In this document: piece by piece, positions 1 through 64,000 of the stretch
How the letters are laid out: each line of letters starts with the position of its first letter
Numbering within the stretch: the stretch's first letter is position 1
Assembly (NCBI GenBank): GCA_001782045.1
Contig: MFNK01000008.1
Coordinates: 2,597 to 66,596, forward strand
Source of the DNA: Candidatus Levybacteria bacterium RIFCSPHIGHO2_01_FULL_36_15b
GTDB taxonomy: Bacteria; Patescibacteriota; Microgenomatia; Levybacterales; UBA12049
DNA: 64,000 nucleotides
Reading direction: 5' to 3'
The notes under the pieces: model-generated
Seen by the model: only the letters and a program-made list of their open reading frames with translations
Told to the model about the DNA's origin: nothing
The model's database searches: none
Program-made: the position numbers and the translations under genes

Positions 1-57
1 CAAAGCCAAATCAAGTGCAGGGAAGTTGTTCATTTGAATGTGATAGAATGGGTTTAG

Positions 58-1686
58 ATGACAAAAAAATTATACTCAATTTTAACAACTTTAGCTTCGG
101 AAATGGGCGCAAAAGAGCCTAATTTTAAGGTTGAATTTCCAAAGGACAAATCACACGGCGATTTGAGCTCAAATATTGCCCTTGCTTTGTTTAAAAACTC
201 AAAATCACAGTATTCATCACCCTTAGCATTGGCAAAAGATTTAGTTGAAAAACTGGAAAAACAAAAGGAAATTTTAGAAGATTTTGAAAAAATAGAAGCA
301 GTTGAGCCCGGTTTTGTTAATTTTTACTATTCCAATAAATACCTTTCAGCTCAAACGCAAAAGATAATAGAAGAAGATAAAGAATATGGCTCCATAGATA
401 TAGGAAAGGGAAAGTCGGCAAGCGTTGAATATGTTAGCGCAAACCCTACAGGGCCTTTGCATATTGGAAATGCCCGAGGCGGACCAATGGGTGACATTAT
501 TGCAAATGTGCTCTCTTATGCAGGCTACAAGGTCACACGGGAGTACTTACACAACGATATAGGCGGACAGGTAGAAAAACTCGGTGAAAGCATTTACTAC
601 GTTCTTAATTCTTCCGAAAAACCCAAAGATTACGAAATCCAATACAAAGGAGAGTACGTTTATGATTTGGCGAAAAAAGTTAACACAAAATTACACACTC
701 AAAAACTCTCCAAAGACGAATTTATAAAAGAAGCAGGAAAAATAGCAGTTGAAATAATGCTCGAGCAAATTTTACAAGACTGCAAGCTTATGGGAATAAA
801 TTTTGACAAAGTTACTAAAGAATCCGAACTTCAAAAAGATATTCCTAAGGTGCTAGACAAGCTCAAAAGTTCGCTTAAGACAAGCGAAGGGGCATTATGG
901 TTTGCTCCTTCTGATGAGTATCTTAAAGATAGAGAAACAGTTGTTAGAAAATCAAACGGGAAATATACATATTTTGCATCTGATATCGTTTATCATAACC
1001 AGAAATTGATGCAGAGTGATGTTGTTATAGATATTTTAGGGGCGAACCACAGCGGACACGTGCCAAAACTTTTCGCAATTGCCAAGGCATTAGGACACGA
1101 TCCTGAAAACTTAAAAGTTATTCTTTATCAAAATGTCAGACTTAAAAAGGGGCAGGAAACTTTTAAAATGGCCAAAAGATTGGGAAATATTGTAACAGCA
1201 AGGGAAGTTTTACAGGAAGTAGGCAAAGACGCTTTTAGATTTTTCCTGTCGATGCAAAATAATCAGAGCCATATAGATTTTGATATAGAGCTTGCTAAGA
1301 AAAAGGCAAACGAAAATCCTGTTTTCTACGTCCAATACGCGTATACGCGAATATGTTCCATATTCGCTAAAATAAAAGATAACAAATCAAATCTCAAATC
1401 TGCTAACTTAGAACTTCTCAAAGAAAAAGAAGAGTTAGATTTAATGAGAACGCTTTTGCAATTCCCAAGTCTCATTGAACAGGTGAGCCATAATTTTGCA
1501 GTAAATTTAATTACAAACTATTCTCTAGAGCTTGCAACTGCGTTCCACCGTTTTTATGAAAAACATCAAGTGCTTTCAGTTCAAAGTGAATTAAAAAATG
1601 CCCGCTTAGCACTATTAAAGGCAACCCAAATTACATTAAAAAATACATTAGATTTGCTAGGGATATCAGCCCCGGAAAAAATGTAA
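58..1686 (+). CDS. argS: arginine--tRNA ligase
   Basis: 542 aa. Class I HIGH-type motif PTGPLHIGNARGG. C-terminal anticodon-binding-like region. Overall ArgRS layout. Confidence 0.88.
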   Translation: MTKKLYSILTTLASEMGAKEPNFKVEFPKDKSHGDLSSNIALALFKNSKSQYSSPLALAKDLVEKLEKQKEILEDFEKIEAVEPGFVNFYYSNKYLSAQTQKIIEEDKEYGSIDIGKGKSASVEYVSANPTGPLHIGNARGGPMGDIIANVLSYAGYKVTREYLHNDIGGQVEKLGESIYYVLNSSEKPKDYEIQYKGEYVYDLAKKVNTKLHTQKLSKDEFIKEAGKIAVEIMLEQILQDCKLMGINFDKVTKESELQKDIPKVLDKLKSSLKTSEGALWFAPSDEYLKDRETVVRKSNGKYTYFASDIVYHNQKLMQSDVVIDILGANHSGHVPKLFAIAKALGHDPENLKVILYQNVRLKKGQETFKMAKRLGNIVTAREVLQEVGKDAFRFFLSMQNNQSHIDFDIELAKKKANENPVFYVQYAYTRICSIFAKIKDNKSNLKSANLELLKEKEELDLMRTLLQFPSLIEQVSHNFAVNLITNYSLELATAFHRFYEKHQVLSVQSELKNARLALLKATQITLKNTLDLLGISAPEKM

Positions 1687-1713
1687 TTTAGCTCCAAACG
1701 AACCTAATTGAAC

Positions 1714-1742
1714 TTGATTTTTGTCTTATAGTGTGTTATATT
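1714..1742 (+). promoter_or_regulatory. sigma70-like promoter TTGATT-17-TATATT upstream of the first family gene
   Basis: TTGATT at 1714-1719, 17 nt spacer, TATATT at 1737-1742. Sits in the argS-downstream gap, so the in-frame ATG at 1749 is the more likely start. Confidence 0.4.
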
Positions 1743-1748
1743 CCACGC

Positions 1749-2300
1749 ATGGAAAAAGAACCAAGATTTTTTATCAATATTCCTGAAAGTGAAAGGGAAT
1801 ATACAATGCCAAAAATTAAAGAATACCCAAGAGACGGAGAAGAAACAGTAGTTTTTGAGGGGATTGGTGGACCTGTATTTGAAAAGAATCAAACGGAGAG
1901 AAAAGTGATTCGAAAACCAAAAGATTTTGTCACAAATACACCTAAAAATTCACCAAGAACAATTCTGGCTGAAATACTAAAAAAAAGAGGTATTGACGTT
2001 CGGATTTCAAACGAGACAACAGATATTTATGGGAGTCCTCTACCTGATTTTGTAGCAATTTTTGCAGAAGATGACGCGAGGCAAATATTCAACGAAATTT
2101 TTGATTCTGCCCAGTTTCGAGAGGATAGAGTGTATATTGACTTTGAGGATACAGACGATGAGCTTAGGCAGAAAATTATTCATGGAATTGAGGCAATTGT
2201 TGATAAAAAGCTTGGCCCGGTTGTTCAAGAGCCTCAAAAACCCTATATAACCGCGCGTGAAGTCGCGGATTTAGATCCGTATAGAGTAAGGAGTAAATAG
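1749..2300 (+). CDS. VADLDPY-motif family protein (member 1; motif at extreme C-terminus ...AREVADLDPYRVRSK*)
   Basis: ORF track 1731..2300; start at 1749 preferred (MEKEPRFF...) because 1731 lies inside the putative promoter. N-terminal module (DFVTNTPKNSPRTILAEILKKRGI) is paralogous to members 2 and 3. Confidence 0.6.
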   Translation: MEKEPRFFINIPESEREYTMPKIKEYPRDGEETVVFEGIGGPVFEKNQTERKVIRKPKDFVTNTPKNSPRTILAEILKKRGIDVRISNETTDIYGSPLPDFVAIFAEDDARQIFNEIFDSAQFREDRVYIDFEDTDDELRQKIIHGIEAIVDKKLGPVVQEPQKPYITAREVADLDPYRVRSK

Positions 2301-2301
2301 T

Positions 2302-2964
2302 ATGTCAATAGAAAAAATACAAGTTCAAATAAAGAGCTCAGAAATGAACGGGGAGCAGCGGTTAAAAACCCAAGGCACACCGGAAGATTTTATAACAAAT
2401 TGCCCCGAAAATTCGGTAAGAGTTATACTGGCACAGATTTTAATAGATAAAGGCTTAGAAGAACTAAGAATTGATCAGCCTTTAGGATCTGCTGGGAAGG
2501 GTGCAAAAGGAATATTCGGAACCAAAAGGGCCCGCGAAATTATGGAAAGGATAGTCCATACTCCGGAGTTTCATGTAATTTTTATAGCTCATGATATTTC
2601 GGATATTCCCTTAGCACCCAAAGACTTTGCAAATTTAAAACTAGAAAAATTTAAAAGTACAAAGCTTATAGAAGAATTTCAGATTCTTCAATTGAAGAAA
2701 CATGTTGAAAAACTTGAAGATCTCTTTCCCTATTCTTCCGACAATGCACAAATGAACAGATTTACTAGAGAAGAAGAGAAAAAATTGAATGAATTTATTG
2801 CTTCTGGGGTTCATATTCTCACCGATGAGGAAATAAAGGCAATAATAGAAGTTATTGTTGATGCAAATGCGAGACCGGAAGATCTAATAGACGAAAGGAT
2901 AAGGCACAGAACTCTTTCGGCAAACGAAGTTGCGGACTTAGATCCGTATGGAGTAAGAAAATGA
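2302..2964 (+). CDS. VADLDPY-motif family protein (member 2; C-terminal ...SANEVADLDPYGVRK*)
   Basis: 220 aa. Module GTPEDFITNCPENSVRVILAQILIDKGLEELRIDQPLGSAGKGAKGIFGTKRAREIMERI is nearly identical to member 3. Stop overlaps the next start (ATGA). Confidence 0.65.
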   Translation: MSIEKIQVQIKSSEMNGEQRLKTQGTPEDFITNCPENSVRVILAQILIDKGLEELRIDQPLGSAGKGAKGIFGTKRAREIMERIVHTPEFHVIFIAHDISDIPLAPKDFANLKLEKFKSTKLIEEFQILQLKKHVEKLEDLFPYSSDNAQMNRFTREEEKKLNEFIASGVHILTDEEIKAIIEVIVDANARPEDLIDERIRHRTLSANEVADLDPYGVRK

Positions 2965-3629
2965 GCAACAAAGAACAAGAGCTAAAAGAATTTAATTATG
3001 GCACGCCGGAAGATTTTCTTACAAATACTGGCGAAAACTCTACAGAAGTTATGTTGGCTGAAGTTTTGATAGACAAGGGCTTAAAAGGACTAAGAATTGA
3101 TCAGCCTTTAGGATCTGCTGGGAAGGGTGCAAAAGGAATATTCGGAACCAAAAGGGCCCGCGAAATTATGGAAAGGATCGATGATACTCCGGAGTTTGAT
3201 GTAATTTTTAAAGCTTGTGATGTGCCGGATATAAGATTAAATGCTTCAGATTTTGCGGATCTGACTTTGCAAGAATTCAAAGGTACAAAACTTCAAGAGG
3301 AACTCATTACTCTTCAACTGAAGAAAGAGATAGAAAATCTTAAAAGAATTTTCCTTGATTTTTCAGGTTATCCAGATATGAAAAAAAGCGTTGAAAAAAA
3401 GGAGCAGAATTTAACATTCTTTATAGATTCAGGAGTACATATTCCCACAGATGAAGAAATAAAAAAACTAATAGAAGCTATAGTAGACGCAAATACGACG
3501 CCTGAAGATTTTAAGGAAGAATCTCAAAAGGCAAAAGAAACTCTTAAACCTGTGGATTTAAAAGTTCAAAATAGGACCCTAAGAGCAAACGAAGTAGCGG
3601 ATTTAGATCCGTATGGGGTTAGAAAATGA
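2961..3629 (+). CDS. VADLDPY-motif family protein (member 3; C-terminal ...RANEVADLDPYGVRK*)
   Basis: 222 aa tandem paralog of member 2. ATGA overlap at both ends. Confidence 0.65.
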   Translation: MSNKEQELKEFNYGTPEDFLTNTGENSTEVMLAEVLIDKGLKGLRIDQPLGSAGKGAKGIFGTKRAREIMERIDDTPEFDVIFKACDVPDIRLNASDFADLTLQEFKGTKLQEELITLQLKKEIENLKRIFLDFSGYPDMKKSVEKKEQNLTFFIDSGVHIPTDEEIKKLIEAIVDANTTPEDFKEESQKAKETLKPVDLKVQNRTLRANEVADLDPYGVRK

Positions 3630-4378
3630 CAGAAAGAATAATAAACTACCAAAAAGAACAAAAGACGGAAGTTGTAATGGAGGGGATTATGGGTCCAGTT
3701 TCTATTCCTGTGGAAAAAACTCAAACTCCAGAAATTCCATCTCAAACTGCATCAAAAGATACATTAAGAGCTCACGAAGTAGCAGAGTTAGACCCGTATG
3801 GTGTGCGTTCAAAACCTTCTAAGCCGATTAAAGTTGAGCACTCTCCAATTCCAGAATTAGAAGTAATTGACGGAAGACACTTACATGGAAGCTCTAGGCT
3901 TATAGTTGCAGAAGTTTTAAAAGAAAAGGGCTACGGAGGCATTATAATAACGCAAGTCCCAGGAGAAGAATTTAAACAAATTAGAATAAAAAAAGAAAGA
4001 GCGCAACAGAAATTTGAAGAATTATGTGAATTACCTGACTTAAAGCTTTTGGAAGAAATTACAGATCCAAAACCTTTTTCCCAACCACCTGATTTAAGCA
4101 AAAGAGGAGAGTTCTACGAATTTGACAACATAGTCAATCAAAGAAGACTCAAGGCGCTTTACTATCAAGCAAAAATAAAACACTTAAAAGAGGCTTCAAA
4201 GCATTTTAAAATACCGCTGGAAGACGGAAAAGTTGTAATATATGAAGCGTTAATTGATGAAAATTTGAGATCATATCCCGGCACTAGTTTTGAAGCCCTG
4301 GTCAATAAAAGGGAAAAAATTCCCTCTAGGGCAGAAGTAAAACATTGGGTAAAACAGATCGTAATGCAAAACTTATGA
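3626..4378 (+). CDS. VADLDPY-motif family protein (member 4; motif near N-terminus, RAHEVAELDPYGVRSKPSKP)
   Basis: 250 aa. After the motif there is a module with LIVAEVLKEKGYGG and EEFKQIR, resembling the modules of members 2, 3 and 5. Confidence 0.6.
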   Translation: MTERIINYQKEQKTEVVMEGIMGPVSIPVEKTQTPEIPSQTASKDTLRAHEVAELDPYGVRSKPSKPIKVEHSPIPELEVIDGRHLHGSSRLIVAEVLKEKGYGGIIITQVPGEEFKQIRIKKERAQQKFEELCELPDLKLLEEITDPKPFSQPPDLSKRGEFYEFDNIVNQRRLKALYYQAKIKHLKEASKHFKIPLEDGKVVIYEALIDENLRSYPGTSFEALVNKREKIPSRAEVKHWVKQIVMQNL

Positions 4379-5622
4379 CAGAAAGCTCATCAGGGTTTGG
4401 CAGTAATATGCCGGAAAAGTTAAGAAGTCCAGAATTTGAAGATAGATTCCTTTGGGGAGCAGAGCCAGATAATTCTGTTGATTTAACTCTTGCAAATATC
4501 TTAAAAGAGAGGGGTATTAAGGGCATAGCTTTTGAAAGAAAAACAAGGGAAAACGATGGAGGGGAATATACAAATATATATGTAACCACTGATAAAGCAA
4601 GAATGACCATGAATAAAATAACTGAAATGCCGGAAATTGGTGCTTTAAGTGACGCAACTTACCCAGGGTTTAGTTTAGACGAGCCTGATTTTGATAAAGT
4701 TACCATTGAAGAATTTAAGAATGTAGATTTGCAAAACAGGTTAAAAGCACTTTTTTGTAAAAATACAATTGCAGATTTTGAAACGTGGCCAGATGATGGC
4801 TTAGAGGTTTGGGAAGACAACAGCAATGCAATGAATGTCAACCACTATACAGAGGAAATGGAAGAGTATTTAAGATTTAGTACGCCGAGTACTGTTCCGG
4901 ACGACGACGAAATAAAAGCATTAATTGAACTAATTGTTGATTCACAAGGAATACCAAGAAGAGAAAAAGAAGCTACAGAAGAAGTAATAGTTGTTGATTC
5001 AAAATCCACACTTAGCGCAAACGAGGTAGCTGATTTAGATCCGTATAATGTGCGCGGTAAGCCCATTCAAAACTCTCCAAAACAGCTTTTGGAAGAAAAA
5101 GAAACTTTAGGGGAATTGGAAATTTGGGGATCACATATTCCGGAATCCTCCAATTTAATTCTTGCAGAGCTTTTGCAGGAAGCGGGGTTCCAGGATATCG
5201 GGATAAAGGATGCAAAAGACGGGAAAAAGGACATTTATTGTAGTGATAATTATACTCGAAGAATAATAAATAGCACTTTTAATTTCTCGGATTTCCAAAT
5301 ACTTTCTCAAATTACAGGTGGTTATCCCAATGAATTGCCGGATTTTAGCAAAGCAGAATTCTCGGAATTTAAAAATGAAATCACACAGAGAAGGCTAAAA
5401 GGTCTACGTTATGACATCCTAATCAAGGAATATATAAGGTCCTGTCAAAGAAAAGGCATACCTATTAACGCTAATGCACAAGGATATATGGAAGCCAGTA
5501 AATCTGACGCTTTAATATATGAAATTACTCCTTACGGGACTGCTCCGCAAACTCTTCACTTAGAGATTCCCGACAGGAAAGAATTAAAAAACTGGATAAG
5601 AGAAATAATAAGTACTTTATAA
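4375..5622 (+). CDS. VADLDPY-motif family protein (member 5; internal motif SANEVADLDPYNVRGKPIQ separating two homologous half-modules)
   Basis: ORF track 4345..5622; ATG at 4375 gives an ATGA overlap with the member 4 stop, as elsewhere in the array. Two repeated modules (LANILKERGIKG...EEFKNVDLQNRLKALF and LAELLQEAGFQD...SEFKNEITQRRLKGLRY) flank the motif. Confidence 0.6.
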   Translation: MTESSSGFGSNMPEKLRSPEFEDRFLWGAEPDNSVDLTLANILKERGIKGIAFERKTRENDGGEYTNIYVTTDKARMTMNKITEMPEIGALSDATYPGFSLDEPDFDKVTIEEFKNVDLQNRLKALFCKNTIADFETWPDDGLEVWEDNSNAMNVNHYTEEMEEYLRFSTPSTVPDDDEIKALIELIVDSQGIPRREKEATEEVIVVDSKSTLSANEVADLDPYNVRGKPIQNSPKQLLEEKETLGELEIWGSHIPESSNLILAELLQEAGFQDIGIKDAKDGKKDIYCSDNYTRRIINSTFNFSDFQILSQITGGYPNELPDFSKAEFSEFKNEITQRRLKGLRYDILIKEYIRSCQRKGIPINANAQGYMEASKSDALIYEITPYGTAPQTLHLEIPDRKELKNWIREIISTL

Positions 5623-5631
5623 ACATTAATT

Positions 5632-6504
5632 ATGAAAGAATTAAATTTCCATTTAAGAGCAGACGAAGTAGCTGATTTGGATCCTTATAACGTTCGTGGA
5701 AAACCTGTTCAGCAGGCGGCAGAAGATCTTCTGGGGGATGAGCCTGAAAATGGCCTAGAAGGAGCTTTCAATTATGTCCAGGAAACGACCCTGGTAGTAA
5801 ATGAAAAATTGGCTTGGGAAAGAGTTTTTGGTTTAAGGCCGGAAATTGGGCCATTGCCACCTTATTTTACCCACGAAATGAAAGAAAAACTTGAAGAAAA
5901 CGGTTTTAATTTTATTTATATTCCTCATTTAGAGCTCGAGAACGGATGGCGTGGGCTAAGTACAGCGGGATATTTAAGTGCCTTACAAAGAGATTATCCA
6001 AACTGGAAAGCTCTTGAGTATCTTCCAGATATAGATAGAGATAATCCTAACGTACCAAAAAACTTAAGTCAGACCTTTTGGGACGACGTAGAAAGAGGGA
6101 ATATACCCTTTCCGCAACTTCCCGGTAAATGGATTGCTGTGGAGCATAGAGATGGAAGTTTTATGGAAGATCATCTAGGAATAAATTTTTATAATAGTGA
6201 TGATTGGAGCGAAATTTTATCAGGAATTACTATGAAACAGCAAAAAGCACTTGAAGAATTAGACCTTTGGGGATTCAGGGCGCATATTAGACTTCCTGAA
6301 GCAATTGAATGGAATCTTCTAGCTAATAGATTCGGGTGGGGAAGCCCCGGCGAATGGGACTGGACAAGCACCGAAACCAATGAAAATGAAATTGTAGTTA
6401 TGGGACTTTTTGACGATAAAATTAATAGCGAATTTAAGCTTGTTTCAAAACAAAGGAAAGATTTTCTGGCGCAACCAATAATTGATTTTAGTCTGGAAAC
6501 TTAA
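5632..6504 (+). CDS. VADLDPY-motif family protein (member 6; N-terminal LRADEVADLDPYNVRGKPVQQAAEDLLGDEPENG)
   Basis: 290 aa. The N-terminal motif and acidic linker match the N-termini of members 10-13. Confidence 0.6.
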   Translation: MKELNFHLRADEVADLDPYNVRGKPVQQAAEDLLGDEPENGLEGAFNYVQETTLVVNEKLAWERVFGLRPEIGPLPPYFTHEMKEKLEENGFNFIYIPHLELENGWRGLSTAGYLSALQRDYPNWKALEYLPDIDRDNPNVPKNLSQTFWDDVERGNIPFPQLPGKWIAVEHRDGSFMEDHLGINFYNSDDWSEILSGITMKQQKALEELDLWGFRAHIRLPEAIEWNLLANRFGWGSPGEWDWTSTETNENEIVVMGLFDDKINSEFKLVSKQRKDFLAQPIIDFSLET

Positions 6505-6563
6505 TAGCCTCGATTTTTGACATATTTTAAACTGATACTCTTTCCGTTATAATATTAGCTCTT

Positions 6564-7862
6564 ATGAACTACACAAGAAAAGTATTAGACAATGGTGTCC
6601 GAGTTATAACAGTTCCTATGCCTTCGTTTGAATCTGCAACAGTAATGGTAATGGTTGGAGCAGGAAGCAGATACGAAACAACAAAAAACAACGGAATTTC
6701 CCACTTTTTGGAACACATGGCTTTTAAGGGTACGACAAAAAGACCAAGTGCCATGGATATTGCAAGCATGATAGATGGCATTGGAGGCGAATTTAATGCA
6801 TTTACAAGCAAAGAAGTAACAGGATATTTTGTAAAAGCTGCTAAAACACACGCAGAACTTTGCATGGATGTTTTATCCGACATGCTTCAAAATTCCAAGC
6901 TGGATGCAGCAGAAATAGAGAAAGAAAGAGGAGTAATTTTGGAGGAAATAAACCTTTACGAAGATACACCAAGCAGAAAAATAGGCGATATTTACGAAAG
7001 TCTCTTATATGGAGATACTCCGATGGGCTGGGATATCGCCGGCCAAAAAGAAGTTATAAAAAGTATTACAAGGCAGGATTTTGTTGATTATATGGCAAGC
7101 CTTTACAGCGCCAAAAATATGGTCGTTGTAGTTGCGGGCGGAATAATTCCGGACAAAATTGAGGCTATGGCCGTTAAGTATTTTGGCAAAATGTCACAAT
7201 TTGATACAGTAAAATATAGCCCAATAGTAGAAAACCAGGTCAAACCATCTCTTTATATAAAACATAAAGTTACGGAACAAGTTCATATAGCGGTTGGGTT
7301 CCGCACGGTTGCGCTCGAGCATCCGGATAGATACGCTTTATCGGTTTTAGGCTCAATTTTGGGTGGAGGAATGAGCTCGCGGCTTTTTAGCGAAGTTAGG
7401 GAAAAACGAGGGCTTGCTTATTACGTAAGAACCGGTTCGGAAAATTATCAAGATGCAGGAAATTTAGTATCAACCGCAGGACTTGATCCAAAAAGAGTGG
7501 ATGAGGGAATAAAAGTTGTAGTTGAAGAGTATTCTAAATTTGCAAGCGGAAAGGCAAATGTTACTAAAACAGAACTTGCAAAAGCCAAAGAGTACATAAA
7601 AGGGCATTTGGTTTTAGAAGAAGAAGACAGCCGCTTTATGGCTGCTTTTTACGCTCAAAACGAGCTTTTGGAAAAGAATATGGAAACGCCCGAAGAACTT
7701 ATTGAAAATATAGAAAAAGTAACAATGGAAGATGTAGAAAAAGTCGCCAAAAAATACTTTAAAAACGAAACATTAAATTTAGCAATAATCGGAAATTTTG
7801 ATCCTTCGACAGGCTCAGGACGAGCATCCGAGGCAAAATTTAAGAAGCTTCTGAAGATTTAG
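6564..7862 (+). CDS. M16 family zinc metallopeptidase (insulinase/pitrilysin-like)
   Basis: 432 aa. Inverted zinc-binding motif HFLEHMAFKGT (HxxEH). Peptidase_M16 N- and C-domain layout. Confidence 0.8.
   Translation: MNYTRKVLDNGVRVITVPMPSFESATVMVMVGAGSRYETTKNNGISHFLEHMAFKGTTKRPSAMDIASMIDGIGGEFNAFTSKEVTGYFVKAAKTHAELCMDVLSDMLQNSKLDAAEIEKERGVILEEINLYEDTPSRKIGDIYESLLYGDTPMGWDIAGQKEVIKSITRQDFVDYMASLYSAKNMVVVVAGGIIPDKIEAMAVKYFGKMSQFDTVKYSPIVENQVKPSLYIKHKVTEQVHIAVGFRTVALEHPDRYALSVLGSILGGGMSSRLFSEVREKRGLAYYVRTGSENYQDAGNLVSTAGLDPKRVDEGIKVVVEEYSKFASGKANVTKTELAKAKEYIKGHLVLEEEDSRFMAAFYAQNELLEKNMETPEELIENIEKVTMEDVEKVAKKYFKNETLNLAIIGNFDPSTGSGRASEAKFKKLLKI
7802..7820 (+). repeat. dispersed ~20 bp repeat, copy 1 (TCCTTCGACAGGCTCAGGA)
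   Basis: Read directly from the sequence. Overlaps the 3' end of the M16 peptidase ORF. Other copies at 23193, 24394, 24524 and 33674 (reverse). Confidence 0.6.
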
Positions 7863-8778
7863 CCTGTTTCCTCAAGCTTTCTCTTTCCTGTGCCAGTTTT
7901 ATATTTCTTACAGATTCTTCTCCGAGTTCTAATTTAGCCGGATATCTCAGCATAAAATAAGCACCCCACTTGTGAATGTCTACTTCTCTTTGTGCATTAT
8001 GAATCCAAAGTCCATTAGAGTCTTCTACAAAAGTTCCAACATCCTTAAGGCTGATTTTTTCTTCCCAAACTACTTTTTGTGGGTCTTTAATGTCAAAAAT
8101 AGTTAACTTATCGCCATTATTGAGCATGTGGAATCCTTCATAATCCCATTTTTCAACTAAAAGAGTGTCAGATTGTCTTTGCTCAATAACTCCGTCTTGC
8201 CACTCTACGGTTGCTCTTGTTATTTCTCCAGGCCTTATTCCATAAGGTCTTTCTGCAATAGGCGTTCCTCCTGCAGAATACCTTTTTCCTTTAGTATCTA
8301 CGGCAGTAGATTTATCCACCATAATCCAGTTTCCTTCGCCTAACTTCTCGTTAAACCTATCGGCTGAATATTTCATCTTGAATTCATACTTTTCCATCAA
8401 CCTTTTATCTGCTTCTTTGTCTCCTTCTTCTTCACCTACGTATAAAGAAGAAATATAATAATCTTCTTCTTTTTCCATTGGATCAGGAAGAAGATCCCAT
8501 TTTTCTCCGTGTAGTACTTCTGCATCGTCTTTAGTTTTTCCTTTTCTATCCGGATTATTTAAATCCCAAACTTCAGTGTTTCCAAAGACGCCGTCTGCTC
8601 TATCATAAGTTATAAAATCTCTGTCTTGGAATGCCCAGTATCCACCCTCGATGCCAGTTTCTGAGTAAAATTCTAACTTTCCTTTGTAGGTATGTGGGGG
8701 AAGTTTTTCTTTTGGCTCTCTTGTTTTATACGGATCTAAATCTGCAACTTCGTTTGCTCTTAACAATTCATTTTTCAT
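7840..8778 (-). CDS. VADLDPY-motif family protein (member 7; N-terminal LRANEVADLDPYKTREPKEK)
   Basis: 312 aa on the minus strand, convergent with the M16 peptidase gene and overlapping its end by about 22 nt. Confidence 0.55.
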   Translation of the reverse strand: MKNELLRANEVADLDPYKTREPKEKLPPHTYKGKLEFYSETGIEGGYWAFQDRDFITYDRADGVFGNTEVWDLNNPDRKGKTKDDAEVLHGEKWDLLPDPMEKEEDYYISSLYVGEEEGDKEADKRLMEKYEFKMKYSADRFNEKLGEGNWIMVDKSTAVDTKGKRYSAGGTPIAERPYGIRPGEITRATVEWQDGVIEQRQSDTLLVEKWDYEGFHMLNNGDKLTIFDIKDPQKVVWEEKISLKDVGTFVEDSNGLWIHNAQREVDIHKWGAYFMLRYPAKLELGEESVRNIKLAQERESLRKQAKSSEAS

Positions 8779-8857
8779 TAGGACCGAATTATAAGTCTAA
8801 GCATTAATTTAGTCAAACGAGCTAGTCGTTATAACATTGTTATAACATAAGTTTCTA

Positions 8858-8886
8858 TTTACATTTTAGGTTTTACGCTTTACAAT
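8858..8886 (+). promoter_or_regulatory. sigma70-like promoter TTTACA-17-TACAAT upstream of ndk
   Basis: TTTACA at 8858-8863, 17 nt spacer, TACAAT at 8881-8886, ending 8 nt before the ndk ATG. Confidence 0.4.
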
Positions 8887-8893
8887 TAGACCG

Positions 8894-9445
8894 ATGGAAA
8901 AAACATTAGTACTTTTAAAGCCTGATGCGGTAAAGCGGGGAATAATGGGTGAAATAATTCATAGATTCGAGCGTATGGGGCTTCGAATTGTTGGTATGAA
9001 AATGGTAAAGGCAGACAAGTCTTTATTAGACAAGCATTATGCCACAGATAAAACATCTACTTTAGACCGAATTGGAGGCAAAACAATAGATACTTACAAA
9101 AAATATGGCAAGGATTTAAAAAAAGAGTTTGGAACAGAAGACGCAGCAAAAGTTGGTAAGGTTGTGGTTGGCTGGTTATTAGACTTTATGACCTCCACAC
9201 CCGTTGTTGCTATGGTGGTAGAGGGCAAACACGCAGTAGATAATGTAGTAGCGTTAGCAGGTTCTACAATGCCTGTCGCTGCTGCACCTGGAACAATTAG
9301 AGGGGATTTTTCAACAGATAGCGCTGCTTATGCAAACGAAGAAAAAAGAGCAGTAACTAACTTAGTTCATATTTCCGCTACAAAAGAAGAAGCAGAATTT
9401 GAAATTTCTCTTTGGTTTACGCCTTCCGAAATCCACAACTATTAA
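8894..9445 (+). CDS. ndk: nucleoside diphosphate kinase (atypical, with insertion)
   Basis: N-terminal TLVLLKPDAVKRG, C-terminal ...HISATKEEAEFEISLWF matching the NDK fold. 183 aa, about 35 aa longer than typical NDK. Confidence 0.75.
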   Translation: MEKTLVLLKPDAVKRGIMGEIIHRFERMGLRIVGMKMVKADKSLLDKHYATDKTSTLDRIGGKTIDTYKKYGKDLKKEFGTEDAAKVGKVVVGWLLDFMTSTPVVAMVVEGKHAVDNVVALAGSTMPVAAAPGTIRGDFSTDSAAYANEEKRAVTNLVHISATKEEAEFEISLWFTPSEIHNY

Positions 9446-9870
9446 GTTTTTCTTGATCTATATTCTAAAAATGCTAAGATTGCAATTCCCGTTGATGTTG
9501 TTGCGGAAAGAAGGCAATATTGGCAGAATGCTTTTAAATCAAACGCTTGAACTCCAATTAAAACCACAGAAACAACTAAACCAATTCCTGCTAATAAGTA
9601 GAAAGCTTGCAGGAATTTTTCTTTATAATTTGTCAGTATCAAAAGGCATATAATTATAACGCTTAAGTAAAAAAGTGAACCTAAAAGTGCCAAAGGAACG
9701 CCATAAATAACTGAATATTTACTGGTTAAAACAACCTCACACCCTGCAATAGTGCAAGGCGGAGCTACGTTTTTAAAGTGGAGAATAGTTAAGTAGGTTG
9801 TGTCCAAGAAGCCTAAAAATGCAACAATTGCCGCGTAAACAATAAACTTATTTTTTAAATGCATCGTCAA
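9442..9870 (-). CDS. vitamin K epoxide reductase (VKOR)-like membrane protein
   Basis: Multi-TM 142 aa. Loop Cys pair PPCTIAGCEV and TM CxxC (FCQYCL). Genetically paired with the downstream DsbA-like gene. Confidence 0.55.
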   Translation of the reverse strand: MTMHLKNKFIVYAAIVAFLGFLDTTYLTILHFKNVAPPCTIAGCEVVLTSKYSVIYGVPLALLGSLFYLSVIIICLLILTNYKEKFLQAFYLLAGIGLVVSVVLIGVQAFDLKAFCQYCLLSATTSTGIAILAFLEYRSRKT

Positions 9871-10582
9871 TTAGTTTTTTAAAATCTTCGTAACTATTGG
9901 GATTTATTCTTGCTCCGTTTAAATAGAAGCTAGGAGTGGAGTTTAGGCCGGCGGAAATCGATTCTTTTTCTGAATCTGCAACAAAAGCTTTGGCCTGCGT
10001 AGAATTCAAATCATTCGTAAACTTAGCAGTATCCAAGCCCAACATTTGAGCGTAATTTACAAAGATTGTCTGTGGAGTTGTGCTTTCCGACCAATCATTT
10101 TGGTTTTCGTATAAAGCATTGTGCATTTCAAAAAATTTGCCTTGAACATTCGCCGCATAAGCTGCTTTTGCGCTAATTTCTGCGTTTTTATGAATATTAC
10201 TTAATGGAAAAAAGCGGTAAACAAAATGCAAATTTTTATAATCTGCCAAAATTTTATTTACAATCGGATGATAGCTTGCGCAAGCTGGGCATTGATAATC
10301 TCCGTATTCAATTAATGTAACCTTAGAATCTTTTGGTCCCTTTTCAAAATCATACTTTGTAGCAAGAGGAACTGTCTGATCTGTGTTTACCGTAGAAGAA
10401 GGGGATTTGTTTACAAATAAAGCTAATCCTAAAATTGCAATTCCAACTAAAGCTGCAACTCCACCCCAAAGGCCAAATGTCTTTAATTGCTCGTTTCTTT
10501 TTGCTTTTTCAGCTTCTTGTGTCCACTGCGTTTTCTGGAGCGCTTTTTTCTGAGCTTTTGTGAGTTTTTCGTTTCCGTTCAC
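9848..10582 (-). CDS. DsbA-like thioredoxin-fold thiol:disulfide oxidoreductase (membrane-anchored)
   Basis: N-terminal TM. CPAC active-site motif (YGDYQCPACASYHP). Confidence 0.7.
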   Translation of the reverse strand: MNGNEKLTKAQKKALQKTQWTQEAEKAKRNEQLKTFGLWGGVAALVGIAILGLALFVNKSPSSTVNTDQTVPLATKYDFEKGPKDSKVTLIEYGDYQCPACASYHPIVNKILADYKNLHFVYRFFPLSNIHKNAEISAKAAYAANVQGKFFEMHNALYENQNDWSESTTPQTIFVNYAQMLGLDTAKFTNDLNSTQAKAFVADSEKESISAGLNSTPSFYLNGARINPNSYEDFKKLIDDAFKK

Positions 10583-10677
10583 CTGCTAATAATCGCACTT
10601 CGGTAAGTTTTTTTCAAGAGGGATTATTGACAAGAGTGTCAATGAAAATAGCAAATAAATAGTTTTATCATGCTTTT

Positions 10678-11202
10678 ATGACAATTGAAAACGACTTAAG
10701 AAGAGAATCTCAAGCTGCTTCTAAAACGTTCAAAAGAGCTAATCAAGTCAGAATTCTGGTTCACCAAGAAGCGGTAAAGGCCTGGGAAGATCTTGAGAAC
10801 ACACGGATAAAAGCCTTAGAAGGAATTCTCAAAGAAAAAGATTTAGGAGTTTGCTCGGAAAAGCACTATCCATTTGTCGGGGAGTCTGCTAGTAGAAACG
10901 ATAATACAGAGTTAGGTATTTTTCCAACCTCGCAACTTAAGTATTATTTTGTGGAATTTGTATCACAAGACCCGTGGTTTTATATGTCTATAAATAATTT
11001 CAGGCGAGCCCAGGTTAGGCAATTGTGCCAAGGACATAGCCAAGATGTAAGTTATACTTATACAGAATTAATCGAGGAGAAGGGTAAATTCTTACTGCCA
11101 GAAACCCACAGAGATGTTACAGAGCTTAAGGTTAATAACTATCCAGAAGCCGTTTTTGCTCATTTAGGCATTGCATCATTACCAGCTCGGCCTCGGTTTT
11201 AA
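10678..11202 (+). CDS. hypothetical protein
   Basis: 174 aa ORF with no recognisable motif. Confidence 0.35.
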   Translation: MTIENDLRRESQAASKTFKRANQVRILVHQEAVKAWEDLENTRIKALEGILKEKDLGVCSEKHYPFVGESASRNDNTELGIFPTSQLKYYFVEFVSQDPWFYMSINNFRRAQVRQLCQGHSQDVSYTYTELIEEKGKFLLPETHRDVTELKVNNYPEAVFAHLGIASLPARPRF

Positions 11203-11267
11203 AAAATAAATTGCATTAACTTCAAGAGGTAGCTTGCTTTTTATAATATTTGTGGTATATTTTCTGA

Positions 11268-11708
11268 ATGAATTTGGAAAGAGGGACAGAAAGAATAAAC
11301 CCAGGCATAGACAAAATTCTAGATAAAACCCAAGAAGAATTTAGTGTGGTTTTCCAAGAAGCAAATGCAAAAAGAAGAAAACTCCACAAAAAATTATTAA
11401 CTTTTATACCTGAAAGGTACCGATGGGATGAGCCAGCTATTTCCTTTACATGGGTATCCAACAATATAAACAGGAGTGTAGTTGCAGATGTAGACGGACG
11501 GACAGTAAATGTAGAAATAAATGCTTGGAAGGACGCTGAAGAAGGCGGAACAACCCTTAGAAATTGGAATAACAAATTAATTGGAAATTCTGCTTCTGGA
11601 ACTCCTAGAGAGCACGAACTTTTACGTATGGCGTTTCAAAAGGTTTCCAGCTGGAAGCTTTCCGACTTAAATAGGGAAAATCCTCTCAGTCGGGGTGCTG
11701 GGAATTGA
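11268..11708 (+). CDS. hypothetical protein (3' end overlaps tRNA-Pro on the opposite strand)
   Basis: 146 aa ORF with no motif recognised. The overlap with the tRNA suggests a shorter true extent or a spurious call. Confidence 0.25.
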   Translation: MNLERGTERINPGIDKILDKTQEEFSVVFQEANAKRRKLHKKLLTFIPERYRWDEPAISFTWVSNNINRSVVADVDGRTVNVEINAWKDAEEGGTTLRNWNNKLIGNSASGTPREHELLRMAFQKVSSWKLSDLNRENPLSRGAGN

Positions 11709-11761
11709 ACCCAGTGTCTCATCGTCCCGAACGATGCATGTTACCGATACACTACACCCCG
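11690..11761 (-). tRNA. tRNA-Pro (anticodon CGG)
   Basis: Manual cloverleaf. Acceptor CGGGGTG/CACCCCG, anticodon loop TTCGGGA, T-arm CTGGG-TTCAATT-CCCAG. CCA not encoded. Confidence 0.7.
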
Positions 11762-11767
11762 CTTTGT

Positions 11768-11838
11768 ACCCCCAGACGGAATTGAACTGTCATCTCGCCC
11801 TTAGGACGGGCTTGCTCTATCCGTTGAGCTATGGGGGC
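11768..11838 (-). tRNA. tRNA-Arg (anticodon CCT)
   Basis: Manual cloverleaf. Acceptor GCCCCCA/TGGGGGT, anticodon loop GTCCTAA, T-loop TTCAATT. Confidence 0.65.
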
Positions 11839-11880
11839 TCGAGGTTATTTTACCACAAATTTATGCTATAATTCGTCCTT

Positions 11881-12648
11881 ATGAATAAAATTGAGTCGGG
11901 TTTTATACCCTTGCCAAAAGTAGAGCGGGAACAGCCTTTAGATAATGTGTATTTTAATTTTAATCTGCCACAATTCGTGGATCAGGACAGAATTGGGGTA
12001 AATATAGGAAGAGTAGATAGAATAAACAATCTCAGTGGAATTTTCGCATTAAAAGTTGAAGGTAAAACAGATTTGGATCAATCTAGCGAAGAGCATAATG
12101 TTGTAGGCGTTAACTCTGATGGTAGTGCGTTGGCTTCAAAAAGTAAAACAAAGAATATCGTGCCTACTGCGGATATTTTTGCGAGAGGAGAATTTAATCA
12201 TTTTGAGAAATCAAATAGCAGATCAGTAGCGCTTGGACTGGCTTTAAACATAAGTGAAATCACATCAAGGATTCAATTATCAAATAAAAATATCAGAGAA
12301 TCAGATTCTTGGTCTAAAGAGATTGACAAAGCATTAAGAGAGAAATTAAGAAAAGGGGGGACAGATAACCTAGTTAAGCTAAATACATTCGAAAAATGGT
12401 GGTTTCCTTTTGCGTATGGAATAATGCCAGGAACTATTTTTGCAATAAACGGGACATTTCCTATGGTTTATTACAGCGTAATTTACTCCTTAGACAAGTT
12501 TTTTGATATTTTGAAGCATAGAGATTATCCTGAAACAAGAATTTCTCTTTTCCCATCTGTTGCTCCACAACTTGATAGAGCTGCCGCTTTGCAGGTTTTA
12601 ACAAGAACTCAAAAGCTGGTTTCCGATTTACAGCCCGATAAAAAGTAG
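11881..12648 (+). CDS. hypothetical protein
   Basis: 255 aa with hydrophobic C-terminal segments. No motif recognised. Confidence 0.35.
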   Translation: MNKIESGFIPLPKVEREQPLDNVYFNFNLPQFVDQDRIGVNIGRVDRINNLSGIFALKVEGKTDLDQSSEEHNVVGVNSDGSALASKSKTKNIVPTADIFARGEFNHFEKSNSRSVALGLALNISEITSRIQLSNKNIRESDSWSKEIDKALREKLRKGGTDNLVKLNTFEKWWFPFAYGIMPGTIFAINGTFPMVYYSVIYSLDKFFDILKHRDYPETRISLFPSVAPQLDRAAALQVLTRTQKLVSDLQPDKK

Positions 12649-12661
12649 ATACAATTAGGTT

Positions 12662-13402
12662 GTGAAAAGAGGAGAAGTTATTAAATTTATAATTCTGCGA
12701 ACTGTTGGGAATTTCTTGGTTCTTTTTGCAATTTATGGAATTATTGCGACTTTTGGTCCGGCACTCTATTACGAGCTAAACTATCGAATTCTAACAGCGC
12801 GTGGAGTAAAGTATATTGTTCAAAATCCACAAACTCAAAATATTCAGCCGACTCCAATGCCTAATCAGCCTCAAATTACACCCATTCCAACTTCGCCCAC
12901 ATCCAGGGGAGTTGCAAGCTTTACAGACGTTTTACTGGGCGCAAAAGAACAAGTTTTGGTGGCTCCGGATCCAGAGTTTAGTATTGTTATTCCAAAAATT
13001 GGAGCTTCTGCAAAAGTTTTTGCAAATGTGGATAGTTCGGATGAAAAAAGTTACCAGCAGATTTTGCAGCAGGGAGTTGCTCACGCAAGAGGAACAGTTT
13101 TCCCAGGTCTTTTAGGCAACATTTATCTTTTTGCCCACTCAACGGATAATTTTTGGAACGTTGGAAGATATAATGCAGTATTCTATTTGCTAAAAGACTT
13201 GCAGCCGGGGGACGAAATTACTGTTTTTTATCAAAATATTAGGCACGATTATATTGTTACAGGTTCTCAAATAGTTAACCCAAATGATGTTTCTCATATA
13301 GTTAATGCACAAAAAGAGAATAGTGAAACATTAATTCTTCAAACTTGCTGGCCGCCCGGAACCATTTTTCAACGGTTGCTTGTCTTTGCAAAACCAAAAT
13401 GA
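12662..13402 (+). CDS. sortase family transpeptidase
   Basis: N-terminal TM. Catalytic His (YLFAHST) and TLxTC motif (ETLILQTCWPPGT). Confidence 0.7.
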   Translation: MKRGEVIKFIILRTVGNFLVLFAIYGIIATFGPALYYELNYRILTARGVKYIVQNPQTQNIQPTPMPNQPQITPIPTSPTSRGVASFTDVLLGAKEQVLVAPDPEFSIVIPKIGASAKVFANVDSSDEKSYQQILQQGVAHARGTVFPGLLGNIYLFAHSTDNFWNVGRYNAVFYLLKDLQPGDEITVFYQNIRHDYIVTGSQIVNPNDVSHIVNAQKENSETLILQTCWPPGTIFQRLLVFAKPK

Positions 13403-14010
13403 AAGGAATAGCGCTAGATATCGATGAAACAATTTCGTATACAGTTGAATACTGGGTTAGACAGCTTTCAAAAAAGTTCGGAAATCCTAAAAATTTAACC
13501 CCAAGAGAAATTTTCGAGCAGTATAGGCTAATACAAAACTTTCCTCATTGGCAGTCAAAAGAAGCTCAAGACTGGATAGATAAAGATAGAAATTCAAACG
13601 AAATCCAAAAGGATTTACCACTCATAAAAAATTCAAACCATAGCGTTAATAAGCTTAATAAGATTATTCCGGTTGTCTGTTATTTAACTACAAGGCCCCA
13701 AAGCGTGCTTGAGGGAACAACATATTGGCTGGAAAAGCATAATTTTCCCAAGGCCAAGGTTATAGGCAAGCCTGCAAAAATAACCTATGAAGACGGTACA
13801 AAGTGGAAAGCGAATATGCTCCAGAAATTGTTCCCACAAGTCCAGGGCATAGTAGACGATAATTTGCATTTAATAGATTACTTACCAAAGACTTACAAAG
13901 GATATATTTTCCTTTATGACATCAAAAACTTCTCTTCTGATTTTAAAAATGTAATAGTTTGCCCAACTTGGGAAGATGTTTTAGAAAACGCAGCAAAAGT
14001 CTACAAATAA
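13399..14010 (+). CDS. HAD-superfamily hydrolase-like protein
   Basis: ORF track starts at 13345; the in-frame ATG at 13399 gives MKGIALDIDETI with the DxDxT HAD motif I. Confidence 0.5.
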   Translation: MKGIALDIDETISYTVEYWVRQLSKKFGNPKNLTPREIFEQYRLIQNFPHWQSKEAQDWIDKDRNSNEIQKDLPLIKNSNHSVNKLNKIIPVVCYLTTRPQSVLEGTTYWLEKHNFPKAKVIGKPAKITYEDGTKWKANMLQKLFPQVQGIVDDNLHLIDYLPKTYKGYIFLYDIKNFSSDFKNVIVCPTWEDVLENAAKVYK

Positions 14011-14039
14011 TTGACATGTTTGACCCCTTTTGATATAAT
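14011..14039 (+). promoter_or_regulatory. consensus sigma70 promoter TTGACA-17-TATAAT
   Basis: Perfect -35 (14011-14016) and -10 (14034-14039) hexamers with a 17 nt spacer. Drives small ORFs, including a 51-codon ORF at 14097-14252. Confidence 0.5.
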
Positions 14040-14252
14040 TATTCTTTGTGAATAAAGAGAATTGAAATATTCTTCATAAGCTACAAAAACTACAATATGG
14101 TAGAAAGAGATTTAATTAGAAACGTCAAAATGTCTTCTGAACCTCAAAACGGAGACATAGGAAAGCCAAGTGATCCAAAATCACAGGAAGTCTATAATAT
14201 GAGGTGGGAAGACCAGAAGAGAAGAAACAGGAGAATAGGCCCCTTAAAATAA

Positions 14253-14280
14253 TTGACTTTGCTCAATACTTTGTTATAAT
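14253..14280 (+). promoter_or_regulatory. sigma70-like promoter TTGACT-16-TATAAT
   Basis: TTGACT at 14253-14258, TATAAT at 14275-14280, 8 nt upstream of ATG 14288. Confidence 0.45.
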
Positions 14281-14287
14281 TGCCTCC

Positions 14288-14476
14288 ATGGCCGAATTTG
14301 AACCCAAATCTGTTTACAATAGAGAAGTACCTGATGATGTTCAGCGAGAAGGTACTTTGGAGGATTCTGCTTTAAGAAAAGCATTATTTAATGTTTGGGA
14401 AAGAACTTCAAAAAGAATAAAAAGAAATCCCAAAAGACCTAAGCCATTAAAACAAGGTCATGGGATTCACCTCTAA
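14288..14476 (+). CDS. small basic hypothetical protein (62 aa)
   Basis: ORF track 14204..14476 (GTG start); the ATG at 14288 (MAEFEPKSVY...) directly follows a near-consensus promoter. Lys/Arg-rich C-terminus. Confidence 0.3.
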   Translation: MAEFEPKSVYNREVPDDVQREGTLEDSALRKALFNVWERTSKRIKRNPKRPKPLKQGHGIHL

Positions 14477-14777
14477 TATGGCAGCAGAGCTTGGAAAACT
14501 AGCCCAACTCGCACGAAAAGATAGGGATTTTTATTCAGCCTCTCAATTTCTTAATGTAGCAAGTAACTTTTTGCTTGATCAAGAACAAATACCACTAAGC
14601 CTAAATCCAAATCCCGAATCTGATACCCTAATCTTTATTGCTCAAGGACTTAAAGAGCGAAAATACGAGCAGGGAGCGAGCTTCGTATTAGCTCTAAATG
14701 AGCTTTTTAATGTAACAGGAATATTTACAGATGAAAAACAAATAGAACTTGTAGAAAAAGCCAAAAAAGCGGCCTAA
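14460..14777 (+). CDS. hypothetical protein
   Basis: 105 aa ORF with no motif recognised. Confidence 0.3.
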   Translation: MGFTSNMAAELGKLAQLARKDRDFYSASQFLNVASNFLLDQEQIPLSLNPNPESDTLIFIAQGLKERKYEQGASFVLALNELFNVTGIFTDEKQIELVEKAKKAA

Positions 14778-15980
14778 TTATTTAAGGCTGATTGTATAAA
14801 GGTTTGGGGTAATCGCCAAATTGCCTAAGTTAGTTAAAATAACTAATTTTGAAGCTCCTGGCCACGAAAACACGAAGCTATCTACAAAAGGTCCTGCATA
14901 AACAGTTGTCTGATTTTGAGCATCGTATTCCATAATATCTATTTTGCCGTTATGCACATACACCAAGTGCTTTGAATCCGGATACCAGTTTATAGGTAAA
15001 GGGGAATCTTCGGCCATTTTAGGCAAATTGTCCAAGATTTTGTAGTTTTTATCTTCTTTTGTGTCGTAGACATATACCGAATCTTTTTCTATATCCCGTG
15101 ATTCCTGTGTTGAATTTGTGCCTATCAATGGAGGGTTTATTAATGGCTCAATAGTCCCCGAAACGGATGCAGAATAGAGTATTTTAGTATCATCCGCTGA
15201 CCAGTCTAAAACATTAAAATATTGCGAAACTACCGCTCTTACGTTCTTTTTAAGTCCTGCTATTCTTGCCATTTCCTTTTCTAATTTTAAATCTTCCCAA
15301 GTTGCATTAACCGTATCAAGCGTTAAGGTTACATTATCAGGACTTGTGTTTAAGGAATCTGCAGCAAGCAGATAATGCGATGCTAGTGGCGTAGTAAAAC
15401 TTGCCAGAAGCTCCTTGCTATCAGGTGACCATGTAATTGTACTTTGTGAGAAGTTAAGGCCAGCATCGTTTGCAACCTGTGTAGAGGCATTTTGAAGAGT
15501 TAAAACCGGCCTTAATGTCATATCAAGTATATATATTCCATTTTTTAGTGCTGATTGCGATGATACGTTATAAGCAAGAAGAGTCTTAGTTGGATCTAGT
15601 ACCGGGTTTGAAACACCTATATTGGTAATGTTTTCAAGCTTAGGAGCGGCCGGAATAAGCAGGGCATCGGCTTTGCTTACTACCTCTTTTTTTACCGTAA
15701 TTTTTTTGTTCCACGCAAAGTAGCCGTCTTTATAAATTCGCACTTCATATTCTCCCGGGGATAAATTTATGGTATTGTCGGTTGCTGTAGTAAGCTCTCC
15801 GTTTACAAAAACTTGTGCGCCATTTGGGGTACTGGTTGCAACGAGTAAGCCGGTTCCGGCCACTTTAGGGGTTCCGCCTGAAAATCCAAATCTGTAGCCT
15901 TTTCCATAGAGAATAACAGTTGCTGTAATGGCAAGTAGTATGGCAGTGACTGCAAAAGATATAGCAAGCTGTTTTCGCAT
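14778..15980 (-). CDS. PEGA domain-containing membrane-anchored protein with C-terminal beta-propeller-like region
   Basis: N-terminal TM. PEGA-like segment (PGEYEVRIYKDGYFAWNKKITV). Rest is rich in beta-strand-type residues. Confidence 0.5.
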   Translation of the reverse strand: MRKQLAISFAVTAILLAITATVILYGKGYRFGFSGGTPKVAGTGLLVATSTPNGAQVFVNGELTTATDNTINLSPGEYEVRIYKDGYFAWNKKITVKKEVVSKADALLIPAAPKLENITNIGVSNPVLDPTKTLLAYNVSSQSALKNGIYILDMTLRPVLTLQNASTQVANDAGLNFSQSTITWSPDSKELLASFTTPLASHYLLAADSLNTSPDNVTLTLDTVNATWEDLKLEKEMARIAGLKKNVRAVVSQYFNVLDWSADDTKILYSASVSGTIEPLINPPLIGTNSTQESRDIEKDSVYVYDTKEDKNYKILDNLPKMAEDSPLPINWYPDSKHLVYVHNGKIDIMEYDAQNQTTVYAGPFVDSFVFSWPGASKLVILTNLGNLAITPNLYTISLK

Positions 15981-16004
15981 AGGTGTAGGGATTATACAAC
16001 CACA

Positions 16005-16032
16005 CCTTGCCCTCTTGCAAGTTTATTCTATG
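16005..16032 (+). promoter_or_regulatory. sigma70-like promoter TTGCAA-16-TATAAT upstream of mreB
   Basis: TTGCAA at 16005-16010, TATAAT at 16027-16032. Confidence 0.4.
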
Positions 16033-16114
16033 GTGTTATAATCGTCATATTGAGGCTAACTTCTTAATTGATAGGTTTAAATGATGGTTTGATACGGTTA
16101 ACCTCCTTAAAAAT

Positions 16115-17134
16115 ATGGCGCTGTCTAAACGAGTGGGCATAGATTTAGGTACTGCAAACACGCTAGTTTATCTGGCTGGGGAAGGAATTGTACTTAACGA
16201 GCCGACAGTTGTTGCCGTAACCGCAGAGGAAAATCGTGTAGTAGCAGTTGGAAAAGAAGCAAAGGAAATGCTAGGACGCACTCCCGGAAATATCGTAGCA
16301 ATGAGGCCGCTAAGAGATGGAGTAATAGCAGATTACACAATAACCGAGGCTATGCTTTCGTATTTTATAGATAAAGCCGCTGGTAGGTCTTTATTTTTCA
16401 AGCCGGAGGTTATGATTTGTATTCCTTCGGGTGTTACTCAAGTAGAAAGAAGGGCAGTTTTAGACGCAACTATGGCAGCCGGAGCAAGGGTTGCCTATTT
16501 AATAGAAGAGCCTTTAGCTGCCGCAATTGGAGCCAAAATTCCAATTGCCCAGCCCGCCGGACACATGATTGTTGATATAGGCGGAGGCTCAACTGAATCA
16601 GCAGTTATTTCCTTAGGAGGAGTTGTAGTTCATCATTCGGTTAGAGTTGGCGGAAACAAAATTGACGAAGCAATAGCTGCTTACTGCAAAAAGAAGTTTA
16701 ATTTATTAGTAGGAGAGCGAACGGCTGAAGAAATCAAAATTCAGATGGGAAATGCCTTGATTGATGAAAAGAAGGTATCAGATCAGAAAAAAATGGAAAT
16801 AAGAGGCCGTGACTCTATAACAGGGCTTCCTCGTACGATTGAACTAAATGAAGGTCAAGTAAATGAGGCTATTATGCCGGTTCTTTTAGATATTATTTCG
16901 GCAGTTAAGGGAGTTATGGAACAAACTCCTCCGGAACTTGCCAGTGACATTATTGATAAAGGAGTTGTAATGAGTGGGGGTACATCTCTTCTTACAAACC
17001 TTGATAAGTTAATGACTAAAGTAACAGGGGTTCCATGTCATGTTGCGGAAGATGCTCTTCTTTGTGTTGTTAGAGGAACAGGCGTAGCGCTTGAAAACAT
17101 AGAGCTTTATAAAAGAAGCATTGCTAAAAAATAA
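16115..17134 (+). CDS. mreB: rod shape-determining protein MreB (paralog 1)
   Basis: GIDLGTANTLVY phosphate-1 motif. Actin-fold ATPase layout. 339 aa. Confidence 0.9.
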   Translation: MALSKRVGIDLGTANTLVYLAGEGIVLNEPTVVAVTAEENRVVAVGKEAKEMLGRTPGNIVAMRPLRDGVIADYTITEAMLSYFIDKAAGRSLFFKPEVMICIPSGVTQVERRAVLDATMAAGARVAYLIEEPLAAAIGAKIPIAQPAGHMIVDIGGGSTESAVISLGGVVVHHSVRVGGNKIDEAIAAYCKKKFNLLVGERTAEEIKIQMGNALIDEKKVSDQKKMEIRGRDSITGLPRTIELNEGQVNEAIMPVLLDIISAVKGVMEQTPPELASDIIDKGVVMSGGTSLLTNLDKLMTKVTGVPCHVAEDALLCVVRGTGVALENIELYKRSIAKK

Positions 17135-17370
17135 AATTAACAATATCCTATAATGATTATAGACATAAATAGTACCACAAATAACATTAGACTTTCACGG
17201 ATTTTTTTCACAGTCCATCAGGTTATAGTAATTGGGTTGAATATTCGACTAAATCGATTGTTTTCATTTGCCTCAGGTGCAAGGTAAGGCTAGAAAGTAT
17301 GAGTAATAAAATTATTCGTTTTTATAGAAAACTAGAAAATAATAAAAATCATCTTTTATCTTATAGTTAA

Positions 17371-18081
17371 ATGACCAGCTTAAGCAAAATTTTAATACTT
17401 GGTGTAGGTGTTACAAATGCTAAAGAGCAAGATATCTTAGAGTTTATTACTAAAGGCCTAGAGAAAAAGGATGAAAAGTTTTATGTTGTTACACCAAATC
17501 CCGAAATTTTGGTAATTGCCAACAAAAACTCATACTATAAAAAAGTACTAAACGGTGCAAAAATAGCCTTACCCGATGGCATAGGGGTAGTATGGGGAGC
17601 TCAATTACTGGGTAAACAGCTTCAGGAGAGAATAACCGGTGTAGACTTTGTGAAAAGTCTCTGTAAGCACATTGCAAATCGGCCTATAACAGTAAGCTTT
17701 TTAGGGGGTAGGCATAATATAGCAGAATTAACTGCCGAGTGCTTAGTTCGTGAAAATCCCGGATTAAAAGTTGTTTGGGCCTATAAAGACTGGGAAAATG
17801 CTCTAAAATCTAAGTATACAGACATACTTTTTGTCGCATTTGGGTCTCCAAAGCAAGAAATTTGGATAAAAGAGCATTTTAGCGACATTCCGGCGAAAGT
17901 AATAATAGGAGTAGGGGGATCATTTGACTTTATTAGCGGTAAAATACCAAGGGCACCGGAGTTATTGAGAAACTTAGGACTTGAGTGGTTATTTAGACTT
18001 TTAATTCAGCCGTGGAGAATAAAGAGGCAATTTTCACTTTTAAAGTATATATATTTAATAGTAAAAGAAAAGTTGCGTTAA
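17371..18081 (+). CDS. WecB/TagA/CpsF family glycosyltransferase
   Basis: TPNPEI, DGIGVVW, FGSPKQEIW and GVGGSFDFISG motifs, characteristic of the N-acetylmannosaminyltransferase family. Confidence 0.75.
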   Translation: MTSLSKILILGVGVTNAKEQDILEFITKGLEKKDEKFYVVTPNPEILVIANKNSYYKKVLNGAKIALPDGIGVVWGAQLLGKQLQERITGVDFVKSLCKHIANRPITVSFLGGRHNIAELTAECLVRENPGLKVVWAYKDWENALKSKYTDILFVAFGSPKQEIWIKEHFSDIPAKVIIGVGGSFDFISGKIPRAPELLRNLGLEWLFRLLIQPWRIKRQFSLLKYIYLIVKEKLR

Positions 18082-18967
18082 TTACCTCTATATCGATTAC
18101 ATTTATCAATAAATCCTTTTATTAATGTTGGTAGTTAAAATTAGTATTTTTCATTTTCACAAATACAAATATTATGTTTTCATAAATTGTTAGATATACC
18201 AATAATTGTAAAACGTGTTGTATTTATTTTTAAAACTTACTAAAATTACGTAAATTTTGCTTGATTAATTATGATATCTTTAGTTATAAATTAATACTTA
18301 AAGATATATACTATATTAGTATCTGAGCCTGAATAAAAAAGTAGTCCTATATTATAAGTAAATGTCATAATGTTAAAATACGAAAAAAAATAGAAGATAT
18401 GTCAATTTTAAGGCTAAATATAACTAATTACCGAATATTTACCGAAAGAAGCATTTTAAGCTTGAGGTGATTTAATTTCACAAATTAGGGTTGCTTTTAC
18501 TCATAAAGCGCTACTAGAATCTAATTAAATATTAAACAATTGACTAAATGATTCTTTGTATTGAGTTTAAAATCTAAACACTTCACTTTTATGCTTAGCA
18601 CACATAATTTTCAGCTGCTAAAATACCCCTAAAAAAGCATTTTCACATCAAAGATTTAGGATATTTAATTAATTTTGAGTTCAATTCACCTAATTCGATT
18701 ATATTTCGTATTTATTCTTTAATTCGGGTTCTACCGCTCGCGCTCGATCGCTTATTAGGACACGCTCATCAATCTCTTTTTAAGATTTAGAATTTTCTCT
18801 CCACTTCGCTAAGTTAAAATCTGCACTAATCCTAATTTTCCAAACACAAACGCAGATTTTCAGTTGTCTCATAATCGACCGAAGCGCTCACGTCACCCGT
18901 AAAAATTCCAAATCTCGCATTCTTGCTATTTATTGAACATTAATCATTAATCATTTATTATTAATTT

Positions 18968-19828
18968 ATGGACTATCAATTTATTGAAGACGAAACGGGC
19001 AATTGGTCTATTCTTGCTCCAAAGCGGGCAAAGCGCCCAAACGAGCTAACAGGTACAGAGTCTATTTGTCCCTTCTGCATTGGAATGGTTGAGACTCCTG
19101 ACGAGGTTTACAGAATAGGCAATAAAAACACTTGGAAAGTTATAGTTGTAAAAAATAAATTTCCCTTTGCCCCAATACATGAAATAATAGTTCATTCTCC
19201 GGATCACCATAAGACTTTTGATGAGCTTCCTATACAGCAGTCCGAGGAAATTTTAAAAGCATATAAAGCAAGATATTTAGAGCATCAGGATAAGGGAACT
19301 GTAGTAATTTTTAACAATCATGGAGAAGCATCTGGAGAAAGCCTTCCGCATCCCCACAGCCAGCTTGCAGTAGTTCCGGCACATGTTAAATTAAATTTTC
19401 AGCATCATGAGATATCGGAAACAGATAAGACTAAGGAAACTGCAGAATTTACGATTTTCGCACCCCAAGAAAGCAAATGGTCTGATGAGGTATGGTTATA
19501 TCCTAAAAAAAGATGTAAAACTTTTGGGGAAATTTCTGGTAACGAGATAAAAGATTTGGCAAAAAGTTTATACAAGCTTATTCAGATTATGGACATGCGC
19601 CATGGCCACGAATTTCCGTACAATTTTATGATTTATCCCTATAAAGATTGGTATTTAAGGCTTGTTCCGCGGCAAAAAATTATAGGAGGGTTTGAAGTTG
19701 GTACAGGTATATATGTTAATACTCAAGATCCGAAAGAAACAATAGAGTTTATAATTGAGCATTTTGATACTCCGGATGAAGAAAAAATAAAATCAGTCCA
19801 CAGAGCAAGTTATAGAAGGGGAGTATAG
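18968..19828 (+). CDS. HIT-superfamily nucleotidyltransferase (galactose-1-phosphate uridylyltransferase-like)
   Basis: N-terminal CPFC zinc knuckle. HPHSQL histidine motif (GalT HPHGQ-like). 286 aa, shorter than canonical GalT. Confidence 0.55.
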   Translation: MDYQFIEDETGNWSILAPKRAKRPNELTGTESICPFCIGMVETPDEVYRIGNKNTWKVIVVKNKFPFAPIHEIIVHSPDHHKTFDELPIQQSEEILKAYKARYLEHQDKGTVVIFNNHGEASGESLPHPHSQLAVVPAHVKLNFQHHEISETDKTKETAEFTIFAPQESKWSDEVWLYPKKRCKTFGEISGNEIKDLAKSLYKLIQIMDMRHGHEFPYNFMIYPYKDWYLRLVPRQKIIGGFEVGTGIYVNTQDPKETIEFIIEHFDTPDEEKIKSVHRASYRRGV

Positions 19829-19843
19829 TGTATAATACGGCCT

Positions 19844-20506
19844 ATGATTGAACAAAGTAGGCTGGGATTAAGAGCTCATGAGGTAGCAGACCTAGATCCA
19901 TACAAAGTTCGCAAAATAGAGCTGCAGCTAGAGGCAGAAGAGCTTATTGTAAAAGAAGAACCGCGAGAAGAAGTTGGGAAAATGTACTTCACGAAAGAGC
20001 AGAAACAGCAGTTAGAGCAACAAGGATTTCAAATCTACAGACTTTCCGGAATTACTTCCAACGAAATGAAAGGAATAAGTTTTAAATATAATTTTTTAAG
20101 AAGTGGTTTGCGTAAGTTGATGAATGAAAAATCCATGGAAGGAGAAGTTGCTATTGATCCAAATAATTTTTTTTGGCAAGAGACGGCTTATAAAAAATAT
20201 TTAGAGCAGGCAGAAATTGTTCTTTCCAATAAAAATAAGAGAGGAGTAGAAGGTACAAGATTTATTTGGGGCAACGTTGCTGACTATGTGGAATTGAGCT
20301 ATCTATACTTTCGAAGAAACACAAAACCTTTTGGATCTTTATTTAAATCCGACTGGGCAAGAACTTCTGGACCAGGTCCAAATCTTTCAGTTGCCATAGT
20401 TACAATTAAAGACAACTTTGTTCAATTTAAATTTGAAGACACAGATAAAATGTCGGAAAATATTAAAATTGCACCACTTCTTATAAAAGACGTTCAAATT
20501 GATTAA
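19844..20506 (+). CDS. VADLDPY-motif family protein (member 8; N-terminal LRAHEVADLDPYKVRK)
   Basis: 220 aa. Shares the FTKEQKQQLEQQGFQIYRLSG module with members 9-11. Confidence 0.55.
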   Translation: MIEQSRLGLRAHEVADLDPYKVRKIELQLEAEELIVKEEPREEVGKMYFTKEQKQQLEQQGFQIYRLSGITSNEMKGISFKYNFLRSGLRKLMNEKSMEGEVAIDPNNFFWQETAYKKYLEQAEIVLSNKNKRGVEGTRFIWGNVADYVELSYLYFRRNTKPFGSLFKSDWARTSGPGPNLSVAIVTIKDNFVQFKFEDTDKMSENIKIAPLLIKDVQID

Positions 20507-20511
20507 TAGAT

Positions 20512-21417
20512 TTGATTTTGTATATTACGAGTCTATATAATTTAACTGTGGCTGAAGCGAAAAAAGACGAATTTTTATCAAGAGAAGATATTCCAGATCC
20601 ACCTTCTTCGATAAGTAAGAGCAGAAGGCTCGAAATCCAAAAGGAGTTAGAAGAACTTGAAAAAGAAGGATTTCCCAAACAATCTAGTAAGTCTACAACT
20701 GTAGAAAAAGTACCAGAAAAAAGACCAGGAAAAGATTTTCAAAGGCCAGATGAGTGGGTAGATCAAGATCCTTACAATGTTCGTGGGAAACCTAAGCAAG
20801 AAGCAGCAAGAGAGCTTTTGAGTTCTGATGAAGAAAAACAAACTAAATTATTAGAGCAAGAGGGTTTTGGATCTTTTACACAAGAACAAAAAGTAGAACT
20901 CGAAAGTAGGGGTTTTGAAATTTATAAATTGACAGGAATTTCAATGGCAGATATGCAGGATAAAATAGAATTTGCAACTAATGTAGGCCCTGATTTTGTA
21001 AAAAATTTGAAATCCAGCGTCGGTGAAGTAGCAGTTGTGCATACTCCAGGTTTATTCTTTCTATCAAACAGTAGTCAAAAGACTCTCGCCGAGCAGCAGG
21101 AAATAATTGATTTGTTTTCCGCAAGATTAAGTAGCGATATTCCCGGAGTTAAAGCAATAATTGGAGAAGCAGCTGATTATATTGCGATTGCGGATCAAGA
21201 CAGTAGAATTCAAGATGAGCGTAGTAGGCTTTTCGGGCTTCGTTACGCTGGCAGTATTCGTACCTCAACTACACGTGGTAGATATCGTTCTGAAAAATTA
21301 TCCCTTGCTCGAGGAATGAAAAAAGAACTCCATGTTATGTTTTGGGGTGACGATTTAAACCAATTTAAAGATCTATTTGTTGCTCCCTTGATTATTCCTA
21401 ATAATGACAGAACCTAA
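20512..21417 (+). CDS. VADLDPY-motif family protein (member 9; divergent motif WVDQDPYNVRGKPKQEAARELL at about residue 80)
   Basis: 301 aa. FTQEQKVELESRGFEIYKLTG module. Confidence 0.5.
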   Translation: MILYITSLYNLTVAEAKKDEFLSREDIPDPPSSISKSRRLEIQKELEELEKEGFPKQSSKSTTVEKVPEKRPGKDFQRPDEWVDQDPYNVRGKPKQEAARELLSSDEEKQTKLLEQEGFGSFTQEQKVELESRGFEIYKLTGISMADMQDKIEFATNVGPDFVKNLKSSVGEVAVVHTPGLFFLSNSSQKTLAEQQEIIDLFSARLSSDIPGVKAIIGEAADYIAIADQDSRIQDERSRLFGLRYAGSIRTSTTRGRYRSEKLSLARGMKKELHVMFWGDDLNQFKDLFVAPLIIPNNDRT

Positions 21418-22135
21418 AAAAGACGAAATGATGAGATCAGATCAGGTCGCGGATTTAGATCCGTATAACCAGCGTGGAAAACCAAAGCAAGAAGCCGCAA
21501 GGGAGCTTTTGGGGGATGAGCCGGAAGTTGAGGAAGATGAGAATTTTGATGGACCAAAGTTTACACAAGAGCAAAAAGTAAAACTGCGCGATTACGGTGC
21601 GGAAATATTTACACTTCACGGAGAGTCTATAAATTCATTAAAAGAAAAAGGATTAAAAGTATGGTCGAATTTAGACTCTTCCGATTTCCAGCTTGGCTAT
21701 GAAGGACATAAAACTGAAGTGGCAATTAGACTAGCTTCAAATTATCTTTTCCTACCAGATAGTAACAATAAAAATTATGATGAACAAGCAAATATGGTAA
21801 CAAACTATTCATTGGAGCTTGAAAGAAAAATTCCAGGCATTTATGCATCGCTCGGATTTCCAAGTGACTATGCAGAAATAGTACTGCATTGCTTAACCAA
21901 GCGTGGACTAGAATTGTTCAAAGGTACAACTCCTAATGGAGGGTATATGTACACCAGTACAGCAATGAGTAGATCGGAAAGCTTAGGATCGGGAAAAACA
22001 GATTCATTTTTTATATCAGTAGGCGGAATGGATGAATATGGACTTGGCATACATGCTTTTTCTGCAACAGAAGATATTAGTTTTATATTTGCAACCCCCT
22101 TGATTTTCCCTGATTCAAATCGAGTTAATTTATGA
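21404..22135 (+). CDS. VADLDPY-motif family protein (member 10; N-terminal MTEPKKDEMMRSDQVADLDPYNQRGKPKQEAARELLGDEPE)
   Basis: 243 aa. 14 nt overlap with member 9. The N-terminal 45 aa are near-identical to members 11-13. Confidence 0.6.
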   Translation: MTEPKKDEMMRSDQVADLDPYNQRGKPKQEAARELLGDEPEVEEDENFDGPKFTQEQKVKLRDYGAEIFTLHGESINSLKEKGLKVWSNLDSSDFQLGYEGHKTEVAIRLASNYLFLPDSNNKNYDEQANMVTNYSLELERKIPGIYASLGFPSDYAEIVLHCLTKRGLELFKGTTPNGGYMYTSTAMSRSESLGSGKTDSFFISVGGMDEYGLGIHAFSATEDISFIFATPLIFPDSNRVNL

Positions 22136-22836
22136 TTGAACCTAAGAAAGACGACATGATGAGATCAGATCAGGTTGCGGACTTAGATCCGTATAACATG
22201 CGTGGTAAACCAAAGCATGAAGCTGCGAGGGAATTGATTGGGGAAGAGCCTGAAGTTGAGGAAGAACAATTTGATGGTCTAAAGTTTACCCAAGAACAAC
22301 GAGAAAAATTGGAAGAAGTGGGACTCACGATTCTTCAATTAGAAAATTTAACTTTTGACGATCTATATAATAATGGTTTAGGCAAAATTTATGAAACCAA
22401 ATATTTTGATTTAATAGAGAAGATGAATAATGATAGGTCCATTAAAACAGAAGTGGCAATAAACATTTTGGACCCTTTTATTAAAGATAGTTTTTTTAAA
22501 ACATTTGGTGAGCAGATTGAGCTTGTGCGACTCTTTGATGAGCAAATTAGAAATCAGATTCCAGGAGTTAAAGCTAATATTGCCGAAGCAGTAGACTTAG
22601 CCCAAATATCTTTTATTCACGCAAAAGAATCATATTTTTATGTATATAATAATTATACTAGAACCAGCACTTCGATAGATGGAAAATTAGTAGCAATAAG
22701 TGATCAGTATAACTCAGGCACCTCTAGCACCTTTATTAAAACTCGTTTTGATTTTGTTGATAGGGATAGTAAATTACCATCTTTAGGAATAGTCGCATTA
22801 ATATACCCTGAAAGTTATCCGGGCAAGTCAGATTAA
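22132..22836 (+). CDS. VADLDPY-motif family protein (member 11; N-terminal MIEPKKDDMMRSDQVADLDPYNMRGKPKHEAARELIGEEPE)
   Basis: 234 aa. ATGA overlap with member 10. Recent paralog, with DNA-level similarity across the first ~120 nt. Confidence 0.6.
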   Translation: MIEPKKDDMMRSDQVADLDPYNMRGKPKHEAARELIGEEPEVEEEQFDGLKFTQEQREKLEEVGLTILQLENLTFDDLYNNGLGKIYETKYFDLIEKMNNDRSIKTEVAINILDPFIKDSFFKTFGEQIELVRLFDEQIRNQIPGVKANIAEAVDLAQISFIHAKESYFYVYNNYTRTSTSIDGKLVAISDQYNSGTSSTFIKTRFDFVDRDSKLPSLGIVALIYPESYPGKSD

Positions 22837-22933
22837 TTATCCAGCTTTTACCTCTTGACAAAATATGTTACACTTAGTTATATTGTAGATAATTACTTTA
22901 TATATTGAGCAATATCAATATATATTAAAGAGT

Positions 22934-23143
22934 ATGCCAGAACAACTTTCTATAAATAATCTTCCGGATCTTCTAACAGTACGAGAAGTTGCCCAGATTT
23001 TGCGCGTTTCTCCCTTAACTATAAAAAGATGGGGTAAAAGAGGAAAATTGCCTGCAATTAGAATTAACTCAAGAGGAGATCGAAGATATAAAAAAGAAGC
23101 AGTCCTCTGGCTTTTAGGAATTGCCAGTCCAACCACAGAATAA
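22934..23143 (+). CDS. HTH DNA-binding protein (excisionase/MerR-like HTH_17 family)
   Basis: 69 aa. LTVREVAQILRVSPLTIKRWGKRGKLPAIRI matches the helix-turn-helix of Xis/AlpA-type binders. Confidence 0.55.
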   Translation: MPEQLSINNLPDLLTVREVAQILRVSPLTIKRWGKRGKLPAIRINSRGDRRYKKEAVLWLLGIASPTTE

Positions 23144-23169
23144 TTAAGAAACTCCTATACAACAAAAAA

Positions 23170-23190
23170 CCGCCAATAAAGGCGGATTTT
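23170..23190. terminator. bidirectional rho-independent terminator hairpin (CCGCC-AATAAA-GGCGG, A/T-flanked)
   Basis: GC stem-loop at 23170-23185 with T-tracts on both sides, between the convergent HTH gene (+) and rplL (-). Confidence 0.55.
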
Positions 23191-23192
23191 TG

Positions 23193-23212
23193 TCCTTCGA
23201 CAGGCTCAGGAT
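23193..23212 (+). repeat. dispersed ~20 bp repeat, copy 2 (TCCTTCGACAGGCTCAGGAT)
   Basis: Read directly from the sequence, between the terminator and the rplL stop. Confidence 0.6.
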
Positions 23213-23220
23213 TAGCTAAA

Positions 23221-23616
23221 TTACTTTAGCTCTACAGTTGCACCCGCTGCGGTTAATTTTTCCTTAGCTTCATCAGCTGTCTTTTTGTTGACTGCTGTCA
23301 TTACCTCTTTTGGAGCCGTATCTACCAATGCTTTTGCATCGGCAAGTCCCAAAGTTGGAACTAATTCTCTTACAGCTTTAATTACTGCAATTTTGTTTGC
23401 TCCGCCGGACGCTAAAACGACGTTGAATACCGTCTGTTCACTGGCTTCTTCTCCGCTTTCTGCTGGCGCTGCGGCTCCGGCTGCTGGTGCTGCTGCAACC
23501 ACTGCTGCGCTGACACCAAATTTGTCTTCCAAAGCCTTAACAAATTCTGACAGTTCGAGAACTGACATTTCTTCAACTGCTTTTAAAAGCTCTTCTTGTT
23601 TTGCTTTTGCCATCAA
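23221..23616 (-). CDS. rplL: 50S ribosomal protein L7/L12
   Basis: 131 aa. Ala-rich hinge. C-terminal domain ...[15 protein letters not shown]. Confidence 0.9.
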
Positions 23617-24386
23617 TTCTCACCCCCTTTATTTTCATTATTAGATTGATTTTCGGGTTTTTCCGCTGCTAGCTCTTGCGGTGTTTCGGAGAGTATAGTT
23701 TCTGGTTCGACGGGCTCACCACTAGGTGGTTTGGCAGATTCACTATTTAATGACTCTGCGACTGGAGTTTGCACGGATGCCTGTTCTTGGACTGCCTCTG
23801 TTTGTTCAATTACTGGCTGTTTGTTAGCCGGAGAAGTCGGAACAGAATCAGCCGGTTTGTTTTGCACAACTGCATTTAAAGTCATAACAAGTTTTTGTAA
23901 GTTCCAATTTAATGCTTTATGTAAGCCTGAAATAGGGGATTTAAGAGTAAAAACCAGTTGCGAAAGCAGTACTTCGCGTGTTGGAAGAGTTGATAGTTTT
24001 AAAATTTGTTCTCCGGTTACAAAATCTCCTTCCATTATGCCAAATTTAACATTTGGCAAATTTAGCTCTTTAATCAGCTTTGCAAGTTCTTTAAGGGGAA
24101 GAAGTAAATCGTTATATAAAAAAAGCGTTCCTGTTTGGCCACCTAGCTCGTGTTCGCCTTCGAGCTTTTTATCTGTAATTGCGCGCGTTAAGAGCGAATT
24201 TTTGGCTACAACAAATTCGGAATCTGCCTTTTTTAGCTGTTTTTTAAGTCCCTCTATTTGTTTGTGCGTTAAGCCTTGATAGTTAGTAAATATAACAGCT
24301 TTAGCCTTTGTATACTTTTCACTTAAGCTGCTTACAATTCCTACTTTTTTTTCTCTATTTTTGCTTATTTTAGGTTCTTCGTTCAT
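23613..24386 (-). CDS. rplJ: 50S ribosomal protein L10 with a ~85 aa Glu/Pro/Gln-rich C-terminal extension
   Basis: The N-terminal ~170 aa match L10 ([21 protein letters not shown]...). 257 aa total; the tail is low-complexity and acidic. Confidence 0.8.
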
Positions 24387-24393
24387 AATAATA

Positions 24394-24414
24394 TCCTTCG
24401 ACTGCGCTCAGGAT
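24394..24414 (+). repeat. dispersed ~20 bp repeat, copy 3 (TCCTTCGACTGCGCTCAGGAT)
   Basis: Read directly from the sequence. Confidence 0.55.
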
Positions 24415-24523
24415 TGTGTTCTATTTTAAATTTTCAAGAGGAACACAAAAAACTCGTCTAAGACGAGTAAATAAGTTTGAGCTGAACTTTAGTTTTCCTC
24501 GGTAGGACTTATAGATTGAAGCG

Positions 24524-24544
24524 TCCTTCGACTTCGCTCAGGAT
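24524..24544 (+). repeat. dispersed ~20 bp repeat, copy 4 (TCCTTCGACTTCGCTCAGGAT)
   Basis: Read directly from the sequence. Confidence 0.55.
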
Positions 24545-24611
24545 TTAGCTTCGCTCAACCCACTGTCTTAGGTTATGTTAGTTTAACAAATACAAAAGTA
24601 TTTTTCAATAC

Positions 24612-24800
24612 TTAATTATGAGGGTTTTTTTCCGCCTGAAAAACTGTTTCTGAATTTCCTTTTGGTTTATCTATGTCTAAAACTCTAGCGGAGCCGACGA
24701 AATCAGAAGCATCCGCTTTCTGATATGGAGGTAAAACATATCTTATTTTAGGATACCTTTTCTGCGTCCTTTGTCTTTCTTGAGCTCTTTCTCTACTCAT
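24612..24800 (-). CDS. small basic hypothetical protein (62 aa)
   Basis: Arg/Lys-rich N-terminus (MSRERAQERQRTQKRYPKIRY). Could be a real small protein or spurious. Confidence 0.25.
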   Translation of the reverse strand: MSRERAQERQRTQKRYPKIRYVLPPYQKADASDFVGSARVLDIDKPKGNSETVFQAEKNPHN

Positions 24801-24835
24801 AAGAAGTGATATTATAACTTATAACTATCTTAAAC

Positions 24836-25573
24836 TCAAGACGTTACGCTTTTTGCGTAATAGCCCCTGTTTTCTTTTGGAAGAAGCACTGCAAGCCTTC
24901 CCATCATTAGATTGATAATTGACTTATCCGGATAAAGCACTTTTTCCATGGAAATTTCTTCATAAGAGTAGGGAGTTCCAACCTCAACAACGGTTTGGGT
25001 TAGGGGAGGAAATATTTGATACGGGTGTAGCGCTATAGGCAAGGCAAGTGAGCTATCTTTAGCAATTCTAAATAAAATATCAATTCCAGGCTCGGCTTTT
25101 ATTAATCCGCCTGTTTTACTTCTTGTGCCTTCAGGAGCAATTGCTAAAATCCGACCTTTTGTTTTTAATGCTTCTATTGCTTTTTGTACTGAAACCCGAT
25201 TAAAGTTGCTTGAATCTTGGTATAAATGCGCTTCATATCTTTGGACGACCTGCAAAACATCAAATCCTCTTGTTTTCGCAAGGCCATGTATTACTGAATT
25301 TTTAATTCTTGAAGAAACTCCTCTCTGTGGGTCAAGATGTTTTCTTCCTGCGAGGATGCTCAAATTAGAAAGAGACAAGTTTTCATCTAAAAATCTTGCT
25401 AAAACTGTAGTATCTAGGGTAGAGAAGTGGTTCGTATACAAAAGAAGCGAGCCTTGCTTCAAATGAGCCTTGGCTTTGTCTAAATTATTATCTGGATCAT
25501 TAACTTCGTATCTTACAGCTTTTGAAAGCTGCCAAAGCGTTTCAACTAGCGGACGAGAATCTTTTTCTTTCAT
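24836..25573 (-). CDS. lysophospholipid (1-acyl-sn-glycerol-3-phosphate) acyltransferase, PlsC family
   Basis: HxxxxD motif (NHFSTLD) and PEGTRS motif III. Confidence 0.7.
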   Translation of the reverse strand: MKEKDSRPLVETLWQLSKAVRYEVNDPDNNLDKAKAHLKQGSLLLYTNHFSTLDTTVLARFLDENLSLSNLSILAGRKHLDPQRGVSSRIKNSVIHGLAKTRGFDVLQVVQRYEAHLYQDSSNFNRVSVQKAIEALKTKGRILAIAPEGTRSKTGGLIKAEPGIDILFRIAKDSSLALPIALHPYQIFPPLTQTVVEVGTPYSYEEISMEKVLYPDKSIINLMMGRLAVLLPKENRGYYAKSVTS

Positions 25574-25603
25574 CGGCGCAATATTATCAGATATAATGGG
25601 TTT

Positions 25604-26284
25604 ATGGAAGAGGAATTAGTAAAATCTCCGGAAATAAATGAAAGCGAATTTGACGTTGTTGTGGTTTTGGGTGGCAATATTCGAAAAGATAACAATGGAA
25701 ATTGGAGAACATCTAGCTTTGAAGAAGGGGAAGAAAAATCAATGGGAGCGCATGGTAGAATCCTAGCCGCATCCGAACTTTATAAACAAGGCAAAGCAAA
25801 AAACTTTATTGTTTGTACTGGGCTTAGTTCTAATATATCCGGTCAGCCAGGAGTTTTGGAGCCGCAAGCACCAACCGAGGCAGAAGTAATGGCTTGGGAG
25901 CTAGAAGAATATGGAGTTCCTAAAAATTTAATAATTCGCGAAGATATTTCTGACAGCACTTTAGCAAACGTTAGAGAGGCTGCAAGAATTATAAGAGAAC
26001 ACAATTTTAAAAATGTTGGTCTTCTTACAAGTTTTTGGCATTTAGAAAGGGCAATGGTAATGATGGAATCCCAAAGGCTGGACACAGAAGGAAGACACGT
26101 TACTCCTTTATCATCGGAGGATATTCTTGCGGAAAAATCCTCTCACCACGCTTATTTAATTAATAAAGTAAAGGAAGCGCCAACAATGCAAAAAAGAATT
26201 GAAGCAGAAAATAGAGGATTACAAGCATTCAAAAGCGGAGACTATAACCAAACTCCTCATGGAACAAACCCGACGAAAGATTAG
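25604..26284 (+). CDS. DUF218 (YdcF/SanA/ElyC-like) domain protein
   Basis: VVVLGG, RILAASELYKQG and EDISDSTLANVREAARII segments match the DUF218 pattern. Confidence 0.5.
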   Translation: MEEELVKSPEINESEFDVVVVLGGNIRKDNNGNWRTSSFEEGEEKSMGAHGRILAASELYKQGKAKNFIVCTGLSSNISGQPGVLEPQAPTEAEVMAWELEEYGVPKNLIIREDISDSTLANVREAARIIREHNFKNVGLLTSFWHLERAMVMMESQRLDTEGRHVTPLSSEDILAEKSSHHAYLINKVKEAPTMQKRIEAENRGLQAFKSGDYNQTPHGTNPTKD

Positions 26285-26850
26285 GTAATGTTAAAAGCTT
26301 TTAAGATTTCTTCAGCCTTAACTCTATATTCATCTTCATCTGATATTATTTTCTCTCTAATTTCAAATAAGGGAACATTATTTTCTTCACATAGTATTTC
26401 TACTCCTGTTGCGAAGGGGCTATTATATGTTGAAAAGTTCATTCCGGTCATTGCTTCAGAATATGTGTGCATTTCCGGTAAAAGCACTACTCCGGTAGGT
26501 AAGCTTCTATCTTCTTTTTTTGATGTTGTATAATTTTCTACGTTGTAAAAATTGCTCAAATAAGAGTCTGCTTCATTTTGAACTGCAACTTGCTGTTGCT
26601 TAGCTCCAAGATCCGAAAGTAAATCAAATATCCATTTTCTTAATACAACTGATCTACTGGAAACAGAACCTAAAACAAGAATTCTGAATGGCTCTTTTTC
26701 TCTATTTATCTCTCTTGAATCTTTTTCCTCTGGTGTTTCTGGAAGCAATTCTCTTGCAGCTTCTTGTTTTGGTTTTCCACGCTGATTATACGGATCTAAG
26801 TCGGCAACATCGGGGGCTCGCATTATATCGTCTGTTTTAGGTTCACTCAT
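26281..26850 (-). CDS. VADLDPY-motif family protein (member 12; N-terminal MSEPKTDDIMRAPDVADLDPYNQRGKPKQEAARELL)
   Basis: 189 aa tandem paralog of member 13. Located between rplA and rplJ. Confidence 0.6.
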   Translation of the reverse strand: MSEPKTDDIMRAPDVADLDPYNQRGKPKQEAARELLPETPEEKDSREINREKEPFRILVLGSVSSRSVVLRKWIFDLLSDLGAKQQQVAVQNEADSYLSNFYNVENYTTSKKEDRSLPTGVVLLPEMHTYSEAMTGMNFSTYNSPFATGVEILCEENNVPLFEIREKIISDEDEYRVKAEEILKAFNIT

Positions 26851-27417
26851 TTATATTAAATTAAATTCTTTTAGAATTTCCTCAGTCTTTTCTGTTACGG
26901 CTTCGGGAGTTTGCAACATTTCATGAATTTCAAACAATGGGACATCATTTTCTTCACATAATTTTCTTATCATATCGGCAAATCCACTTTCGTAACTAGG
27001 AATTGTCATTCCTTCTCGGGAAGGGGAATACTGCCTCATTTCTGGCAATAGTACAACTCCGGTAGGAACACTTAATTCATCCTTTGTTGATGTATCTAAA
27101 TCGACCACGCCAAAAAAAGCGCTTTCAGCTGCGTCTACATCTCTTGCCGATCTTGTTGACGGATCTTTTGCTCCCGCACTTAAGAGATAATCATAAATTG
27201 TAGATCCTAAATCTAGACCGCCACTAAGTCTAGAACCTAACACGACAATTCGGTAGGGTTGTTTTGGTTTTAATCTTTCTTTAGCTACTTTTTCTTCTTT
27301 GGAATCTTCTAAAAGTTCTTTTGCTGCTTCGTGTTTGGGTTTTCCACGTTGATTGTATGGATCCAAATCCGCAACATCTGGGGCTCGCATCAATTCGTCT
27401 TTTTTGGGTTCGATCAC
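26851..27417 (-). CDS. VADLDPY-motif family protein (member 13; N-terminal MIEPKKDELMRAPDVADLDPYNQRGKPKHEAAKELL)
   Basis: 188 aa. Shares a C-terminal module with member 12 (PTGVVLLPEM...CEENxVPLFEI). Confidence 0.6.
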   Translation of the reverse strand: MIEPKKDELMRAPDVADLDPYNQRGKPKHEAAKELLEDSKEEKVAKERLKPKQPYRIVVLGSRLSGGLDLGSTIYDYLLSAGAKDPSTRSARDVDAAESAFFGVVDLDTSTKDELSVPTGVVLLPEMRQYSPSREGMTIPSYESGFADMIRKLCEENDVPLFEIHEMLQTPEAVTEKTEEILKEFNLI

Positions 27418-27462
27418 AAGATAATTATATCAGAAGCAGTCTCTTGACATAATAAGCCTATA

Positions 27463-28509
27463 TTGATATCCTTTGCATCTATGTCAGCAGTTGAAAGACA
27501 AAATGGCGAACACAGCCTGCCTGTTAACATTGCGGATCACATTCGTGCAGAAAGTCAACTCCATCCAGAAGTTACAGGTTCACTGGCGTCAATACTTACA
27601 GATCTTACAAGAGTAGCAAAAGAGATTTCCTTTACCGTAAATACGGCGGGTATTCAAAATCTTTACCGTTCAACTGGAAGAACAAATGCATATGGCGAAA
27701 ACGTAATACAGCTGGATGAAAAGGCAAATCAGCAATTCAAAGATATACTTGCAAATAACGATAACGTTGCTGGGTTTTCTTCCGAAGAAGAAGAAGGTTT
27801 TGTGCCATATCCAAATTCAGAAGATGGAAAGTATATTCTTTGGTTTGATCCCTTAGACGGATCTTCGAACTTTGATATAAATGGTTCGGTAGGTTCAATT
27901 TTTTCAATTTATAAAAGAGTTTCTCCTGATAAAACTCCGGTTGATGAAAAAGATTTTATTCAAAAAGGAAGCGAGCAGGTTTGCGCAGGATATTTTCTTT
28001 ATGGACCAAGCACTATGCTCGTTTACACAGCAAGATTTGGGGTTTATAGATTTACATTAAATCCAAGCGTAGGAGAATTTGTTTTGCCGAAAGAATACGC
28101 ACAAATTGCAACCCCTGATTCGGGAGGAATATACAGCGTAAATGAAGCCTACAGCAATAATTGGCCAGATTCTGTTAAATCTTATGTCAATCACTTAAAG
28201 ACAAGACCGGGTGCTACATCAAGATATGTTGGCTCTTTAGTAGCTGATGTCGATAGGGATTTGTTAAAAGGTGGAGTGTATTTATATCCTGCAGATTCAA
28301 ACCATCCAACGGGAAAATTAAGGTTAAATTGCGAAGCTAATCCATTGGCTTTTGTCGTTGAACAAGCTGGAGGAGCCGCAACAGATGGAACAAATAGGAT
28401 TTTAGATTTGCAACCCGAATCTCTTTTACAAACAACGCCTCTTATAATTGGAAGTAAGAATGAAGTAGAATTATTCAGACAATTTACTCAAAGACCCCTT
28501 TGGCAATAG
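27463..28509 (+). CDS. fbp: fructose-1,6-bisphosphatase class 1
   Basis: WFDPLDGSSNFDINGSVGSIF metal-binding motif. 348 aa. Confidence 0.85.
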   Translation: MISFASMSAVERQNGEHSLPVNIADHIRAESQLHPEVTGSLASILTDLTRVAKEISFTVNTAGIQNLYRSTGRTNAYGENVIQLDEKANQQFKDILANNDNVAGFSSEEEEGFVPYPNSEDGKYILWFDPLDGSSNFDINGSVGSIFSIYKRVSPDKTPVDEKDFIQKGSEQVCAGYFLYGPSTMLVYTARFGVYRFTLNPSVGEFVLPKEYAQIATPDSGGIYSVNEAYSNNWPDSVKSYVNHLKTRPGATSRYVGSLVADVDRDLLKGGVYLYPADSNHPTGKLRLNCEANPLAFVVEQAGGAATDGTNRILDLQPESLLQTTPLIIGSKNEVELFRQFTQRPLWQ

Positions 28510-28532
28510 GCCATCAATTCAACCGTAAGACC

Positions 28533-29360
28533 TTAAACTCTAATTTTAATCCCAGGGGACATTGTGGATTTTAGGGTTATATTGACGATATTTCCTTTTT
28601 TAACAGCATTTACCATTGATTCGATATTCTCGCTCAATTTTTCAGAACCAAAGCTCATTTTTCCAACAGTTAAATGAAGTAGGGGATTTTTAGTTTCTGT
28701 TTTAAAGTTAATTTGCCCGCCTTCATATTTTTTAACAACTTCCTCCGGTTTTGCCGTAATTGTCCCGTTTTTAGGATTTGGCATCAAGCCTCTTGGGCCC
28801 AAAACTTTAGCAACTTTAGCCAGTTTTGGCATCATATCTGGTGTTGCAACTAAAATATCAAAATTTATAACACCTTTTTCTACTTCTGCAATTATTTTAT
28901 CGTCTGCAACTGCCACCCTTGTCTTTTTTCCAGTCCCGTGGGGAAGAGTAACGTTTCCTGAAATGCCGGCAGTTACAGTATTTATATGAAGCTCTACTGT
29001 TTCGTCAAATTTGCCCCTTTGCATTTTTCCTAAAAGTTCCAATGCTTCGGGCAATGGATACAGTTTAGTTCTGTCTAAATTAGATGATAAGTCGTTATAT
29101 TTGGCTGAATGAGGTTCTTTTTGGAATTTTTCTTTTTTTGCTTTTTTAACCTCTTTTTTTTCAGCCTCTTCTGGTTTTGTTTCTATTGTTTCAACCGCTT
29201 CTTCCTGTTCGGCAGGAGGCGTTACTACTTCGGTTCCCTCATCGACTTTTGCTTTTTCAGTCTTTTTAGCCTCTTTTTTACTCGCACGTCTTTCTTCAAG
29301 CCTTTTTGCCCTTGCTGCATCTTCTAGGTCGTCAAATGATTTAACTCTAACTTTTCCCAT
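28533..29360 (-). CDS. rplA: 50S ribosomal protein L1 with a ~90 aa Lys/Glu-rich N-terminal extension
   Basis: The C-terminal ~190 aa match L1 (FDETVELHIN...LPHGTGKKTRVAV...). 275 aa. Confidence 0.8.
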   Translation of the reverse strand: MGKVRVKSFDDLEDAARAKRLEERRASKKEAKKTEKAKVDEGTEVVTPPAEQEEAVETIETKPEEAEKKEVKKAKKEKFQKEPHSAKYNDLSSNLDRTKLYPLPEALELLGKMQRGKFDETVELHINTVTAGISGNVTLPHGTGKKTRVAVADDKIIAEVEKGVINFDILVATPDMMPKLAKVAKVLGPRGLMPNPKNGTITAKPEEVVKKYEGGQINFKTETKNPLLHLTVGKMSFGSEKLSENIESMVNAVKKGNIVNITLKSTMSPGIKIRV

Positions 29361-29786
29361 TTATTTTACTTTTACACCCATACTTTGGGCGACTCCTTCC
29401 ACAATTTTTACAGCCGGTTCTAATTCGTCTGTATTTAAATCTTCCATTTTGTCTTTTGCAATTTGCTCTGCTTGGGCTCTGCTTAATACTCCTGCTTCTT
29501 CGGTTCCGGGTTTTCCTGAGCCCTTTTCTGTATTCAGCGCCTTTTTAATCATTTCGGCAATTGGTGATTTTTTAACAATAAAAGAAAAAGTTCTGTCTTC
29601 GTAAACCGTAATTACAGCGGGAACTATTGTCCCTTTTTGATCGGCTGTTTTATCATTAAAAGCTTTAACGAATTCCATAATAGGGAGTCCGTGTGGTCCC
29701 AAAGCAGTTCCAACGGGTGGTGCGGGAGTTGCCGCACCGGCTGGAATATTTATTTTTATAATTGTTTTTATTTTTTTAGTTGCCAT
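29361..29786 (-). CDS. rplK: 50S ribosomal protein L11
   Basis: IKINIPAGAATPAPPVGTALGPHG. 141 aa. Confidence 0.9.
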   Translation of the reverse strand: MATKKIKTIIKINIPAGAATPAPPVGTALGPHGLPIMEFVKAFNDKTADQKGTIVPAVITVYEDRTFSFIVKKSPIAEMIKKALNTEKGSGKPGTEEAGVLSRAQAEQIAKDKMEDLNTDELEPAVKIVEGVAQSMGVKVK

Positions 29787-29891
29787 ATCTGTTCAAAATT
29801 ATCTGGAAGAGTAGAGAAGTACCTTTTTGAGGTAATCTTATCTACTGGTTCTTTCGACCGAAGTCTTCCAGGTTAGCAATAAGTTTTTGTA

Positions 29892-30752
29892 TTATAACTT
29901 ACTTACTTGTAAAAAGTCTAGTTCAACAGGTGTTTCTCGTCCAAAAATTGATACCAATACCTTTATTTTTCCTCTTGCTTCATCAATATTATCAACTGTT
30001 CCTAAAAAGTCTGTAAATGGACCATCAACAATCTTTACAGCTTCGCCAATTGTAAAGGTTGTTGTAAACAAAGGCTCTTCCGCTTCCATAAATTTTTGAA
30101 TTGCGGCAACTTCTTTTTCGGAAATTGGAGTAGGCTTATTGCCGGCTCCAATAAATGCCGTTACTCCTTGTGTAGTTCGTACCAAAAGCCAGCTTTCATC
30201 ATCCAAAATCATTTTTACCAAAACGTATCCGGGGAATATTTTTTCTTTTACATTCTCTTTTTTGCCCTGACTTACTTTAATTGTGTTTCTTGTAGGAACA
30301 ATAATATCAAAGATTCTATGTTCAAAACCCATTGATTCAACTCTTTGATGCAAGCTTTTTGCAACCTTATTTTCATGTCCGGAATAAGTATGAACTATAT
30401 ACCATTTAGCCAAATCAGATGCTTTTGGTTTGCCTTCTTCTTTCTCGTCCGCCTTAGCTTTAGCGGCGGTGGATTTAGGCTCAATAGCTTGTGTTTCCTG
30501 CGCTTCTTCTCTGTCTTCTGCTTCGTTTCCCGCCTGCATCGCCTGAGGCGAAGCATCTGCGGGCAGGTCTACTGCTTCTTCTTGGGTTTTTCCATCTTCC
30601 TCAGTTGCTTCTATTTGCATGTCGTGCGGTGCTTCCAGTTGCGGTTCGTTCGGAGCCTCAATTTCTTCTACTTTTTCCTCAACAGGGGTTGCAGCCGAAG
30701 TTTGATTTTCGGGCATTTTGTCTTCTGTTTTTTGATTTTGATCGTCGTTCAT
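29892..30752 (-). CDS. nusG: transcription termination/antitermination factor NusG with a ~100 aa acidic N-terminal extension
   Basis: The C-terminal 180 aa match NusG NGN+KOW (WYIVHTYSGHENKV...GEAVKIVDGPFTDFLGTV). The N-terminus is Glu/Ala/Gln-rich. Confidence 0.8.
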   Translation of the reverse strand: MNDDQNQKTEDKMPENQTSAATPVEEKVEEIEAPNEPQLEAPHDMQIEATEEDGKTQEEAVDLPADASPQAMQAGNEAEDREEAQETQAIEPKSTAAKAKADEKEEGKPKASDLAKWYIVHTYSGHENKVAKSLHQRVESMGFEHRIFDIIVPTRNTIKVSQGKKENVKEKIFPGYVLVKMILDDESWLLVRTTQGVTAFIGAGNKPTPISEKEVAAIQKFMEAEEPLFTTTFTIGEAVKIVDGPFTDFLGTVDNIDEARGKIKVLVSIFGRETPVELDFLQVSKL

Positions 30753-30753
30753 A

Positions 30754-30942
30754 TTATCTTACGATTATAATCTCGGTTAGTTTTGTTAGTAAAAAATCAA
30801 TCCCTCCCAAGAATAATCCTACAATTAAACTTACTAAAATTACTACGCCTGTTAATCTAATTACTTCGGCTCGTGACGGCCAAACGACCTTTTTAAGTTC
30901 GTCTCTTACCTCTGCAATAAAACTGACTGGTGTCGTTGCCAT
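30754..30942 (-). CDS. secE: preprotein translocase subunit SecE
   Basis: 62 aa with a single TM. FIAEVRDELKKVVWPSRAEV signature. Located upstream of nusG. Confidence 0.7.
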   Translation of the reverse strand: MATTPVSFIAEVRDELKKVVWPSRAEVIRLTGVVILVSLIVGLFLGGIDFLLTKLTEIIIVR

Positions 30943-31038
30943 AGAAATTAAAACTAATAATTTTTGGGACTTGTCAACATTCTAACAAATAATATTCTTC
31001 ATGTAAAGAAGCTTTAGTATGAACAAAAAGAAAAAATA

Positions 31039-31068
31039 TTGACAGGAGCAGGAGACAAGTTTTACAAT
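31039..31068 (+). promoter_or_regulatory. sigma70-like promoter TTGACA-18-TACAAT upstream of galU
   Basis: TTGACA at 31039-31044, TACAAT at 31063-31068. Confidence 0.4.
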
Positions 31069-31077
31069 CAAAAGTGC

Positions 31078-31965
31078 ATGAGCCATAATAAAGTTAGCAA
31101 AGTTGTAATTCCCGCGGCTGGATTTGGAACCCGTTTTTTACCTCAAACAAAAGCAATGCCTAAAGAAATGCTCCCGATTGTTGATAAGCCTGTTATTCAA
31201 TATGTAGTGGAGGAGGCAGTTGAATCGGGTGTTAAAGATATTGTAATAATTACCGGTTCTAATAAAAGAGCCATTGAGGATCACTTCGATATTTTAAACG
31301 CAGATCTTATAAACAACTTAGAGAAAGGTGGTAAAACCGAACTTATTGAAAAGACCCAGAAAATCTCAAACATGGCAAACTTTATATATATTAGGCAAAA
31401 AGGTCCCTATGGAAACGGAACTCCCATACTTAGCGCAGAACCAGTAATTGACGGCGAACCCTTCGCCGTTTTATGGGGGGATGAATTTATTTATTCTAAA
31501 CCACCAAGGTTAAAACAAATGATAGATGTATATGAAAAATATGGAGGCGTTGTAATTTCGGGAGTTAGGATAAAAGAAAAACAAGATTTAAAAAGATATG
31601 GAATTGCAGATATCACCCAAGTTGAAGGAAACGTTTTTAAAATTAATGAAATAGTCGAAAAACCGAATCCGGATACTGCTCCTTCTAATCTTGCAACACA
31701 CGGCGGATATATTTTGCCTCCTGAAATTTTTAAGGCTTTAAAGAGCGTAGAGCCCGGAAAGGGTGGAGAAGTCTGGTTAGTAGATGGAATTAATAAACTT
31801 AGAGAACAGGGGGTTGATATATATGCTGTGGAAATTGTGAATGGAAAATATTACGATACAGGAAATAAACTGGAATATATGAAAACAGCAATTGAATTAG
31901 CATTGGAGCATCCCGACCTTAAAGAAGATTTAAAAAAATTCCTCAAAGAACTCAACTTGGAATAA
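31078..31965 (+). CDS. galU: UTP--glucose-1-phosphate uridylyltransferase
   Basis: ORF track starts at 31039; ATG 31078 is preferred (MSHNKVSKVVIPAAGFGTRFLPQTKAMPKEMLPIV). Nucleotidyltransferase G-x-G-T-R motif. Confidence 0.85.
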   Translation: MSHNKVSKVVIPAAGFGTRFLPQTKAMPKEMLPIVDKPVIQYVVEEAVESGVKDIVIITGSNKRAIEDHFDILNADLINNLEKGGKTELIEKTQKISNMANFIYIRQKGPYGNGTPILSAEPVIDGEPFAVLWGDEFIYSKPPRLKQMIDVYEKYGGVVISGVRIKEKQDLKRYGIADITQVEGNVFKINEIVEKPNPDTAPSNLATHGGYILPPEIFKALKSVEPGKGGEVWLVDGINKLREQGVDIYAVEIVNGKYYDTGNKLEYMKTAIELALEHPDLKEDLKKFLKELNLE

Positions 31966-32595
31966 ATGAAACTCGGAAAAAAAGAATTTTTAAATTTCTC
32001 ATTTCTTTTTACAACAGTTTTTATTATATTTACAGTTTTAGTTAATTTTAATTTACTTACTAAATTTGATTTTGATACAACACTTATTCTTCAAAAATTT
32101 ATTCCTCAAAGTATAGATACTTTATTTTCTGCATTTAGTCTTATTGGAAATGCAGAAATTGCGGGTTTATTTTTACTTTTAATACTACTTATATTTAAGA
32201 AATTGAACATAATTATTGTGCTCTTATTATTTGTATTACTTCATATCCCGGAACTTTTTTTAAAGTCAAATCTTAGCCATTCGGGACCCCCAATCGAATT
32301 TCTAAGAACCATAAAATTATTCCCAATCCCACAAATTAGTATTCCCGGGGAGTATTTTTCTTATCCCTCCGGACATTCTGCAAGGACAGTTTTTATTTCG
32401 ATTATCTTATTTGTGCTTATTTCCAGGCTAAAATTGTCTAGGAATACGAAGTATTTGGTGTATGGAGCAATTTTAACTTTTGATTTTACAATGTTAGTAT
32501 CAAGAGTTTATCTTGGGGAACATTGGACAAGCGATGTTATCGGTGGCAGTCTTTTAGGAGCAGCTTTTGCCTTTATAGGCATTCTTCTTATTTAG
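31966..32595 (+). CDS. PAP2 family phosphatase (membrane)
   Basis: PSGH (SYPSGHSARTVF) and SRxxxxxHxxxD (SRVYLGEHWTSD) motifs. Multi-TM. Confidence 0.7.
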   Translation: MKLGKKEFLNFSFLFTTVFIIFTVLVNFNLLTKFDFDTTLILQKFIPQSIDTLFSAFSLIGNAEIAGLFLLLILLIFKKLNIIIVLLLFVLLHIPELFLKSNLSHSGPPIEFLRTIKLFPIPQISIPGEYFSYPSGHSARTVFISIILFVLISRLKLSRNTKYLVYGAILTFDFTMLVSRVYLGEHWTSDVIGGSLLGAAFAFIGILLI

Positions 32596-32611
32596 GGTTT
32601 GACATTGTAAA

Positions 32612-32648
32612 CCCTCTTGTCAAGTTGACAAGAAGCCTCTGTATTTTT
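32612..32648 (+). promoter_or_regulatory. promoter-like TTGACA-17-TATACT with palindromic -35 region (CTTGTCAAGTTGACAAG)
   Basis: 8 bp perfect inverted repeat centred on the -35 hexamer, upstream of a ~270 nt ORF-poor leader and the tRNA cluster. Confidence 0.35.
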
Positions 32649-32922
32649 ATACTTTAAATGTTCTTTGGTATAAGAGATAGTTGGTAAGATTTTCTCTACA
32701 AGTTCACTGGGTTTGAAGTATCTTTGCCAGATTGGCAAGGAGACAGAGTGTATAATCTTAGCCTGTGGGTTAAGGTTTAGCTCTCTTAGTTACAGGCTCG
32801 GGGAAACATCAACTATTTCGGTACCAAAGACGAATTTATCAAGTCCTTTAGGCCGAACGCTTTACAAAAACTGTCTCTTGTTCTTTCTTCTTTAACTTCT
32901 TTTTGATAAAATTAGACACACC

Positions 32923-32995
32923 GCCGAAGTAACTCAGTGGTAGAGTAGCTGTTTTGTAAACAGCAAGTCGTGGGTTCGAATCCCACCTTCGGCTC
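32923..32995 (+). tRNA. tRNA-Thr (anticodon TGT)
   Basis: Manual cloverleaf. Acceptor GCCGAAG/CTTCGGC, D-loop AGTGGTA, anticodon loop TTTGTAA, T-arm GTGGG-TTCGAAT-CCCAC. Confidence 0.8.
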
Positions 32996-33044
32996 AGATA
33001 ACTAGCGCATTGACACATGGTATATAACCAAGTAAAATAAGAAC

Positions 33045-33422
33045 GTGAACAGCAAAAAAAAATCTACATTAGCCCTGGCAGAGGCTGTGGCTTATTTTAC
33101 AAAAAATAATGAATCTGTATTTGTTCCTTTTTCCGATACAGATAAGTATGATTTGATCGTGGATAGAAAGGGTTCTTTAAAAAGAGTACAGTGTAAATAT
33201 ACAAACTATAAAGAGCCAAGTGGAGCGTTTATAGTAGATTTGACAACGTTTGGAGGTTATAGAGAAAAAACTTATCATACTAAATATAAGGATGGAGATT
33301 TTGATTTTTTATTTGTTTTTTGCGGTGATCAAACTAAATATTTAATTCCAGGGGAAAGAGTTTTAGGAAAAAGTCATATATCAATTGGAGTTAGAAGTTG
33401 GAAAGAATTTATAATAAATTAA
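33045..33422 (+). CDS. hypothetical protein, possible PD-(D/E)XK nuclease fold, embedded in tRNA cluster
   Basis: 125 aa. D...D-x-DLIVD...K...VQCK spacing is reminiscent of Hjc/restriction-endonuclease-like cores. Weak. Confidence 0.3.
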   Translation: MNSKKKSTLALAEAVAYFTKNNESVFVPFSDTDKYDLIVDRKGSLKRVQCKYTNYKEPSGAFIVDLTTFGGYREKTYHTKYKDGDFDFLFVFCGDQTKYLIPGERVLGKSHISIGVRSWKEFIIN

Positions 33423-33431
33423 TAAGCTAAG

Positions 33432-33515
33432 CTGGGTTCGCGTAGCGGCAATCGCATCTGGCTGTAGACCAGATGCCCGAAAGGGCTGCGGGGGTTCGAG
33501 TCCCTCACCCAGCAC
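33432..33515 (+). tRNA. tRNA-Tyr (anticodon GTA), long variable arm
   Basis: Acceptor GCTGGGT/ACCCAGC, anticodon loop CTGTAGA, variable arm GCCCGAAAGGGC, T-loop TTCGAGT. Confidence 0.8.
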
Positions 33516-33540
33516 AACGCCCGACAAGCTCAGTAAACGT

Positions 33541-33612
33541 GCCGACATGGCTCAGTGGTAGAGCAAGTCATTGGTAATGACTAGATCGTGGGTCCGATTC
33601 CCACTGTCGGCT
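33541..33612 (+). tRNA. tRNA-Thr (anticodon GGT)
   Basis: Acceptor GCCGACA/TGTCGGC, D-loop AGTGGTA, anticodon loop TTGGTAA, T-arm GTGGG-TCCGATT-CCCAC. Confidence 0.8.
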
Positions 33613-33712
33613 CTGGATTCGACAAGCTCACCATTCGCGTGAGATTTTCGAATTCTGATTGTGGGATGAGTTTATCCTGAGCAAGGTCGAAGGAATTCCC
33701 ACTGTCGGCTCA
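33613..33712 (+). repeat. tRNA-like remnant/duplication of the tRNA-Thr(GGT) ends (CGACAAGCTCA...ATTCCCACTGTCGGCTC)
   Basis: 16 nt TTCCCACTGTCGGCTC is repeated exactly (33596-33611 and 33696-33711). The 5' CGACAAGCTCA motif occurs at 33523 and 33619. The middle is unrelated and contains reverse copy 5 of the dispersed repeat. Confidence 0.4.
33674..33694 (-). repeat. dispersed ~20 bp repeat, copy 5 (reverse orientation; plus strand reads ATCCTGAGCAAGGTCGAAGGA)
   Basis: Reverse complement is TCCTTCGACCTTGCTCAGGAT. Confidence 0.55.
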
Positions 33713-33750
33713 GGGTTGAATTAAAACAGCAATTTTCATATAATACTCAA

Positions 33751-33924
33751 ATGGCAAAAAGAGAGCACAGAATTATACTTGGCTTGGTTTGTACAATCTG
33801 CAAAAACAGAAACTACGTTACAACAAGGAATAAAATAAATACCGAAGAAAAACTTTTACTCAAGAAGTTTTGCAAACACTGCAGAAAAGTAACCGACCAC
33901 AAAGAAAACGAGAAACTTAAATAG
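33751..33924 (+). CDS. rpmG: 50S ribosomal protein L33
   Basis: 57 aa, missed by the ORF track. MAKREHRIILGLVCTICKNRNYVTTRNKINTEEKLLLKKFCKHCRKVTDHKE with 4-Cys zinc ribbon. Confidence 0.8.
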   Translation: MAKREHRIILGLVCTICKNRNYVTTRNKINTEEKLLLKKFCKHCRKVTDHKENEKLK

Positions 33925-33929
33925 TTCCT

Positions 33930-34880
33930 TTAATCTACTTTTGTCTTCTTAGCAATAATCTTTTTCATTTCTGAGCGGTTGAATCTATCAATAGAAGAAT
34001 TTGGAGTAAAGCTAACATATGGTATTGTCGCTAAAGTATCCAGTATAAATTTTTTCATATACGGAGGAAGATTCGAGCTCATAGATTCAAGTTTTCGAAT
34101 GTAAGATAAAAGCGTATTGGGTGCATAAACTTGAGCTATTTCATATGGTCTTTTTGTATCAAGGATAAACTGATTAGCCGAGGCTATTTTTAACTTGGTT
34201 CTTTCTGTCGGATTTTCAGAAGTTAAAGCGTAAAATAGGTTGGGATCTTCTTTTCTATAATCGGAAACGTAGTCGACTAAATCATCCAACATTTGTAAAC
34301 ACAAAGAAGCATTCAACATCTCGTCTTTAAACGTAGCTACATCTTGTTTTTTGCCAGAAACTATATTTAAAGCATCAACGATAGTTTCTCCAAATAAGCC
34401 GGTCGTATCTATTCTATATTCAAGTACTTCTTCAAACGGAGAAGTTGATGGATTAAATTTTGCCATAAATTCAGAATGTGCAACGTAGGCTTTTCTTCGA
34501 GCATCAATTTCCATTTCTTCTATCCTTCTTTTAATTTCTAAAGGCATGTTAATATCATTAAACAATTGGGAATTGAGAGCATCTTGAATGTTTTGAGTAA
34601 GTATTTCTTCATCCATTTTGGAGTAAACAGAGTCTTTATCTAGCATGGCATCTGCCATAAACCAGTATTGCAGTATGGAATGTACCAGCTTTCTGGCAAT
34701 TTTCTCTTTATCACTTCCTTTACGGATACCCATCCTTTCAATTACAGGCAAGAATGCTGAGGAATACAGCATTGAAGTTGGTTCCTGACCTCTTTTAATT
34801 TCAAGGCTCCTGTGAATAGAAGATAAAACAACTCTTGAGGTCATGCGCGAAAAACGAAAATACCTTTCGTATTTATTCAT
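33930..34880 (-). CDS. hypothetical protein (possible all-alpha isoprenoid-synthase-like fold)
   Basis: 316 aa. Asp-rich segments (MADAMLDKD, MLDDLVDYVSD) faintly resemble DDxxD motifs. Weak. Confidence 0.25.
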   Translation of the reverse strand: MNKYERYFRFSRMTSRVVLSSIHRSLEIKRGQEPTSMLYSSAFLPVIERMGIRKGSDKEKIARKLVHSILQYWFMADAMLDKDSVYSKMDEEILTQNIQDALNSQLFNDINMPLEIKRRIEEMEIDARRKAYVAHSEFMAKFNPSTSPFEEVLEYRIDTTGLFGETIVDALNIVSGKKQDVATFKDEMLNASLCLQMLDDLVDYVSDYRKEDPNLFYALTSENPTERTKLKIASANQFILDTKRPYEIAQVYAPNTLLSYIRKLESMSSNLPPYMKKFILDTLATIPYVSFTPNSSIDRFNRSEMKKIIAKKTKVD

Positions 34881-34926
34881 CGGGGAATTATATCAAAGCA
34901 GATTAACCATATCAATTCAAAACGTC

Positions 34927-35634
34927 TTAAACGTTGCCTTTTAAATACTTGAGTCTTAAATCCTCTGGAAATCTTTCTATTGCATATCTAAGCATAGTGC
35001 GAGGCATTTTTTTATACCGTGTTTTTAAAAATTCTTCTTCTGCCTCTTGCGATATTCTTTTTCCTACTTCTCTTAACATCCAACCAACAGCTTTGTGAAT
35101 TAAGTCGTGTTTATCATTAAGTAAAATATCTGCAATTGCAAAAGTATCTTTAAACTGTTTTAAAGTCGCAATAAATTGATAAGTAGCCATAATGCTAATT
35201 CTTTTTTCCCATAAACCATCTGATTTTGCTAATTTGTAAAGAATACTTCTGTCCTTGTCTTTTAAATATTCTCCGATAATTCTTGGAGTAGTTACATCAA
35301 CCAAATCCCAACTATTTATATATTTTGTATTTGCTAAATAAAGATTAAAAATTTGTTTTTTAACTTTTTCGTTAGCCTTTTTATATTGCTCAACTAAAAC
35401 AAGAAGCGCAATCATTCTTTCTTCATGAATTTTCGACTGTAAAAGCATGACAACATCTTTTAAGTCCATTTCTTGGTATTTCTTGACTAGATTTCTAATT
35501 TGAGGAAGAGTTAATCCTACAAAAACATCGCCATATCCGTATTCGCCTTTTCCTGTTTTGAAAAATCGCTGTAGCGCCGTTGCTCTTTTGGGGTCTGAAA
35601 TTGTCTTAATTTCTTTCCTTATCTGATTAATCAT
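34927..35634 (-). CDS. DNA alkylation repair enzyme (AlkC/AlkD-like HEAT-repeat glycosylase family)
   Basis: 235 aa. N-terminal KRATALQRFFKTGKGEYGYGDVFVGL signature typical of this family. Confidence 0.55.
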   Translation of the reverse strand: MINQIRKEIKTISDPKRATALQRFFKTGKGEYGYGDVFVGLTLPQIRNLVKKYQEMDLKDVVMLLQSKIHEERMIALLVLVEQYKKANEKVKKQIFNLYLANTKYINSWDLVDVTTPRIIGEYLKDKDRSILYKLAKSDGLWEKRISIMATYQFIATLKQFKDTFAIADILLNDKHDLIHKAVGWMLREVGKRISQEAEEEFLKTRYKKMPRTMLRYAIERFPEDLRLKYLKGNV

Positions 35635-35644
35635 AGAGGAGCTG

Positions 35645-35715
35645 CAGGGGTAGAGGGAGTCGAACCCCCAGTCGCGGTTTTGGAGACCGCTGGTTTACCG
35701 TTAACCGATACCCCT
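35645..35715 (-). tRNA. tRNA-Trp (anticodon CCA)
   Basis: Acceptor AGGGGTA/TACCCCT, anticodon loop CTCCAAA, T-arm GGGGG-TTCGACT-CCCTC. Confidence 0.8.
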
Positions 35716-35812
35716 AAGTAAGTGTAATTATAGCTTTTTGAAGGTTTCCAAGCAAGAAGTCAGGCTAATTTGAATTGACATTGAAAAATCTCAGATATAT
35801 AATGCCTTTCTC

Positions 35813-36820
35813 ATGGGTAAAGAAAAGAAAAATAGATCCCACGAACTTACAAAAACGAATCTCCCTCCTGCTTTAGAAATATCTCCATTTTTGGTTAGGT
35901 CTCAAACTATACGATTAGTAAATCAAGCTCTTTCCGAAAGCTTCCCAGATTTTTTTAGACAGGTCAAGCCTTTGCGCAACGAAATCGACGTAATAGTGGT
36001 AAGGGACAGGAGCTCTATCGATTATTATCGGTCGGAAATGGTAAGAAAAGTACATAGTTTACGTCTAGATCTATTAGATAATCTATCGAAAGAAGACCCA
36101 AAAGCAGTAACACAGTTTAGTAGTAAAGAAGCAGAACCCTTTAATGTAACTGACAGGGATATTCCCGGGAATCCCATTTTGATTTTGGAAAGTGAAATAA
36201 CAGATGTAAAAAATGGTAACTTTCCGGAAGAATATAAAAGAGCTCTTCTTGAACTGGGGATTGGTCGCGTTCTTGCTCATGAAGGAGCACACCACTATGT
36301 AAAAGAAATCAAAGATATACCCGTAGATCCTTCTGACCCCCTTTTTCGTATGACATTTTCTTTTGATCGTATGCAGGCTAGGTCAAACCAACGCTTTACG
36401 CCTATAATAGAGGAGCTTGAAAGATTTGCATCAGCTAACAACCCCTCGGTTAAAATAAATGCAACTAAAATATCGTTGTATTGTGATGATATAAATGGAG
36501 AAAGAAAAGCCATAACTGGAAGCGGTTATGATTTGGAAGAGTCGATAGTTGAACTAATTACCCATAGGGCTTCTAATATTTTAATAAAATATGCCGAAGG
36601 TAGTTTCTCTCCCGGTGTTGCCACAACTTTTAAGAATCTTTTTGATAATAGTTTTAAATCAATGGATCACTACAGAATGGTAAACCTAACATCAGTTGGG
36701 TTACGATATCTTTCTATGTTGGGAATAAGAACCTTGGAAGAAGCAGTAGATCCTTTTATGAGTGGGGAAATTCCCTTACTCCACTCTAGATTATTGGGAA
36801 AACAAGAATATATGCCATAA
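35813..36820 (+). CDS. hypothetical protein
   Basis: 335 aa with no motif recognised. Confidence 0.35.
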   Translation: MGKEKKNRSHELTKTNLPPALEISPFLVRSQTIRLVNQALSESFPDFFRQVKPLRNEIDVIVVRDRSSIDYYRSEMVRKVHSLRLDLLDNLSKEDPKAVTQFSSKEAEPFNVTDRDIPGNPILILESEITDVKNGNFPEEYKRALLELGIGRVLAHEGAHHYVKEIKDIPVDPSDPLFRMTFSFDRMQARSNQRFTPIIEELERFASANNPSVKINATKISLYCDDINGERKAITGSGYDLEESIVELITHRASNILIKYAEGSFSPGVATTFKNLFDNSFKSMDHYRMVNLTSVGLRYLSMLGIRTLEEAVDPFMSGEIPLLHSRLLGKQEYMP

Positions 36821-36821
36821 A

Positions 36822-37109
36822 TTAGGCGGCGGATTTGGATGAAGACTCATTATTCTGTCTAAAAATAGTAGTCTCTTCTCTCACAAAGTTTTTTAGAGCG
36901 TTTAAGTGTTTTTCTGTATCTTTCTTTTCCTCGGGTTTAATGGCGCAAACATACACCGTAGACATTTCTCTTCCTTTTCCTCTTTTCTCAATTATAACCC
37001 CTTTTGAAGATGCAACTTGCTGAAATTGTGGTATTTGCTCGTTTTGAATTTTGTACATGACGCATTTCCCGCCCTTTCTGCCTTCAATCCAGAACTCTTG
37101 AAGCGCCAC
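36822..37109 (-). CDS. hypothetical protein
   Basis: 95 aa with no motif recognised. Confidence 0.3.
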   Translation of the reverse strand: MALQEFWIEGRKGGKCVMYKIQNEQIPQFQQVASSKGVIIEKRGKGREMSTVYVCAIKPEEKKDTEKHLNALKNFVREETTIFRQNNESSSKSAA

Positions 37110-37146
37110 TAATTAATTTTAGACACAGATTGATATACTTGTCAAG

Positions 37147-37776
37147 TTAAAGGCCTAAGAGATGTTCGGAGAATGTAAGAAGATTAAAAATAGCCTCGCC
37201 AAGCGAAAAACCGCCGATTGGAAACATTAGAAGAAAGAAAAGAATAAAAATCCCTATAAATCCAATTGAAAGATAAGAAGCGGCTTCTTTCTCCGGCAAA
37301 ATCAAAGCAAATATCTTAGAACCGTCTAACGGAGGAATGGGAATCAAGTTAAAGATAGCAAGCAACAAGTTGAGTCTTACTACCAGTCCGAGGACGTAGT
37401 AAATAAATACTTGAGCTTCTCCAAGAGGAAAAAATCCGATAGCTTTAATTGCAATAGCTGCAATAAACGCAATAAGAACATTGGTTGCAGGACCTGCTAA
37501 AGAAACTAACGCCAAGTCTTTCCGGCCATCTTTTAAATTAAATGGATCAACCGGAACCGGTTTGGCGGCGCCGAAGATAACAGGGGATCCTGATAAAATA
37601 AGAATCAAGGGAAGGAAAATACTCATAATCGGGTCTATATGGGGCTTTGGATTAAGCGTAAGACGCCCTAAGAGCCTTGCAGTTGGGTCTCCAAGACGTT
37701 CTGCAACATATCCGTGTGCAATTTCATGCAGAATAGCACTGTAAATTAAAACAAGTAGTAAGATTACGATTTCCAC
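37147..37776 (-). CDS. M50 family (site-2 protease-like) zinc metallopeptidase
   Basis: HEIAHGY (HExxH) and NLIPIPPLDGS motifs. Multi-TM. Confidence 0.75.
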   Translation of the reverse strand: MEIVILLLVLIYSAILHEIAHGYVAERLGDPTARLLGRLTLNPKPHIDPIMSIFLPLILILSGSPVIFGAAKPVPVDPFNLKDGRKDLALVSLAGPATNVLIAFIAAIAIKAIGFFPLGEAQVFIYYVLGLVVRLNLLLAIFNLIPIPPLDGSKIFALILPEKEAASYLSIGFIGIFILFFLLMFPIGGFSLGEAIFNLLTFSEHLLGL

Positions 37777-37827
37777 CTCTTTATTATAATTGAAAAGCAG
37801 TTCGTTTTACAGTATAATCTAACTCTT

Positions 37828-38085
37828 ATGACAAAAGGAAACAAGTGTGATAACTGCGGCAAAGGGATAATGTACGGCCATAATGTTTCGCATGCAAAAA
37901 ACAGAACCAGAAGAATCTTTAAGCCAAATTTACATAAGGCAAAAATTGCAGTCGGCTCAGTTTATAAAACAATGAAGCTTTGCACAAAATGCTTAAGACT
38001 TCTAAAAGGAAAGACCCAAAAGAAAGAAGTCAAAGTTGAACCTCAAGAAGCATCAGAACAACCTCAAGTAATCGCAGCAGTCTAA
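37828..38085 (+). CDS. rpmB: 50S ribosomal protein L28 with C-terminal extension
   Basis: KCDNCGKGIMYGHNVSHAKNRTRRIFKPNLHKAKI matches the L28 N-terminal core. 85 aa. Confidence 0.7.
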   Translation: MTKGNKCDNCGKGIMYGHNVSHAKNRTRRIFKPNLHKAKIAVGSVYKTMKLCTKCLRLLKGKTQKKEVKVEPQEASEQPQVIAAV

Positions 38086-38474
38086 GAAAGCGCTTTTTCC
38101 TCGAGTCTTGCCCTAATTAAAGTTAAAGGGAGCAAAATAAGGCAATAAAATGCGAGTCCAACATAAGAGCTTTGTGCGACAGAAATTCCGATTACAGTTG
38201 CCGAAATTCCAATATACATCGGGTGATTAAAATACCTGTAAAGACCTCGTGTTATCCTTTTTTGTTTTTTAGGCAAAATTCCAAAAGAAGTCCCTAAATT
38301 TATAATACTAGTAATCCAAAATGTTACTCCAAAAACTGCAACTATAATCCCAAGATAGGAAAGGGGAGAGCCATTAAATTTTCCGCCAAAATAAGCTAAA
38401 TATAAGCTAAGAAAATAAATAGTAGGAATTATTACTAAACTTGCAAATTGAAAAGAGAGTTTAAGCGTCTGCAT
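38082..38474 (-). CDS. isoprenylcysteine carboxyl methyltransferase (ICMT)/phospholipid methyltransferase family membrane protein
   Basis: RGLYRYFNHPMYIG motif. Multi-TM. 130 aa. Confidence 0.6.
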   Translation of the reverse strand: MQTLKLSFQFASLVIIPTIYFLSLYLAYFGGKFNGSPLSYLGIIVAVFGVTFWITSIINLGTSFGILPKKQKRITRGLYRYFNHPMYIGISATVIGISVAQSSYVGLAFYCLILLPLTLIRARLEEKALS

Positions 38475-39306
38475 TTTTCAAAAACTCAAGAAGTTTAAAA
38501 TCCGCCTGCGGATAACCGTTTAAAAAATCTTTATAAGTCATTTCTTGTTTGCTTTCTACTTGAGCTGCCTTGAATGGCAAGAATTTGATAATTTTTTCTT
38601 CAGTCTTACTAATTTTTGTCCTTGTCCAAACTCCAGGCCAAGGAAAATAAGCTCTTGTCATTCTATCCAAGATTTTGAAATCGGGCATTTCCGCAACATT
38701 TACGTAACCGCTCTGCCGCGTTAATGTTTTAGTAAAAGTTGCTAAATCGTGATTTTGTTCCTTAAGAATTATCTTTCCTTTTGTGTAGGGCTCAATAGCC
38801 TCTTGAAGCAATCTTGCACCTTCTCTAAAGAGTATTTCATATAAACTTTGAGCTGTATCGTCGGGACTAATTTGTCTTTCTTCCTGTACCAATATTGGTC
38901 CGTGATCCATTTTTTCATCAAGCTTTATTATTGATACACCTGTTTTTGTATCTGCGTTTAGAATTGCAGATTGTACCGGAGTAGGACCCCGATATTTTGG
39001 CAAGAGAGAAGGATGTATGTTTAAAACTCCGCGTTTAAAGTGTTTTAAAGTTTTATCGGTTATTATTATTCCAAAGTCTGCAACAATTCCTAAATCCGGT
39101 TTTAGTATTTTAATTTCTTTTAGATTTTCCAGCTCAAGTTTATCTTTAACTCGAATTACTTCAATTCCTTTAGACTGACAAAAGGGAATAATAGATGCTT
39201 TTTCTTCTGACTCTGTAGTAATAACCAAATCAAGCTCAAAATTGTTTTTTAAACCTTCAATTATTGGAAAAACATTATGAGAAGAGCCCAAAAACACAAT
39301 TTTCAT
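38461..39306 (-). CDS. fmt: methionyl-tRNA formyltransferase
   Basis: MKIVFLGS N-terminus. LNIHPSLLPKYRGPTP motif. Adjacent to def. Confidence 0.85.
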   Translation of the reverse strand: MKIVFLGSSHNVFPIIEGLKNNFELDLVITTESEEKASIIPFCQSKGIEVIRVKDKLELENLKEIKILKPDLGIVADFGIIITDKTLKHFKRGVLNIHPSLLPKYRGPTPVQSAILNADTKTGVSIIKLDEKMDHGPILVQEERQISPDDTAQSLYEILFREGARLLQEAIEPYTKGKIILKEQNHDLATFTKTLTRQSGYVNVAEMPDFKILDRMTRAYFPWPGVWTRTKISKTEEKIIKFLPFKAAQVESKQEMTYKDFLNGYPQADFKLLEFLKNADA

Positions 39307-39307
39307 C

Positions 39308-39847
39308 TTATATAGTTAATTCTTCAAAATAATCATGGCCTTTTGCGTCCTTTTTAGATTCGTAAAGTTTCCCTTTTTGTTCCAAAACTCTTTTGGGAAA
39401 CAAAATTCCTTCCAAGTGGTCTACTTCGTGCTGAATAATTGTAGACAAAAATCCCGTAAAGCTTTTCGTAAACCTTTGGCCCTTATCGTTTTGATATTCC
39501 AGTGTAATCTTTGGATATCTTTCTACTTCTCCCCAAATACCCTGAAGAGATAAACAGCCCTCAAGCTTTCTAATTCTTTTTTTCTTTCTTTTTTCAAGCT
39601 GTTCGAATGAAGTTATTTTGGGATTTATAAAAACTTCAAGCTTATGTTTAATACCAGGTTTTGTTACAAAAATTCTTTTACTTTCTCCAATCTGGGGGGC
39701 AGCGAGTCCAACACCAACGGGGTCACGCGCAGATTCAAGGGCTTTTGACATGTTTTGTATTAGAGTCTCAAGTTTATTATCGAAATTTGTTACCGGTTCC
39801 GCTATTTTGGACAGAATGGGGTGTGGGGCATTTAAAATTTCTGACAT
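39308..39847 (-). CDS. def: peptide deformylase
   Basis: GVGLAAPQIG, EGCLS and QHEVDHLEG motifs. Confidence 0.9.
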   Translation of the reverse strand: MSEILNAPHPILSKIAEPVTNFDNKLETLIQNMSKALESARDPVGVGLAAPQIGESKRIFVTKPGIKHKLEVFINPKITSFEQLEKRKKKRIRKLEGCLSLQGIWGEVERYPKITLEYQNDKGQRFTKSFTGFLSTIIQHEVDHLEGILFPKRVLEQKGKLYESKKDAKGHDYFEELTI

Positions 39848-39848
39848 T

Positions 39849-42320
39849 TTATTTTTTCCAGGTACTTAGAGCATCAGATGCCGGCTGGTATGGACCGAAA
39901 GTTTTAAGAATATATTCCATTTGAAAAATAGCTTTGTCCTCGTACTGCGCATTTATAACTTGTCCTTTATCGTTTATTGCAAGCTGATGATAAAAAAGTC
40001 CAAGTGCATAGTAAGCATTTAAATAATCCGGCTTAAACTTTATAGTTTCTTCAAGAATTTGAACGGCTTTTTTAACGTCGCCTGACTGACCCGTTAAAAC
40101 GCCCAAATTATATGAAACATCAGCGTCATTCGGAGCAAGTTCCTTTGCGCGTTTTATTGCATCAAGTGCTTGTGGTAGGTAATTTGCATCAACTTGGCCA
40201 AGAGAGTAGAAAACTCTTACTCTGGTTTTTGCAAAAACGATATTATTAGGATGTTCCTCTTTAAGTTTATTGCTGTTTGCAATTGAACTATCAATAAGTT
40301 GTTTCGCTATATTTAAATCAGCCTGATTAGGACTTTGTTGATTTTGATAAATTATTGCGGATGCAACAACGGCATTATTTAAAGATAATTCATCTCTAAA
40401 AACAGGCTCACTCGGCCTAAACTCAACGGATTTTTGTAAAAATGGATATGCGTTTTGATAATCGCCGGCTCTGTCGAAATTATAACCCAAGTAATAATAT
40501 CTGTCGGCCTGCCAAAATCTTGCAAGTACAAAAATAAGATATGCACCTATAACGATTACTCCAATAACTAAAATTTTTTGTACATTACTTAATAATACTG
40601 CCTCGCTTTTGTTCTTGGAAAAATTAAACGAATAAGAATTATTTTCCCTTAACATACCCGCCATAATTAAGAAAAAAGCAGGAAGTGTATAAAAGAAAAT
40701 ATTTATCATTACAACAGAAAATCCAAAGAAATTAGAAATTAAAATTCCTATATATGCAATAACTAGAGAGGCAAGTAGCAGTGCTTCTTTGCCTAACCTT
40801 TTTGTATTCTTAAATAAGAATTTTGCAGACATAAACAAGAATGCTCCAATCATTAATAAATAAGTAGCAATTCCCACTGTTCCAGTAGTTGCAAGATAGT
40901 TTAGATATTCGTTGTGGGCTTTGTTATATAGGAAATTCCACTCAGACGTTAAATTATGCTCAACCGGCCTATACTTATAGTAGGAAAAAGCATAAGTTTC
41001 TAAGCCTGAGCCAAAGACAGGATAGTTTTTCCAAATATCAATTGCTCCTTTCCACACCAAAAGCCTTATTGTTCCCGATTCAGTACCTCCTAAGTCTGCA
41101 ACAGGCGCGCTTTGAGCTGGCGGGAGAGCTTTAGCTTTTGGCTTTGTCAGATTTTGATATCTGTCGTTAATTCCCTTAAAGGTAAAAATATCTAAAAATG
41201 AAAAAGGCTGGCCGTTAAAAAATATAATTGCATAAAATAAAATAAGTATTGATGCCAGTACTTTAAAATCAAAGCTAGGTTTTTTAATATTAAATTTAGG
41301 CCGGATAAAAAAGTAAAAGTAATAGGAAAGAAATATTAAAAATGTTACCCATGCCGCGACTACCGAGCCTCTTGAAATTGTCCAAAGAATAGAAAAGTAG
41401 CAGAGTCCAATGAATACAAATAACGAAGTAGCAAAAACAAGCAGGTAATTACTTAGCAATTTTTTTCCTTTTTCAAAAAGCTGTGGTAAAGAAACAAGCT
41501 TTACAAAGATTGCCAAAAGTATTGGTACGATTATTGCCAAATATGCTCCGTACCAAGCAGGCTGGCCCAGTGTAGAGAAAAGTCTGATTTTAGGCTGGAA
41601 ATCCGCAGTCCAGCAGGATACATCAAATGTGCCTCTAAAAAGCAGGCAGGTTGGATCATATCCAAAATGAGACGGAAGCCCCCATAAAACTATTAAAACG
41701 CAGCTGCTTAGAGCAAAATACAAAACTCTTTTTACAGAACCCGCGGGAGCAAGTTGTGCAAAAATTGCAAAAGATGCAAGAACAGTTGTTAAAGAAGTAA
41801 GCGATTGAAGTGGAAATGCATTTGCAGTAGTATTTTTAAAAAAGGACGCAATTACATTTCCTGTAAAAAATACCGCTATACCAGCAACAAAAAAAGCAAC
41901 TGCTCTTACATTAATTAAACTTTCCTTTCCTCCTTTATTTCCAAAGTCTTTATAGTTGGAAACAAAGCCGTAGTAGAGAAAAACATAAGAAAGTATGGAA
42001 AAAAGTCCACCATTAAATCTTGAATAATATCCCCACAGGGAAATATGCATATCTAGCGAAAATACAGTGGATAAAACTTGTGAGCCTACAAAAAGCGCAA
42101 TCGGAATATCCAAAGGAGTTTTTTGAACTTGGAACTGTCTTTTAATCACCATTTTAGCAATCCATGAAGTTCCAATTACAATTGTTAAAACAAAAGTCAC
42201 CCAAAGTTTATTAAATTCAAACAGTTCCGATGTGTCGCCAGCGAGTGTTAGAGGAACGAGAAAAAATAGAAGATAAAAAGAGTACTCAATTGTTTTGTTT
42301 AGATAATTTAATAACTTCAT
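39849..42320 (-). CDS. O-antigen ligase (Wzy_C)-like polytopic membrane protein with C-terminal TPR repeats
   Basis: 823 aa with more than 12 TM segments. NKAHNEYLNYL motif. C-terminal TPR-like repeats (YYLGYNFDRAGDYQNAYPFL...). Confidence 0.6.
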   Translation of the reverse strand: MKLLNYLNKTIEYSFYLLFFLVPLTLAGDTSELFEFNKLWVTFVLTIVIGTSWIAKMVIKRQFQVQKTPLDIPIALFVGSQVLSTVFSLDMHISLWGYYSRFNGGLFSILSYVFLYYGFVSNYKDFGNKGGKESLINVRAVAFFVAGIAVFFTGNVIASFFKNTTANAFPLQSLTSLTTVLASFAIFAQLAPAGSVKRVLYFALSSCVLIVLWGLPSHFGYDPTCLLFRGTFDVSCWTADFQPKIRLFSTLGQPAWYGAYLAIIVPILLAIFVKLVSLPQLFEKGKKLLSNYLLVFATSLFVFIGLCYFSILWTISRGSVVAAWVTFLIFLSYYFYFFIRPKFNIKKPSFDFKVLASILILFYAIIFFNGQPFSFLDIFTFKGINDRYQNLTKPKAKALPPAQSAPVADLGGTESGTIRLLVWKGAIDIWKNYPVFGSGLETYAFSYYKYRPVEHNLTSEWNFLYNKAHNEYLNYLATTGTVGIATYLLMIGAFLFMSAKFLFKNTKRLGKEALLLASLVIAYIGILISNFFGFSVVMINIFFYTLPAFFLIMAGMLRENNSYSFNFSKNKSEAVLLSNVQKILVIGVIVIGAYLIFVLARFWQADRYYYLGYNFDRAGDYQNAYPFLQKSVEFRPSEPVFRDELSLNNAVVASAIIYQNQQSPNQADLNIAKQLIDSSIANSNKLKEEHPNNIVFAKTRVRVFYSLGQVDANYLPQALDAIKRAKELAPNDADVSYNLGVLTGQSGDVKKAVQILEETIKFKPDYLNAYYALGLFYHQLAINDKGQVINAQYEDKAIFQMEYILKTFGPYQPASDALSTWKK

Positions 42321-42376
42321 CCCGTTAGATTACTGCATTTACCCGTAAATTTTGTCTTGATCCAAAATCTAACGGG
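42321..42376. promoter_or_regulatory. 11 bp perfect inverted repeat CCCGTTAGATT ... AATCTAACGGG in divergent intergenic region
   Basis: Arms at 42321-42331 and 42366-42376, separated by 34 nt, between the start of the ligase gene (-) and mreB paralog 2 (+). Confidence 0.35.
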
Positions 42377-42430
42377 ATTCATCCTAACAGCAGTAAAATT
42401 TATACTAACATAAGAGCCTGCCATTTACAA

Positions 42431-43591
42431 TTGATGATTTATAATCTACAATTTCAACTGATGTTAGACAAGCTTTTCTCTCTTTTTTCTTATGATATCG
42501 GTATAGATTTAGGAACCGCAAATACCCTTGTTTGGGTTAAGGGAAAAGGAATAGTAATAAGAGAACCTTCTGTTGTTGCAATGCATAAGAAAACAAAAAA
42601 AACTATTGCAATCGGAACTGAAGCTAAGAAAATGCTTGGTAAAACACCGGCGAATATTATTACCGTAAAACCCCTAAAAGGCGGAGTAATAGCAGATTTT
42701 GACGCAACCCTTGCCATGATTACACATTATATTCAGAATATCCATGAAGTAGGAAAGATCGTTCCTACCATTTTTTCAAGACCACGTGTTGTAATAGGAA
42801 TTCCATCTGGAGTTACAGAGGTGGAGCGAAGAGCGGTTTGGGAAGCAGCCTTAAACGCAGGCGCAAGAGAGGCTTTTCTAATAGAAGAGTCTATGGCGTC
42901 TGCTATTGGAGAAAATGTTTCTGTTTTTGCTCCTACAGGGATAATGGTTGTTGATATCGGGGGAGGAACTACGGAAATCGCGGTTATTTCCTTAGGGGGA
43001 ATAGTTGTTGGAAAGTCATTAAAAATTGCAGGAGATAATATGGACAGCGCAATTGCACATTATATAAGGTTAAAACACGGTCTTTTAATAGGAGAAAAAA
43101 CCGCAGAGGATTTAAAAATCACAATTGGAAGCGCATATGCAAAAGGTCCAAGGCCTAAAACTCACACCGTTGAAAGTCCGGTGGGGTTAAGCGGACAAAA
43201 TTTAATAGGTGTAGAAAAAAATGAAAGTGGCGAAAAGGTAGCAATTGTAAGGGGACGAGATATAGAAACAGGGTTGCCCAAAAGCTTAAAAGTTACAGAA
43301 GTTGAAGTAAGAGAAGCCTTAGCTCCGGTTTTAACGCAAATAATAAATGCGGTTGCAGAAATTTTGGAAGAATCTCCTCCGGAACTCACAAGCGATGTAT
43401 TGGAACATGGGGTATTATTAACAGGTGGGGGATCAAAACTTCCGGGCTTTGATAAATTAATAGTAGAGCGAATTCATATTCCGGTTATCCCAAGCGAAGA
43501 TCCGTTAACTAGCGTAGTAAGAGGAACTGGTAAGGTTTTAGAAGACGATGCTCTTCTTCAACGCGTCAAAGTAATCGGTGGCCTTCAGTAA
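42431..43591 (+). CDS. mreB: rod shape-determining protein MreB (paralog 2)
   Basis: DIGIDLGTANTLVWV. Begins an mreB-(orf)-mreC-mreD-PBP2 operon. The true start may be the downstream in-frame Met. Confidence 0.85.
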   Translation: MMIYNLQFQLMLDKLFSLFSYDIGIDLGTANTLVWVKGKGIVIREPSVVAMHKKTKKTIAIGTEAKKMLGKTPANIITVKPLKGGVIADFDATLAMITHYIQNIHEVGKIVPTIFSRPRVVIGIPSGVTEVERRAVWEAALNAGAREAFLIEESMASAIGENVSVFAPTGIMVVDIGGGTTEIAVISLGGIVVGKSLKIAGDNMDSAIAHYIRLKHGLLIGEKTAEDLKITIGSAYAKGPRPKTHTVESPVGLSGQNLIGVEKNESGEKVAIVRGRDIETGLPKSLKVTEVEVREALAPVLTQIINAVAEILEESPPELTSDVLEHGVLLTGGGSKLPGFDKLIVERIHIPVIPSEDPLTSVVRGTGKVLEDDALLQRVKVIGGLQ

Positions 43592-43651
43592 ATTATCGAG
43601 GCTTAAACCTATAGTTTGACAAATTAATTCTAAAGTAATATAATTCCGCTC

Positions 43652-44155
43652 ATGAATGCAGAAGTAAGCCCACGAGGGATTAACCCCGAGTATCAAACAT
43701 TGCCCGATGATGCATCAGCTGTTGTGATGCAAAGTTCAAGAGATTTAAAAATGTATTATGTAGTTTTGGGAAATGTTGTAGAATATTCAGATACCCAATC
43801 TTTAGATAATGCATTAAAAGAAAATGAAGATCTTGATTGGCTTCCCGTTCCTCTATTTGACCCAACACATTGGATTACTCTTCAGCCATTAACTCAACGA
43901 AGAGGTATAATGGTAAGTTTTTCTTCTAATGAGAAAGGCAATGCAAAACTTCAACTTTTAGCTAGCGTTGTTGATCGCAGGGATCCAATCAGAGAAGCAG
44001 AAATAGATCTCTCTACTCTTAGAGAAAAAGGATTAGACTTTGATATACAAAAAGGGGAACACGATTACGATGGAACAATTCTTGGTCGTGATGCAGCACA
44101 ATTATTATACGATTTTCAATTAGAACAGGGTCAGTTTGATGAAGGCCTAAATTAA
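43652..44155 (+). CDS. hypothetical protein (between mreB and mreC)
   Basis: 167 aa acidic protein with no motif recognised. Confidence 0.35.
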   Translation: MNAEVSPRGINPEYQTLPDDASAVVMQSSRDLKMYYVVLGNVVEYSDTQSLDNALKENEDLDWLPVPLFDPTHWITLQPLTQRRGIMVSFSSNEKGNAKLQLLASVVDRRDPIREAEIDLSTLREKGLDFDIQKGEHDYDGTILGRDAAQLLYDFQLEQGQFDEGLN

Positions 44156-44224
44156 TAGATTCCAAATTCCTCTATTTAGCACAGCAAGCTTGTAACAAAT
44201 ACGCAAAAGCACTAAAATGGTTGC

Positions 44225-44992
44225 ATGCCGCGGCGCAATCTGAATCTAATTTTTATAGTTCTAATCTTTTTAACCCTTGTTTTATTCATATTTTCTAAAC
44301 TCCAAGTTCTTAATTTTGCAGGCAACTTTGTGCAAAATATTTTTGCGCCGTTTGAATCTGCAGCAAGAAACATTTTTATTGGAAACTCATCTGATTTACA
44401 AAAAGAAAACATAGAACTTGCCAAAAAATTGGTAGACCAGCAAAAACTTATACAAGACAACAAAGCATTAAGAGACCAATTTCAAACTTCAGGTATTAAC
44501 ACTCAAAATTTAACTGCCGCAAGCATTATTGGTTCACCTAGCTTTATTCCCGGAGTTTCAAATCCGGAAAATCTTATTTTAGACAAAGGAGTAAAGAACG
44601 GCGTAAGAAAAGGACAGGCTGTAATTTATAAAGATAATTTAATTGGAATTATTAAAAAATCAAACGACAACTACTCAATTGTTGCTACCCTTGGTTTGCC
44701 TTCGTTTAGTTTAACTGCAAAAACTCAAAATGACGCATCCGGAATTATAAGGGGACAAGACGGAGGGCAGATAATTTTAGAAAATGTTTTACTTTCAGAG
44801 AGAATCTCAAAAAATGACTTAGTAGTAACATTAGGAAATATTAACGAAGGCGGATTTGGAGTACTTCCAAACCTGATTATTGGTAAAATTGTGTCTGTTA
44901 ATAAAAATGCCAGCAGTCTTTTCCAAACAGCAAAAATAGAACCCTTAATTGACATTTCAACTCTTTCAACTGTATTTATAGTTATAAATTAA
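44225..44992 (+). CDS. mreC: rod shape-determining protein MreC
   Basis: N-terminal TM, coiled-coil (ELAKKLVDQQKLIQDNKALRDQ), C-terminal beta domains (LVVTLGNINEGGFGVLPNLIIGKIVSV). Confidence 0.6.
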   Translation: MPRRNLNLIFIVLIFLTLVLFIFSKLQVLNFAGNFVQNIFAPFESAARNIFIGNSSDLQKENIELAKKLVDQQKLIQDNKALRDQFQTSGINTQNLTAASIIGSPSFIPGVSNPENLILDKGVKNGVRKGQAVIYKDNLIGIIKKSNDNYSIVATLGLPSFSLTAKTQNDASGIIRGQDGGQIILENVLLSERISKNDLVVTLGNINEGGFGVLPNLIIGKIVSVNKNASSLFQTAKIEPLIDISTLSTVFIVIN

Positions 44993-45420
44993 TGATTTTT
45001 GTTATTTTACTTACACTTTTTGCAGTAGTTCTAGAATCGTCTGTAATATCACTTCCATTAGCTTTGTCTATTCTTGTCACTTTTTCCTTTATTTATAAAA
45101 AAGAATGGCTTCTTGCCCTGTCTTTAATTATTGGTGTTGTACTAGATGCTTTAGCCTTAAGAACAATAGGCGCCTCGTCACTTTTTTTCCTGGTAGCGAT
45201 ATTTGTAATCTTTCTTTATGAGAAAAAAATCGAGGCAAGTATTCAAGTAGTTTTTCTTTCAAATTTTGTGTTAGTTTTTTTGTACACGTTTTTAATAAAG
45301 GGGAATTTTTCTGTAGCAGCGTCTTTTTTAGCTTCGTCTTTCGGGATAATATTATTTATTATTTTTAATAAACTAAAAACAGTTTCTGTTAAAGAACACA
45401 AATTAAGATTTGAAATTTAG
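44992..45420 (+). CDS. mreD: rod shape-determining protein MreD (by position and topology)
   Basis: 142 aa multi-TM protein between mreC and PBP2. Confidence 0.45.
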   Translation: MIFVILLTLFAVVLESSVISLPLALSILVTFSFIYKKEWLLALSLIIGVVLDALALRTIGASSLFFLVAIFVIFLYEKKIEASIQVVFLSNFVLVFLYTFLIKGNFSVAASFLASSFGIILFIIFNKLKTVSVKEHKLRFEI

Positions 45421-45422
45421 AA

Positions 45423-47183
45423 ATGGGAGATAACTACAGCGATAATTTAATTACAGGAAGCTCTTCGCAACAGGGATTTGGGAGAGTAAATGGAAACCCA
45501 CGAGTATATTTGCTTTTTGTTGTTTTCTTTTTAGTATTTGCAGTGCTAATTTTACGAGCCTTCTTCCTGCAGGTTATTAAAGGAGAATATTTTAGAGAGC
45601 TTTCAAACCAAAATAGAACAAAAACAGTTGCAATACATGCCGCGCGCGGTGTTATTTTTGACAGAAACGGAACCCCCTTGGTTTTTAACGAACCGGGATA
45701 CAGAATTATAAAAGATAATAAAACCGTACTTTTAAACCACGATCAAGCGCTGCCAATGCTTTCAAATAGTAACAATCAGCTGGAAGTAGATAGTTTACGG
45801 CGCTATCCATACGCAGACGAAATTTCTCATGTTTTAGGATATATCGGACAAATTTCACCCGAGGAACTTAAAAGTCCGCTTTTTAGCGAATATAAAGGAA
45901 ATGACTTAATTGGTAAAGAAGGAATAGAACGCTCCTACGAGCAGAGATTAAAGGGAATTGACGGAAGAAAATTACTGGAGGTTGATTCAAGCGGAAAAAC
46001 CCTAAGAAGCCTAGGCCAAGACGAGCCTATTGCCGGCGTTGACGTTACTCTAACGCTAGATTTAAACTTGCAGCAAAAAACATACGAAGCAATGAATAAT
46101 ATTAAAAAAGGCGCTGCAATTGTAAGTAAACCAAATGGGGAAATTCTTTCTTTGGTTTCCAAGCCGTCTTTTGACCCAAATCTTTTTACAATGGGAGAAA
46201 ATTATAAAGCCTCAACTATTAGTGCATACACAAATATTGAATCAGTACTTGCAGATTCTCAAAACCAGCCGCTTTTAGACAGAGCAATTTCAGGGGTTTA
46301 TCCTCCCGGCTCCACGTTTAAAATAGTAGTGGCCTCTGCCGCATTAAAAGACAAAGTAATAGATGAAAATTTCACAATTCTCGATACGGGAATTTTAAGA
46401 GTTGGCGCTTTTTCATTTTCTAACTGGTATTTTACAGGATATGGAAGAACTGATGGGACAGTTAATGTGGTAAAAGGAATACAGCGCTCCAACGACATAT
46501 TCTTTTACAAGCTAGCAGAAGCCTTAGGCGTAGAAAGCATTGCAAAAGGAGCAGCTTCATTTTTTGTAGGTAAACAGCTTGGAATTGACTTACTTGGAGA
46601 AGCAAGTGGTACTCTGCCAAGCGAAAGCTGGAAAAAAGAAAACATAGGAGAAGGGTGGTATTTGGGAGACACTTACCATTATGGAATAGGACAGGGATAC
46701 TTACTTACTACACCGCTTCAAGTAAATGCGTGGACTCAGGCAATAGGAAACGAGGGTAATTTGCATAGCCCCCATTTTTTAAAAGAAAAAGCAGATGAGA
46801 CAATTGCAAAAAATCTATTGGATAAAAAATCATTTGAGCTAATTAGACAGGGAATGATTGAATCTTGTGCAAAAGGAGGAGTTGCATGGCCGCTTTTTGA
46901 TTTTAAAGTAAAAAACTCAAAACTTAAAATTGACGGAAAAAACTTTTTAGAAGTAAAAGGGGCATCGGGTTCGGCGGAAACCAGACAAATTGTTGTGGCA
47001 TGTAAAACAGGGACAGCAGAACACGGAGATACCAAAGGGACTCCTCATGCGTGGATTACTTTGTTTGCGCCAGCGTACAATCCGCAAATTGTAGTTACTG
47101 TCTTGGCGGAAGAGTCTGGAGAGGGAAGTAATGTAGCAGCCCCAATAGCAAAGAAAATTTTAGAGGATTATTTTTCAAGATAA
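45423..47183 (+). CDS. mrdA: penicillin-binding protein 2 (peptidoglycan D,D-transpeptidase)
   Basis: SxxK (PPGSTFKIV), SxN (RSNDIFF) and KTG (CKTGTAEHG) motifs. N-terminal TM. Confidence 0.85.
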   Translation: MGDNYSDNLITGSSSQQGFGRVNGNPRVYLLFVVFFLVFAVLILRAFFLQVIKGEYFRELSNQNRTKTVAIHAARGVIFDRNGTPLVFNEPGYRIIKDNKTVLLNHDQALPMLSNSNNQLEVDSLRRYPYADEISHVLGYIGQISPEELKSPLFSEYKGNDLIGKEGIERSYEQRLKGIDGRKLLEVDSSGKTLRSLGQDEPIAGVDVTLTLDLNLQQKTYEAMNNIKKGAAIVSKPNGEILSLVSKPSFDPNLFTMGENYKASTISAYTNIESVLADSQNQPLLDRAISGVYPPGSTFKIVVASAALKDKVIDENFTILDTGILRVGAFSFSNWYFTGYGRTDGTVNVVKGIQRSNDIFFYKLAEALGVESIAKGAASFFVGKQLGIDLLGEASGTLPSESWKKENIGEGWYLGDTYHYGIGQGYLLTTPLQVNAWTQAIGNEGNLHSPHFLKEKADETIAKNLLDKKSFELIRQGMIESCAKGGVAWPLFDFKVKNSKLKIDGKNFLEVKGASGSAETRQIVVACKTGTAEHGDTKGTPHAWITLFAPAYNPQIVVTVLAEESGEGSNVAAPIAKKILEDYFSR

Positions 47184-47200
47184 GACTTATACGAAGAGAA

Positions 47201-47608
47201 TTATTCAACAATGTTGATGCTCATCAATTTAATTAAAGCAGTGTTGACCTTATGAAGTCTTTGATACTCATCTGTTATTCTTTGATTTTTCCAAAGTTCA
47301 CCGCAATAAGATATCTCATTCATTCTATCCGCAATAGAGCCTGCTATTTTTATTAAATTTGATTTTTCCACCATTAAAGTTTCTTCTTTTGCTTCTTTGG
47401 TCATTCTAAATACTCCTACCTTTTCAACTTCTATAGTTCTTTTTAAAGTAACCGATATTTTTCCATTCTCATCCGGTTCTCCCAAACTTCCAGAAAAATC
47501 TGTAACAGTTTTATATTTGGGTGCGATAAAATCTATTACATCTTTCGGGGCGATGACTTTTGCAAGCTCTGGATTGTCATGTAGGCCTGATTCAAAGTTG
47601 GTTGCCAT
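47201..47608 (-). CDS. hypothetical protein
   Basis: 135 aa with no motif recognised. Confidence 0.3.
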   Translation of the reverse strand: MATNFESGLHDNPELAKVIAPKDVIDFIAPKYKTVTDFSGSLGEPDENGKISVTLKRTIEVEKVGVFRMTKEAKEETLMVEKSNLIKIAGSIADRMNEISYCGELWKNQRITDEYQRLHKVNTALIKLMSINIVE

Positions 47609-47662
47609 CTGCTAAAAATACCACAAGGTCTTTCTCTTGTCAATTTTTGTTAATATAAAAAC

Positions 47663-48748
47663 ATGGAAGAAAGAGACTATTATTTAGGATTTAGTTTGGT
47701 TTCTGGTATTGGGCCAAAAACTCTTGGCTCGCTACTCAAGCACTTCAAAACTGCAAAAAAAGCTTGGAATGCTAGTTTAAAAGAGCTGCGAGATGCTGGC
47801 CTTGGAGAACTTACAACTCAAAAATTTCTGAAAAGTAAATCAGAGTTCAATTTTGCCGAATTTAAAAGAAAATTAAAACTTCAAAAAATTGATTATATTA
47901 CTATAGTAGATAAAGAGTATCCGCCACTTTTAAAGCAAATTCCAAACCCGCCAATTCTATTATTTATTAAGGGAAATAAGTTATTGCTTAGAAGTTCACA
48001 AATTTTGGCAATTGTTGGAACAAGAAAGATGACAAATTACGGGGCAGAAGTTACGGAAAAATTCGCATTTGAATTGGCAAGTGCTGGTTTTACAATTGTT
48101 TCGGGAATGGCATTGGGAGTTGATGGGCAAGCGCATTCAGCAACACTTGAAGCAAGAGGAAAAACAATTGCAGTTTTGGGAAACGGAGTTGACTTGCCGT
48201 TTCCCGCTAGCAACCAAAATTTATATCACAGAATTTTAGAAAAAAGGGGAGCGATAATTTCGGAGTTTCCCCCCGGTGAGCCTCCAAATAAAGGCACTTT
48301 TCCTAGTAGAAACAGAATTATTGCAGGAATATCGCAAGGAGTCTTGGTAACCGAAGGTGCGGAAGACAGCGGATCTTTAATTACTGCAAATTTAGGATTA
48401 GAGTATGGTCGAAAAGTATTTGCCGTACCGGGACCAATCACATCAAGTCTTTCAGCAGCGCCTCTTAAATTAATAGAAAAAGGAGCAAAATTGGTGGTTT
48501 CGCCCGATGATATTCTTAAAGAATTTAGAATTCAGAGTCCGGAATTAAGAATTAGTGAGCAAAAATTCAAAGGATTAACAAAGGAAGAACTTAAAATCGC
48601 TCAAATTTTAGAAAACGAGTCGCTTAGTTTTGACGAAATCGTGCGAAAACTCGGCTCAAAATCCTCACAAATTGCAACAACGCTTTCAATTATGGAAATT
48701 AAAGGAATTCTTAAAAACTCTGGTGGTAACTACTTGTTGTCCTCATGA
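47663..48748 (+). CDS. dprA: DNA processing protein DprA (Smf)
   Basis: IVGTRKMTNYGAEVTEKFAFELASAGFTIVSGMALGVDGQAH Rossmann-like DprA core. C-terminal winged-helix-like region. Confidence 0.85.
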   Translation: MEERDYYLGFSLVSGIGPKTLGSLLKHFKTAKKAWNASLKELRDAGLGELTTQKFLKSKSEFNFAEFKRKLKLQKIDYITIVDKEYPPLLKQIPNPPILLFIKGNKLLLRSSQILAIVGTRKMTNYGAEVTEKFAFELASAGFTIVSGMALGVDGQAHSATLEARGKTIAVLGNGVDLPFPASNQNLYHRILEKRGAIISEFPPGEPPNKGTFPSRNRIIAGISQGVLVTEGAEDSGSLITANLGLEYGRKVFAVPGPITSSLSAAPLKLIEKGAKLVVSPDDILKEFRIQSPELRISEQKFKGLTKEELKIAQILENESLSFDEIVRKLGSKSSQIATTLSIMEIKGILKNSGGNYLLSS

Positions 48749-49332
48749 GGAGAATAAATTACAAGTTGCCCTTTTAATACTTTATCTATGATGAATGGGA
48801 ATTTAAGGTCTCCCAAACTTTCTGTTTGGACCCCTATTTCTTTTGCCATTTGCTCCGCAAACTCAGCAAGAAACTCCCGTCTGTATGAAGGACGAAAAGC
48901 AGTTCTGTTAAGAATTTTTGCAATCAGAAGTTTCTCTAAAACAATATTGGGAATCGTTGGAGCTCGATTCGTAACATAGTTCGTAATTTGCGGGGCTGTA
49001 AGCACTTGTTTAAATTGGAGGGCGGCGAAAGAATAATTCCCAAACCGCACTTGAAAATCTACGACCTCTTCCATGTTTGGATATTCCTCATATTTAGCCT
49101 CAACAGTTCCATTTATTACTCCCAAAAGATAATCTGCAGCTGCTTTATATTGTGGATCTTCTTCGTATTCGGGCGCGACAAAACCTGATCCCGAATCAGA
49201 TGGAGGTTCACTGTACTCGCCGTATCCAACAGCGGTTCTTCCGGGAGGAATAATTCCTGCGCCGTCCGCGCCGGGTTGGGGCTCCGGAATTACATCTTCA
49301 TCTATAAAAACACCACCTTCACTTGTATTCAT
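48730..49332 (-). CDS. hypothetical protein
   Basis: 200 aa with no motif recognised. Confidence 0.3.
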   Translation of the reverse strand: MNTSEGGVFIDEDVIPEPQPGADGAGIIPPGRTAVGYGEYSEPPSDSGSGFVAPEYEEDPQYKAAADYLLGVINGTVEAKYEEYPNMEEVVDFQVRFGNYSFAALQFKQVLTAPQITNYVTNRAPTIPNIVLEKLLIAKILNRTAFRPSYRREFLAEFAEQMAKEIGVQTESLGDLKFPFIIDKVLKGQLVIYSPHEDNK

Positions 49333-49396
49333 GGCTCGGATTATACAACATTTTCATTAATTGACAAAAAATAAATAGATTGTTATATTTCGCTAG

Positions 49397-49759
49397 ATGG
49401 CAATAGCAGAAAGGGCCCCAGAATTAACCGCTGAAAAAAGAAAATCTGCTTTAATAAGCTTAGTGACCGAGAGACTAAAAGGCGATGATGGGGTTGTTCG
49501 GATTTTTGGAATCAATTTAATATATTGGCAACATGAAAAGTGTACTCTATTAGAACTTAAGCCGGGTCTATTAAAGGGAAAAAGTTGGGATAGAAGCCAA
49601 AACTTTTCGGAAATTGTTGAATTTGAGATTGGTTTAAATTCAAGGTTTAAAGATAATAAAAATAAAGTTAATTTAAAAGGTGAAGAAGCGCTTACTATGG
49701 CAGAACAGCACATCGAAGAATTTCTTCCACCGCAGCCCCAAATGCTGCAGGAGCCCTAA
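49397..49759 (+). CDS. hypothetical protein
   Basis: 120 aa with no motif recognised. Confidence 0.3.
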   Translation: MAIAERAPELTAEKRKSALISLVTERLKGDDGVVRIFGINLIYWQHEKCTLLELKPGLLKGKSWDRSQNFSEIVEFEIGLNSRFKDNKNKVNLKGEEALTMAEQHIEEFLPPQPQMLQEP

Positions 49760-49908
49760 ACTACTAATTTCGTCTGGTACTTGACAAGGGTGGTATCATT
49801 TACACTAAACTGATTAAGTTAAAGTTATGAATCCCATTAATCTTACCGTTCGCCTTTTCAGTACTATTCGTACACGGCTCACGGAGCAATTTTAACGGGA
49901 CAGGGAAT

Positions 49909-51942
49909 TTGTTTATCAACATGAAAAACTTAGTAATAGTAGAATCGCCGACTAAGGCCCGCACAATCGGGCGTTTTTTAGGGGAAGATTATAAAATTTT
50001 GGCTTCTATGGGTCACATTATGGATTTACCCAAAAGCAAATTATCGGTTGACGTGGAAAAGGATTTTGCGCCTGATTATCAGCAAATGCCGGATAAAAAA
50101 AAGACAATTGCAGAGCTTAAATCGGAAGGTAAGACGGCAGAAAATATATTCTTGGCAACTGACCCGGACCGCGAAGGCGAGGCAATAGCTGCTCATGTTG
50201 CGGAAGTTTTAAAAGAATTAGAAACTAAAGCTAAATTTTCAAGAGTTGTATTTCATGAAATTACAAAAGAAGCAATTGAAGATGCTTTTAATAATCCAAG
50301 GGAAATTGATGTCAATTTGGTTGATGCCCAAACCGCAAGAAGAGTTCTCGACCGTTTGGTCGGCTACAATCTTTCGCCTGTTTTATGGAGAAAAGTAAGA
50401 AGGGGATTGTCTGCAGGAAGAGTTCAATCTGTGGCTCTCCGCCTAATTGTAGAAAGAGAGCGTGAAATTGAAAAGTTTAAAAAAGAACCATACTGGACTA
50501 TCTCAACAGTTCTTAAGAATAAAGAAGAAACAGACTTTGATTTAATTGAAATAAACAAAGAAAAGATAGAAATCTCGCAAAAATTAAGTTTGTACGATGG
50601 GGAATACAAGTTCGTAAAAACCACGATTGAAACAGAAGGAAAATCAGCTAATCTTGAAAAAGATCTCGCAACTAAAGAATTCGTCGTTTCCGATGTGGCT
50701 AAAAAAGAAAGCAAACGTACGCCTCCTCCTCCGTACACAACTTCTACCTTGCAGCAGGATGGCGCAAGAAGGATGGGGTTATCGGGAAAGCGAACAATGC
50801 AGCTTGCCCAAAAACTTTACGAAGAGGGTTTTATTACTTATCACCGAACAGATTCTTTTGCGATTTCGGATTCGGCAAGAAAACAAATGTACGCATTCGT
50901 TAAAGCGACTTTTGGAGAAAAATATTTATCAGAAAAACCAAGGTTTTACAAAAATACTTCTAAAAACGCACAGGAAGCACACGAAGCAATAAGACCTACC
51001 AAGGCAAATGTTGACGGCTCTACAGTAGCAAAAGAGCTTGGACCGCAATACGGCAAGCTATACGAATTAATCTGGAGAAGAGCGCTTGCAACGGCAATGG
51101 CGGACGCTTTAATTGAATCAACAACAGTACTAGTAGACGCGGGAAATGGGGCATATACCCTAAAAACAAACGGAAGTGTGCTTTTATTTGAGGGATTTTT
51201 AAAAATTAATCCGCAAGCCTTGGAAGATAAAAGGCTTCCCGAATTTAAAGCGGGCGAAAAACTTCAATATGTAAGTACGCTATCCGAATCGCACGAAACG
51301 CTGCCGCCTCCAAGATACAATGATGCATCTATTATTAAAACCTTGGAGGAAAAGGGGATTGGAAGGCCATCAACTTATGCCACAATTATTTCTACTATCG
51401 AATCACGTGCTTATATAGAAAGAGAAGAAGGACGTTTTAAGCCAACTTCTGTAGGAATTGCGGTAAATGATTTTCTTGTCGCAAATTTTTCGGATGTTGA
51501 CGATATTCCTTTTACTGCGCAAATGGAAGATGAGTTAGACGAGATTGCAAATGGAGTTAAAAAGTGGGTGCCCGTAATAAGAGAGTTTTATACGCCTTTT
51601 GAAAAGGATTTAAAAAACGTAGAAGACGCAGCAAGAGTTAAAATTGCAGTTGAACAAACAGATACGGTTTGTCCTTTATGCGGAAAAGGAAATTTGGTAA
51701 TAAGACATGGAAGATTTGGAAAATTTTTGTCCTGTTCAACATTTCCGGACTGCAAATATACAGCGCCTTTGGTAAATAAAACAGATTTAATATGTCCTAA
51801 AGATGGAGGACAAATTGTAATCAAAAAGACCAAGAGAGGCCGAAAGTTCTATGGTTGCAGTAACTACCCAAAATGCGACTTCGCCGCTTGGAAGTTAGAG
51901 GATATTAAGAAGTCAGAGTCTGTTGGGCCTTCGAAATCCTGA
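49909..51942 (+). CDS. topA: DNA topoisomerase I
   Basis: TOPRIM N-terminus (LVIVESPTKARTIGRFLG). Catalytic Tyr region (GFITYHRTDS). C-terminal Cys4 zinc ribbons (CPLCGKG...CSTFPDCKY; CPKDGG...CSNYPKCDF). Confidence 0.9.
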   Translation: MFINMKNLVIVESPTKARTIGRFLGEDYKILASMGHIMDLPKSKLSVDVEKDFAPDYQQMPDKKKTIAELKSEGKTAENIFLATDPDREGEAIAAHVAEVLKELETKAKFSRVVFHEITKEAIEDAFNNPREIDVNLVDAQTARRVLDRLVGYNLSPVLWRKVRRGLSAGRVQSVALRLIVEREREIEKFKKEPYWTISTVLKNKEETDFDLIEINKEKIEISQKLSLYDGEYKFVKTTIETEGKSANLEKDLATKEFVVSDVAKKESKRTPPPPYTTSTLQQDGARRMGLSGKRTMQLAQKLYEEGFITYHRTDSFAISDSARKQMYAFVKATFGEKYLSEKPRFYKNTSKNAQEAHEAIRPTKANVDGSTVAKELGPQYGKLYELIWRRALATAMADALIESTTVLVDAGNGAYTLKTNGSVLLFEGFLKINPQALEDKRLPEFKAGEKLQYVSTLSESHETLPPPRYNDASIIKTLEEKGIGRPSTYATIISTIESRAYIEREEGRFKPTSVGIAVNDFLVANFSDVDDIPFTAQMEDELDEIANGVKKWVPVIREFYTPFEKDLKNVEDAARVKIAVEQTDTVCPLCGKGNLVIRHGRFGKFLSCSTFPDCKYTAPLVNKTDLICPKDGGQIVIKKTKRGRKFYGCSNYPKCDFAAWKLEDIKKSESVGPSKS

Positions 51943-51969
51943 GTTAGTCGAAAGAGAAAATAAAGAATA

Positions 51970-52683
51970 TTAAAGAGTTTTGATTGATTTAATTATTTCT
52001 TCAAATTCGGAGACAATTTTTGGATCAGGGACTGCTACTCCTGTTGTAAGATTCATGTGTCCCACAGTTGTCGGCTGACCGAAAGAGCCATCACTTGTAT
52101 TCTTTTGGCAATAAGAATAAGCCATTTTGCCGTTTGAAGGAGATTCTGTTTGTCTTAATGTCGCAAAGCCAGTTATTAAATCCTTATACTTGTTAGTTCT
52201 ATAATCGCTAGCTGGGCTTTCCGGCATATCGCCTTCGTAAATGCACTGTGCGCCACCTGTTGCAGCTTGGAAAATTTTAAGAGCATATCCTTGCTTTGTA
52301 AGAGTAACAGTGGAAACAGGAACTGAATTATCTCTTTCCTCTTTCAGCGTCCAGTCAGCAGGATATATAAGGCTATATCCTGAAAAGCCAAGCTCTGAAA
52401 ACTTAGCCGAAGTAAACGATTTAGTTTGTACTGCTTTTGTTGGTTCTTGCGTTGGTGAATCAAAAGATTCTTCTAAAGCTTGCGATACAGTGGGAGTAGG
52501 TGTGTCGCTGGGCTGTGTATTTGTAGTTTTTTGAGTTCCAAAATAATAAGCCCCACCAACAAGAACCAAAATTAACGCAATAAGAATGCCAAGTTTTATC
52601 CACTTAGAGTTTATAAAAACTCCTTTCTGAGTAGGTTTTTCAACTTCTATATTTTGATTTTGGCCTTGAATTTCTTGTTCCAT
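51970..52683 (-). CDS. hypothetical membrane-anchored/secreted protein
   Basis: N-terminal TM after a charged region. Thr/Pro-rich linker. Confidence 0.35.
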   Translation of the reverse strand: MEQEIQGQNQNIEVEKPTQKGVFINSKWIKLGILIALILVLVGGAYYFGTQKTTNTQPSDTPTPTVSQALEESFDSPTQEPTKAVQTKSFTSAKFSELGFSGYSLIYPADWTLKEERDNSVPVSTVTLTKQGYALKIFQAATGGAQCIYEGDMPESPASDYRTNKYKDLITGFATLRQTESPSNGKMAYSYCQKNTSDGSFGQPTTVGHMNLTTGVAVPDPKIVSEFEEIIKSIKTL

Positions 52684-53072
52684 TATGGCGTCGGCGATGC
52701 ACTAACTGTTGCTGTTACGCTAGGTGTAGGGGAGGCCTCGATTGTTGGCGTTGGGGTGTCAGTTGCGGCTAAAGTGGGTAATGGCGCTTCGGTTGCGATT
52801 GGCATTGGAGTTGGAATAGCCTGACTCTCTTGATTGCTGTTTCCTTTAAGAACAAAGAAATATAGAAGAGCTAATACTATTGGAATTAAAAATAGCAATA
52901 CTATTCCTACAATTGTCCATTTACTGCTAAAGATTGAAGGTTTATTGGGTGGGGTAAACCCAGGAGTTTGGGGCGCAACAACAGTTTCAACAGGCGGAGG
53001 AGTAGGCGCGTTAGGTTGAATTGCTTGAGGAGATTGATCGGCGTTTGGATTCATACAAAAAGTATTACACAA
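52683..53072 (-). CDS. hypothetical Pro/Thr-rich membrane protein
   Basis: 129 aa with a single TM. PT-rich low-complexity tail. Confidence 0.3.
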   Translation of the reverse strand: MCNTFCMNPNADQSPQAIQPNAPTPPPVETVVAPQTPGFTPPNKPSIFSSKWTIVGIVLLFLIPIVLALLYFFVLKGNSNQESQAIPTPMPIATEAPLPTLAATDTPTPTIEASPTPSVTATVSASPTP

Positions 53073-53096
53073 AATCCAGTTACTAGCAACTATTAA

Positions 53097-53540
53097 TTAG
53101 AAAATTATAGCTAGAATTACAATGGCAGTCACAATAATAGCTTGATTCATAAATCCCCATGGTAGTTCAATCTCGTGTTCAAAAGATTTCTGAAGATTAT
53201 AAAAAGGCTTGAAGAGTTGTATCTTAAAAAAATAGTATGGTGCTGTAAGCCAGTCAAAAGACTGGGCAGCAAAAATCATAACTACCGCGTAAAAATAATT
53301 CGTGTCCGGAAATAGAAAATAAATTAAAAGAAAAGAGATTAAAAAACCTGCAGATATATCAATTAAAGTATGAAATATCAGTTTATTCCAGGATTTTTCT
53401 TTTCTATTTGTGGCAGTGTCCCAATGAGGTATAGAATCAGCAACTACGTGAGATGCTACTGCTAGAGGAATTGCTAAAGCTGGATTACCTATTTTTGCTG
53501 CTATTACTGTTCCGATTATTGCATGTCCGGTAGCTGTCAT
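53097..53540 (-). CDS. hypothetical integral membrane protein
   Basis: 147 aa with 4 predicted TM. Confidence 0.35.
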   Translation of the reverse strand: MTATGHAIIGTVIAAKIGNPALAIPLAVASHVVADSIPHWDTATNRKEKSWNKLIFHTLIDISAGFLISFLLIYFLFPDTNYFYAVVMIFAAQSFDWLTAPYYFFKIQLFKPFYNLQKSFEHEIELPWGFMNQAIIVTAIVILAIIF

Positions 53541-53626
53541 GATGCATCTTTTATTATACTCTTATAAAAATTAAGAGTTCAACAAGAATACTTGACAATA
53601 AGCATTATTTAGCTAACAATTAATAT

Positions 53627-54529
53627 GTGAAAAGAAATTTATATACTTTCACATTCCTTCTACTCTTTATACTTTTTTCTCCAAAAGCAGTATTTGCATC
53701 TGATTTTCCGCCTGTTACATCAGGCGCGGGTTTATTTTTGCCGGATAGTCCTTTTTATTCTTTAGACAAACTTTATCAAAAGGTAAAACTTGGTTTTGCC
53801 TTTACTCCCGAGAAAAGAGCAGAGGTTAGAAATCAAATTTTAGGAGAGCGAATGGCAGAATTAAGAGTTATGTATGCAAAAGCAGATAGAAGAGGAATTA
53901 ACTTATCTCTAATTGAGTTAACTGAAGAAGCAAGAAAAGCAGAGGCAGATATTAAAGAAGCACAAGCCTTGGGAATTGATGTATCGGTGCTTGCAAAAAA
54001 TGTTAATGACAATCTAAGGGATTATAGAATGATTTTATCTAAAGTATCAGAAGGCGCAACAAGCGACGTTTCTTTGAGCCTTGAAAGCGCAAGCGAATCG
54101 CTTCTTGCTTCCAAAATTATAGTCGAGGACTTTTTAAATACTCAAGATTATGAAGAGGCAGTAAATAATGATTTGGAAGACGAGCTTAACACGAACGTTT
54201 TAGGTGTATCAACCAGAGCAGATAAGATAGAAGCGAAGCTTAATAAATTGCAAAAAAAAGCAAGCGAAACAGCAGAACTTGAAAAGAAAAAAATCGCACA
54301 GGAAGAAACAAAGCTCAAAAAGATTGAAGCTGCAAAAAAGAAACTAAGAATGGAACTTTTAGAAAGAAGAAAGAAACTTTTGGAAGAAAGAAAGGCAAAA
54401 TTGGAAGCAGCAAGAGAAGCGGCCAAAAAAGCTAAAGAAGCAGCTTTAAAGTTTAAAGAAACAAGAAGAGCAGAAAACGAGTTAAGACAAAATACTCAAG
54501 AAATAGAGCAAACAGAAGTAGCAAATTAA
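53627..54529 (+). CDS. secreted coiled-coil protein (signal peptide plus Lys/Glu/Ala-rich C-terminus)
   Basis: N-terminal hydrophobic signal-like segment. Long charged heptad-like C-terminal region. Confidence 0.4.
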   Translation: MKRNLYTFTFLLLFILFSPKAVFASDFPPVTSGAGLFLPDSPFYSLDKLYQKVKLGFAFTPEKRAEVRNQILGERMAELRVMYAKADRRGINLSLIELTEEARKAEADIKEAQALGIDVSVLAKNVNDNLRDYRMILSKVSEGATSDVSLSLESASESLLASKIIVEDFLNTQDYEEAVNNDLEDELNTNVLGVSTRADKIEAKLNKLQKKASETAELEKKKIAQEETKLKKIEAAKKKLRMELLERRKKLLEERKAKLEAAREAAKKAKEAALKFKETRRAENELRQNTQEIEQTEVAN

Positions 54530-54531
54530 TA

Positions 54532-56100
54532 CTATTCCAACTCTTCTCTTTTAGTGGCTACATAAACGAACCATTGCTCGAAAAATCCGATTAAGCCCTT
54601 AAAAGGAGCCTCTATTATAAAATCAATTGTTATAAGAAGAAAATTTATTTGGGTTATTCCTTCGGTTAGGCTTCTTCCGACTCTTATTATTGGAACAAAG
54701 AAAAAATCAAAAATTGGAGTAAATATGTTTTGTTTTCGTGCAACAGTATAGCTGTTTGCAGTTTGGTTAATTCTATAAGAAAGAAACGAAATTATTGCTA
54801 TAAAAAATATAAATATACCCTTGCTTAGAATATTAAAATGAAGTTCTCCTAATAAAAACCAAATTATTCCAAAAGTTAAGACAATGGTTAAAAGCCAAAA
54901 AATGCTAAACATATAATCTTTTAATGTTGCCGCCTCTTTAGTTTTTTTAAGAACCAACGTTTTAGTAATAACAGGAGTTTCCATAAATAATATCTTTTGA
55001 ATACCTGCATAAATAAATTCCGTATTTTTTACTCCTGGTGTTCTAATTGCAAGTCCTGCCACAGCCATAATTATTGGCGGAAGAACGGTGTTTAGGGTAA
55101 TTGAGCTCCACTGAATTCTTCCTAAAAAAATACTTTCAAATGTGCCCTCTATTGCCAAAGCGGTAATTGCTTTGGTAAATAGAATAAAAATGAAGCTTCG
55201 AATTATTGCGGTTCGTACCTTTCGCTTTATTGTCTGATATTTTCGCTCACAAACCCCAAATACTTTCATTCTGAATTTTTCTTTATCAAGGACTAGAAGT
55301 TTTATGTTTTCTCTTTCTTCAAGTAATATTTCGTAAAGAATTAAAAAAGGAGGTGTTATTTTTTTAATGTGGCTTACAATCCTTTCTTTTTTAGGGAATT
55401 GAAGCTGGTATTTGATTTCGCTATAACCTTTTTCAAAATTTTGTTCAATTTGGTTAAAGCTAGAACTGTTTAACCTTCCAAAAATTTGTACGAAGAGCTT
55501 ATATCTTAAAAATGCCAAATCGTCTTTGGAAAAACTTTTCCTAATTGCCAAAAAAACCTGAATATCTTTTGTTTCCTCGGTTTCATCTTCCATAATTACG
55601 CTTTCCCGCAGGATTTTAAACATAAAATTGGCAACAGCATCTTTTTCACGGTTTGGGATAAGAATATATAAAATTTCACAAGACAGAATCTGCATAATAA
55701 AGGTGTTTAAGTCGTCATTTGAAATTATTTTTTGTGCCGAAACAGAGTTTTTTAGTTTAAAATGAAGTTCAATTGCACCGGCTAAGTGTTCTGTTAAGCT
55801 TTGCGGAATGGTTGCATTGGGGAAATATCCTGCCCAAATTAGTTCTCTAATTAGGCTTTGTGCCAAATGTTTGGGATCTTGCTCGAGAATCAACATTCTT
55901 TTTAACATTCTTTCAATCGCGCGTCTTGGAATTGTTTCCTCCGAACCGTAGTCCATTGATGTTCTGAATTTTTCGTAAAACGAGGCAACTTTTGAAATTA
56001 ATGCATTTACAGTAACAGTATCGTTTTTTTCTTCATACTGTTTTTTTTCAAAAACACTAATAAGTTTTTCCGCAAGACTTGAAAATGAATTAGGTTCCAT
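54532..56100 (-). CDS. hypothetical protein with C-terminal polytopic membrane domain
   Basis: 522 aa. Soluble N-terminal ~330 aa, then more than 4 TM. Confidence 0.35.
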   Translation of the reverse strand: MEPNSFSSLAEKLISVFEKKQYEEKNDTVTVNALISKVASFYEKFRTSMDYGSEETIPRRAIERMLKRMLILEQDPKHLAQSLIRELIWAGYFPNATIPQSLTEHLAGAIELHFKLKNSVSAQKIISNDDLNTFIMQILSCEILYILIPNREKDAVANFMFKILRESVIMEDETEETKDIQVFLAIRKSFSKDDLAFLRYKLFVQIFGRLNSSSFNQIEQNFEKGYSEIKYQLQFPKKERIVSHIKKITPPFLILYEILLEERENIKLLVLDKEKFRMKVFGVCERKYQTIKRKVRTAIIRSFIFILFTKAITALAIEGTFESIFLGRIQWSSITLNTVLPPIIMAVAGLAIRTPGVKNTEFIYAGIQKILFMETPVITKTLVLKKTKEAATLKDYMFSIFWLLTIVLTFGIIWFLLGELHFNILSKGIFIFFIAIISFLSYRINQTANSYTVARKQNIFTPIFDFFFVPIIRVGRSLTEGITQINFLLITIDFIIEAPFKGLIGFFEQWFVYVATKREELE

Positions 56101-56149
56101 TGGTAAGGCGCATTATATCAAATCTCAATTAGATTGATATAATAGTGTA

Positions 56150-56677
56150 ATGAAACTTGGGGCAAAAGAGCTGCGGACAACTCGCTCAACAATTTTACAA
56201 AAAAGAAAGTTGAAGAAAAATCCCATATATATAATAGTTGACAATGTTTTGGATACCTACAACGTAGGTGCAATATTTAGGTTGGCGGATGCAGTGGCTG
56301 CGGAAAGAGTAATTTTATGCGGGCAGGCAGAAACGCCCCCTCACACAAGAATTAAGAAAGCGAGTATTAATACTACGGAATGGGTTGCCTGGGAATATGC
56401 TGAAACAGCTATTTCCGCAATCTCAAATCTCAAATCTGAAATCTCAAATCTCAAAGTTGTGGCCATAGAACAGAGTTCAAAATCAGTTCCTTTTGATACA
56501 TTCGACTATCAATTTCCCCTTGCTTTGGTTGTTGGGCATGAAAGCGATGGGGTTTCGAAAGAGGTTTTAAAAATGTCAGATGCAGTTGTGGAACTTCCTA
56601 TGTTTGGGGTTAATAAATCACTCAACGTAATGGTAAGTCTGGGTATAGTGCTATATATGGCAATAAAAAAACTTTAA
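56150..56677 (+). CDS. SpoU/TrmH-family RNA 2'-O-methyltransferase
   Basis: YNVGAIFRLADAV and VVGHESDGVS...NVMVSLGIVLY SPOUT knot motifs. Confidence 0.75.
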   Translation: MKLGAKELRTTRSTILQKRKLKKNPIYIIVDNVLDTYNVGAIFRLADAVAAERVILCGQAETPPHTRIKKASINTTEWVAWEYAETAISAISNLKSEISNLKVVAIEQSSKSVPFDTFDYQFPLALVVGHESDGVSKEVLKMSDAVVELPMFGVNKSLNVMVSLGIVLYMAIKKL

Positions 56678-56679
56678 TA

Positions 56680-57378
56680 ATGGAAAATACTGTTGAAAAT
56701 CAAAAAACACAGTTCTGGGCAAAAAGAGCAGCAAGCGCAATTTCTGTAATGAGAGATCAAAAAATTGCTGGTCTTTTTCCAAAAAACGAAGGGTGGAGAA
56801 ATGTTGTTGAACATGAATTGGTTGAATCAGAGGCAGTAGACGTGCTTGGAGAAATGCTCGGTCTTTCCGTTGCAGATAGAAGTGATTTGAGAATTGCGGC
56901 TCTCGCGCACGATATATTCAAGAGAAAAGAAATCGAAGGCGCACGTGAAAAAGGATCCGAAGAGTTTGATAATTCGGTAAGCGAACAATCGGAATTTTTA
57001 AGGTTAAAGGGATACCCAGAGGAAATAATTATACTAACTCAAGCAGTAGGACACATGGCTTTTAATAGATTTATTAATGATTATCATTCTTTATCTTTGT
57101 CTGAAAAAATTATGCATTATATTGACGATATTACATTAAGATCAGATTTGGTAACACTGGAAAAAAGAATAAACTATCTAATTGATAATCCTGCATACAA
57201 CGATCTGAATGAAAGAGGAAGAAAGATTTATGATGGCAAGACCTTGTTCGAAGTTCAGGCAGAAATTAGCGAAAAGATTCAGATCGAATTTGCGCAAGCA
57301 TTAGATATAGATGATCCAGCTGCGCTACCTCTGGTTATCAGAGAAAAAATTGAACAAAGAATTAAAAACAGTAGTTGA
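56680..57378 (+). CDS. HD-domain phosphohydrolase-like protein
   Basis: H...AALAHDIFK (HD dyad). Confidence 0.5.
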   Translation: MENTVENQKTQFWAKRAASAISVMRDQKIAGLFPKNEGWRNVVEHELVESEAVDVLGEMLGLSVADRSDLRIAALAHDIFKRKEIEGAREKGSEEFDNSVSEQSEFLRLKGYPEEIIILTQAVGHMAFNRFINDYHSLSLSEKIMHYIDDITLRSDLVTLEKRINYLIDNPAYNDLNERGRKIYDGKTLFEVQAEISEKIQIEFAQALDIDDPAALPLVIREKIEQRIKNSS

Positions 57379-57394
57379 TCTATTGCTCTAGGCA

Positions 57395-58687
57395 TTGTTG
57401 TTGGTTATAATCCCACAAATGGTTGAAAGGCAGGTAATTTCCCCAGCAGCAGAAAAAAACGGAAATACTTTTCGCAATGACAGAAAAGAATCTTTTACAC
57501 TTGAGGTTAAAAATAAAGACTTGACGCCTTGGGAAATGGACGCCGTTAAAATAATTGATGGATTCATGGTTGATATAGCCACAAAAAGAAATTTCTTTCT
57601 CCACTTTTTAATCGAAAATCAAAGTTGGGAAACTGTAAAGCAATTTCGAGATATTAACGAAGGCTATTTTCAAAAAGTTTTTGTAGAAATTGCAGATAAA
57701 TTTATTTACGACGAAAGAAAAGTTGCTCTGTATAATAATTTTCATCAAGAATGGAATACCAACAGGGCAAAAGAGTTACTGATTGCAGGTGTCAATTATC
57801 ACGACATTCATGATGAGTTTGATATAGAAAGAAATGAACTCAGATCGATAAGAAGAAAATTATTTGAAGAAGGAAAATTAGAGCTGGGTTTAAGCGAGAA
57901 CGAACTTATGGTTTACGAAGAGAGAAAAGAGGGAGTCGTAAATAATAAAATTTCGAAAAAAACAAAAATACCGCACAACGAAGTAAATAGAACAACAGGG
58001 AAACTTCTATTAATGGGACTAATCGATCCACTAAGTCAGCTAGGGAAAATGCAGGCGGAAGAAACGAGATACGTTTATGATGAAATTATAGATTTTCATA
58101 GGATGGGGTTGTCAACAATAGAAATCTCACGGGAGATGAGAGAGCATTATTTCAAGATAAGACATGCTAAATATAGATTAAGGCAAGCAGGTGAAATAAC
58201 GGATCCCCCAGTTAATAAAATTGCAGAACAAAGAAAAGAAGAAGCGGAGGAAAGGCGTGCAAAAATAAAAGCAGCATTAAAAGACCCAAATGTTTTAGTT
58301 GAACACTTACCAGAGTTAATTAAGGATTTAACAGTTGCTCAGGCAAAGAGAAATGTACAGAAATTAATTCGTAGTGGAGATCTTTTGCCAAGAAGAAAAG
58401 CAAGGAGGATATTTCTTGAAAGGCGACTTCGAAGAGAATTAAGAGAGCATCTAAAAAATAATCCAGGTAAAGATTTTCCGTTCTGGGAATTTATCGAAAG
58501 ATATCATACGGATTTTGGCACATCAATAAAAATTTTTGACAAGATTGAGCATCAAGAAGTAGTTCCAAACATTTTTAGTAAAACCAGGTCTCGACACAAA
58601 TTGCATCGCTTATTTCAAGCTCGCCTGCGACAGATTCAAGATAATTCAATAAGTATCGTAAAAGAGCAAAAGCAAGAAGCTAGCTGA
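57395..58687 (+). CDS. hypothetical highly charged protein
   Basis: 430 aa, Lys/Glu/Arg-rich. Possible HTH-like segment. No family recognised. Confidence 0.3.
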   Translation: MLLVIIPQMVERQVISPAAEKNGNTFRNDRKESFTLEVKNKDLTPWEMDAVKIIDGFMVDIATKRNFFLHFLIENQSWETVKQFRDINEGYFQKVFVEIADKFIYDERKVALYNNFHQEWNTNRAKELLIAGVNYHDIHDEFDIERNELRSIRRKLFEEGKLELGLSENELMVYEERKEGVVNNKISKKTKIPHNEVNRTTGKLLLMGLIDPLSQLGKMQAEETRYVYDEIIDFHRMGLSTIEISREMREHYFKIRHAKYRLRQAGEITDPPVNKIAEQRKEEAEERRAKIKAALKDPNVLVEHLPELIKDLTVAQAKRNVQKLIRSGDLLPRRKARRIFLERRLRRELREHLKNNPGKDFPFWEFIERYHTDFGTSIKIFDKIEHQEVVPNIFSKTRSRHKLHRLFQARLRQIQDNSISIVKEQKQEAS

Positions 58688-58734
58688 AATTGCTAAAGGA
58701 AAATATAGAAAATTTAAAAAATATCGTATAATCT

Positions 58735-59358
58735 TTGCATATGGAACATAAAATCGATCCAAACCTAGTTACAGATAATTACAAAAAACATAATCCCAAA
58801 AACCCCTTACAAAAATTTTTAATTGAGAACTTTTTCAAGGTTTTTGTAAATGCAGTTCGCTTCTATCAAATAAATTCAGTTCTGGATGTAGGTTGTGGAG
58901 AGGGTTTTACTATGAAAAAACTAAAAAATGCCAAAATAGGCAAATCTTGGGAGGGAGTTGAATATTTAGATCGTGCTATAGAAATAGGAAAAAAGATTCA
59001 TCCTGACCTTAAAATCATACAAGGTGATATTTATAGCTTGCCTTATAAAGCAAAATCATTCGATTTGGTTGTTTGCACAGAAGTATTAGAACATTTGGAA
59101 AATCCCAAAAATGCACTTTTAGAGTTAATTAGGGTTTCTAAAAAATATATTTTGCTTTCTGTTCCAAACGAGCCCTGGTTTATGCTGGGTAATTTTCTTC
59201 GCGGAAAAAATCTATCAAGATTTGGAAACGACATAGAACATATTCAACATTGGTCTTCCAACTCTTTTGAAAAGTTTGTAACGCTAAAAGGAGTAAAAAT
59301 AATTGAGAAAAAGCTTCCTTTGCCCTGGACTATTATTCTTCTTAAAAAAACTGTATAA
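58735..59358 (+). CDS. class I SAM-dependent methyltransferase
   Basis: Motif I VLDVGCGEGF. Motif post-II LVVCTEVLEHLENP. Confidence 0.75.
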   Translation: MHMEHKIDPNLVTDNYKKHNPKNPLQKFLIENFFKVFVNAVRFYQINSVLDVGCGEGFTMKKLKNAKIGKSWEGVEYLDRAIEIGKKIHPDLKIIQGDIYSLPYKAKSFDLVVCTEVLEHLENPKNALLELIRVSKKYILLSVPNEPWFMLGNFLRGKNLSRFGNDIEHIQHWSSNSFEKFVTLKGVKIIEKKLPLPWTIILLKKTV

Positions 59359-59370
59359 TCTACGCCTAAT

Positions 59371-59895
59371 ATGGTAGAGCAAGAAGTAAACTATGCAGAC
59401 GAAAAGCAAATTTCGCATATATACTCAGAAGCTGTTGATTTATTAGAAAAGCACGGAGAGCGCTATTATAATTACGACGGAATTGAAATATCGGCCAAAA
59501 GTTTTTTTTGTAATGAAAATGACAGTAGGGGAAGTTCGGATATTTGCCTTGATGCGGATGCAACCGAAGGAATCGCCGGCTCCATTATATTAAGATTAAT
59601 AAGACAAAAAGGAACGAACGCTTATATTCGGGAACTAACGTTTGATAGTTCAAAAGTAATAAATCTCACAGTCCGTGAAAAAGTGAACGATGGAACCCAA
59701 AGTAAAGTTAAAACTACTTATTCGGGCGGCCTTGATAAGGCTTGGATAACTTTGGAGACGGTAAGCAAATATTTAGAAGAAGCAAGAGTAAATTTAGAAG
59801 CAAATTATCAAGAGCCTCCGTGTGAAGACGAAAAACCCTCGCGTTTTACAGCAATTCCTCATAGGCTACTAAACGTCTTTAATGTAAAAAGATAA
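59371..59895 (+). CDS. hypothetical protein
   Basis: 174 aa with no motif recognised. Confidence 0.3.
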   Translation: MVEQEVNYADEKQISHIYSEAVDLLEKHGERYYNYDGIEISAKSFFCNENDSRGSSDICLDADATEGIAGSIILRLIRQKGTNAYIRELTFDSSKVINLTVREKVNDGTQSKVKTTYSGGLDKAWITLETVSKYLEEARVNLEANYQEPPCEDEKPSRFTAIPHRLLNVFNVKR

Positions 59896-59946
59896 ATAAG
59901 ATATTTTAGAAAGCAAAAAACCTCAAAAATATGATATAATTCATGC

Positions 59947-60423
59947 ATGGCAGAAACTGAATATAGTATGGAATCTCACAAAACTTTTGAAAGACCATTA
60001 AATCCCAGAGAAGCGGCAGCTAAATTTGCGAATTGCCTTGAAGAAGTAAGATTAAACTCAGTAAGCGGATCGGTAGATAATTTCAAAATTGAAAAACTTA
60101 GAGCTATCCTAGAGTATGCTCCAATTACAGACGATTTCAAAATGCAAATAGTAAATAGGGTAAGCAGATCTATCGAGACAAAGCTATTAAACTCCGTAGA
60201 AGCGGATTATTTTTTGGACGATTTGGAAATAGATGTTGAAAAAGAGATGTTTGGTATTTTTGATCAAAATGAGGCTAGAGAAATTGAGAGACGAACCATT
60301 AACACGGAAAAAAATAATCCTCATCTGGCTCCAAAATTAGCTCAAGAAGACGAAGCAAAGATTAAACATTGGGCGAAAGCTTTTCAAGCCTTTTACAACG
60401 AAAATCCTTTTGTGCAGCACTAA
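59947..60423 (+). CDS. hypothetical protein
   Basis: 158 aa with no motif recognised. Confidence 0.3.
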   Translation: MAETEYSMESHKTFERPLNPREAAAKFANCLEEVRLNSVSGSVDNFKIEKLRAILEYAPITDDFKMQIVNRVSRSIETKLLNSVEADYFLDDLEIDVEKEMFGIFDQNEAREIERRTINTEKNNPHLAPKLAQEDEAKIKHWAKAFQAFYNENPFVQH

Positions 60424-61661
60424 TGATAGATACCGCAGAATTACCACAAGCAAAAGAAATTGAACTTCGCAAAAATGAAGTTTTTACCGAAGAAGAGATA
60501 ACCGAATACAGAAGAGGCTGTGAATTAGTTGGGCTTAAATTAGGAGAAGCTTTGGATAATACTTTGGAAAAGGGAAAAAGACCAACAATACTTATTCCAT
60601 CAAGAGGCGCTATTCCAATTTTTTTATTGGCAGTAGATTTTTTAAGAAAGAGCGGCGACCACAGGCTGTCAGGTGCGCAAACCGATTATTATCCCGCTGG
60701 GATTTTTGAATATCTATCAGATTCTATTAAGGATGATGTGCAAGGGCATATACAACCAGAGATAGACGTTATTTTATATCCGTTTACCGCAGATTTATCT
60801 GCTCCAAACGAACAGGAGACGGAGTTAGATAAAAAAGTTAGAGCCTCTTGCGCAGCTGCATTTTCTGATCTGGTTTATGGCGACAAAAGCTCAATAGATT
60901 TGCAGTGGAATTTCTTTCTAATGCAAAAATTTAGGGAGGGACAGTACGGAAACTTTATTTTAAGTCCCGCAAAAATCGTTGAATCTTTAAAAAGTATTCC
61001 TAAAAATGAGGACAGAGAAATAATTTTGATAGATACGGTAATATCGGGTAGGGCGGCCTCGGACATTACGGGGGCTTTCAGAGATTTGGGTCATAAGGTT
61101 ACCCCAATATTAGCAGTTGATAGTAAATCCGGTGTAAAACTAAGAAAGGACTATAAAAGCAATATTAGAAATGCTTTGAACAATGAATTCGTTGAAAATT
61201 TTGAAGACCAACTTATTGAATTCCCTTTAATTTCAGAGGACAAAGGGGCAGCTTTACTTGGAGTGAGCGCTGTTAATTTTGCGAACTTTAACGATGAAAA
61301 TTTGTTCCATAAGTCCGCTAATGGCTTTCCTGAAAGTTACACACCTCAAAGTTGCGTGTGGATGATACCTCCTAGGCCAAACTACATTCCCTCTTTTCAC
61401 GGATTTTTAGAAAGATGCAAAGGGGGATTTGATCTAGGTGATAATACGCAAAAAATTGCATGGGAAAAATTATCAGATGATATCAGGGAATTTATAACAT
61501 CAAGAGCTGATGGAGAAGAAGTGCGAGAGGATATGAACGGCCTTTTAAAAGTTCCCGCAGAATCGGCAAATGAAACGGCATCTCATATTATTTCGCTTAA
61601 GCTCTCGCCAAAAGATGCCGCGGCTTGGATACGGGAGTTTTCCTTAAAGTTCTTGACATAA
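60423..61661 (+). CDS. hypothetical protein with phosphoribosyltransferase (PRTase)-like motif
   Basis: ORF track 60369..61661; the in-frame ATG at 60423 abuts the previous stop. EIILIDTVISGRAASD resembles the type I PRTase PRPP-binding loop. Confidence 0.35.
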   Translation: MIDTAELPQAKEIELRKNEVFTEEEITEYRRGCELVGLKLGEALDNTLEKGKRPTILIPSRGAIPIFLLAVDFLRKSGDHRLSGAQTDYYPAGIFEYLSDSIKDDVQGHIQPEIDVILYPFTADLSAPNEQETELDKKVRASCAAAFSDLVYGDKSSIDLQWNFFLMQKFREGQYGNFILSPAKIVESLKSIPKNEDREIILIDTVISGRAASDITGAFRDLGHKVTPILAVDSKSGVKLRKDYKSNIRNALNNEFVENFEDQLIEFPLISEDKGAALLGVSAVNFANFNDENLFHKSANGFPESYTPQSCVWMIPPRPNYIPSFHGFLERCKGGFDLGDNTQKIAWEKLSDDIREFITSRADGEEVREDMNGLLKVPAESANETASHIISLKLSPKDAAAWIREFSLKFLT

Positions 61662-61701
61662 GGTAAAAATAGTATTAATATCCCTTTTGTCGTTTTAAAC
61701 T

Positions 61702-62313
61702 ATGAATAGAGAAAGAGAACCAAGGATAAAAACTTCTGCTTCGAATCAATCCTTAGGATTGAGAGAAGAAGAACTACAACATGTTCCAGCTGCGGACGAC
61801 CGTGAAGAAATAGTAGAGTTTCAGGGACAACCAACTCTTTGGGAAAAAGCAAGAAGAGCTTTTTCGGCAATGAGTGAATTCCGCCTTTTCCATAAGGGAA
61901 ACGTAGGCCTTAGGCACGACAGCAATTATGCAACATCGGAAAATGTCGATGAAGCAAGAAGAAAAGATAAAATTAAAACAAGAACCGAAAGAGTTTCTAG
62001 CAAGGCTGGAAAATTTCCACTAACCACAGAATTTACAGAAAGAAATGTAACTGGCAGGAGAGTTAGATTTGAACATGAAAGCAGGGCGCCAATAGTTCCT
62101 GTAGAAGAAACAGAAGATGTAAAATTGCAGCATGGATCAGGAATCCCGACTGCTTCAAGAAGAGAGGTAAAGAAATACTTAAGACGTCAATCAAACACAA
62201 GGCTCACCGAGTCAGTTGAAGATAAATGGGGACTTCCTCCGGCAGAACTAAAACCAACAGGTGTTTCCTTAGATGCTCTTGCGGAAAGAGGGATTCACAT
62301 AGCAGACGAGTAA
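61702..62313 (+). CDS. hypothetical protein
   Basis: 203 aa, basic. No motif recognised. Confidence 0.3.
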   Translation: MNREREPRIKTSASNQSLGLREEELQHVPAADDREEIVEFQGQPTLWEKARRAFSAMSEFRLFHKGNVGLRHDSNYATSENVDEARRKDKIKTRTERVSSKAGKFPLTTEFTERNVTGRRVRFEHESRAPIVPVEETEDVKLQHGSGIPTASRREVKKYLRRQSNTRLTESVEDKWGLPPAELKPTGVSLDALAERGIHIADE

Positions 62314-62357
62314 GTATTAAATTGACCAATTTAGCTTATATATATTAAGCTTTAAAT

Positions 62358-63659
62358 ATGGAATCTCATTCGGAAACTCTACCAACATCTCCAGAGCAAT
62401 TAAAAGCCCAACAACCACTTGAAGCACCTTATGTAACGATTATTAAAGACGTTGTTCATAAAAAAATCCCAGAACACCAAAAATCCTTTGACATAACGCT
62501 TGACGAAATAAATAGACAAATAACCGGAGACGGTTTATTTCAGTGGGAATCACAAGAAACAAAGGGCGTAAAATTTTTGGCAGGACATCTTTCTGTAACG
62601 CCTGAACTAATTCAAAAGATTGCTTCTCAAAAGCCTCAACCGAAAGAACCAGCAGTCCAGCAAAGAGACACTTTAGATCAAAGACTTGAGCTTTATGTCT
62701 ATTTTGTAGAACCTTCTTTTGGCGTTGGAGAAGATGGTAGCGCGCTGAGCGCTTTGGATATGGGAATAGCAAGATTTATAGCTGAAATGCCAAAAGTCGC
62801 CCAAGCAATAAGAAGTGGAGAAGAACCGCCCGCAATAGACATTTACTTAGTGGGAGGACCAACTGCATTGGGCGGCCAAGTTACCAGGGAATTTGTGGAT
62901 AGCGTTAAACAAAATGGGTTTTCTGAATACGGAAAGCTTTACGCAGAATTTGTAAAACAGAAATTAGCAAGTATAGATCTTGATAAAACCAGAGTCGTTT
63001 TGCAAGGAGCATCAAAAGGAGCTATTACATCTGATAAAACTTATGCTAATTTACCAACTAATATGCAAGAAAGAACTCAACTTCTTTATGATAACCCAGC
63101 TGGTACTCAAGGAGAAAATATTCCTACACAAATTGGAAGAAGTATAAACTTGGGAGTTGGAATGGTTACAGAGTTGGGTATTAGAAAGTTTGCAGGTACT
63201 GTAAAAGGTGGAGCTTTTTCTGGGCAAACAGAATTTTACAGGGCAATCTCTCAAGAAAAAGGAATAGAACCGGATTCGGAAGAGCAAAAAAAATTAAAGA
63301 GAGAACTATTTATTCGAGGAGAGGTTGCGGCTTTAGCAAAAGGAACCCCGCTAGATTCAGAACAACGATCATTTAGTAGAATTTCGACTCCAGATCCAGT
63401 AAATATTAATTTTGGAAATATATTAAGAGTAGTAAAAAAGGATCTTTTCGAAGATGTATTCGAAAAGATTGGTGCAATGAGAATTGGTGTTCCTTTCGGT
63501 CAAAGGAGAGCTTTAGTTGCAAAGCAAGAGGGAAAAAGATTAACTTTTGCAACTGGTAATACTGTTCATAATTTTCCTTGGGTTAGGAGTATCGATAGCG
63601 GATCATGGGCACAGAAAATGGAATTTGTTGAGAATTCTCAAGCTCCTACTGCGTCTTGA
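62358..63659 (+). CDS. hypothetical protein
   Basis: 433 aa with no motif recognised. Confidence 0.35.
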   Translation: MESHSETLPTSPEQLKAQQPLEAPYVTIIKDVVHKKIPEHQKSFDITLDEINRQITGDGLFQWESQETKGVKFLAGHLSVTPELIQKIASQKPQPKEPAVQQRDTLDQRLELYVYFVEPSFGVGEDGSALSALDMGIARFIAEMPKVAQAIRSGEEPPAIDIYLVGGPTALGGQVTREFVDSVKQNGFSEYGKLYAEFVKQKLASIDLDKTRVVLQGASKGAITSDKTYANLPTNMQERTQLLYDNPAGTQGENIPTQIGRSINLGVGMVTELGIRKFAGTVKGGAFSGQTEFYRAISQEKGIEPDSEEQKKLKRELFIRGEVAALAKGTPLDSEQRSFSRISTPDPVNINFGNILRVVKKDLFEDVFEKIGAMRIGVPFGQRRALVAKQEGKRLTFATGNTVHNFPWVRSIDSGSWAQKMEFVENSQAPTAS

Positions 63660-63683
63660 CATTGCCTCAAAAGTCACTATAAT
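63656..63683 (+). promoter_or_regulatory. consensus sigma70 promoter TTGACA-16-TATAAT (candidate rRNA operon promoter)
   Basis: Perfect hexamers at 63656-63661 and 63678-63683, about 250 nt upstream of the 16S 5' end. Confidence 0.5.
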
Positions 63684-63930
63684 AGATTTCACTATGTAAA
63701 GACTCTTGCCAAAGACGTTGGTTTAGAACCCGCCTCTGGCGGGATTTTTAGTCTTTAATAGCTTAATTTGCACTTTGATAATTTGGGGTGAGGAACCGGA
63801 ACAAAATAACTTTCAATCAACTAAATTAGTAATTAGTTGACAATCAGAAAGTGGTAGGAATTTTTTGTTAGATTAATTCCTTAAAGAAAATCTAACAAGG
63901 TTTAGCTGTAAAGCTAACCCAATTTTTTTG

Positions 63931-64000
63931 AGAATTTGATCCTGGTTCAGGATGAACGCTGGCGGCGTGCCTTAAGCATGCAAGTCAAGGGGGCTCCGCA
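63931..64000 (+). rRNA. 16S rRNA, 5' end (partial; continues beyond window)
   Basis: AGAATTTGATCCTGGTTCAGGATGAACGCTGGCGGCGTGCCTAAGCATGCAAGTC matches the universal 16S 5' region. Confidence 0.85.

Follow-up and report, generated by a model that had tools for sequence, protein, structure and literature searches.

A short peptide repeated in 13 open reading frames (ORFs) of a Levybacteria (CPR) genome is, by profile comparison, homologous to an internal junction of a widespread CPR family of MoxR-class AAA_5 ATPases. Our preferred reading, to which we give a probability of roughly 0.6, is that this peptide is a tag, a detached ATPase junction through which separately encoded modules dock in trans onto one MoxR/VWA engine.

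Thirteen tagged genes

The window (the whole stretch of DNA analyzed, 64,000 nt) contains 13 ORFs that share about 20 residues, hLRAxEVADLDPYxxR(G)KP (Table 1); these are the same ORFs, at the same coordinates, that an earlier note on this DNA had listed, and with 9,840 nt in total they make up 15.4% of the window, close to its estimate of about 15%. Twelve of the 13 match [AV]A[DE]LDPY exactly, the ORF at 20512-21417 carrying a degenerate form, EWVDQDPYNVRGKPKQEAARELL, and a relaxed six-frame scan of the window found no further members. The window contains LDPY 13 times, 12 of them within the motif, whereas 50 shuffles gave a mean of 0.7 and a maximum of 4. Across the 13 ORFs, D-P-Y and the R three positions on are invariant and V, A, D, and L are each at least 90% conserved, while the codons beneath them vary synonymously (V: GTC/GTT/GTA; A: GCG/GCA/GCT/GCC; R: AGA/AGG/CGT/CGC), so that selection acts on the motif peptide and the conservation is at the peptide level rather than that of a DNA repeat. 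The tag is also kept in orthologous arrays of other organisms.

Table 1. Tagged ORFs of the window, with the position of the motif core in each. Module ranges: X/X', 1749-5622; W, 5632-6504; singleton, 7840-8778; B, 19844-22836; C, 26281-27417.
Member	Position	Strand	Motif placement and module	Core (nt)	Remarks
1	1749-2300	+	C-terminal; X-type	2259-2291	core EVADLDPYRVR; ends ..RSK, stop; 82% identical to L007 3588-4118
2	2302-2964	+	C-terminal; X	2926-2958	ends ..DPYGVRK, stop; overlaps next gene by ATGA; GVRK codons hold a GGAG Shine-Dalgarno-like site for the downstream gene
3	2961-3629	+	C-terminal; X	3591-3623	60% identical to member 2
4	3626-4378	+	aa 55/250, then X'	3776-3808	
5	4375-5622	+	X, internal motif (aa 221/415), then X'	5023-5055	
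6	5632-6504	+	N-terminal, acidic linker, W	5665-5697	
7	7840-8778	-	N-terminal; singleton module	8719-8751	
8	19844-20506	+	N-terminal; B	19880-19912	
9	20512-21417	+	aa 85; B	20752-20784	degenerate, EWVDQDPYNVR; N-terminal extension of ~70 aa
10	21404-22135	+	N-terminal block MTEPKKDE..; B	21443-21475	
11	22132-22836	+	N-terminal block MIEPKKDD..; B	22171-22203	
12	26281-26850	-	N-terminal block; C	26779-26811	
13	26851-27417	-	N-terminal block; C	27346-27378	52% identical to member 12

The tag is joined to at least five unrelated modules by all-vs-all BLASTP and profile-profile comparison of the 13 ORFs, which bears out the note's impression of unrelated attached domains. X and X' are homologous to each other (HHalign 98.7%), and W has a C-type-lectin/FGE-like fold. 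The C-terminal placement of the motif in three members and its internal placement in two were likewise correct; the full block, M(I/T)EPKKDE..KPK(Q/H)EAARELL, which had been given an N-terminal place in eight members, is N-terminal in four (10 to 13) and internal in member 9 (aa 72-112), members 6, 7, and 8 having only a shorter core with a different lead-in. All 13 proteins are acidic, none has a signal peptide or transmembrane (TM) segment, and none matches a Pfam, PHROG, NCBIfam, or PADLOC model. The surface-protein reading offered earlier is thus unsupported, and no well-characterized housekeeping Pfam domain underlies the family. The tagged genes of the window are interspersed with housekeeping genes and lie apart from the ATPase locus described below, and an M16 peptidase gene (6564-7862) lies between two members.

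The proposal of a modular, tandemly amplified family (conserved peptide and acidic linker on diversified modules) holds up well. Close relatives differ in copy number, with 6+1 versus 11 genes after argS. Between two close relatives, engine and housekeeping genes retain 85-93% identity, whereas that of the cassettes falls to 39-59% with no change in the tag; the modules thus diverge far more quickly than the housekeeping genes do.

The tag and the junction of MoxR-class ATPases

A profile limited to the junction (38 residues; 52 long, fused CPR ATPases of the MoxR class, AAA_5) was run against the six-frame ORF set of the window and matched exactly the 13 tagged ORFs and no others (E 8.5e-11 to 4.6e-3). 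Some 25 residues align without a gap, among them P at +6 and those of the ..A..ELL helix; the fused junction reads ..YLxxxRVA[RK]LDPYRRFKRPxSAEAEELL and is followed by an acidic linker. The motif, which the earlier note could not assign to any characterized domain, is thus not without relatives. In most relatives the ATPase is a single protein of 800-940 aa (N-terminal helical region, AAA+ module, junction, acidic disordered linker, polymorphic C-terminal module), always paired with a VWA protein of intact MIDAS, and it turns polymorphic exactly at the tag boundary, with at least eight C-terminal classes. The last 300 aa of one such ATPase (P0065, from L015) are homologous and collinear, motif included, with member 6, as well as with the W genes of L007, L009, L012, and L013. 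W is the only window module among the fused C-termini retrieved; X, B, C, and the module of 7840-8778 are absent there, so their link to the ATPase is by the tag alone, and one B-type gene adjoins the VWA/AAA_5 operon in L013.

The same genome (locus-tag prefix A3B38) carries at another locus an operon encoding, in order, a 122-aa motif protein, a 683-aa VWA protein, a 615-aa AAA_5 ATPase, and two motif-plus-W proteins of 350 and 318 aa, with a motif-plus-TM protein encoded divergently. This arrangement is common to three organisms (this genome, L012, and L013/L014), and in 3/3 the small tag-bearing protein is the first gene, directly upstream of the VWA gene. The AAA_5 proteins of these organisms (615-620 aa, ending ..LNSWNGGSS) stop about 15 residues ahead of where the long homologues carry the junction motif, a truncated state kept in all three organisms and on at least nine contigs; the two motif-plus-W genes follow directly, with ATGA overlap. 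Tagged genes number at least 17 per genome.

The best structural matches of the ATPase, which carries a 250-aa helical N-terminal extension, are CbbQ and NorQ, and at the sequence level it belongs to no named MoxR subfamily. The VWA protein is long, with a charged linker and a C-terminal, MIDAS-intact VWA domain whose MIDAS residues are invariant in five orthologues. Its N-domain is unique and conserved, and comparison with Pfam and the PDB tied it to no peptidase family; since it has an invariant HEIxxHxxE, cleavage at or near the tag may occur. Free tags read E-V-A-[DE] where fused junctions read R-V-A-[RK], and the truncated ATPases (one clade, 5 sequences) show the reciprocal changes E487K and K496E; this apparent charge swap is suggestive only and could be lineage noise.

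In an AF2 model of fused P0065 (59-sequence MSA), residues 601-610 (PYDRVVRLDP) have a pLDDT of 93 and residues 611-620 of 83, with the linker after them below 50; in that of a free W protein, the motif has a pLDDT of 36-45. The motif is thus predicted to be ordered in the fused ATPase and disordered in the free protein.

Proposed docking in trans and its alternatives

We propose that gene fission left an ATPase gene ending before the junction, with junction, linker, and module encoded separately, and that the detached tag was then copied around the chromosome onto at least five unrelated soluble, rapidly diverging cytoplasmic modules. The peptide would be a short linear docking tag, disordered when alone, that folds onto the site of the ATPase (or ATPase/VWA complex) held by the covalent junction in fused homologues, so that one engine could be loaded with any of at least 17 interchangeable modules. 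We infer binding in trans; the occurrence of the tag at N-terminal, internal, and C-terminal positions is expected of a linear docking motif.

The tag might instead bind to the VWA partner and not to the body of the ATPase, a conserved acidic residue (the D of LDPY, which is invariant, or the E/D upstream) completing the MIDAS metal coordination and the AAA+ ring then remodeling or releasing the captured module, much as with integrin I-domain ligands, midasin-Rsa4/Ytm1, and CbbO-Rubisco. The VWA MIDAS binds extended peptides, acidic ones being known ligands (PMC7159879), and the invariant MIDAS residues, the position of the small tag gene, and the persistence of the tag in fused proteins, which have no need of it for tethering to the ATPase, all agree with this. 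However, a model of the fused ATPase without VWA already orders the junction (pLDDT ~93), which suggests that its contact is intramolecular or with the ATPase. Moreover, among the tags of L013 one has N in place of the D of LDPY, and four have N or S in place of the D before it. We consider this variant rather unlikely.

It is more doubtful still that, in line with the polymorphic-effector and processed-protein readings of the earlier note, the tag is a leader or export signal, routing the modules to secretion (e.g., by a T4SS) or to processing by the VWA N-domain, with its HEIxxHxxE, or the neighboring M16 peptidase. A short conserved block and linker on amplified, fast-evolving modules would suit a leader, and VWA/AAA_5 homologues in other CPR genomes do lie in ICE/T4SS-like neighborhoods (in L015/L016, beside genes for a VirD4-like coupling protein, VirB4, TrbC pilin, a replication-relaxation-like protein, and a serine recombinase), a setting that could reflect a different function for the parent MoxR/VWA/CLec system. 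But T4SS genes are absent from the window and from within 10 kb of the Levybacteria operon, 0/13 members have a signal peptide or TM segment, the M16 gene is not beside the array in L007, and the VWA N-domain has, as noted, no peptidase-family match in Pfam or the PDB. A cleaved leader also fits poorly with three members that carry the tag at their very C-terminal end (4-5 residues follow its tyrosine) and with two or three that carry it internally, and the same segment is ordered and internal in the ancestral fused proteins. As a junction homologue genetically tied to the VWA/AAA_5 operon, the motif is not an orphan leader or secretion signal, and the earlier interpretation is only partly supported.

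Polymorphic toxin loci carry orphan cassettes, CdiA-CT being marked by VENN and Rhs-CT by PxxxxDPxGL. As there, a short motif here borders a constant part and polymorphic C-termini and heads arrays of extra cassettes, whose copy number differs between relatives; tag DNA could then be a homology block through which cassettes recombine with the ATPase gene at its 3' end and switch its C-terminal domain, and the ORFs would have no function in trans. This is very improbable. The resident ATPase gene has lost the motif, the cassettes look like self-standing, expressed ORFs (intact, each with its own start, and in many cases coupled in translation through ATGA), synonymous differences restrict DNA identity to short stretches, the peptide is under purifying selection, and C-terminal tags are unfit for 3'-replacement. 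Unlike CdiA and Rhs, the proteins also appear to be cytoplasmic, without a delivery domain, and have no evident immunity-gene pairing. Finally, a similarity by chance, or a DNA repeat that is translated but has no function as a peptide, for which only the shortness of the motif speaks, is already refuted by the codon variation and shuffle counts, and by the conservation of the tag in other organisms.

Known systems and a possible role of the modules

A passage in PMC10907252 (citing Paul et al. 2017) names AAA-ATPase-CLec as the commonest target architecture of DGRs in CPR. Our L015 ATPase is such a verified target (L015 has an RT, and the mismatches of its TR/VR pair, in the CLec tail, are adenine-specific), and the junction and CLec tail of these proteins are homologous to the window tag and to member 6. 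Here, in contrast, ATPase and tail are separate genes, the tag extends to at least four further non-CLec-like modules, and diversity arises from paralogy; the window and those loci of this lineage that were examined yielded neither an RT nor a TR.

The MoxR-VWA chaperone pairs CbbQ-CbbO, NorQ-NorD, and RavA-ViaA likewise place an AAA_5 ATPase beside a gene with a MIDAS-intact C-terminal VWA domain, but differ in the ATPase extension and VWA N-domain described above. CbbQO and NorQD serve one metabolic client each rather than a diversified gene family, and a dedicated linear client tag has not been described for them.

The vWA-MoxR ternary conflict systems with effector-associated domains (EADs; Kaur et al. 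2020, PMC7159879; Doré et al. 2024, PMC10907252) also have a MoxR + vWA core, links to CLec/FGS sensors diversified by DGRs (PMC7159879), and a shared adaptor coupling many genome-scattered variable proteins to one core. They differ in that the third component (VMAP, iSTAND, FtsH, or beta-propeller) is not seen here, CLec is joined to the MoxR rather than the vWA protein, the coupler is a fission-derived linear peptide of about 20 residues in place of a homotypic, folded EAD, none of the usual kinds of effector domain, such as a peptidase, TIR, or nuclease, is recognizable apart from the putative HExxH motif, and the host is a small-genome CPR bacterium and not multicellular.

The joint probably acts as a “plug” by which many quickly evolving, separately encoded modules connect to a single ATPase/VWA machine. 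What the modules do is a matter for speculation; our leading guess is that they supply a MoxR-VWA system of the conflict or surveillance type with a germ-line repertoire of domains for recognition or as adaptors. If that is true, gene amplification would replace DGR mutagenesis as the source of diversity.

The peptide and its thirteen carriers

The family of 13 motif-bearing ORFs is real: translation placed the peptide in every one of them, and a six-frame scan of the window found LDPY 13 times, 12 of these in motif context, against a mean of 0.7 and a maximum of 4 in shuffled sequences. The consensus is h-L-R-A-x-E-V-A-D-L-D-P-Y-x-x-R-(G)-K-P, with D, P, Y and R invariant, followed in most members by an ..A..ELL helix and then an acidic linker; one member (20512-21417) has a degenerate QDPY form, and a relaxed-pattern scan of the window gave no extra members. 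Codons beneath the invariant residues vary synonymously, which points to selection on the peptide rather than on a DNA repeat. Together the ORFs total 9,840 nt (15.4% of the window). The motif is placed as the earlier note had described, at the C-terminus in three members, internally in two and at the N-terminus in the remainder. The long MxEPKKDE...EAARELL block that had been attributed to the N-termini does exist, but it is N-terminal in four genes only and internal in 20512-21417. In genes with a C-terminal tag (window 2940-2964 and 3605-3629), the Y-G-V-R-K codons TAT GGA GTA AGA AAA contain a GGAG Shine-Dalgarno-like site, 8-9 nt ahead of the next gene's ATG, which overlaps the stop as ATGA; this site may account for the G that stands in place of N after the tyrosine in C-terminal tags.

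The suggestion that these are secreted or surface-displayed polymorphic effectors was not borne out. All 13 proteins are acidic and without hydrophobic segments (maximum 19-residue Kyte-Doolittle hydropathy at most 1.19), their N-termini are charged, and hydropathy analysis gave no signal peptide, transmembrane anchor or secretion-system marker on any of them. The members gave no significant match in Pfam, PHROGs, NCBIfam or PADLOC. By all-vs-all BLASTP and profile-profile comparison, the parts attached to the tag fall into five groups (see table); HHalign of the module profiles related X to X' only, with W, B, C and X mutually unrelated. The W module has a predicted C-type-lectin (CLec) or FGE-like fold, with which a weak SenA (FGE-like) hint for the same gene is consistent. 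Free-standing, CLec-like W homologues without the tag also occur (P0038 and P0039, the latter at L008 10001-10858), and P0039 has an ISL3 transposase and a 1,370-aa multi-glycosyltransferase gene as neighbors.

Modules attached to the tag in the window, and the VWA/AAA_5 operon of the same genome
Feature	Window position	Details
X/X' modules	1749-5622	X homologous to X' (HHalign probability 98.7%)
W module	5632-6504	
Singleton module	7840-8778	
B module	19844-22836	
C module	26281-27417	
L009 operon		Gene order: 122-aa motif protein, 683-aa VWA, 615-aa AAA_5 ATPase, 350-aa motif+W, 318-aa motif+W

The setting is ordinary chromosome, from a groundwater CPR/Microgenomates MAG, with argS, an M16 peptidase gene, ndk, mreB, the genes of ribosomal proteins L7/L12, L10, L1 and L11, nusG, secE, and FBPase, PBP2, dprA and topA-like genes as neighbors. 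Rfam matches in the window were limited to tRNAs (six) and the 5' end of a 16S rRNA gene (63924-64000), which continues past the window end. The window also holds two MreB paralogues that are 46% identical (16115-17134 and 42431-43591), a sortase gene (12662-13402), a PEGA-domain protein gene (14778-15980, minus strand) and, between WecG-family and GalT-like genes, an 886-nt AT-rich stretch (18082-18967, GC about 0.33) in which every ORF is shorter than 40 aa and for which Rfam gave nothing at E <= 1.

The free-standing motif is rare: 1.84 billion representative proteins, searched exhaustively with an HMM, yielded 36 clusters at E <= 1e-3, mostly from this genome or from two to three related organisms; two of the 36, A3B38_04505 and A3B38_04510, are further genes of the same genome, and the family numbers at least 17 genes in this genome of roughly 1-Mb class. 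The strict free-standing motif was absent from the contigs of 185k species representatives, among which the source genome evidently does not figure (19 pattern matches, none confirmed), a metagenome motif scan gave two loci only, both from one further organism, and a word-indexed homologue search, for which the 40-aa motif alignment was too short a query, returned nothing. The motif HMM also matched P0029 (L023 2697-3809), P0031, P0034 and P0035. These are basic proteins in which ETSADLDPYG(V/A) is repeated four times in tandem, and their genes adjoin holin, M15 peptidase and lysozyme genes on short phage-like contigs, a phage lysis-cassette context; they probably represent an unrelated convergent repeat.

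Copy number differs between relatives, which the earlier note had proposed checking by synteny. In the close relative SRR28401817 (ArgRS 85% identical), the syntenic array after argS is enlarged to 11 consecutive motif genes, with four W-type genes compared with one in the window. Housekeeping proteins of the two genomes are 85-93% identical, whereas the cassettes are mostly 39-59% identical and the motif is unchanged.

Relation of the peptide to the junction of AAA_5 ATPases

Rather than an uncharacterized leader, as it had been called, the peptide has a concrete evolutionary origin. Homologues of the AAA_5 ATPase form 65 clusters, from Microgenomates including Levy-, Shapiro- and Blackburnbacteria, most of them 800-940 aa long and 50-60% identical. 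In 51-52 of the longer homologues the motif lies within the ATPase, near residue 600 (for example, ..YLPYDRVVRLDPYSKLKRPVSADAEDLLQEEEP..), and past this junction come an acidic linker and then one of at least eight unrelated classes of C-terminal module. A junction profile of only 38 residues, built from 52 fused proteins and run against the six-frame ORF set of the window, matched exactly these 13 ORFs and nothing else (E 8.5e-11 to 4.6e-3, gapless alignment); the junction pattern ..VA.LDPY..[FR].[RK]P....A..LL and the acidic linker after it are both present in the window family. The last 300 aa of P0065, a fused AAA_5 protein from another CPR contig (L015), show collinear homology, which extends over the junction, to 5632-6504 and to every other W gene. 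Among the 51 fused tails retrieved, a limited sample, there was a homologue of W, and there was none of the X, B, C or 7840-8778 modules.

In three Levybacteria-like organisms the ATPases are only 615-620 aa long and end in ..LNSWNGGSS*, about 15 residues short of the junction; the next gene overlaps as ATGA and starts with the junction. The split is best read as a gene fission, and the window family consists of free-standing cassettes of junction, linker and module. The window genes are fission products rather than full members of the AAA_5-junction-tail family, since none of the 13 ORFs contains an AAA_5 ATPase module and the AAA_5 of this genome is a separate 615-aa gene.

The VWA/AAA_5 operon and its DGR-bearing relatives

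The ATPase of this genome (A3B38_04495) lies outside the window in the L009 operon (see table), together with the VWA gene (A3B38_04500), in a chromosomal setting among recF, fpg and ftsH, with a divergently transcribed motif+TM protein beside it. This operon is also the locus of A3B38_04505 and A3B38_04510. The same arrangement recurs in two other organisms (L012 and L013/L014); in L013 the W genes carry the variant tags VASLNPY, VANLDPY, LASLDPY and VSNLDPY, and the gene immediately upstream of the operon is of B type. The AAA_5 partner has a MoxR-class AAA+ fold with Walker A and Walker B. Its VWA partner has a C-terminal VWA domain (Pfam VWA, 1.6e-7) behind a long charged linker, and the MIDAS (DxSxS..T..D) is complete, with D472, S476, T561 and D602 invariant in five orthologues. 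The N-domain of the VWA protein is strongly conserved and includes an invariant HEIxxHxxE at residues 83-91 (gene L009 7519-9570, minus strand), also found in the orthologues, which may be a zinc-peptidase-like site; the N-domain matched no Pfam or PDB family, and assignment as a peptidase was set aside, the HExxH staying at the level of a motif. The same domain has a DPxQDP[YL]xALR stretch with a faint resemblance to the tag.

The vWA-MoxR conflict systems proposed by Kaur et al. (PMC7159879), whose CLec/FGS domains are regarded as sensors (PMC10907252), are similar to this parent system, in which MoxR and VWA are combined with a variable CLec tail that is in some cases diversified by a DGR. 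The parent system differs from them in carrying CLec on the ATPase, not on the vWA protein, and in having no third component: Pfam and PADLOC found no VMAP, iSTAND, FtsH or vWA-borne beta-propeller in the operon proteins, and the ftsH about 4 kb away is in a housekeeping context with no evident link. In other CPR genomes (L015 1-6300 and 12100-17700; L016 1200-7200) the VWA/AAA_5 pair is in an ICE/T4SS-like neighborhood with VirB4, TrbC-type pilins, TraC-like and replication-relaxation-like proteins, a VirD4-like coupling protein with DUF8128 and a serine recombinase.

According to PMC10907252, with reference to Paul et al. (2017), AAA-ATPase-CLec proteins are the commonest DGR targets in CPR bacteria. 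L015 (ERZ27253378 k141_1528961) carries a complete-looking DGR (5225-6830 and 11560-11712), in which a reverse transcriptase (RVT_1) stands beside a template repeat of about 126 nt; wherever the 3' end of the AAA_5-CLec gene departs from this repeat, the template has an adenine. Its W-homologous tail is a genuine DGR target, and the variable region corresponds to the stretch in which the W paralogues diverge most. In the window itself the 3' end of the W gene occurs only once, and there is no reverse transcriptase match.

Proposed docking of the tag and the possible role of the cassettes

AlphaFold2, run on the fused protein P0065 with an alignment of 59 sequences, orders the junction, with pLDDT of 93 for residues 601-610 and 83 for 611-620, while the linker after it falls below 50 and the tail is of moderate confidence only; the same junction residues in the free W protein have pLDDT of 36-45. 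A segment that is ordered only with the ATPase present would behave like a docking element. Since it is also kept unchanged on separate, fast-evolving proteins, whether N-terminal, internal or C-terminal, we infer that the free tag would bind in trans to the truncated ATPase, or to the ATPase/VWA complex, at the place normally taken by the covalent junction. The argument draws on genetic linkage, domain fusion and the pLDDT contrasts. Charge is suggestive in the same direction: fused junctions read R-V-A-[R/K] versus E-V-A-[D/E] in the free tags, and the truncated ATPases carry the reciprocal changes E487K and K496E at two nearby positions.

Docking at the VWA MIDAS instead is the second choice; extended acidic peptides are known MIDAS ligands (PMC7159879), but the junction is already ordered in the model without VWA. 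Cleavage of the tag as a leader fits poorly with the three C-terminal tags, which have only 4-5 residues beyond the tyrosine. The adjoining M16 peptidase was rejected as a processing enzyme, its adjacency not being kept in the array locus of the relative (L007). Silent recombination cassettes of the CDI/Rhs type are argued against by intact, translationally coupled ORFs, by the synonymous variation of the tag codons and by a resident ATPase gene without the tag.

On function, the least secure part of this account, our best guess is that the cassettes are a germ-line repertoire of recognition or adaptor modules serving one engine: they diverge fast and vary in copy number, every module is cytoplasmic, and one class has the CLec fold. 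They could alternatively act in mobile-element biology or help to assemble some structure. The fullest version, to which we give a probability of about 0.3, is hub-and-spoke intracellular recognition, in which one MoxR-VWA engine would take at least 17 interchangeable, fast-evolving sensor or adaptor modules through a detachable plug of about 20 residues, derived from a split ATPase-CLec DGR-target gene. Were it true, receptor diversity would come from germ-line paralogue amplification in place of retroelement hypermutation, and the AAA+ machine would be a natural case of split-protein "tag and dock" design.

The ATPase-CLec family and MoxR-VWA pairs are already known kinds. In the literature searched, which did not include Paul et al. 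(2017), where an earlier mention is possible, we found no description of the junction as a discrete conserved peptide, of its separation from the ATPase by fission, or of its multiplication onto at least five unrelated modules (at least 17 genes here); a full-text search for DLDPY gave irrelevant matches only. The locus offers a natural dissection of an AAA-ATPase-CLec protein, with engine and variable tail as separate polypeptides linked by a defined short peptide. The locus also bears on whether paralogue expansion and DGR mutagenesis are alternative ways to reach the same diversity. A docking peptide so small and portable, fitting an AAA+ ring, would interest protein engineers as well. The family takes up about 15% of the 64 kb and at least 17 genes of the genome, and its cassettes diverge several-fold faster than housekeeping genes; both points speak for a function exposed to strong diversifying pressure, for instance in conflict between symbiont and host or with phages or mobile elements.

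Follow-up and report, generated by a model that had tools for sequence, protein, structure and literature searches.

A 17-residue peptide, L-R-A-x-E-V-A-D-L-D-P-Y-x-V-R-x-K, occurs once in every gene of a six-gene tandem array from an uncultivated Levybacteria lineage of the CPR. In the window, meaning the entire stretch of 64,000 nucleotides that was analysed, it sits on at least four families that share no other similarity. There is, in our judgement, about an even chance that this motif is a portable short linear docking or targeting peptide. A constant tag on diverging proteins suggests, short of proof, that many clients are docked onto one common partner.

Selection acts on the peptide and not on the DNA, since the synonymous sites of the motif vary freely: in the codons for the invariant V, A, P and R, third-position entropy is 1.3–2.0 bits, and first- and second-position entropy is 0. 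D-P-Y and the downstream R are invariant, and the copies, on both strands, are without exception in frame with a real ORF. Searching the six-frame translation of the window with a profile found 13 copies, and the back-translated V-A-[DE]-L-D-P-Y pattern had 12 matches against 0.00 expected (100 shuffles).

Organization of the array

The array (1749–6504, forward strand) forms one operon of six genes, G1 to G6, which are tandemly duplicated and fast-diverging paralogs. It is preceded by a site, TTGATT-17-(TG)TATATT (1714..1742, forward strand), that is promoter-like by its match to the consensus, which is not proof of its putative function; as this site ends 7 nt before the ATG of G1, the operon mRNA may be leaderless. 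The DNA upstream of G1, together with its first four codons (MEKE), is also kept before the first array gene of a syntenic relative, L001.

G1 (1749–2300, 183 aa) comprises a domain-tail relic (1836–1883), a shortened array domain and a C-terminal motif (ITAREVADLDPYRVR, 2247..2291), after which comes AAGGAG, a Shine-Dalgarno-like sequence for G2. One array domain and a C-terminal motif make up both G2 (2302–2964, 220 aa; motif 2914–2958) and G3 (2961–3629, 222 aa; motif 3579–3623), whereas G4 (3626–4378, 250 aa) has a domain-tail relic (3662–3709), then the motif (3764–3808; LRAHEVAELDPYGVR, residues 46–61) and one array domain. In G5 (4375–5622, 415 aa) the motif (5011–5055, residues 213–227) lies in a disordered linker between domain A (4441–4944) and domain B (5116–5619), and in G6 (5632–6504, 290 aa) it is found near the start (5653–5697, residues 8–22), in a disordered 41-residue tail that precedes a different folded domain of ∼200 aa. 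The array coordinates of the earlier note, and the alternation of the motif from the C-terminus in G1–G3 to residue 46 in G4, mid-protein in G5 and the N-terminus in G6, hold with small corrections. That note had given the first three members the same tail, which is true of G2 and G3, both ending in ANEVADLDPYGVRK before the stop, but not of G1, which ends in AREVADLDPYRVRSK. The three ATGA overlaps that it placed after these members are real (2961–2964, 3626–3629 and 4375–4378), but belong to the junctions G2/G3, G3/G4 and G4/G5. A motif end followed by ATGA is seen at G2/G3 and G3/G4 only, as the G4/G5 overlap comes after a gene whose motif is internal and G1/G2 reads TAG-t-ATG.

Six copies of one ∼170-aa, alpha/beta-plus-helical, lineage-specific domain are held by G1–G5, and this domain has no relative in Pfam, NCBIfam, PHROG, PADLOC or among PDB folds. 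G6 belongs to another family, with a domain unlike that of G1–G5. The count is therefore seven folded modules, six of one kind and the unrelated G6, where about eight had been proposed, plus two short domain-tail relics at the N-termini of G1 and G4. Protein comparisons among G1–G5 and between the halves of G5 bear out the proposal that genes share homologous modules to both sides of the motif. G5 has two homologous, colinear halves (27% identity over 171 aa, E 3e-12), its N-terminal half is 30–35% identical to G2 and G3 and its C-terminal half 33% identical to G4, and the N-terminal part of G2 and G3 is ∼35% identical to G1. G3 is a recent duplicate of G2, with 60% amino acid identity overall and a tract of 233 nt (3000–3232) that is 85% identical to 2374–2606.

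The motif had been taken not to be part of a fold, which agrees with the AlphaFold2 models: it lies beyond the folded domains, in a flexible N-terminal tail, C-terminal tail or linker between domains. G5 has confident domains at residues 23–190 and 248–415 (pLDDT about 80–90) and a low-confidence linker at 197–246 that contains the motif, and residues 1–41 of G6 fall below a pLDDT of 50; these segments adjoin domains at pLDDT 80–93, and the shallow alignments (7–9 sequences) could partly account for the low values. A short helix is predicted for the N-terminal part of the motif.

Gene fusion and fission have both occurred, as had been suggested, and are evidenced by the two-domain fusions G5 here and R5 and R6 in L001, and by the N-terminal relics of G1 and G4. 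The extensions of G4 (EVVMEGIMGPV) and G1 (ETVVFEGIGGPV) match the final helix of the domain (EIKALIELIVDSQGIP) in alignment, indicating that each is what remains of a truncated domain upstream. Sequencing error does not account for the stops, as ORF lengths are equal in strain variants (P0010 for G4 and P0031 for G2), across 7–10 independent contigs and in a relative at 39–82% identity. From this anatomy, neighboring genes of a tag followed by a domain may have fused into two-domain proteins such as G5, and re-splitting just after the tag may then have given genes such as G1–G3, in which a domain is followed by the tag and the last tag codons would also serve as the Shine-Dalgarno sequence for the gene that follows. 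This order, fusion and then fission, is suggested by two genomes only. That duplication units both start and stop at the tag would follow from recombination between the repeated tag-coding DNA.

Distribution of the motif

Three further groups of tagged genes are present in the window. An unrelated protein, M7 (7840..8778, reverse strand, 312 aa), has an N-terminal motif at 8719–8763; a second tandem array, M8–M11, of another family (19844..22836, forward strand), has N-terminal motifs at 19868–19912, 21431–21475 and 22159–22203 and a degenerate internal copy (WVDQDPY) at 20740–20784; and a third array, M12 and M13 (26281..27417, reverse strand; 51% identical), has N-terminal motifs at 26779–26823 and 27346–27390. 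M7 also has its own strong promoter-like site (8816–8788). Approximately one in six genes in the window are tagged with the same peptide, and five more tagged genes occur in the same MAG.

The relative L001 has 11 array genes compared with six here, and gene order is not the same in the two genomes. The motif takes the same three positions, being C-terminal in R1–R3, internal in R4–R6 and N-terminal in R7–R11. Array orthologues share 39–59% identity and ArgRS 85%; among individual pairs, G1 and R3 are 82% identical, G4 and R4 47%, and G5 and R5/P0002 46%. The motif core, V-A-[DE]-L-D-P-Y..R, is invariant between the two genomes.

Among 1.84 billion representatives, searched exhaustively, only 37 matched the motif profile, most with the motif at residues 2–40 and unrelated sequence after it. 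Outside the array domain family, the motif is nearly always N-terminal, in about ten unrelated families in public data, and internal or C-terminal copies occur only within that family. The tagged families all come from a few Levybacteria-like metagenomic lineages, the named members being Levybacteria MAGs. A scan of 185,579 species-representative genomes yielded only 24 single, scattered matches, which by a rough estimate is about chance level. The domain of G6 also occurs without the tag, in the homologues P0043–P0045.

Gene junctions and rival explanations

The polyprotein-like reading of the array put forward earlier is not upheld, given that G2–G4 each have their own ATG and Shine-Dalgarno-like sequence and that junction frames differ. 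The ATGs of G2, G3 and G4 are preceded by AAGGAG, GGAG or GGGG, encoded within the Y-G-V-R-K codons of the motif, and G5 and G6 have an ATG with no obvious Shine-Dalgarno-like sequence. The offset is not constant from junction to junction or between genomes (−20, −8, −4, −1, +1 and +9 nt), and ATGA coupling is ordinary operon architecture.

Recoding at these junctions was considered, as a −1 slip at A_AAA_TGA (G2/G3 and G3/G4), or stop readthrough, for which G5/G6 is a candidate in frame across a single TAA, could yield G5-like fusions, and the C-terminal motifs would then really be internal linkers. A −1 slip of lysine tRNA on AGA_AAA_TGA does reach the frame of the next gene, AGAAAAT is also found at R1/R2 and R3/R4 in L001, GGAG lies a few nucleotides upstream of A_AAA_TGA, and the natural fusion G5 shows that recoding products would be viable. 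We nevertheless regard recoding as very unlikely, since a check for frameshift or readthrough signals at the junctions gave it no support. The canonical X_XXY_YYZ slippery heptamer is absent from the junctions, which read AGA_AAA_TGA, where a single-tRNA slip is possible, and G1/G2 and G4/G5 do not have even this. RNA folds over the 80 nt after each junction (z = −1.06, 0.14, −0.33, −0.53 and 0.33) revealed no stimulatory structure, G1/G2 and R2/R3 would require a +1 shift for which there is no matching slip site, and L001 has overlaps of −8 and −20 nt. The GGAG at the junctions is explained by the ATG and Shine-Dalgarno-like starts of G2–G4.

The invariance of D-P-Y and the downstream R, and the location of the motif in accessible disordered segments between modules, would also suit a processing site, at which a protease or a self-cleaving Asp-Pro bond would release an N-terminal propeptide, trim a C-terminal hexapeptide or split G5 in two. 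An M16 metallopeptidase gene (6564–7862; HxxEH motif, with the site HFLEH, read from the sequence) directly between G6 and M7 could encode the enzyme, but it does not adjoin the array in L001 or the other motif loci. Fifteen conserved positions with a helical N-terminal part are long for a simple cleavage site, and removal of a hexapeptide from G1–G3 would have no obvious purpose; processing is, on this evidence, unlikely. Self-cleavage of the FrpC type, which needs a conserved module of ∼170 aa right after the Asp-Pro bond, was rejected, as no related sequence beyond D-P-Y is shared between families and only 5–6 residues remain in G1–G3. We also consider it improbable that the tag sends fast-evolving, effector-like proteins along a non-Sec route for export or surface targeting. 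CPR bacteria are often episymbionts, so such export could serve host-cell interaction, and a common terminal tag on diverse, rapidly diverging, lineage-specific tandem-array proteins, with a copy number of 6 vs 11 genes between relatives, resembles effector families. However, the arrays have no secretion-system genes as neighbors across the annotated parts of the window, there are no toxin, immunity or defense domains, and the tag is also internal or C-terminal, which is unusual for N-terminal export signals. A tag protein at locus L002 (4217–4603) has C-terminal hydrophobic segments, read from its sequence, suggesting that the tag acts on the cytoplasmic side.

Homotypic or heterotypic assembly, in which tags bind each other or a groove of the array domain to build one complex per operon, would fit the single tag on each product of tightly coupled operons and the predicted helix, and has a logic like that of effector-associated adaptor domains common to neighboring genes (PMC7159879). 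In the AlphaFold models, though, the tag does not pack against the domains of its own protein, single tag proteins also occur among housekeeping genes (L004 and L036) and the tagged folds are unrelated, making assembly a decidedly weak prospect. Lastly, the conserved 45 nt might act as a recombination site or as an RNA motif, translated only incidentally, given that direct repeats of 38–79 nt (61–79% identity) coincide with module boundaries and that gene order differs between the two genomes. The tested free synonymous variation around invariant residues, and copies always in frame on both strands, make this extremely improbable, and recombination between repeats is probably a by-product rather than the selected function.

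A candidate partner and known systems

If the motif is a docking peptide, the tag, at either end of the chain, would bring many different, fast-changing client domains to a single conserved partner. The most concrete candidate for this partner is a VWA protein with an intact MIDAS paired with a MoxR-type AAA+ ATPase, where the VWA might bind the acidic D-L-D-P-Y peptide, leaving the ATPase to remodel the client or set it free; capture of a client peptide by a VWA domain and subsequent release by MoxR have been proposed (PMC7159879). Such a role as tag receptor is speculative and is offered as a lead only. Adjacent MoxR-type AAA+ and vWA genes occur at L002, L029 and L030, which belong to another part of this genome and to two relatives. 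At L002, two small tag proteins (one per strand) lie just upstream of the VWA and AAA_5 genes and two G6-family tag proteins after them, so that four tag-bearing genes flank the pair. The MIDAS (DQSGS...T...D) and the Walker A/B motifs are intact at L002, the one locus checked for them. L029 and L030 have the same gene arrangement, with the motif confirmed for one protein per locus. The pair is missing from the surroundings of the window array and of a further small tag protein (L035), and the link comes from synteny in three related genomes that are not independent. More broadly, the tag may address an undescribed CPR recruitment system, in which D-L-D-P-Y, terminal or in a linker, would be recognized by a VWA (MIDAS)–MoxR AAA+ machine or some other conserved receptor that would load, remodel or deliver rapidly diversifying client domains of new fold; such a system would have the tandem arrays as its evolving client library and the repeated tag DNA as a recombination handle that shuffles cassettes. 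This combined proposal of receptor, client library and recombination handle is doubtful.

The motif shares features with several known systems. As in the cargo peptides of encapsulins and microcompartments, it is short (∼15–20 aa in those systems), partly helical and N- or C-terminal, is joined by a flexible linker to unrelated domains and is common to several proteins of one organism, so that a terminal short peptide, diverse cargo and a disordered linker are all found here. In contrast to cargo peptides, it may also be internal, the link to a compartment is by analogy only, and no shell family was found among the subset of window ORFs scanned against Pfam. The encapsulin cargo consensus is of the LTVGSL type, which the motif does not match. 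FtsZ and SSB bear an acidic-hydrophobic core in a disordered tail that docks onto partners, and D-L-D-P-Y..V-R resembles the FtsZ core (roughly D-L-D-I-P-x-F-L-R) with other spacing, but the present motif usually lies at the N-terminus and is spread over many proteins instead of a single hub. The motif was rejected as a sortase substrate signal, as it reads without LPXTG or a hydrophobic tail. A sortase gene is present in the window at 12857–13402.

With polymorphic effector/immunity arrays the present arrays share tandem duplication, copy-number change between relatives, gene-conversion tracts and a variable part that diverges fast beside a strictly conserved segment; here, however, that segment is a peptide and not an LXG-, WXG- or MIX-type domain, and the array proteins gave no Pfam, NCBIfam, PADLOC or PHROG match and no toxin, immunity or secretion-system family. 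A shared adaptor on neighboring, otherwise different products around a MoxR AAA+/vWA pair recalls the vWA-MoxR conflict systems with their effector-associated adaptor domains (Kaur, Burroughs, Iyer and Aravind, 2020; PMC7159879). Those adaptors are whole domains with homotypic pairing rather than a 17-residue peptide, CPR bacteria are outside the multicellular taxa in which these systems concentrate, and the window array does not adjoin such a pair. The flanking tag proteins matched no Pfam or PADLOC family, and gave no third core component (VMAP, iSTAND, FtsH or beta-propeller) or enzymatic effector domain. An FtsH gene ∼5 kb upstream, considered as a third component, looks like a housekeeping copy.

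Only a handful of closely related metagenomic lineages yielded the motif, whose function is putative. CPR genomes are tiny, and most of their lineage-specific genes have no assigned function. The array shows gene boundaries sliding relative to module boundaries, through fusion and re-splitting in disordered linkers. The tag offers an experimental handle, as a single peptide could serve as bait for the partner, and the full set of clients is defined by the tag. A peptide that stays invariant whilst its surroundings change quickly is what one would expect of a hub interaction (in targeting, recruitment or quality control, for example), and such a hub could organize a sizeable part of the 'dark' proteome of the organism.

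Layout of the array and placement of the tag

The feature at 1749–6504 is real and well defined, and the earlier note was right to describe a six-gene array marked by a shared motif. The six genes (G1–G6) are on the plus strand, and the motif, or tag (e.g., LRANEVADLDPYGVRK), has 17 residues. The tag is C-terminal in G1 (1749–2300), G2 (2302–2964) and G3 (2961–3629), and is found at residues 46–61 of G4 (3626–4378), 213–227 of G5 (4375–5622; identical to the deposited hypothetical protein A3B38_02355) and 8–22 of G6 (5632–6504). An arginyl-tRNA synthetase (ArgRS) gene (58–1686) lies upstream, and an M16-type metallopeptidase gene (6564–7862) lies downstream.

The window, from a Candidatus Levybacteria (CPR/Microgenomates) metagenome-assembled genome, has a GC content of around 36%. 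The back-translated core V-A-[DE]-L-D-P-Y was found in it 12 times against an expected 0.00, and searching all six translated frames with a motif profile recovered 13 copies and no additional degenerate ones. Seven of these are outside G1–G6, all N-terminal except for one degenerate internal copy: in a gene after the M16 gene (7840–8778, minus strand), in a second array (19844–22836) and in a third (26281–27417, minus strand; its two members are 51% identical), the latter two being motif-bearing paralogs of other families. The second array has one ATGA overlap junction, at 22132, and in its member at 20512–21417 the tag is degenerate (WVDQDPY) and the N-terminus is extended by a long stretch. 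Genes for a VKOR-family protein (9442–9864, minus strand), a sortase (12857–13402) and a PEGA-domain protein (14778–15980, minus strand) separate this array from the first one; they have cell-envelope functions and no evident link to the motif. A run of plus-strand genes at 53852–63659, encoding 225–433 aa and none of them tagged, mostly lacks Pfam matches (one methyltransferase and a marginal TrmB only), and is a further block of lineage-specific genes.

Codon entropy was compared over 23 motif copies from the window and the contig of a syntenic relative (L001). Where V, A, P or R is invariant, codon positions 1 and 2 have zero entropy and position 3 has 1.3–2.0 bits, so selection acts on the peptide rather than on a DNA or RNA element; a DNA-level element was rejected on this free synonymous variation at invariant residues. 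The proposal that the motif is a linker or docking site outside the folds is supported by structure models. In the AlphaFold2 model of G5, made from a 9-row alignment, two confident domains (residues 23–190 and 248–415, pLDDT mostly 80–93) with secondary structure in the same order are separated by a low-confidence linker (197–246), within which the motif forms a short helix (215–219) with a pLDDT of about 50. Residues 1–41 of G6 are predicted at pLDDT <50, followed by a confident domain.

Domain homology and rearrangement

All-against-all BLASTP found G2 and G3 to be 60% identical to each other and 30–35% identical to the N-terminal half of G5, with G4 33% identical to the C-terminal half and G1 about 35% identical to the start of the G2/G3 domain (first ~70 residues); a separate alignment of the array proteins gives the same picture. 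Within G5, the N- and C-terminal halves are colinear homologues (27% identity across 171 aligned residues, E 3e-12), and together these relations show that G1–G5 contain six copies of one ~170-aa alpha/beta domain, the G1 copy being shortened. G6 belongs to a different family. At their N-termini, G4 (EVVMEGIMGPVSIP) and G1 (ETVVFEGIGGPV) carry extensions that align with the domain's last helix (EIKALIELIVDSQGIP). We read these as what is left of an upstream domain after truncation, and take them as direct evidence for fission. Additionally, a 233-nt tract (2374–2606 in G2, 3000–3232 in G3) is 85% identical, well above the remainder of both genes and despite an overall protein identity of only 60%, a pattern suggestive of a recent duplication or of gene conversion between paralogs. 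Stops arising from assembly or sequencing errors were ruled out, as the same ORF lengths are kept in the strain variants P0010 and P0031 and across 7–10 independent contigs.

Among 5.8 billion clustered proteins, G5 has one homologue (P0002, 46% identity), which is encoded on L001. This contig is syntenic, with ArgRS upstream of an 11-gene array (R1–R11) where the motif is C-terminal in R1–R3, internal in R4–R6 and N-terminal in R7–R11. The ArgRS proteins of the two genomes share 85% identity, and the array orthologues are far more diverged, at 39–40% (G2/G3 and R1), 47% (G4 and R4), 46% (G5 and R5) and 59% (G6 and R10), the exception being G1 and R3 at 82%. Gene order and copy number differ between the arrays, yet the promoter-proximal DNA and the initial four codons have been kept in front of first genes that are not orthologous; the cassettes have therefore been shuffled. 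The breakpoints of duplication, fusion and fission probably fall in the disordered linkers holding the tag, which would explain why the motif marks boundaries, and the tag-coding repeats, at 40–80 nt and 61–79% identity, would supply homology for unequal recombination. A fusion of the G5 type, re-split directly after the tag, would convert tag-domain genes into domain-tag genes.

Gene junctions and expression

A promoter-like site (TTGATT-17-TG-TATATT, 1714–1742) stops 7 nt short of the G1 start codon and no terminator-like site was found within the array, which is therefore likely to be a single operon, the first gene of which is possibly leaderless. Promoter-like −10 boxes end 7–10 nt before the ATG both at G1 (1714–1749) and at the minus-strand gene at 7840–8778 (8816–8778), which suggests that first genes with the tag, or preceding it, have leaderless transcripts.

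The ATGA overlaps at 2961, 3626 and 4375 were confirmed in the sequence, and the tag does close G1–G3, as the earlier note proposed. The pairing of tag and overlap is, however, less regular than it stated: G1 ends in ...AREVADLDPYRVRSK and joins G2 through TAG-t-ATG rather than ATGA, and the third ATGA is real but follows G4, which has no motif at its end. AAGGAG, GGAG or GGGG precedes the ATG of G2, G3 and G4 and lies within the Y-G-V-R-(S)-K codons of the preceding gene; this double use of the codons explains why all C-terminal motif copies stop right after V-R-K. The further suggestion of a polyprotein or of recoding is not supported. A −1 slip on A_AAA_TGA would reach the frame of the next gene, but the sequence differs from a canonical slippery site, the remaining junctions would require different shifts, no notable RNA structure lies downstream, and G2–G4 have their own ATG and preceding Shine-Dalgarno-like sequence. 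Frameshifting was rejected on these grounds, and the more economical explanation is ordinary translational coupling. G5 and G6, separated by TAA and 9 nt (5620–5634), share one frame, probably by chance, as in L001 the matching junction is a 20-nt overlap with a different frame.

Distribution and possible role of the tag

Searching 1.84 billion representative proteins exhaustively with the motif profile gave only 37 matches at E ≤ 1e-3. In these, the motif starts within the first ~20 residues, with the exceptions of the array domain family and one degenerate copy, and about ten unrelated sequences follow the N-terminal motif. The named motif proteins come from Levybacteria MAGs, and the others from a small number of Logan or ENA metagenome runs. 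Four matches are phage proteins (P0028, P0029, P0033, P0035) with four tandem ETSADLDPYG(V/A) repeats. These Ala/Pro/Lys-rich proteins have the A-D-L-D-P-Y-G core in common with the Levybacteria tag and are otherwise unrelated. Their genes (that of P0035 is at 2697–3809 of contig L033) directly follow a lysis cassette of holin, M15 peptidase and phage lysozyme, and the repeats are treated as coincidental or convergent. A word-indexed search with the motif alignment found nothing at E ≤ 0.01, and searching the literature for the peptide string gave no relevant paper. Scanning one genome for each of 185,579 species with the back-translated motif gave 24 single matches in scattered, unrelated taxa, none a Levybacteria representative, which is about the number expected by chance on our own rough estimate.

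The array and other tag proteins have no meaningful match in Pfam, NCBIfam, PADLOC or PHROGs, and the array and G6 domains match none of the PDB or viral folds. A weak resemblance of G6 to FGE-sulfatase-like proteins was not confirmed. Homologues of the G6 domain from other metagenomic lineages (P0043, P0044 and P0045) share the signatures W..VLG, YP.W, FW..V..G.I.FP.L.G.W.AVE, RLPEA.E.NLL.NR and GFR; their resemblance to FGE-sulfatase-type folds is faint and likewise unconfirmed. As the domain occurs untagged in these three proteins, the tag is an add-on to it.

An invariant tag, located in disordered segments, independent of position and portable across unrelated, fast-evolving folds, fits a short linear docking or targeting peptide bringing diverse clients to one conserved partner. 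It may instead be a site of cleavage, an export signal or an assembly motif. The M16 peptidase was rejected as a dedicated processing enzyme, its adjacency to motif loci not being conserved in L001 or in L002 (another, 275-kb contig of the same genome). On L002 (4217–10957), a VWA protein (683 aa, 5034–7085, VWA domain in the C-terminal ~200 aa, MIDAS intact as DQSGS) and an AAA_5/MoxR-type ATPase (615 aa, Walker motifs intact) form an operon flanked by four tag genes, two small ones upstream, one of whose products has C-terminal hydrophobic segments, and two of the G6 family downstream. The arrangement recurs in two relatives (L029 and L030). A published proposal has VWA domains capturing a client peptide, with its later release left to the MoxR partner (PMC7159879), and the pair on L002 could be the tag receptor; we regard this as unlikely, given that it is based on synteny across three related and non-independent genomes and is not universal. 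Neither the motif nor either of the two domain families has been described before, and all three are restricted to a very narrow lineage, in which the tag, read as a docking peptide, would recruit many different client proteins to one conserved partner.

What the first reader, a model, noticed from the sequence alone, without database searches (positions are those of the whole stretch)
24836..28509. Family pair plus accessory genes inserted inside the conserved secE-nusG-rplKA-rplJL cluster
rplK-rplA (29786-28533) and rplJ-rplL (24386-23221) are normally adjacent. Here they are separated by about 4.1 kb carrying family members 12 and 13 (tandem, minus strand), fbp, a DUF218 gene, a PlsC acyltransferase and a small basic ORF. 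This region also holds two copies of the dispersed 20 bp repeat, in the L10 leader. A second family locus (19844-22836) and an Xis-like HTH gene lie immediately downstream of rplL. Disruption of one of the most conserved bacterial gene orders suggests the family spreads by insertion or recombination, not only by local tandem duplication.
Basis: partly seen in the sequence, partly recalled or inferred. Interest (0 to 1): 0.6.

Follow-up and report, generated by a model that had tools for sequence, protein, structure and literature searches.

The report
Old variable gap splitting ribosomal-protein operons
In this Levybacteria (CPR) genome the rplKA and rplJL ribosomal-protein operons are 4.1 kb apart, but the split is old and common in the lineage, so it was not caused by the orphan gene pair that sits in the gap.

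Summary
rplA and rplJ are 4,146 bp apart, with fbp, two tandem orphan genes (f13, f12), a DUF218 gene, a PlsC-like acyltransferase and a 62-codon ORF between them.

Of the 17 closest relatives that carry both genes, 14 have 1.9-7 kb between rplA and rplJ, and five of those have rplJL inverted. None carries the family. A PlsC-like gene recurs in the gap in the four nearest relatives. rplJL keeps its own L10 leader and terminator, here and in relatives, so the break falls at an operon boundary.

The gap genes have native composition and codon usage. There are no flanking repeats, no integrase, and no viral, PHROG or PADLOC relatives.

The "family" is a roughly 30-45 residue peptide module (LRAxEVADLDPYxxRGKP) predicted to be disordered. 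It is attached to at least five unrelated bodies and is rare: 35 proteins among 1.84 billion representatives. Synonymous sites inside the module are randomised between copies, so selection acts on the peptide and the copies are old.

The f12/f13 body occurs only in this species. That fits a lineage-specific gain into a pre-existing variable junction. Ordinary overall; the module is a modest curiosity.

The parts
28533..30942 (-). secE-nusG-rplK-rplA block (secE 30754-30942, nusG 29892-30752, rplK 29361-29786, rplA 28533-29360)
   Evidence: Pfam hits for L11 and L1. The precomputed annotation of the same locus shows SecE and NusG. The block is contiguous in all relatives.
27463..28509 (+). Class 1 fructose-1,6-bisphosphatase, convergent with rplA
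   Evidence: PF00316 and PF18913. NCBIfam equivalog NF006778 scores 394 bits against a cut-off of 368. Only one relative (L005) has an fbp near rplA: 39% identical, 3.3 kb away.
26851..27417 (-). f13: orphan 188-aa gene. An N-terminal EPKKD...VADLDPYNQRGKPK module is followed by a 'type C' body
   Evidence: No hit in Pfam, NCBIfam, PADLOC or PHROGs. Among 5.8 billion protein clusters, only same-species homologues were found. The AF2 model is weak (pLDDT 59) and shows an alpha/beta body with a disordered N-terminus. Foldseek found no PDB match.
26281..26850 (-). f12: tandem paralogue of f13 (51% identity). Its start abuts the f13 stop, and its 3' end overlaps the DUF218 3' end by 4 nt
25604..26284 (+). 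DUF218 (YdcF/ElyC-like) gene
   Evidence: PF02698, 73.9 bits. A 48%-identical copy lies in the same neighbourhood in L001.
24836..25573 (-). PlsC-like (PF01553) acyltransferase with an NHFSTLD (HX4D) motif
   Evidence: PF01553 scores 30 bits against a gathering score of 23. TIGR00530 falls far below its cut-off. Homologues 28-39% identical lie between rplA and rplJ in L001, L088, L089 and L127.
24612..24800 (-). 62-codon ORF with a basic N-terminal half; unverified gene
   Evidence: Called as a gene in several assemblies. It has no family hit and no homologue in relatives.
24437..24590 (-). L10 leader (RF00557) with a terminator-like hairpin at 24468-24452. Its variable hairpin is enlarged (49 nt against 17 in the model) by one copy of the 20-nt repeat (24524-24543)
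   Evidence: 43.1 bits against a gathering score of 44, E = 1.2e-5, full-length match. Terminator. Leaders above the gathering score precede rplJ in five relatives.
24394..24413 (-). Second copy of the 20-nt repeat. Its 3' AAGGA lies 8 nt before the rplJ ATG, in the position of a likely Shine-Dalgarno sequence
23221..24386 (-). rplJ-rplL operon (rplJ 23613-24386, rplL 23221-23616)
   Evidence: Pfam L10 and L12.
23170..23210 (.). Bidirectional terminator-like hairpin (23170-23185) between rplL and the HTH gene, followed by a variant repeat copy (23194-23210)
22934..23143 (+). Small HTH_17/MerR, excisionase-domain (BldC-like) gene, convergent with rplL
   Evidence: Pfam and NCBIfam. It is 82-97% identical in the 80 best of 488 metagenome matches. 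It is co-directional after rplL in 46 of 53 relatives and never convergent there.
19844..22836 (+). Second family locus, f8-f11: the module plus a 'type B' body, lying between galT and the HTH gene
   Evidence: Relatives have HTH and galT no more than 451 bp apart in 10 of 13 loci. A sister species shares the galT-f8 junction.

Best explanation
The 4.1-kb segment is the local state of an old, lineage-wide variable spacer between two independent transcription units, secE-nusG-rplKA and rplJL. It is not a scar left by a spreading gene family.

In Levybacteria and their relatives in Microgenomates/Patescibacteria, the rplA|rplJ junction has been invaded repeatedly by ordinary chromosomal genes. 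A PlsC-like acyltransferase is the oldest recognisable occupant. rplJL, with its L10 leader/attenuator and usually a small conserved HTH gene, behaves as a self-contained cassette. In different relatives that cassette is adjacent to rplA, several kb away, inverted, or absent from the neighbourhood. Because rplJL carries its own autoregulatory leader, separation from rplKA should cost nothing. That last step is inferred.

In this species the spacer holds three housekeeping-type genes (class 1 FBPase, DUF218, acyltransferase) and a tandem pair of fast-evolving orphan genes (f13, f12). The pair belongs to the 'family' only through a disordered N-terminal peptide module, M-x-EPKKD-x2-MR-x3-VADLDPYN-x-RGKPK-x-EAA-x-ELL. 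The same module is attached to other, unrelated bodies elsewhere.

The pair was probably gained in this lineage and duplicated in place, long enough ago that synonymous sites are randomised and composition is native. How it arrived is not shown. The most likely routes are illegitimate recombination or duplication followed by body replacement.

The module is most likely a short linear peptide signal for docking, targeting or processing. This is inferred from its position-independence, predicted disorder and peptide-level conservation.
For: Gene identities.

Synteny:
- Among 17 loci with L1 at least 50% identical that hold both genes, 3 have rplA and rplJ adjacent (under 400 bp). The other 14 are 1.9-7.0 kb apart, and 5 of those have rplJL inverted.
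- L005 and L006 have no rplJ within 10 kb downstream of rplA.
- Eleven non-Patescibacteria control loci have gaps of 34-485 bp.

Gap contents in relatives:
- They are heterogeneous: GT4 glycosyltransferase, NUDIX, metallophosphoesterase, a TrwB-like ATPase and unknowns.
- A PF01553 acyltransferase recurs in the four closest relatives, and DUF218 occurs in L001.
- No family motif occurs in any related locus.

rplJL autonomy:
- The L10 leader in the window is a full-length match, E = 1e-5, with a terminator.
- It passes the gathering score upstream of rplJ in L088, L117, L002, L001 and L162, whatever the position or orientation of rplJL.

No sign of foreign DNA:
- GC, GC3 and synonymous-codon likelihood of all gap genes lie within |z| <= 1.4 of the 71 window genes.
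- There are no flanking direct or inverted repeats.
- No integrase or transposase lies within about 10 kb on either side.
- There are no relatives in IMG/VR, PHROGs or PADLOC.

Family structure:
- Only the module is shared between body types.
- The module is rare: 35 proteins among 1.84 billion representatives.
- Identical-codon counts at conserved residues match random expectation for every pair of copies except the adjacent f10-f11.
- The f12/f13 body has no homologue outside the species.
- The module is disordered in both AF2 models.
- A type B body exists without the module (P0042).

Literature: invasion of the inter-operon region by a few genes is the usual first step in disconnecting concatenated operons (PMC8046335).
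Against: - The nearest relative with an informative rplA-rplJ region is already distant (L1 62-74% identical). The time and order of the events, and whether f12/f13 were gained here or lost elsewhere, therefore rest on parsimony.
- The sister species (argS 85% identical) could not be examined at this junction.
- Orthology of the PlsC-like genes (28-39% identity) is assumed from family and position, not shown by phylogeny.
- The metagenome loci were chosen by anchoring on the HTH gene, which biases the sample towards loci where HTH lies near rplJL.
- The L10-leader match in the window is 0.9 bit below Rfam's gathering score.
- Nothing here shows that f12, f13 or the 62-aa ORF are expressed.
Confidence: 0.75

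Rival explanations
1. A mobile or recombinogenic gene family inserted into the intact rplKAJL cluster and split it, bringing accessory genes with it.
For: - Family genes lie at two junctions that are closed or differently filled in relatives: rplA|rplJ and HTH|galT.
- The f12/f13 body is species-specific.
- A sister species has a member with the same module in a different junction.
- f10/f11 and f12/f13 share 100-113 nt of 75-80% identical 5' sequence, starting exactly at the start codon.
- In one relative (L130) the same junction holds a TrwB/VirD4-like ATPase, so foreign DNA can land there.
Against: - The junction is open in 14 of 17 close relatives that lack the family, with a shared PlsC-like occupant.
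- The gap genes have native composition and codon usage.
- There are no flanking repeats and no integrase or transposase nearby.
- There are no viral, PHROG or PADLOC relatives.
- Synonymous sites of the shared module are randomised, so there has been no recent copying or gene conversion.
Confidence: 0.08
2. Functional linkage. The module-bearing proteins act on, or are regulated with, the translation apparatus. Their position next to ribosomal-protein and aminoacyl-tRNA-synthetase genes would then be selected rather than accidental.
For: Most family loci examined touch translation genes:
- argS followed by f1-f6, which is syntenic in a sister species
- leuS next to P0018 and two genes from P0037
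- rpsO next to P0006
- an S1-domain gene next to P0025
- rplL and rplA/rplJ next to f8-f13
Against: - These small genomes are dense in translation genes, so adjacency is expected often.
- P0038, in this same genome, sits among VWA, AAA_5, SMC-like, Fic and DNA ligase genes.
- Relatives with the same ribosomal operons lack the family entirely.
- f12/f13 lie on the same strand as the ribosomal genes but are separated from them by oppositely oriented genes (fbp and DUF218), and rplJ has its own leader. Co-transcription with the ribosomal operons is therefore unlikely.
Confidence: 0.1
3. Assembly or binning artefact. The contig is chimeric, and rplKA and rplJL are really adjacent.
For: The source is a metagenome-assembled genome, and family paralogues do break contigs in a sister species.
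Against: - The identical gene order from galU to mreB appears in all six places displayed, from six different assemblies in NCBI, JGI and ENA.
- Composition is uniform across the junctions.
- Relatives show comparable gaps.
Confidence: 0.01

Closest known systems
Canonical bacterial secE-nusG / rplKA / rplJL-rpoBC cluster (E. coli, B. subtilis)
   Same: The units have the same composition and internal order. secE-nusG-rplK-rplA is contiguous and rplJ-rplL is contiguous. An L10 leader lies upstream of rplJ.
   Different: rplA and rplJ are 4.1 kb apart, against 34-485 bp in 11 non-Patescibacteria controls. No rpoBC follows rplL; the largest ORF in the window is 823 aa. An HTH gene and galT follow rplL instead, here and in relatives.
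Inter-operon invasion model for disconnecting concatenated operons (Genome Biol Evol 2021, PMC8046335), including the rplJL relocation in Haemophilus influenzae Rd
   Same: A few unrelated genes occupy the inter-operon region. Further rearrangement follows: rplJL is inverted or relocated in relatives.
   Different: That study covered Gammaproteobacteria and Bacilli, where such events are rare exceptions. Here the open junction is the majority state across a whole CPR clade.
Rfam RF00557 L10 leader (Firmicutes-type attenuator)
   Same: The match is full length and keeps the conserved ACC.AAGACAG...CCGAGG core. A terminator hairpin with a U-run follows, directly upstream of rplJ. Relatives pass the gathering score.
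   Different: The variable hairpin is 49 nt instead of 17 because it contains a genome-specific 20-nt repeat. The score is 43.1 bits against a gathering score of 44.
Polymorphic-toxin cassettes with a conserved junction motif before variable C-terminal domains (Rhs PxxxxDPxGL, CdiA VENN). This is a recalled resemblance, not a tested one.
   Same: A short conserved peptide precedes diverse, fast-evolving bodies, and the genes are arranged in tandem arrays.
   Different: There is no large N-terminal delivery domain. The module can sit at the extreme C-terminus or between domains. There are no recognisable toxin or immunity domains. There is no sign of recent recombination at the motif.
Excisionase (Xis)/BldC-like small HTH proteins
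   Same: The HTH gene matches the TIGR01764 excisionase-family domain above its cut-off, and also matches HTH_17/MerR.
   Different: It is not linked to any integrase. It is 82-97% identical in the 80 best of 488 metagenome matches and syntenic with rplJL. It therefore behaves as a core lineage gene, not a marker of mobile DNA.

Membership tests
Canonical rplKAJL(-rpoBC) gene order | secE-nusG-rplK-rplA contiguous and co-directional | tested here: met
Canonical rplKAJL(-rpoBC) gene order | rplJ immediately downstream of rplA (a few hundred bp) | tested here: not met
   The gap is 4,146 bp and holds six ORFs. Control loci have 34-485 bp.
Canonical rplKAJL(-rpoBC) gene order | rpoB-rpoC downstream of rplL | tested here: not met
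   An HTH gene and family genes follow rplL. No ORF in the window exceeds 823 aa.
Rfam RF00557 L10 leader | Covariance-model score at or above the gathering score | tested here: inconclusive
   43.1 bits against 44, E = 1.2e-5, model positions 1-138 of 138. Five relatives score 44.7-57 bits.
Rfam RF00557 L10 leader | Located directly 5' of rplJ on the same strand, ending in a terminator hairpin with a U-run | tested here: met
   The leader lies at 24437-24590(-). The terminator lies at 24468-24452. The rplJ start is at 24386.
Mobile element or genomic island insertion | Integrase, transposase or recombinase gene in or next to the segment | tested here: not met
   Pfam annotation of about 10 kb on either side shows none.
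Mobile element or genomic island insertion | Flanking direct repeats (target duplication or att sites) or terminal inverted repeats | tested here: not met
   Apart from short, low-identity two-copy matches of the kind expected by chance, the only repeats are the f12/f13 tandem duplication and the two 20-nt copies, both near rplJ.
Mobile element or genomic island insertion | Deviant base composition or codon usage | tested here: not met
   All gap genes lie within |z| <= 1.4 for GC, GC3 and codon likelihood.
Mobile element or genomic island insertion | Relatives of the cargo found in viruses, phage protein families or defence systems | tested here: not met
   There are no confirmed relatives in IMG/VR contigs and no PHROGs or PADLOC hits. 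Plasmids were not searched.
Mobile element or genomic island insertion | Presence/absence polymorphism among close relatives | tested here: inconclusive
   f12/f13 are absent from all relatives sampled. The nearest informative relative is only 62-74% identical in L1.
Class 1 fructose-1,6-bisphosphatase | NCBIfam equivalog score above the curated cut-off, with both Pfam FBPase domains | tested here: met
   NF006778 scores 394 bits against 368. PF00316 and PF18913 both hit.
PlsC (1-acyl-sn-glycerol-3-phosphate acyltransferase) | PF01553 domain with the HX4D catalytic motif | tested here: met
   PF01553 scores 30 bits against a gathering score of 23. NHFSTLD can be read directly in the translation.
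PlsC (1-acyl-sn-glycerol-3-phosphate acyltransferase) | Match to the specific AGP acyltransferase model TIGR00530 above its cut-off | tested here: not met
   21 bits against 103. The gene is therefore filed only as a PlsC-like acyltransferase-superfamily member.
DUF218 (YdcF/ElyC/SanA-like) | PF02698 above the gathering score | tested here: met
   73.9 bits against 27.6.
Single homologous gene family comprising f1-f13 | Homology over most of the protein length between members | tested here: not met
   f12/f13 match f5, f6 and f9-f11 mainly over the first ~30-55 residues, and match f1-f4 and f7 only over the core ~20-35 residues. At least five unrelated body types exist. A type B body exists without the module.
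Polymorphic toxin cassette (Rhs/CdiA-like) | Large N-terminal delivery region, a C-terminal toxin domain and a cognate immunity gene | tested here: not met
   The proteins are 188-425 aa and hit no Pfam, PADLOC or PDB toxin domain. Immunity pairing was not testable.

The most novel reading that the evidence does not exclude
The shared element LRAxEVADLDPYxxRGKP may be a portable, intrinsically disordered peptide tag for docking, targeting or processing. It is used by at least five structurally unrelated, fast-evolving protein bodies in a very narrow Levybacteria clade.

The tag works at the N-terminus, at the C-terminus or between domains. This genome carries at least 15 tagged genes. The two pairs and arrays beside rplJL would then be recent recruits of one 5' cassette (a TATAAT-proximal start plus the tag) onto new bodies.

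If so, the tag would define an undescribed CPR-specific client system, for example cargo for a secretion, proteolysis or assembly machine.
Probability: 0.35. Interest if true: 0.55.

Novelty: new member of a known kind. Interest (0 to 1): 0.3.

Why it matters
The result mainly corrects an inference. Breakage of the rplKA-rplJL junction is not evidence that a gene family spreads in this genome, because the junction is open, variable and sometimes inverted across the whole clade.

It is a useful reminder that 'universally conserved' operon adjacencies are relaxed in CPR/Patescibacteria. It also shows that the conserved units are the autonomous operons, here rplJL with its L10 leader.

Two by-products could be followed up:
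- a rare disordered peptide module shared by unrelated orphan proteins, with bodies that diverge quickly between sister species (46-75% identical where argS is 85%);
- a genome-specific 20-nt repeat that has colonised the L10 leader hairpin and the rplJ ribosome-binding region.

Tried and rejected
1. Profile search with the 47-column module alignment against the 5.8-billion-cluster word-indexed database returned nothing. The exhaustive HMMER search was needed.

2. DNA-level explanation of the motif. The motif DNA, GCGGATTTAGATCCG, is a small palindrome. However, synonymous variants break the pairing without compensation. I rejected a conserved DNA or RNA element.

3. Structure-based function.
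   - The AF2 model of f13 is weak (pLDDT 59) and has no PDB Foldseek hit better than E = 0.019. The top hits are P-loop-like folds, but the protein has no Walker A motif.
   - The AF2 model of f10 is better (pLDDT 71.5) but has no hit better than E = 0.9.
   - A PDB sequence search found nothing.

4. Phage or defence origin. No confirmed relatives in IMG/VR, PHROGs or PADLOC.

5. Homologues of the type C body in the window or in any fetched locus: none.

6. Literature. No paper mentions the motif in this context. No paper describing this junction in CPR was found among the listed hits.

7. Peptidase link. The M16 peptidase between f6 and f7 could be a processing enzyme, but no peptidase domain is annotated in the 19 kb of the sister species' array that was fetched. 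I did not pursue this.

8. RNA folding of the leader plus the rplJ 5' region. Not more stable than shuffled sequence (z = -1.07).

Full report
**Source and observation**

The window comes from Candidatus Levybacteria bacterium RIFCSPLOWO2_01_FULL_36, or a near-identical strain. The f12 protein is 100% identical to a protein of GCA_001782415.1. In the six places displayed, from six different assemblies in NCBI, JGI and ENA, the same gene order runs from galU to mreB; 19 contigs in all carry the f12 protein. The arrangement is therefore not an assembly artefact.

- rplL 23221-23616(-)
- rplJ 23613-24386(-)
- a 62-codon ORF 24612-24800(-)
- a PF01553 acyltransferase 24836-25573(-), with an NHFSTLD HX4D motif
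- DUF218 25604-26284(+)
- f12 26281-26850(-)
- f13 26851-27417(-)
- class 1 FBPase 27463-28509(+)
- rplA 28533-29360(-)
- rplK 29361-29786(-)
- nusG and secE upstream

rplA and rplJ are 4,146 bp apart. The two copies of the 20-nt repeat are real; none would be expected by chance.

**The rplJL unit is autonomous**

An Rfam L10 leader (RF00557) lies at 24437-24590(-). The match is full length, scores 43.1 bits against a gathering score of 44, and has E = 1.2e-5. It keeps the conserved ACC.AAGACAG...CCGAGG core and ends in a terminator-like hairpin at 24468-24452.

The score shortfall has a visible cause. The variable hairpin is 49 nt instead of 17 because one copy of the 20-nt repeat sits inside it. 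The second copy ends in AAGGA 8 nt before the rplJ ATG, where a Shine-Dalgarno sequence would be.

The same leader passes the gathering score directly upstream of rplJ in five relatives. It does so whether rplJL is adjacent to rplA (L117, L162), several kb away (L088, L002) or inverted (L001). The break therefore falls at an operon boundary, and rplJL carries its own regulation with it.

**Gene order in relatives**

I fetched two sets of loci:
- 80 loci around L1 homologues from one genome per species
- 80 metagenome loci anchored on the small HTH gene

I mapped the window's proteins onto both sets by tblastn.

Eleven non-Patescibacteria controls have rplA-rplJ gaps of 34-485 bp.

Among the 17 loci whose L1 is at least 50% identical to the window's:
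- 3 are adjacent (L115, L117, L162)
- 14 have gaps of 1.9-7.0 kb
- in 5 of those 14, rplJL is inverted relative to rplKA

In L005 and L006, no rplJ lies within 10 kb downstream of rplA. In L004, L006 and L007, galT follows rplA directly. More distant Patescibacteria show both states, from Woesebacteria with adjacent genes to gaps of up to 9.4 kb.

The gap contents differ between relatives. They include a GT4 glycosyltransferase, a NUDIX protein, a metallophosphoesterase, a TrwB/VirD4-like ATPase and several unknowns, some of which recur. The one occupant shared with the window is a PF01553 acyltransferase, found in L001, L088, L089 and L127 at 28-39% identity. DUF218 is also shared with L001, at 48% identity.

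None of the roughly 160 related loci encodes the family motif. The split is therefore older than the family pair and independent of it.

This fits the published pattern in which a few genes invade an inter-operon region and co-localisation then decays (PMC8046335).

**The downstream side**

The consensus order in relatives is rplJ, rplL, HTH (co-directional), then galT and wecG on the opposite strand.
- HTH follows rplL co-directionally in 46 of 53 loci.
- HTH lies divergently upstream of rplJ in 7 loci.
- HTH is never convergent with rplL, as it is in the window.
- HTH and galT are no more than 451 bp apart in 10 of 13 loci.

In the window, HTH is inverted and f8-f11 fill 3 kb between galT and HTH.

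The HTH protein carries an excisionase-family/BldC-like domain. It is nevertheless 82-97% identical in the 80 best of 488 metagenome matches and is syntenic with rplJL. It is a core lineage gene, not a marker of a mobile element.

**No signature of insertion**

- GC, GC3 and synonymous-codon likelihood of fbp, f13, f12, DUF218 and the acyltransferase all lie within |z| <= 1.4 of the 71 window genes.
- No direct or inverted repeats flank the pair or the block.
- No integrase or transposase lies within about 10 kb on either side.
- The family has no confirmed relatives in 2.9 million viral contigs, or in PHROGs or PADLOC.

**What the 'family' is**

An all-against-all comparison shows that the 13 members in the window share only a 30-45 residue module with the core LRAxEVADLDPYxxRGKP. 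The module is attached to at least five unrelated bodies:
- type A (f1-f5)
- f6-type
- f7
- type B (f8-f11)
- type C (f12, f13)

The module lies at the N-terminus in f6-f8 and f10-f13. It lies at the extreme C-terminus in f1-f3, where the stop codon follows DPYGVRK or DPYRVRSK directly. It lies between regions in f4, f5 and f9.

f12/f13 and f10/f11 share a specific 'EPKKD' subtype of the module, and their similarity starts exactly at the start codon.

An exhaustive HMMER search of 1.84 billion representative proteins finds only 35 module-bearing proteins at E <= 1e-3. Many of them come from this genome.

A sister species (Logan run SRR28401817; argS 85% identical) shows the following:
- It shares the array that follows argS.
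- It shares the galT-to-f8 junction.
- The sister-species homologues compared are 46-59% identical for f4-f6 and 75% for f8, so the bodies evolve faster than argS.
- It has a lone EPKKD-type member with yet another body between a DHH/NrnA-like gene and rpsO.

A type B body also exists without the module, in GCA_964566425.1.

At residues conserved between copies, the number of identical codons matches what codon usage alone predicts. The only exception is the adjacent pair f10-f11. Conservation is therefore at the peptide level, the copies are old, and there has been no recent gene conversion.

The palindromic look of the motif DNA is not maintained across synonymous variants.

In both AF2 models the module region has pLDDT below 50. 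The bodies are folded:
- f13 model: pLDDT 59, alpha/beta
- f10 model: pLDDT 71.5

Neither has a significant PDB match.

The type C body of f12/f13 has no homologue outside this species.

**Interpretation**

The best-supported account has four parts:
- The segment is the species-specific state of an old variable spacer between two autonomous operons.
- The PlsC-like gene is an ancient occupant. This is inferred from its position and family membership.
- fbp and DUF218 are ordinary chromosomal genes that moved in.
- f12-f13 are a lineage-specific gain, duplicated in place long ago. They are tied to the other 'family' loci only by a shared disordered peptide tag.

The weaker claim, that members occur at unlinked junctions and not only as local tandem copies, is supported. 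No mobility mechanism is evident, and the events are old.

I considered a functional link to translation genes, since most family loci touch translation genes. I rate it low for two reasons. These genomes are dense in such genes, and P0038 sits among unrelated genes.

The function of the module is inferred only: a docking, targeting or processing peptide, at about 0.35 probability.

**Verdict**

A real but ordinary feature of genome architecture in this CPR lineage, correctly observed and over-interpreted. Interest 0.3. It is a new instance of a known kind of event, inter-operon invasion. The rare peptide module is the only element with some potential for novelty.

Noticed in passing
window 1731-8778, 19844-22836, 26281-27417: Thirteen genes share only a roughly 30-45 aa disordered module (LRAxEVADLDPYxxRGKP), placed at the N-terminus, the C-terminus or between domains of at least five unrelated bodies. 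Only 35 such proteins exist among 1.84 billion representatives. At least two more members lie elsewhere in this genome (A3B38_03120 and A3B38_04485).
   Followed up: partly
L169 5999-16512; L174; L175 (Logan SRR28401817): A sister species (argS 85% identical) has a syntenic 11-gene array after argS and the same galT-to-f8 junction. The family homologues compared are 46-59% identical (f4-f6) and 75% (f8), so the bodies evolve fast while the module is conserved. Its contigs break inside the family loci.
   Followed up: partly
window 7803-7819, 23194-23210, 24395-24412, 24525-24542, 33676-33693, 51938-51954: A dispersed repeat, CCTTCGAC-N2-3-GCTCAGG, has six copies in 64 kb but only two hits in 1.87 Mb of related loci. 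One copy enlarges the L10-leader hairpin. One supplies the AAGGA before the rplJ ATG. One follows the rplL terminator. One encodes the C-terminal 'PSTGSG' of the M16 peptidase.
   Followed up: partly
window 22934-23143: The small BldC-like/excisionase-domain HTH protein is 82-97% identical in the 80 best of 488 metagenome matches and almost always follows rplL co-directionally. In this genome alone among those sampled it is inverted, and it ends a co-directional string galT-f8-f9-f10-f11-HTH.
   Followed up: yes
window 18082-18967: About 890 bp of AT-rich sequence lies between wecG and galT. The 1-kb window containing it has GC 0.27. It contains no ORF of 40 aa or more and no Rfam match, which is unusual in so compact a genome.
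   Followed up: no
window 20535-20573 versus 27392-27430: A 39-nt similarity links the region upstream of the f13 start (TATAAT, 7 nt, GTG) to an internal site of the listed f9 ORF. The sister-species f9 homologue starts at the equivalent GTG. The true f9 start is therefore probably near 20548, and these genes may be leaderless.
   Followed up: partly
window 28533-29360, 29892-30752, 23613-24386: L1 carries a Lys/Glu-rich N-terminal extension of about 85 aa. NusG carries an acidic N-terminal extension of about 110 aa. L10 carries a C-terminal extension of about 90 aa. Many relatives match only the core of L1 (residues 85-275).
   Followed up: no
L130 602-3448: In one relative, the rplA-rplJ gap (7 kb) holds a 948-aa TrwB/VirD4-like (DUF87) ATPase and two large unknown ORFs. 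This may be mobile DNA sitting in the same junction.
   Followed up: no
L001 13912-20490: The closest species-level relative has rplJL inverted and followed by a 2,192-aa ORF of unknown function.
   Followed up: no
P0032 (JGI contig, 1.1 kb): A 246-aa protein from an unrelated-looking organism contains four tandem ET(S/A)ADLDPY(G/N) repeats. The core peptide therefore also occurs as a repeat unit outside Levybacteria.
   Followed up: no
window 6564-7862: An M16 (pitrilysin/YfmF-YfmH-like) peptidase lies between f6 and f7, at the end of the argS-linked array. It could be a processing enzyme for the module. No peptidase domain is annotated in the 19 kb of the sister species' array that was fetched.
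   Followed up: partly
window 63924-64000: The 5' end of a 16S rRNA gene starts at the window edge.
   Followed up: no
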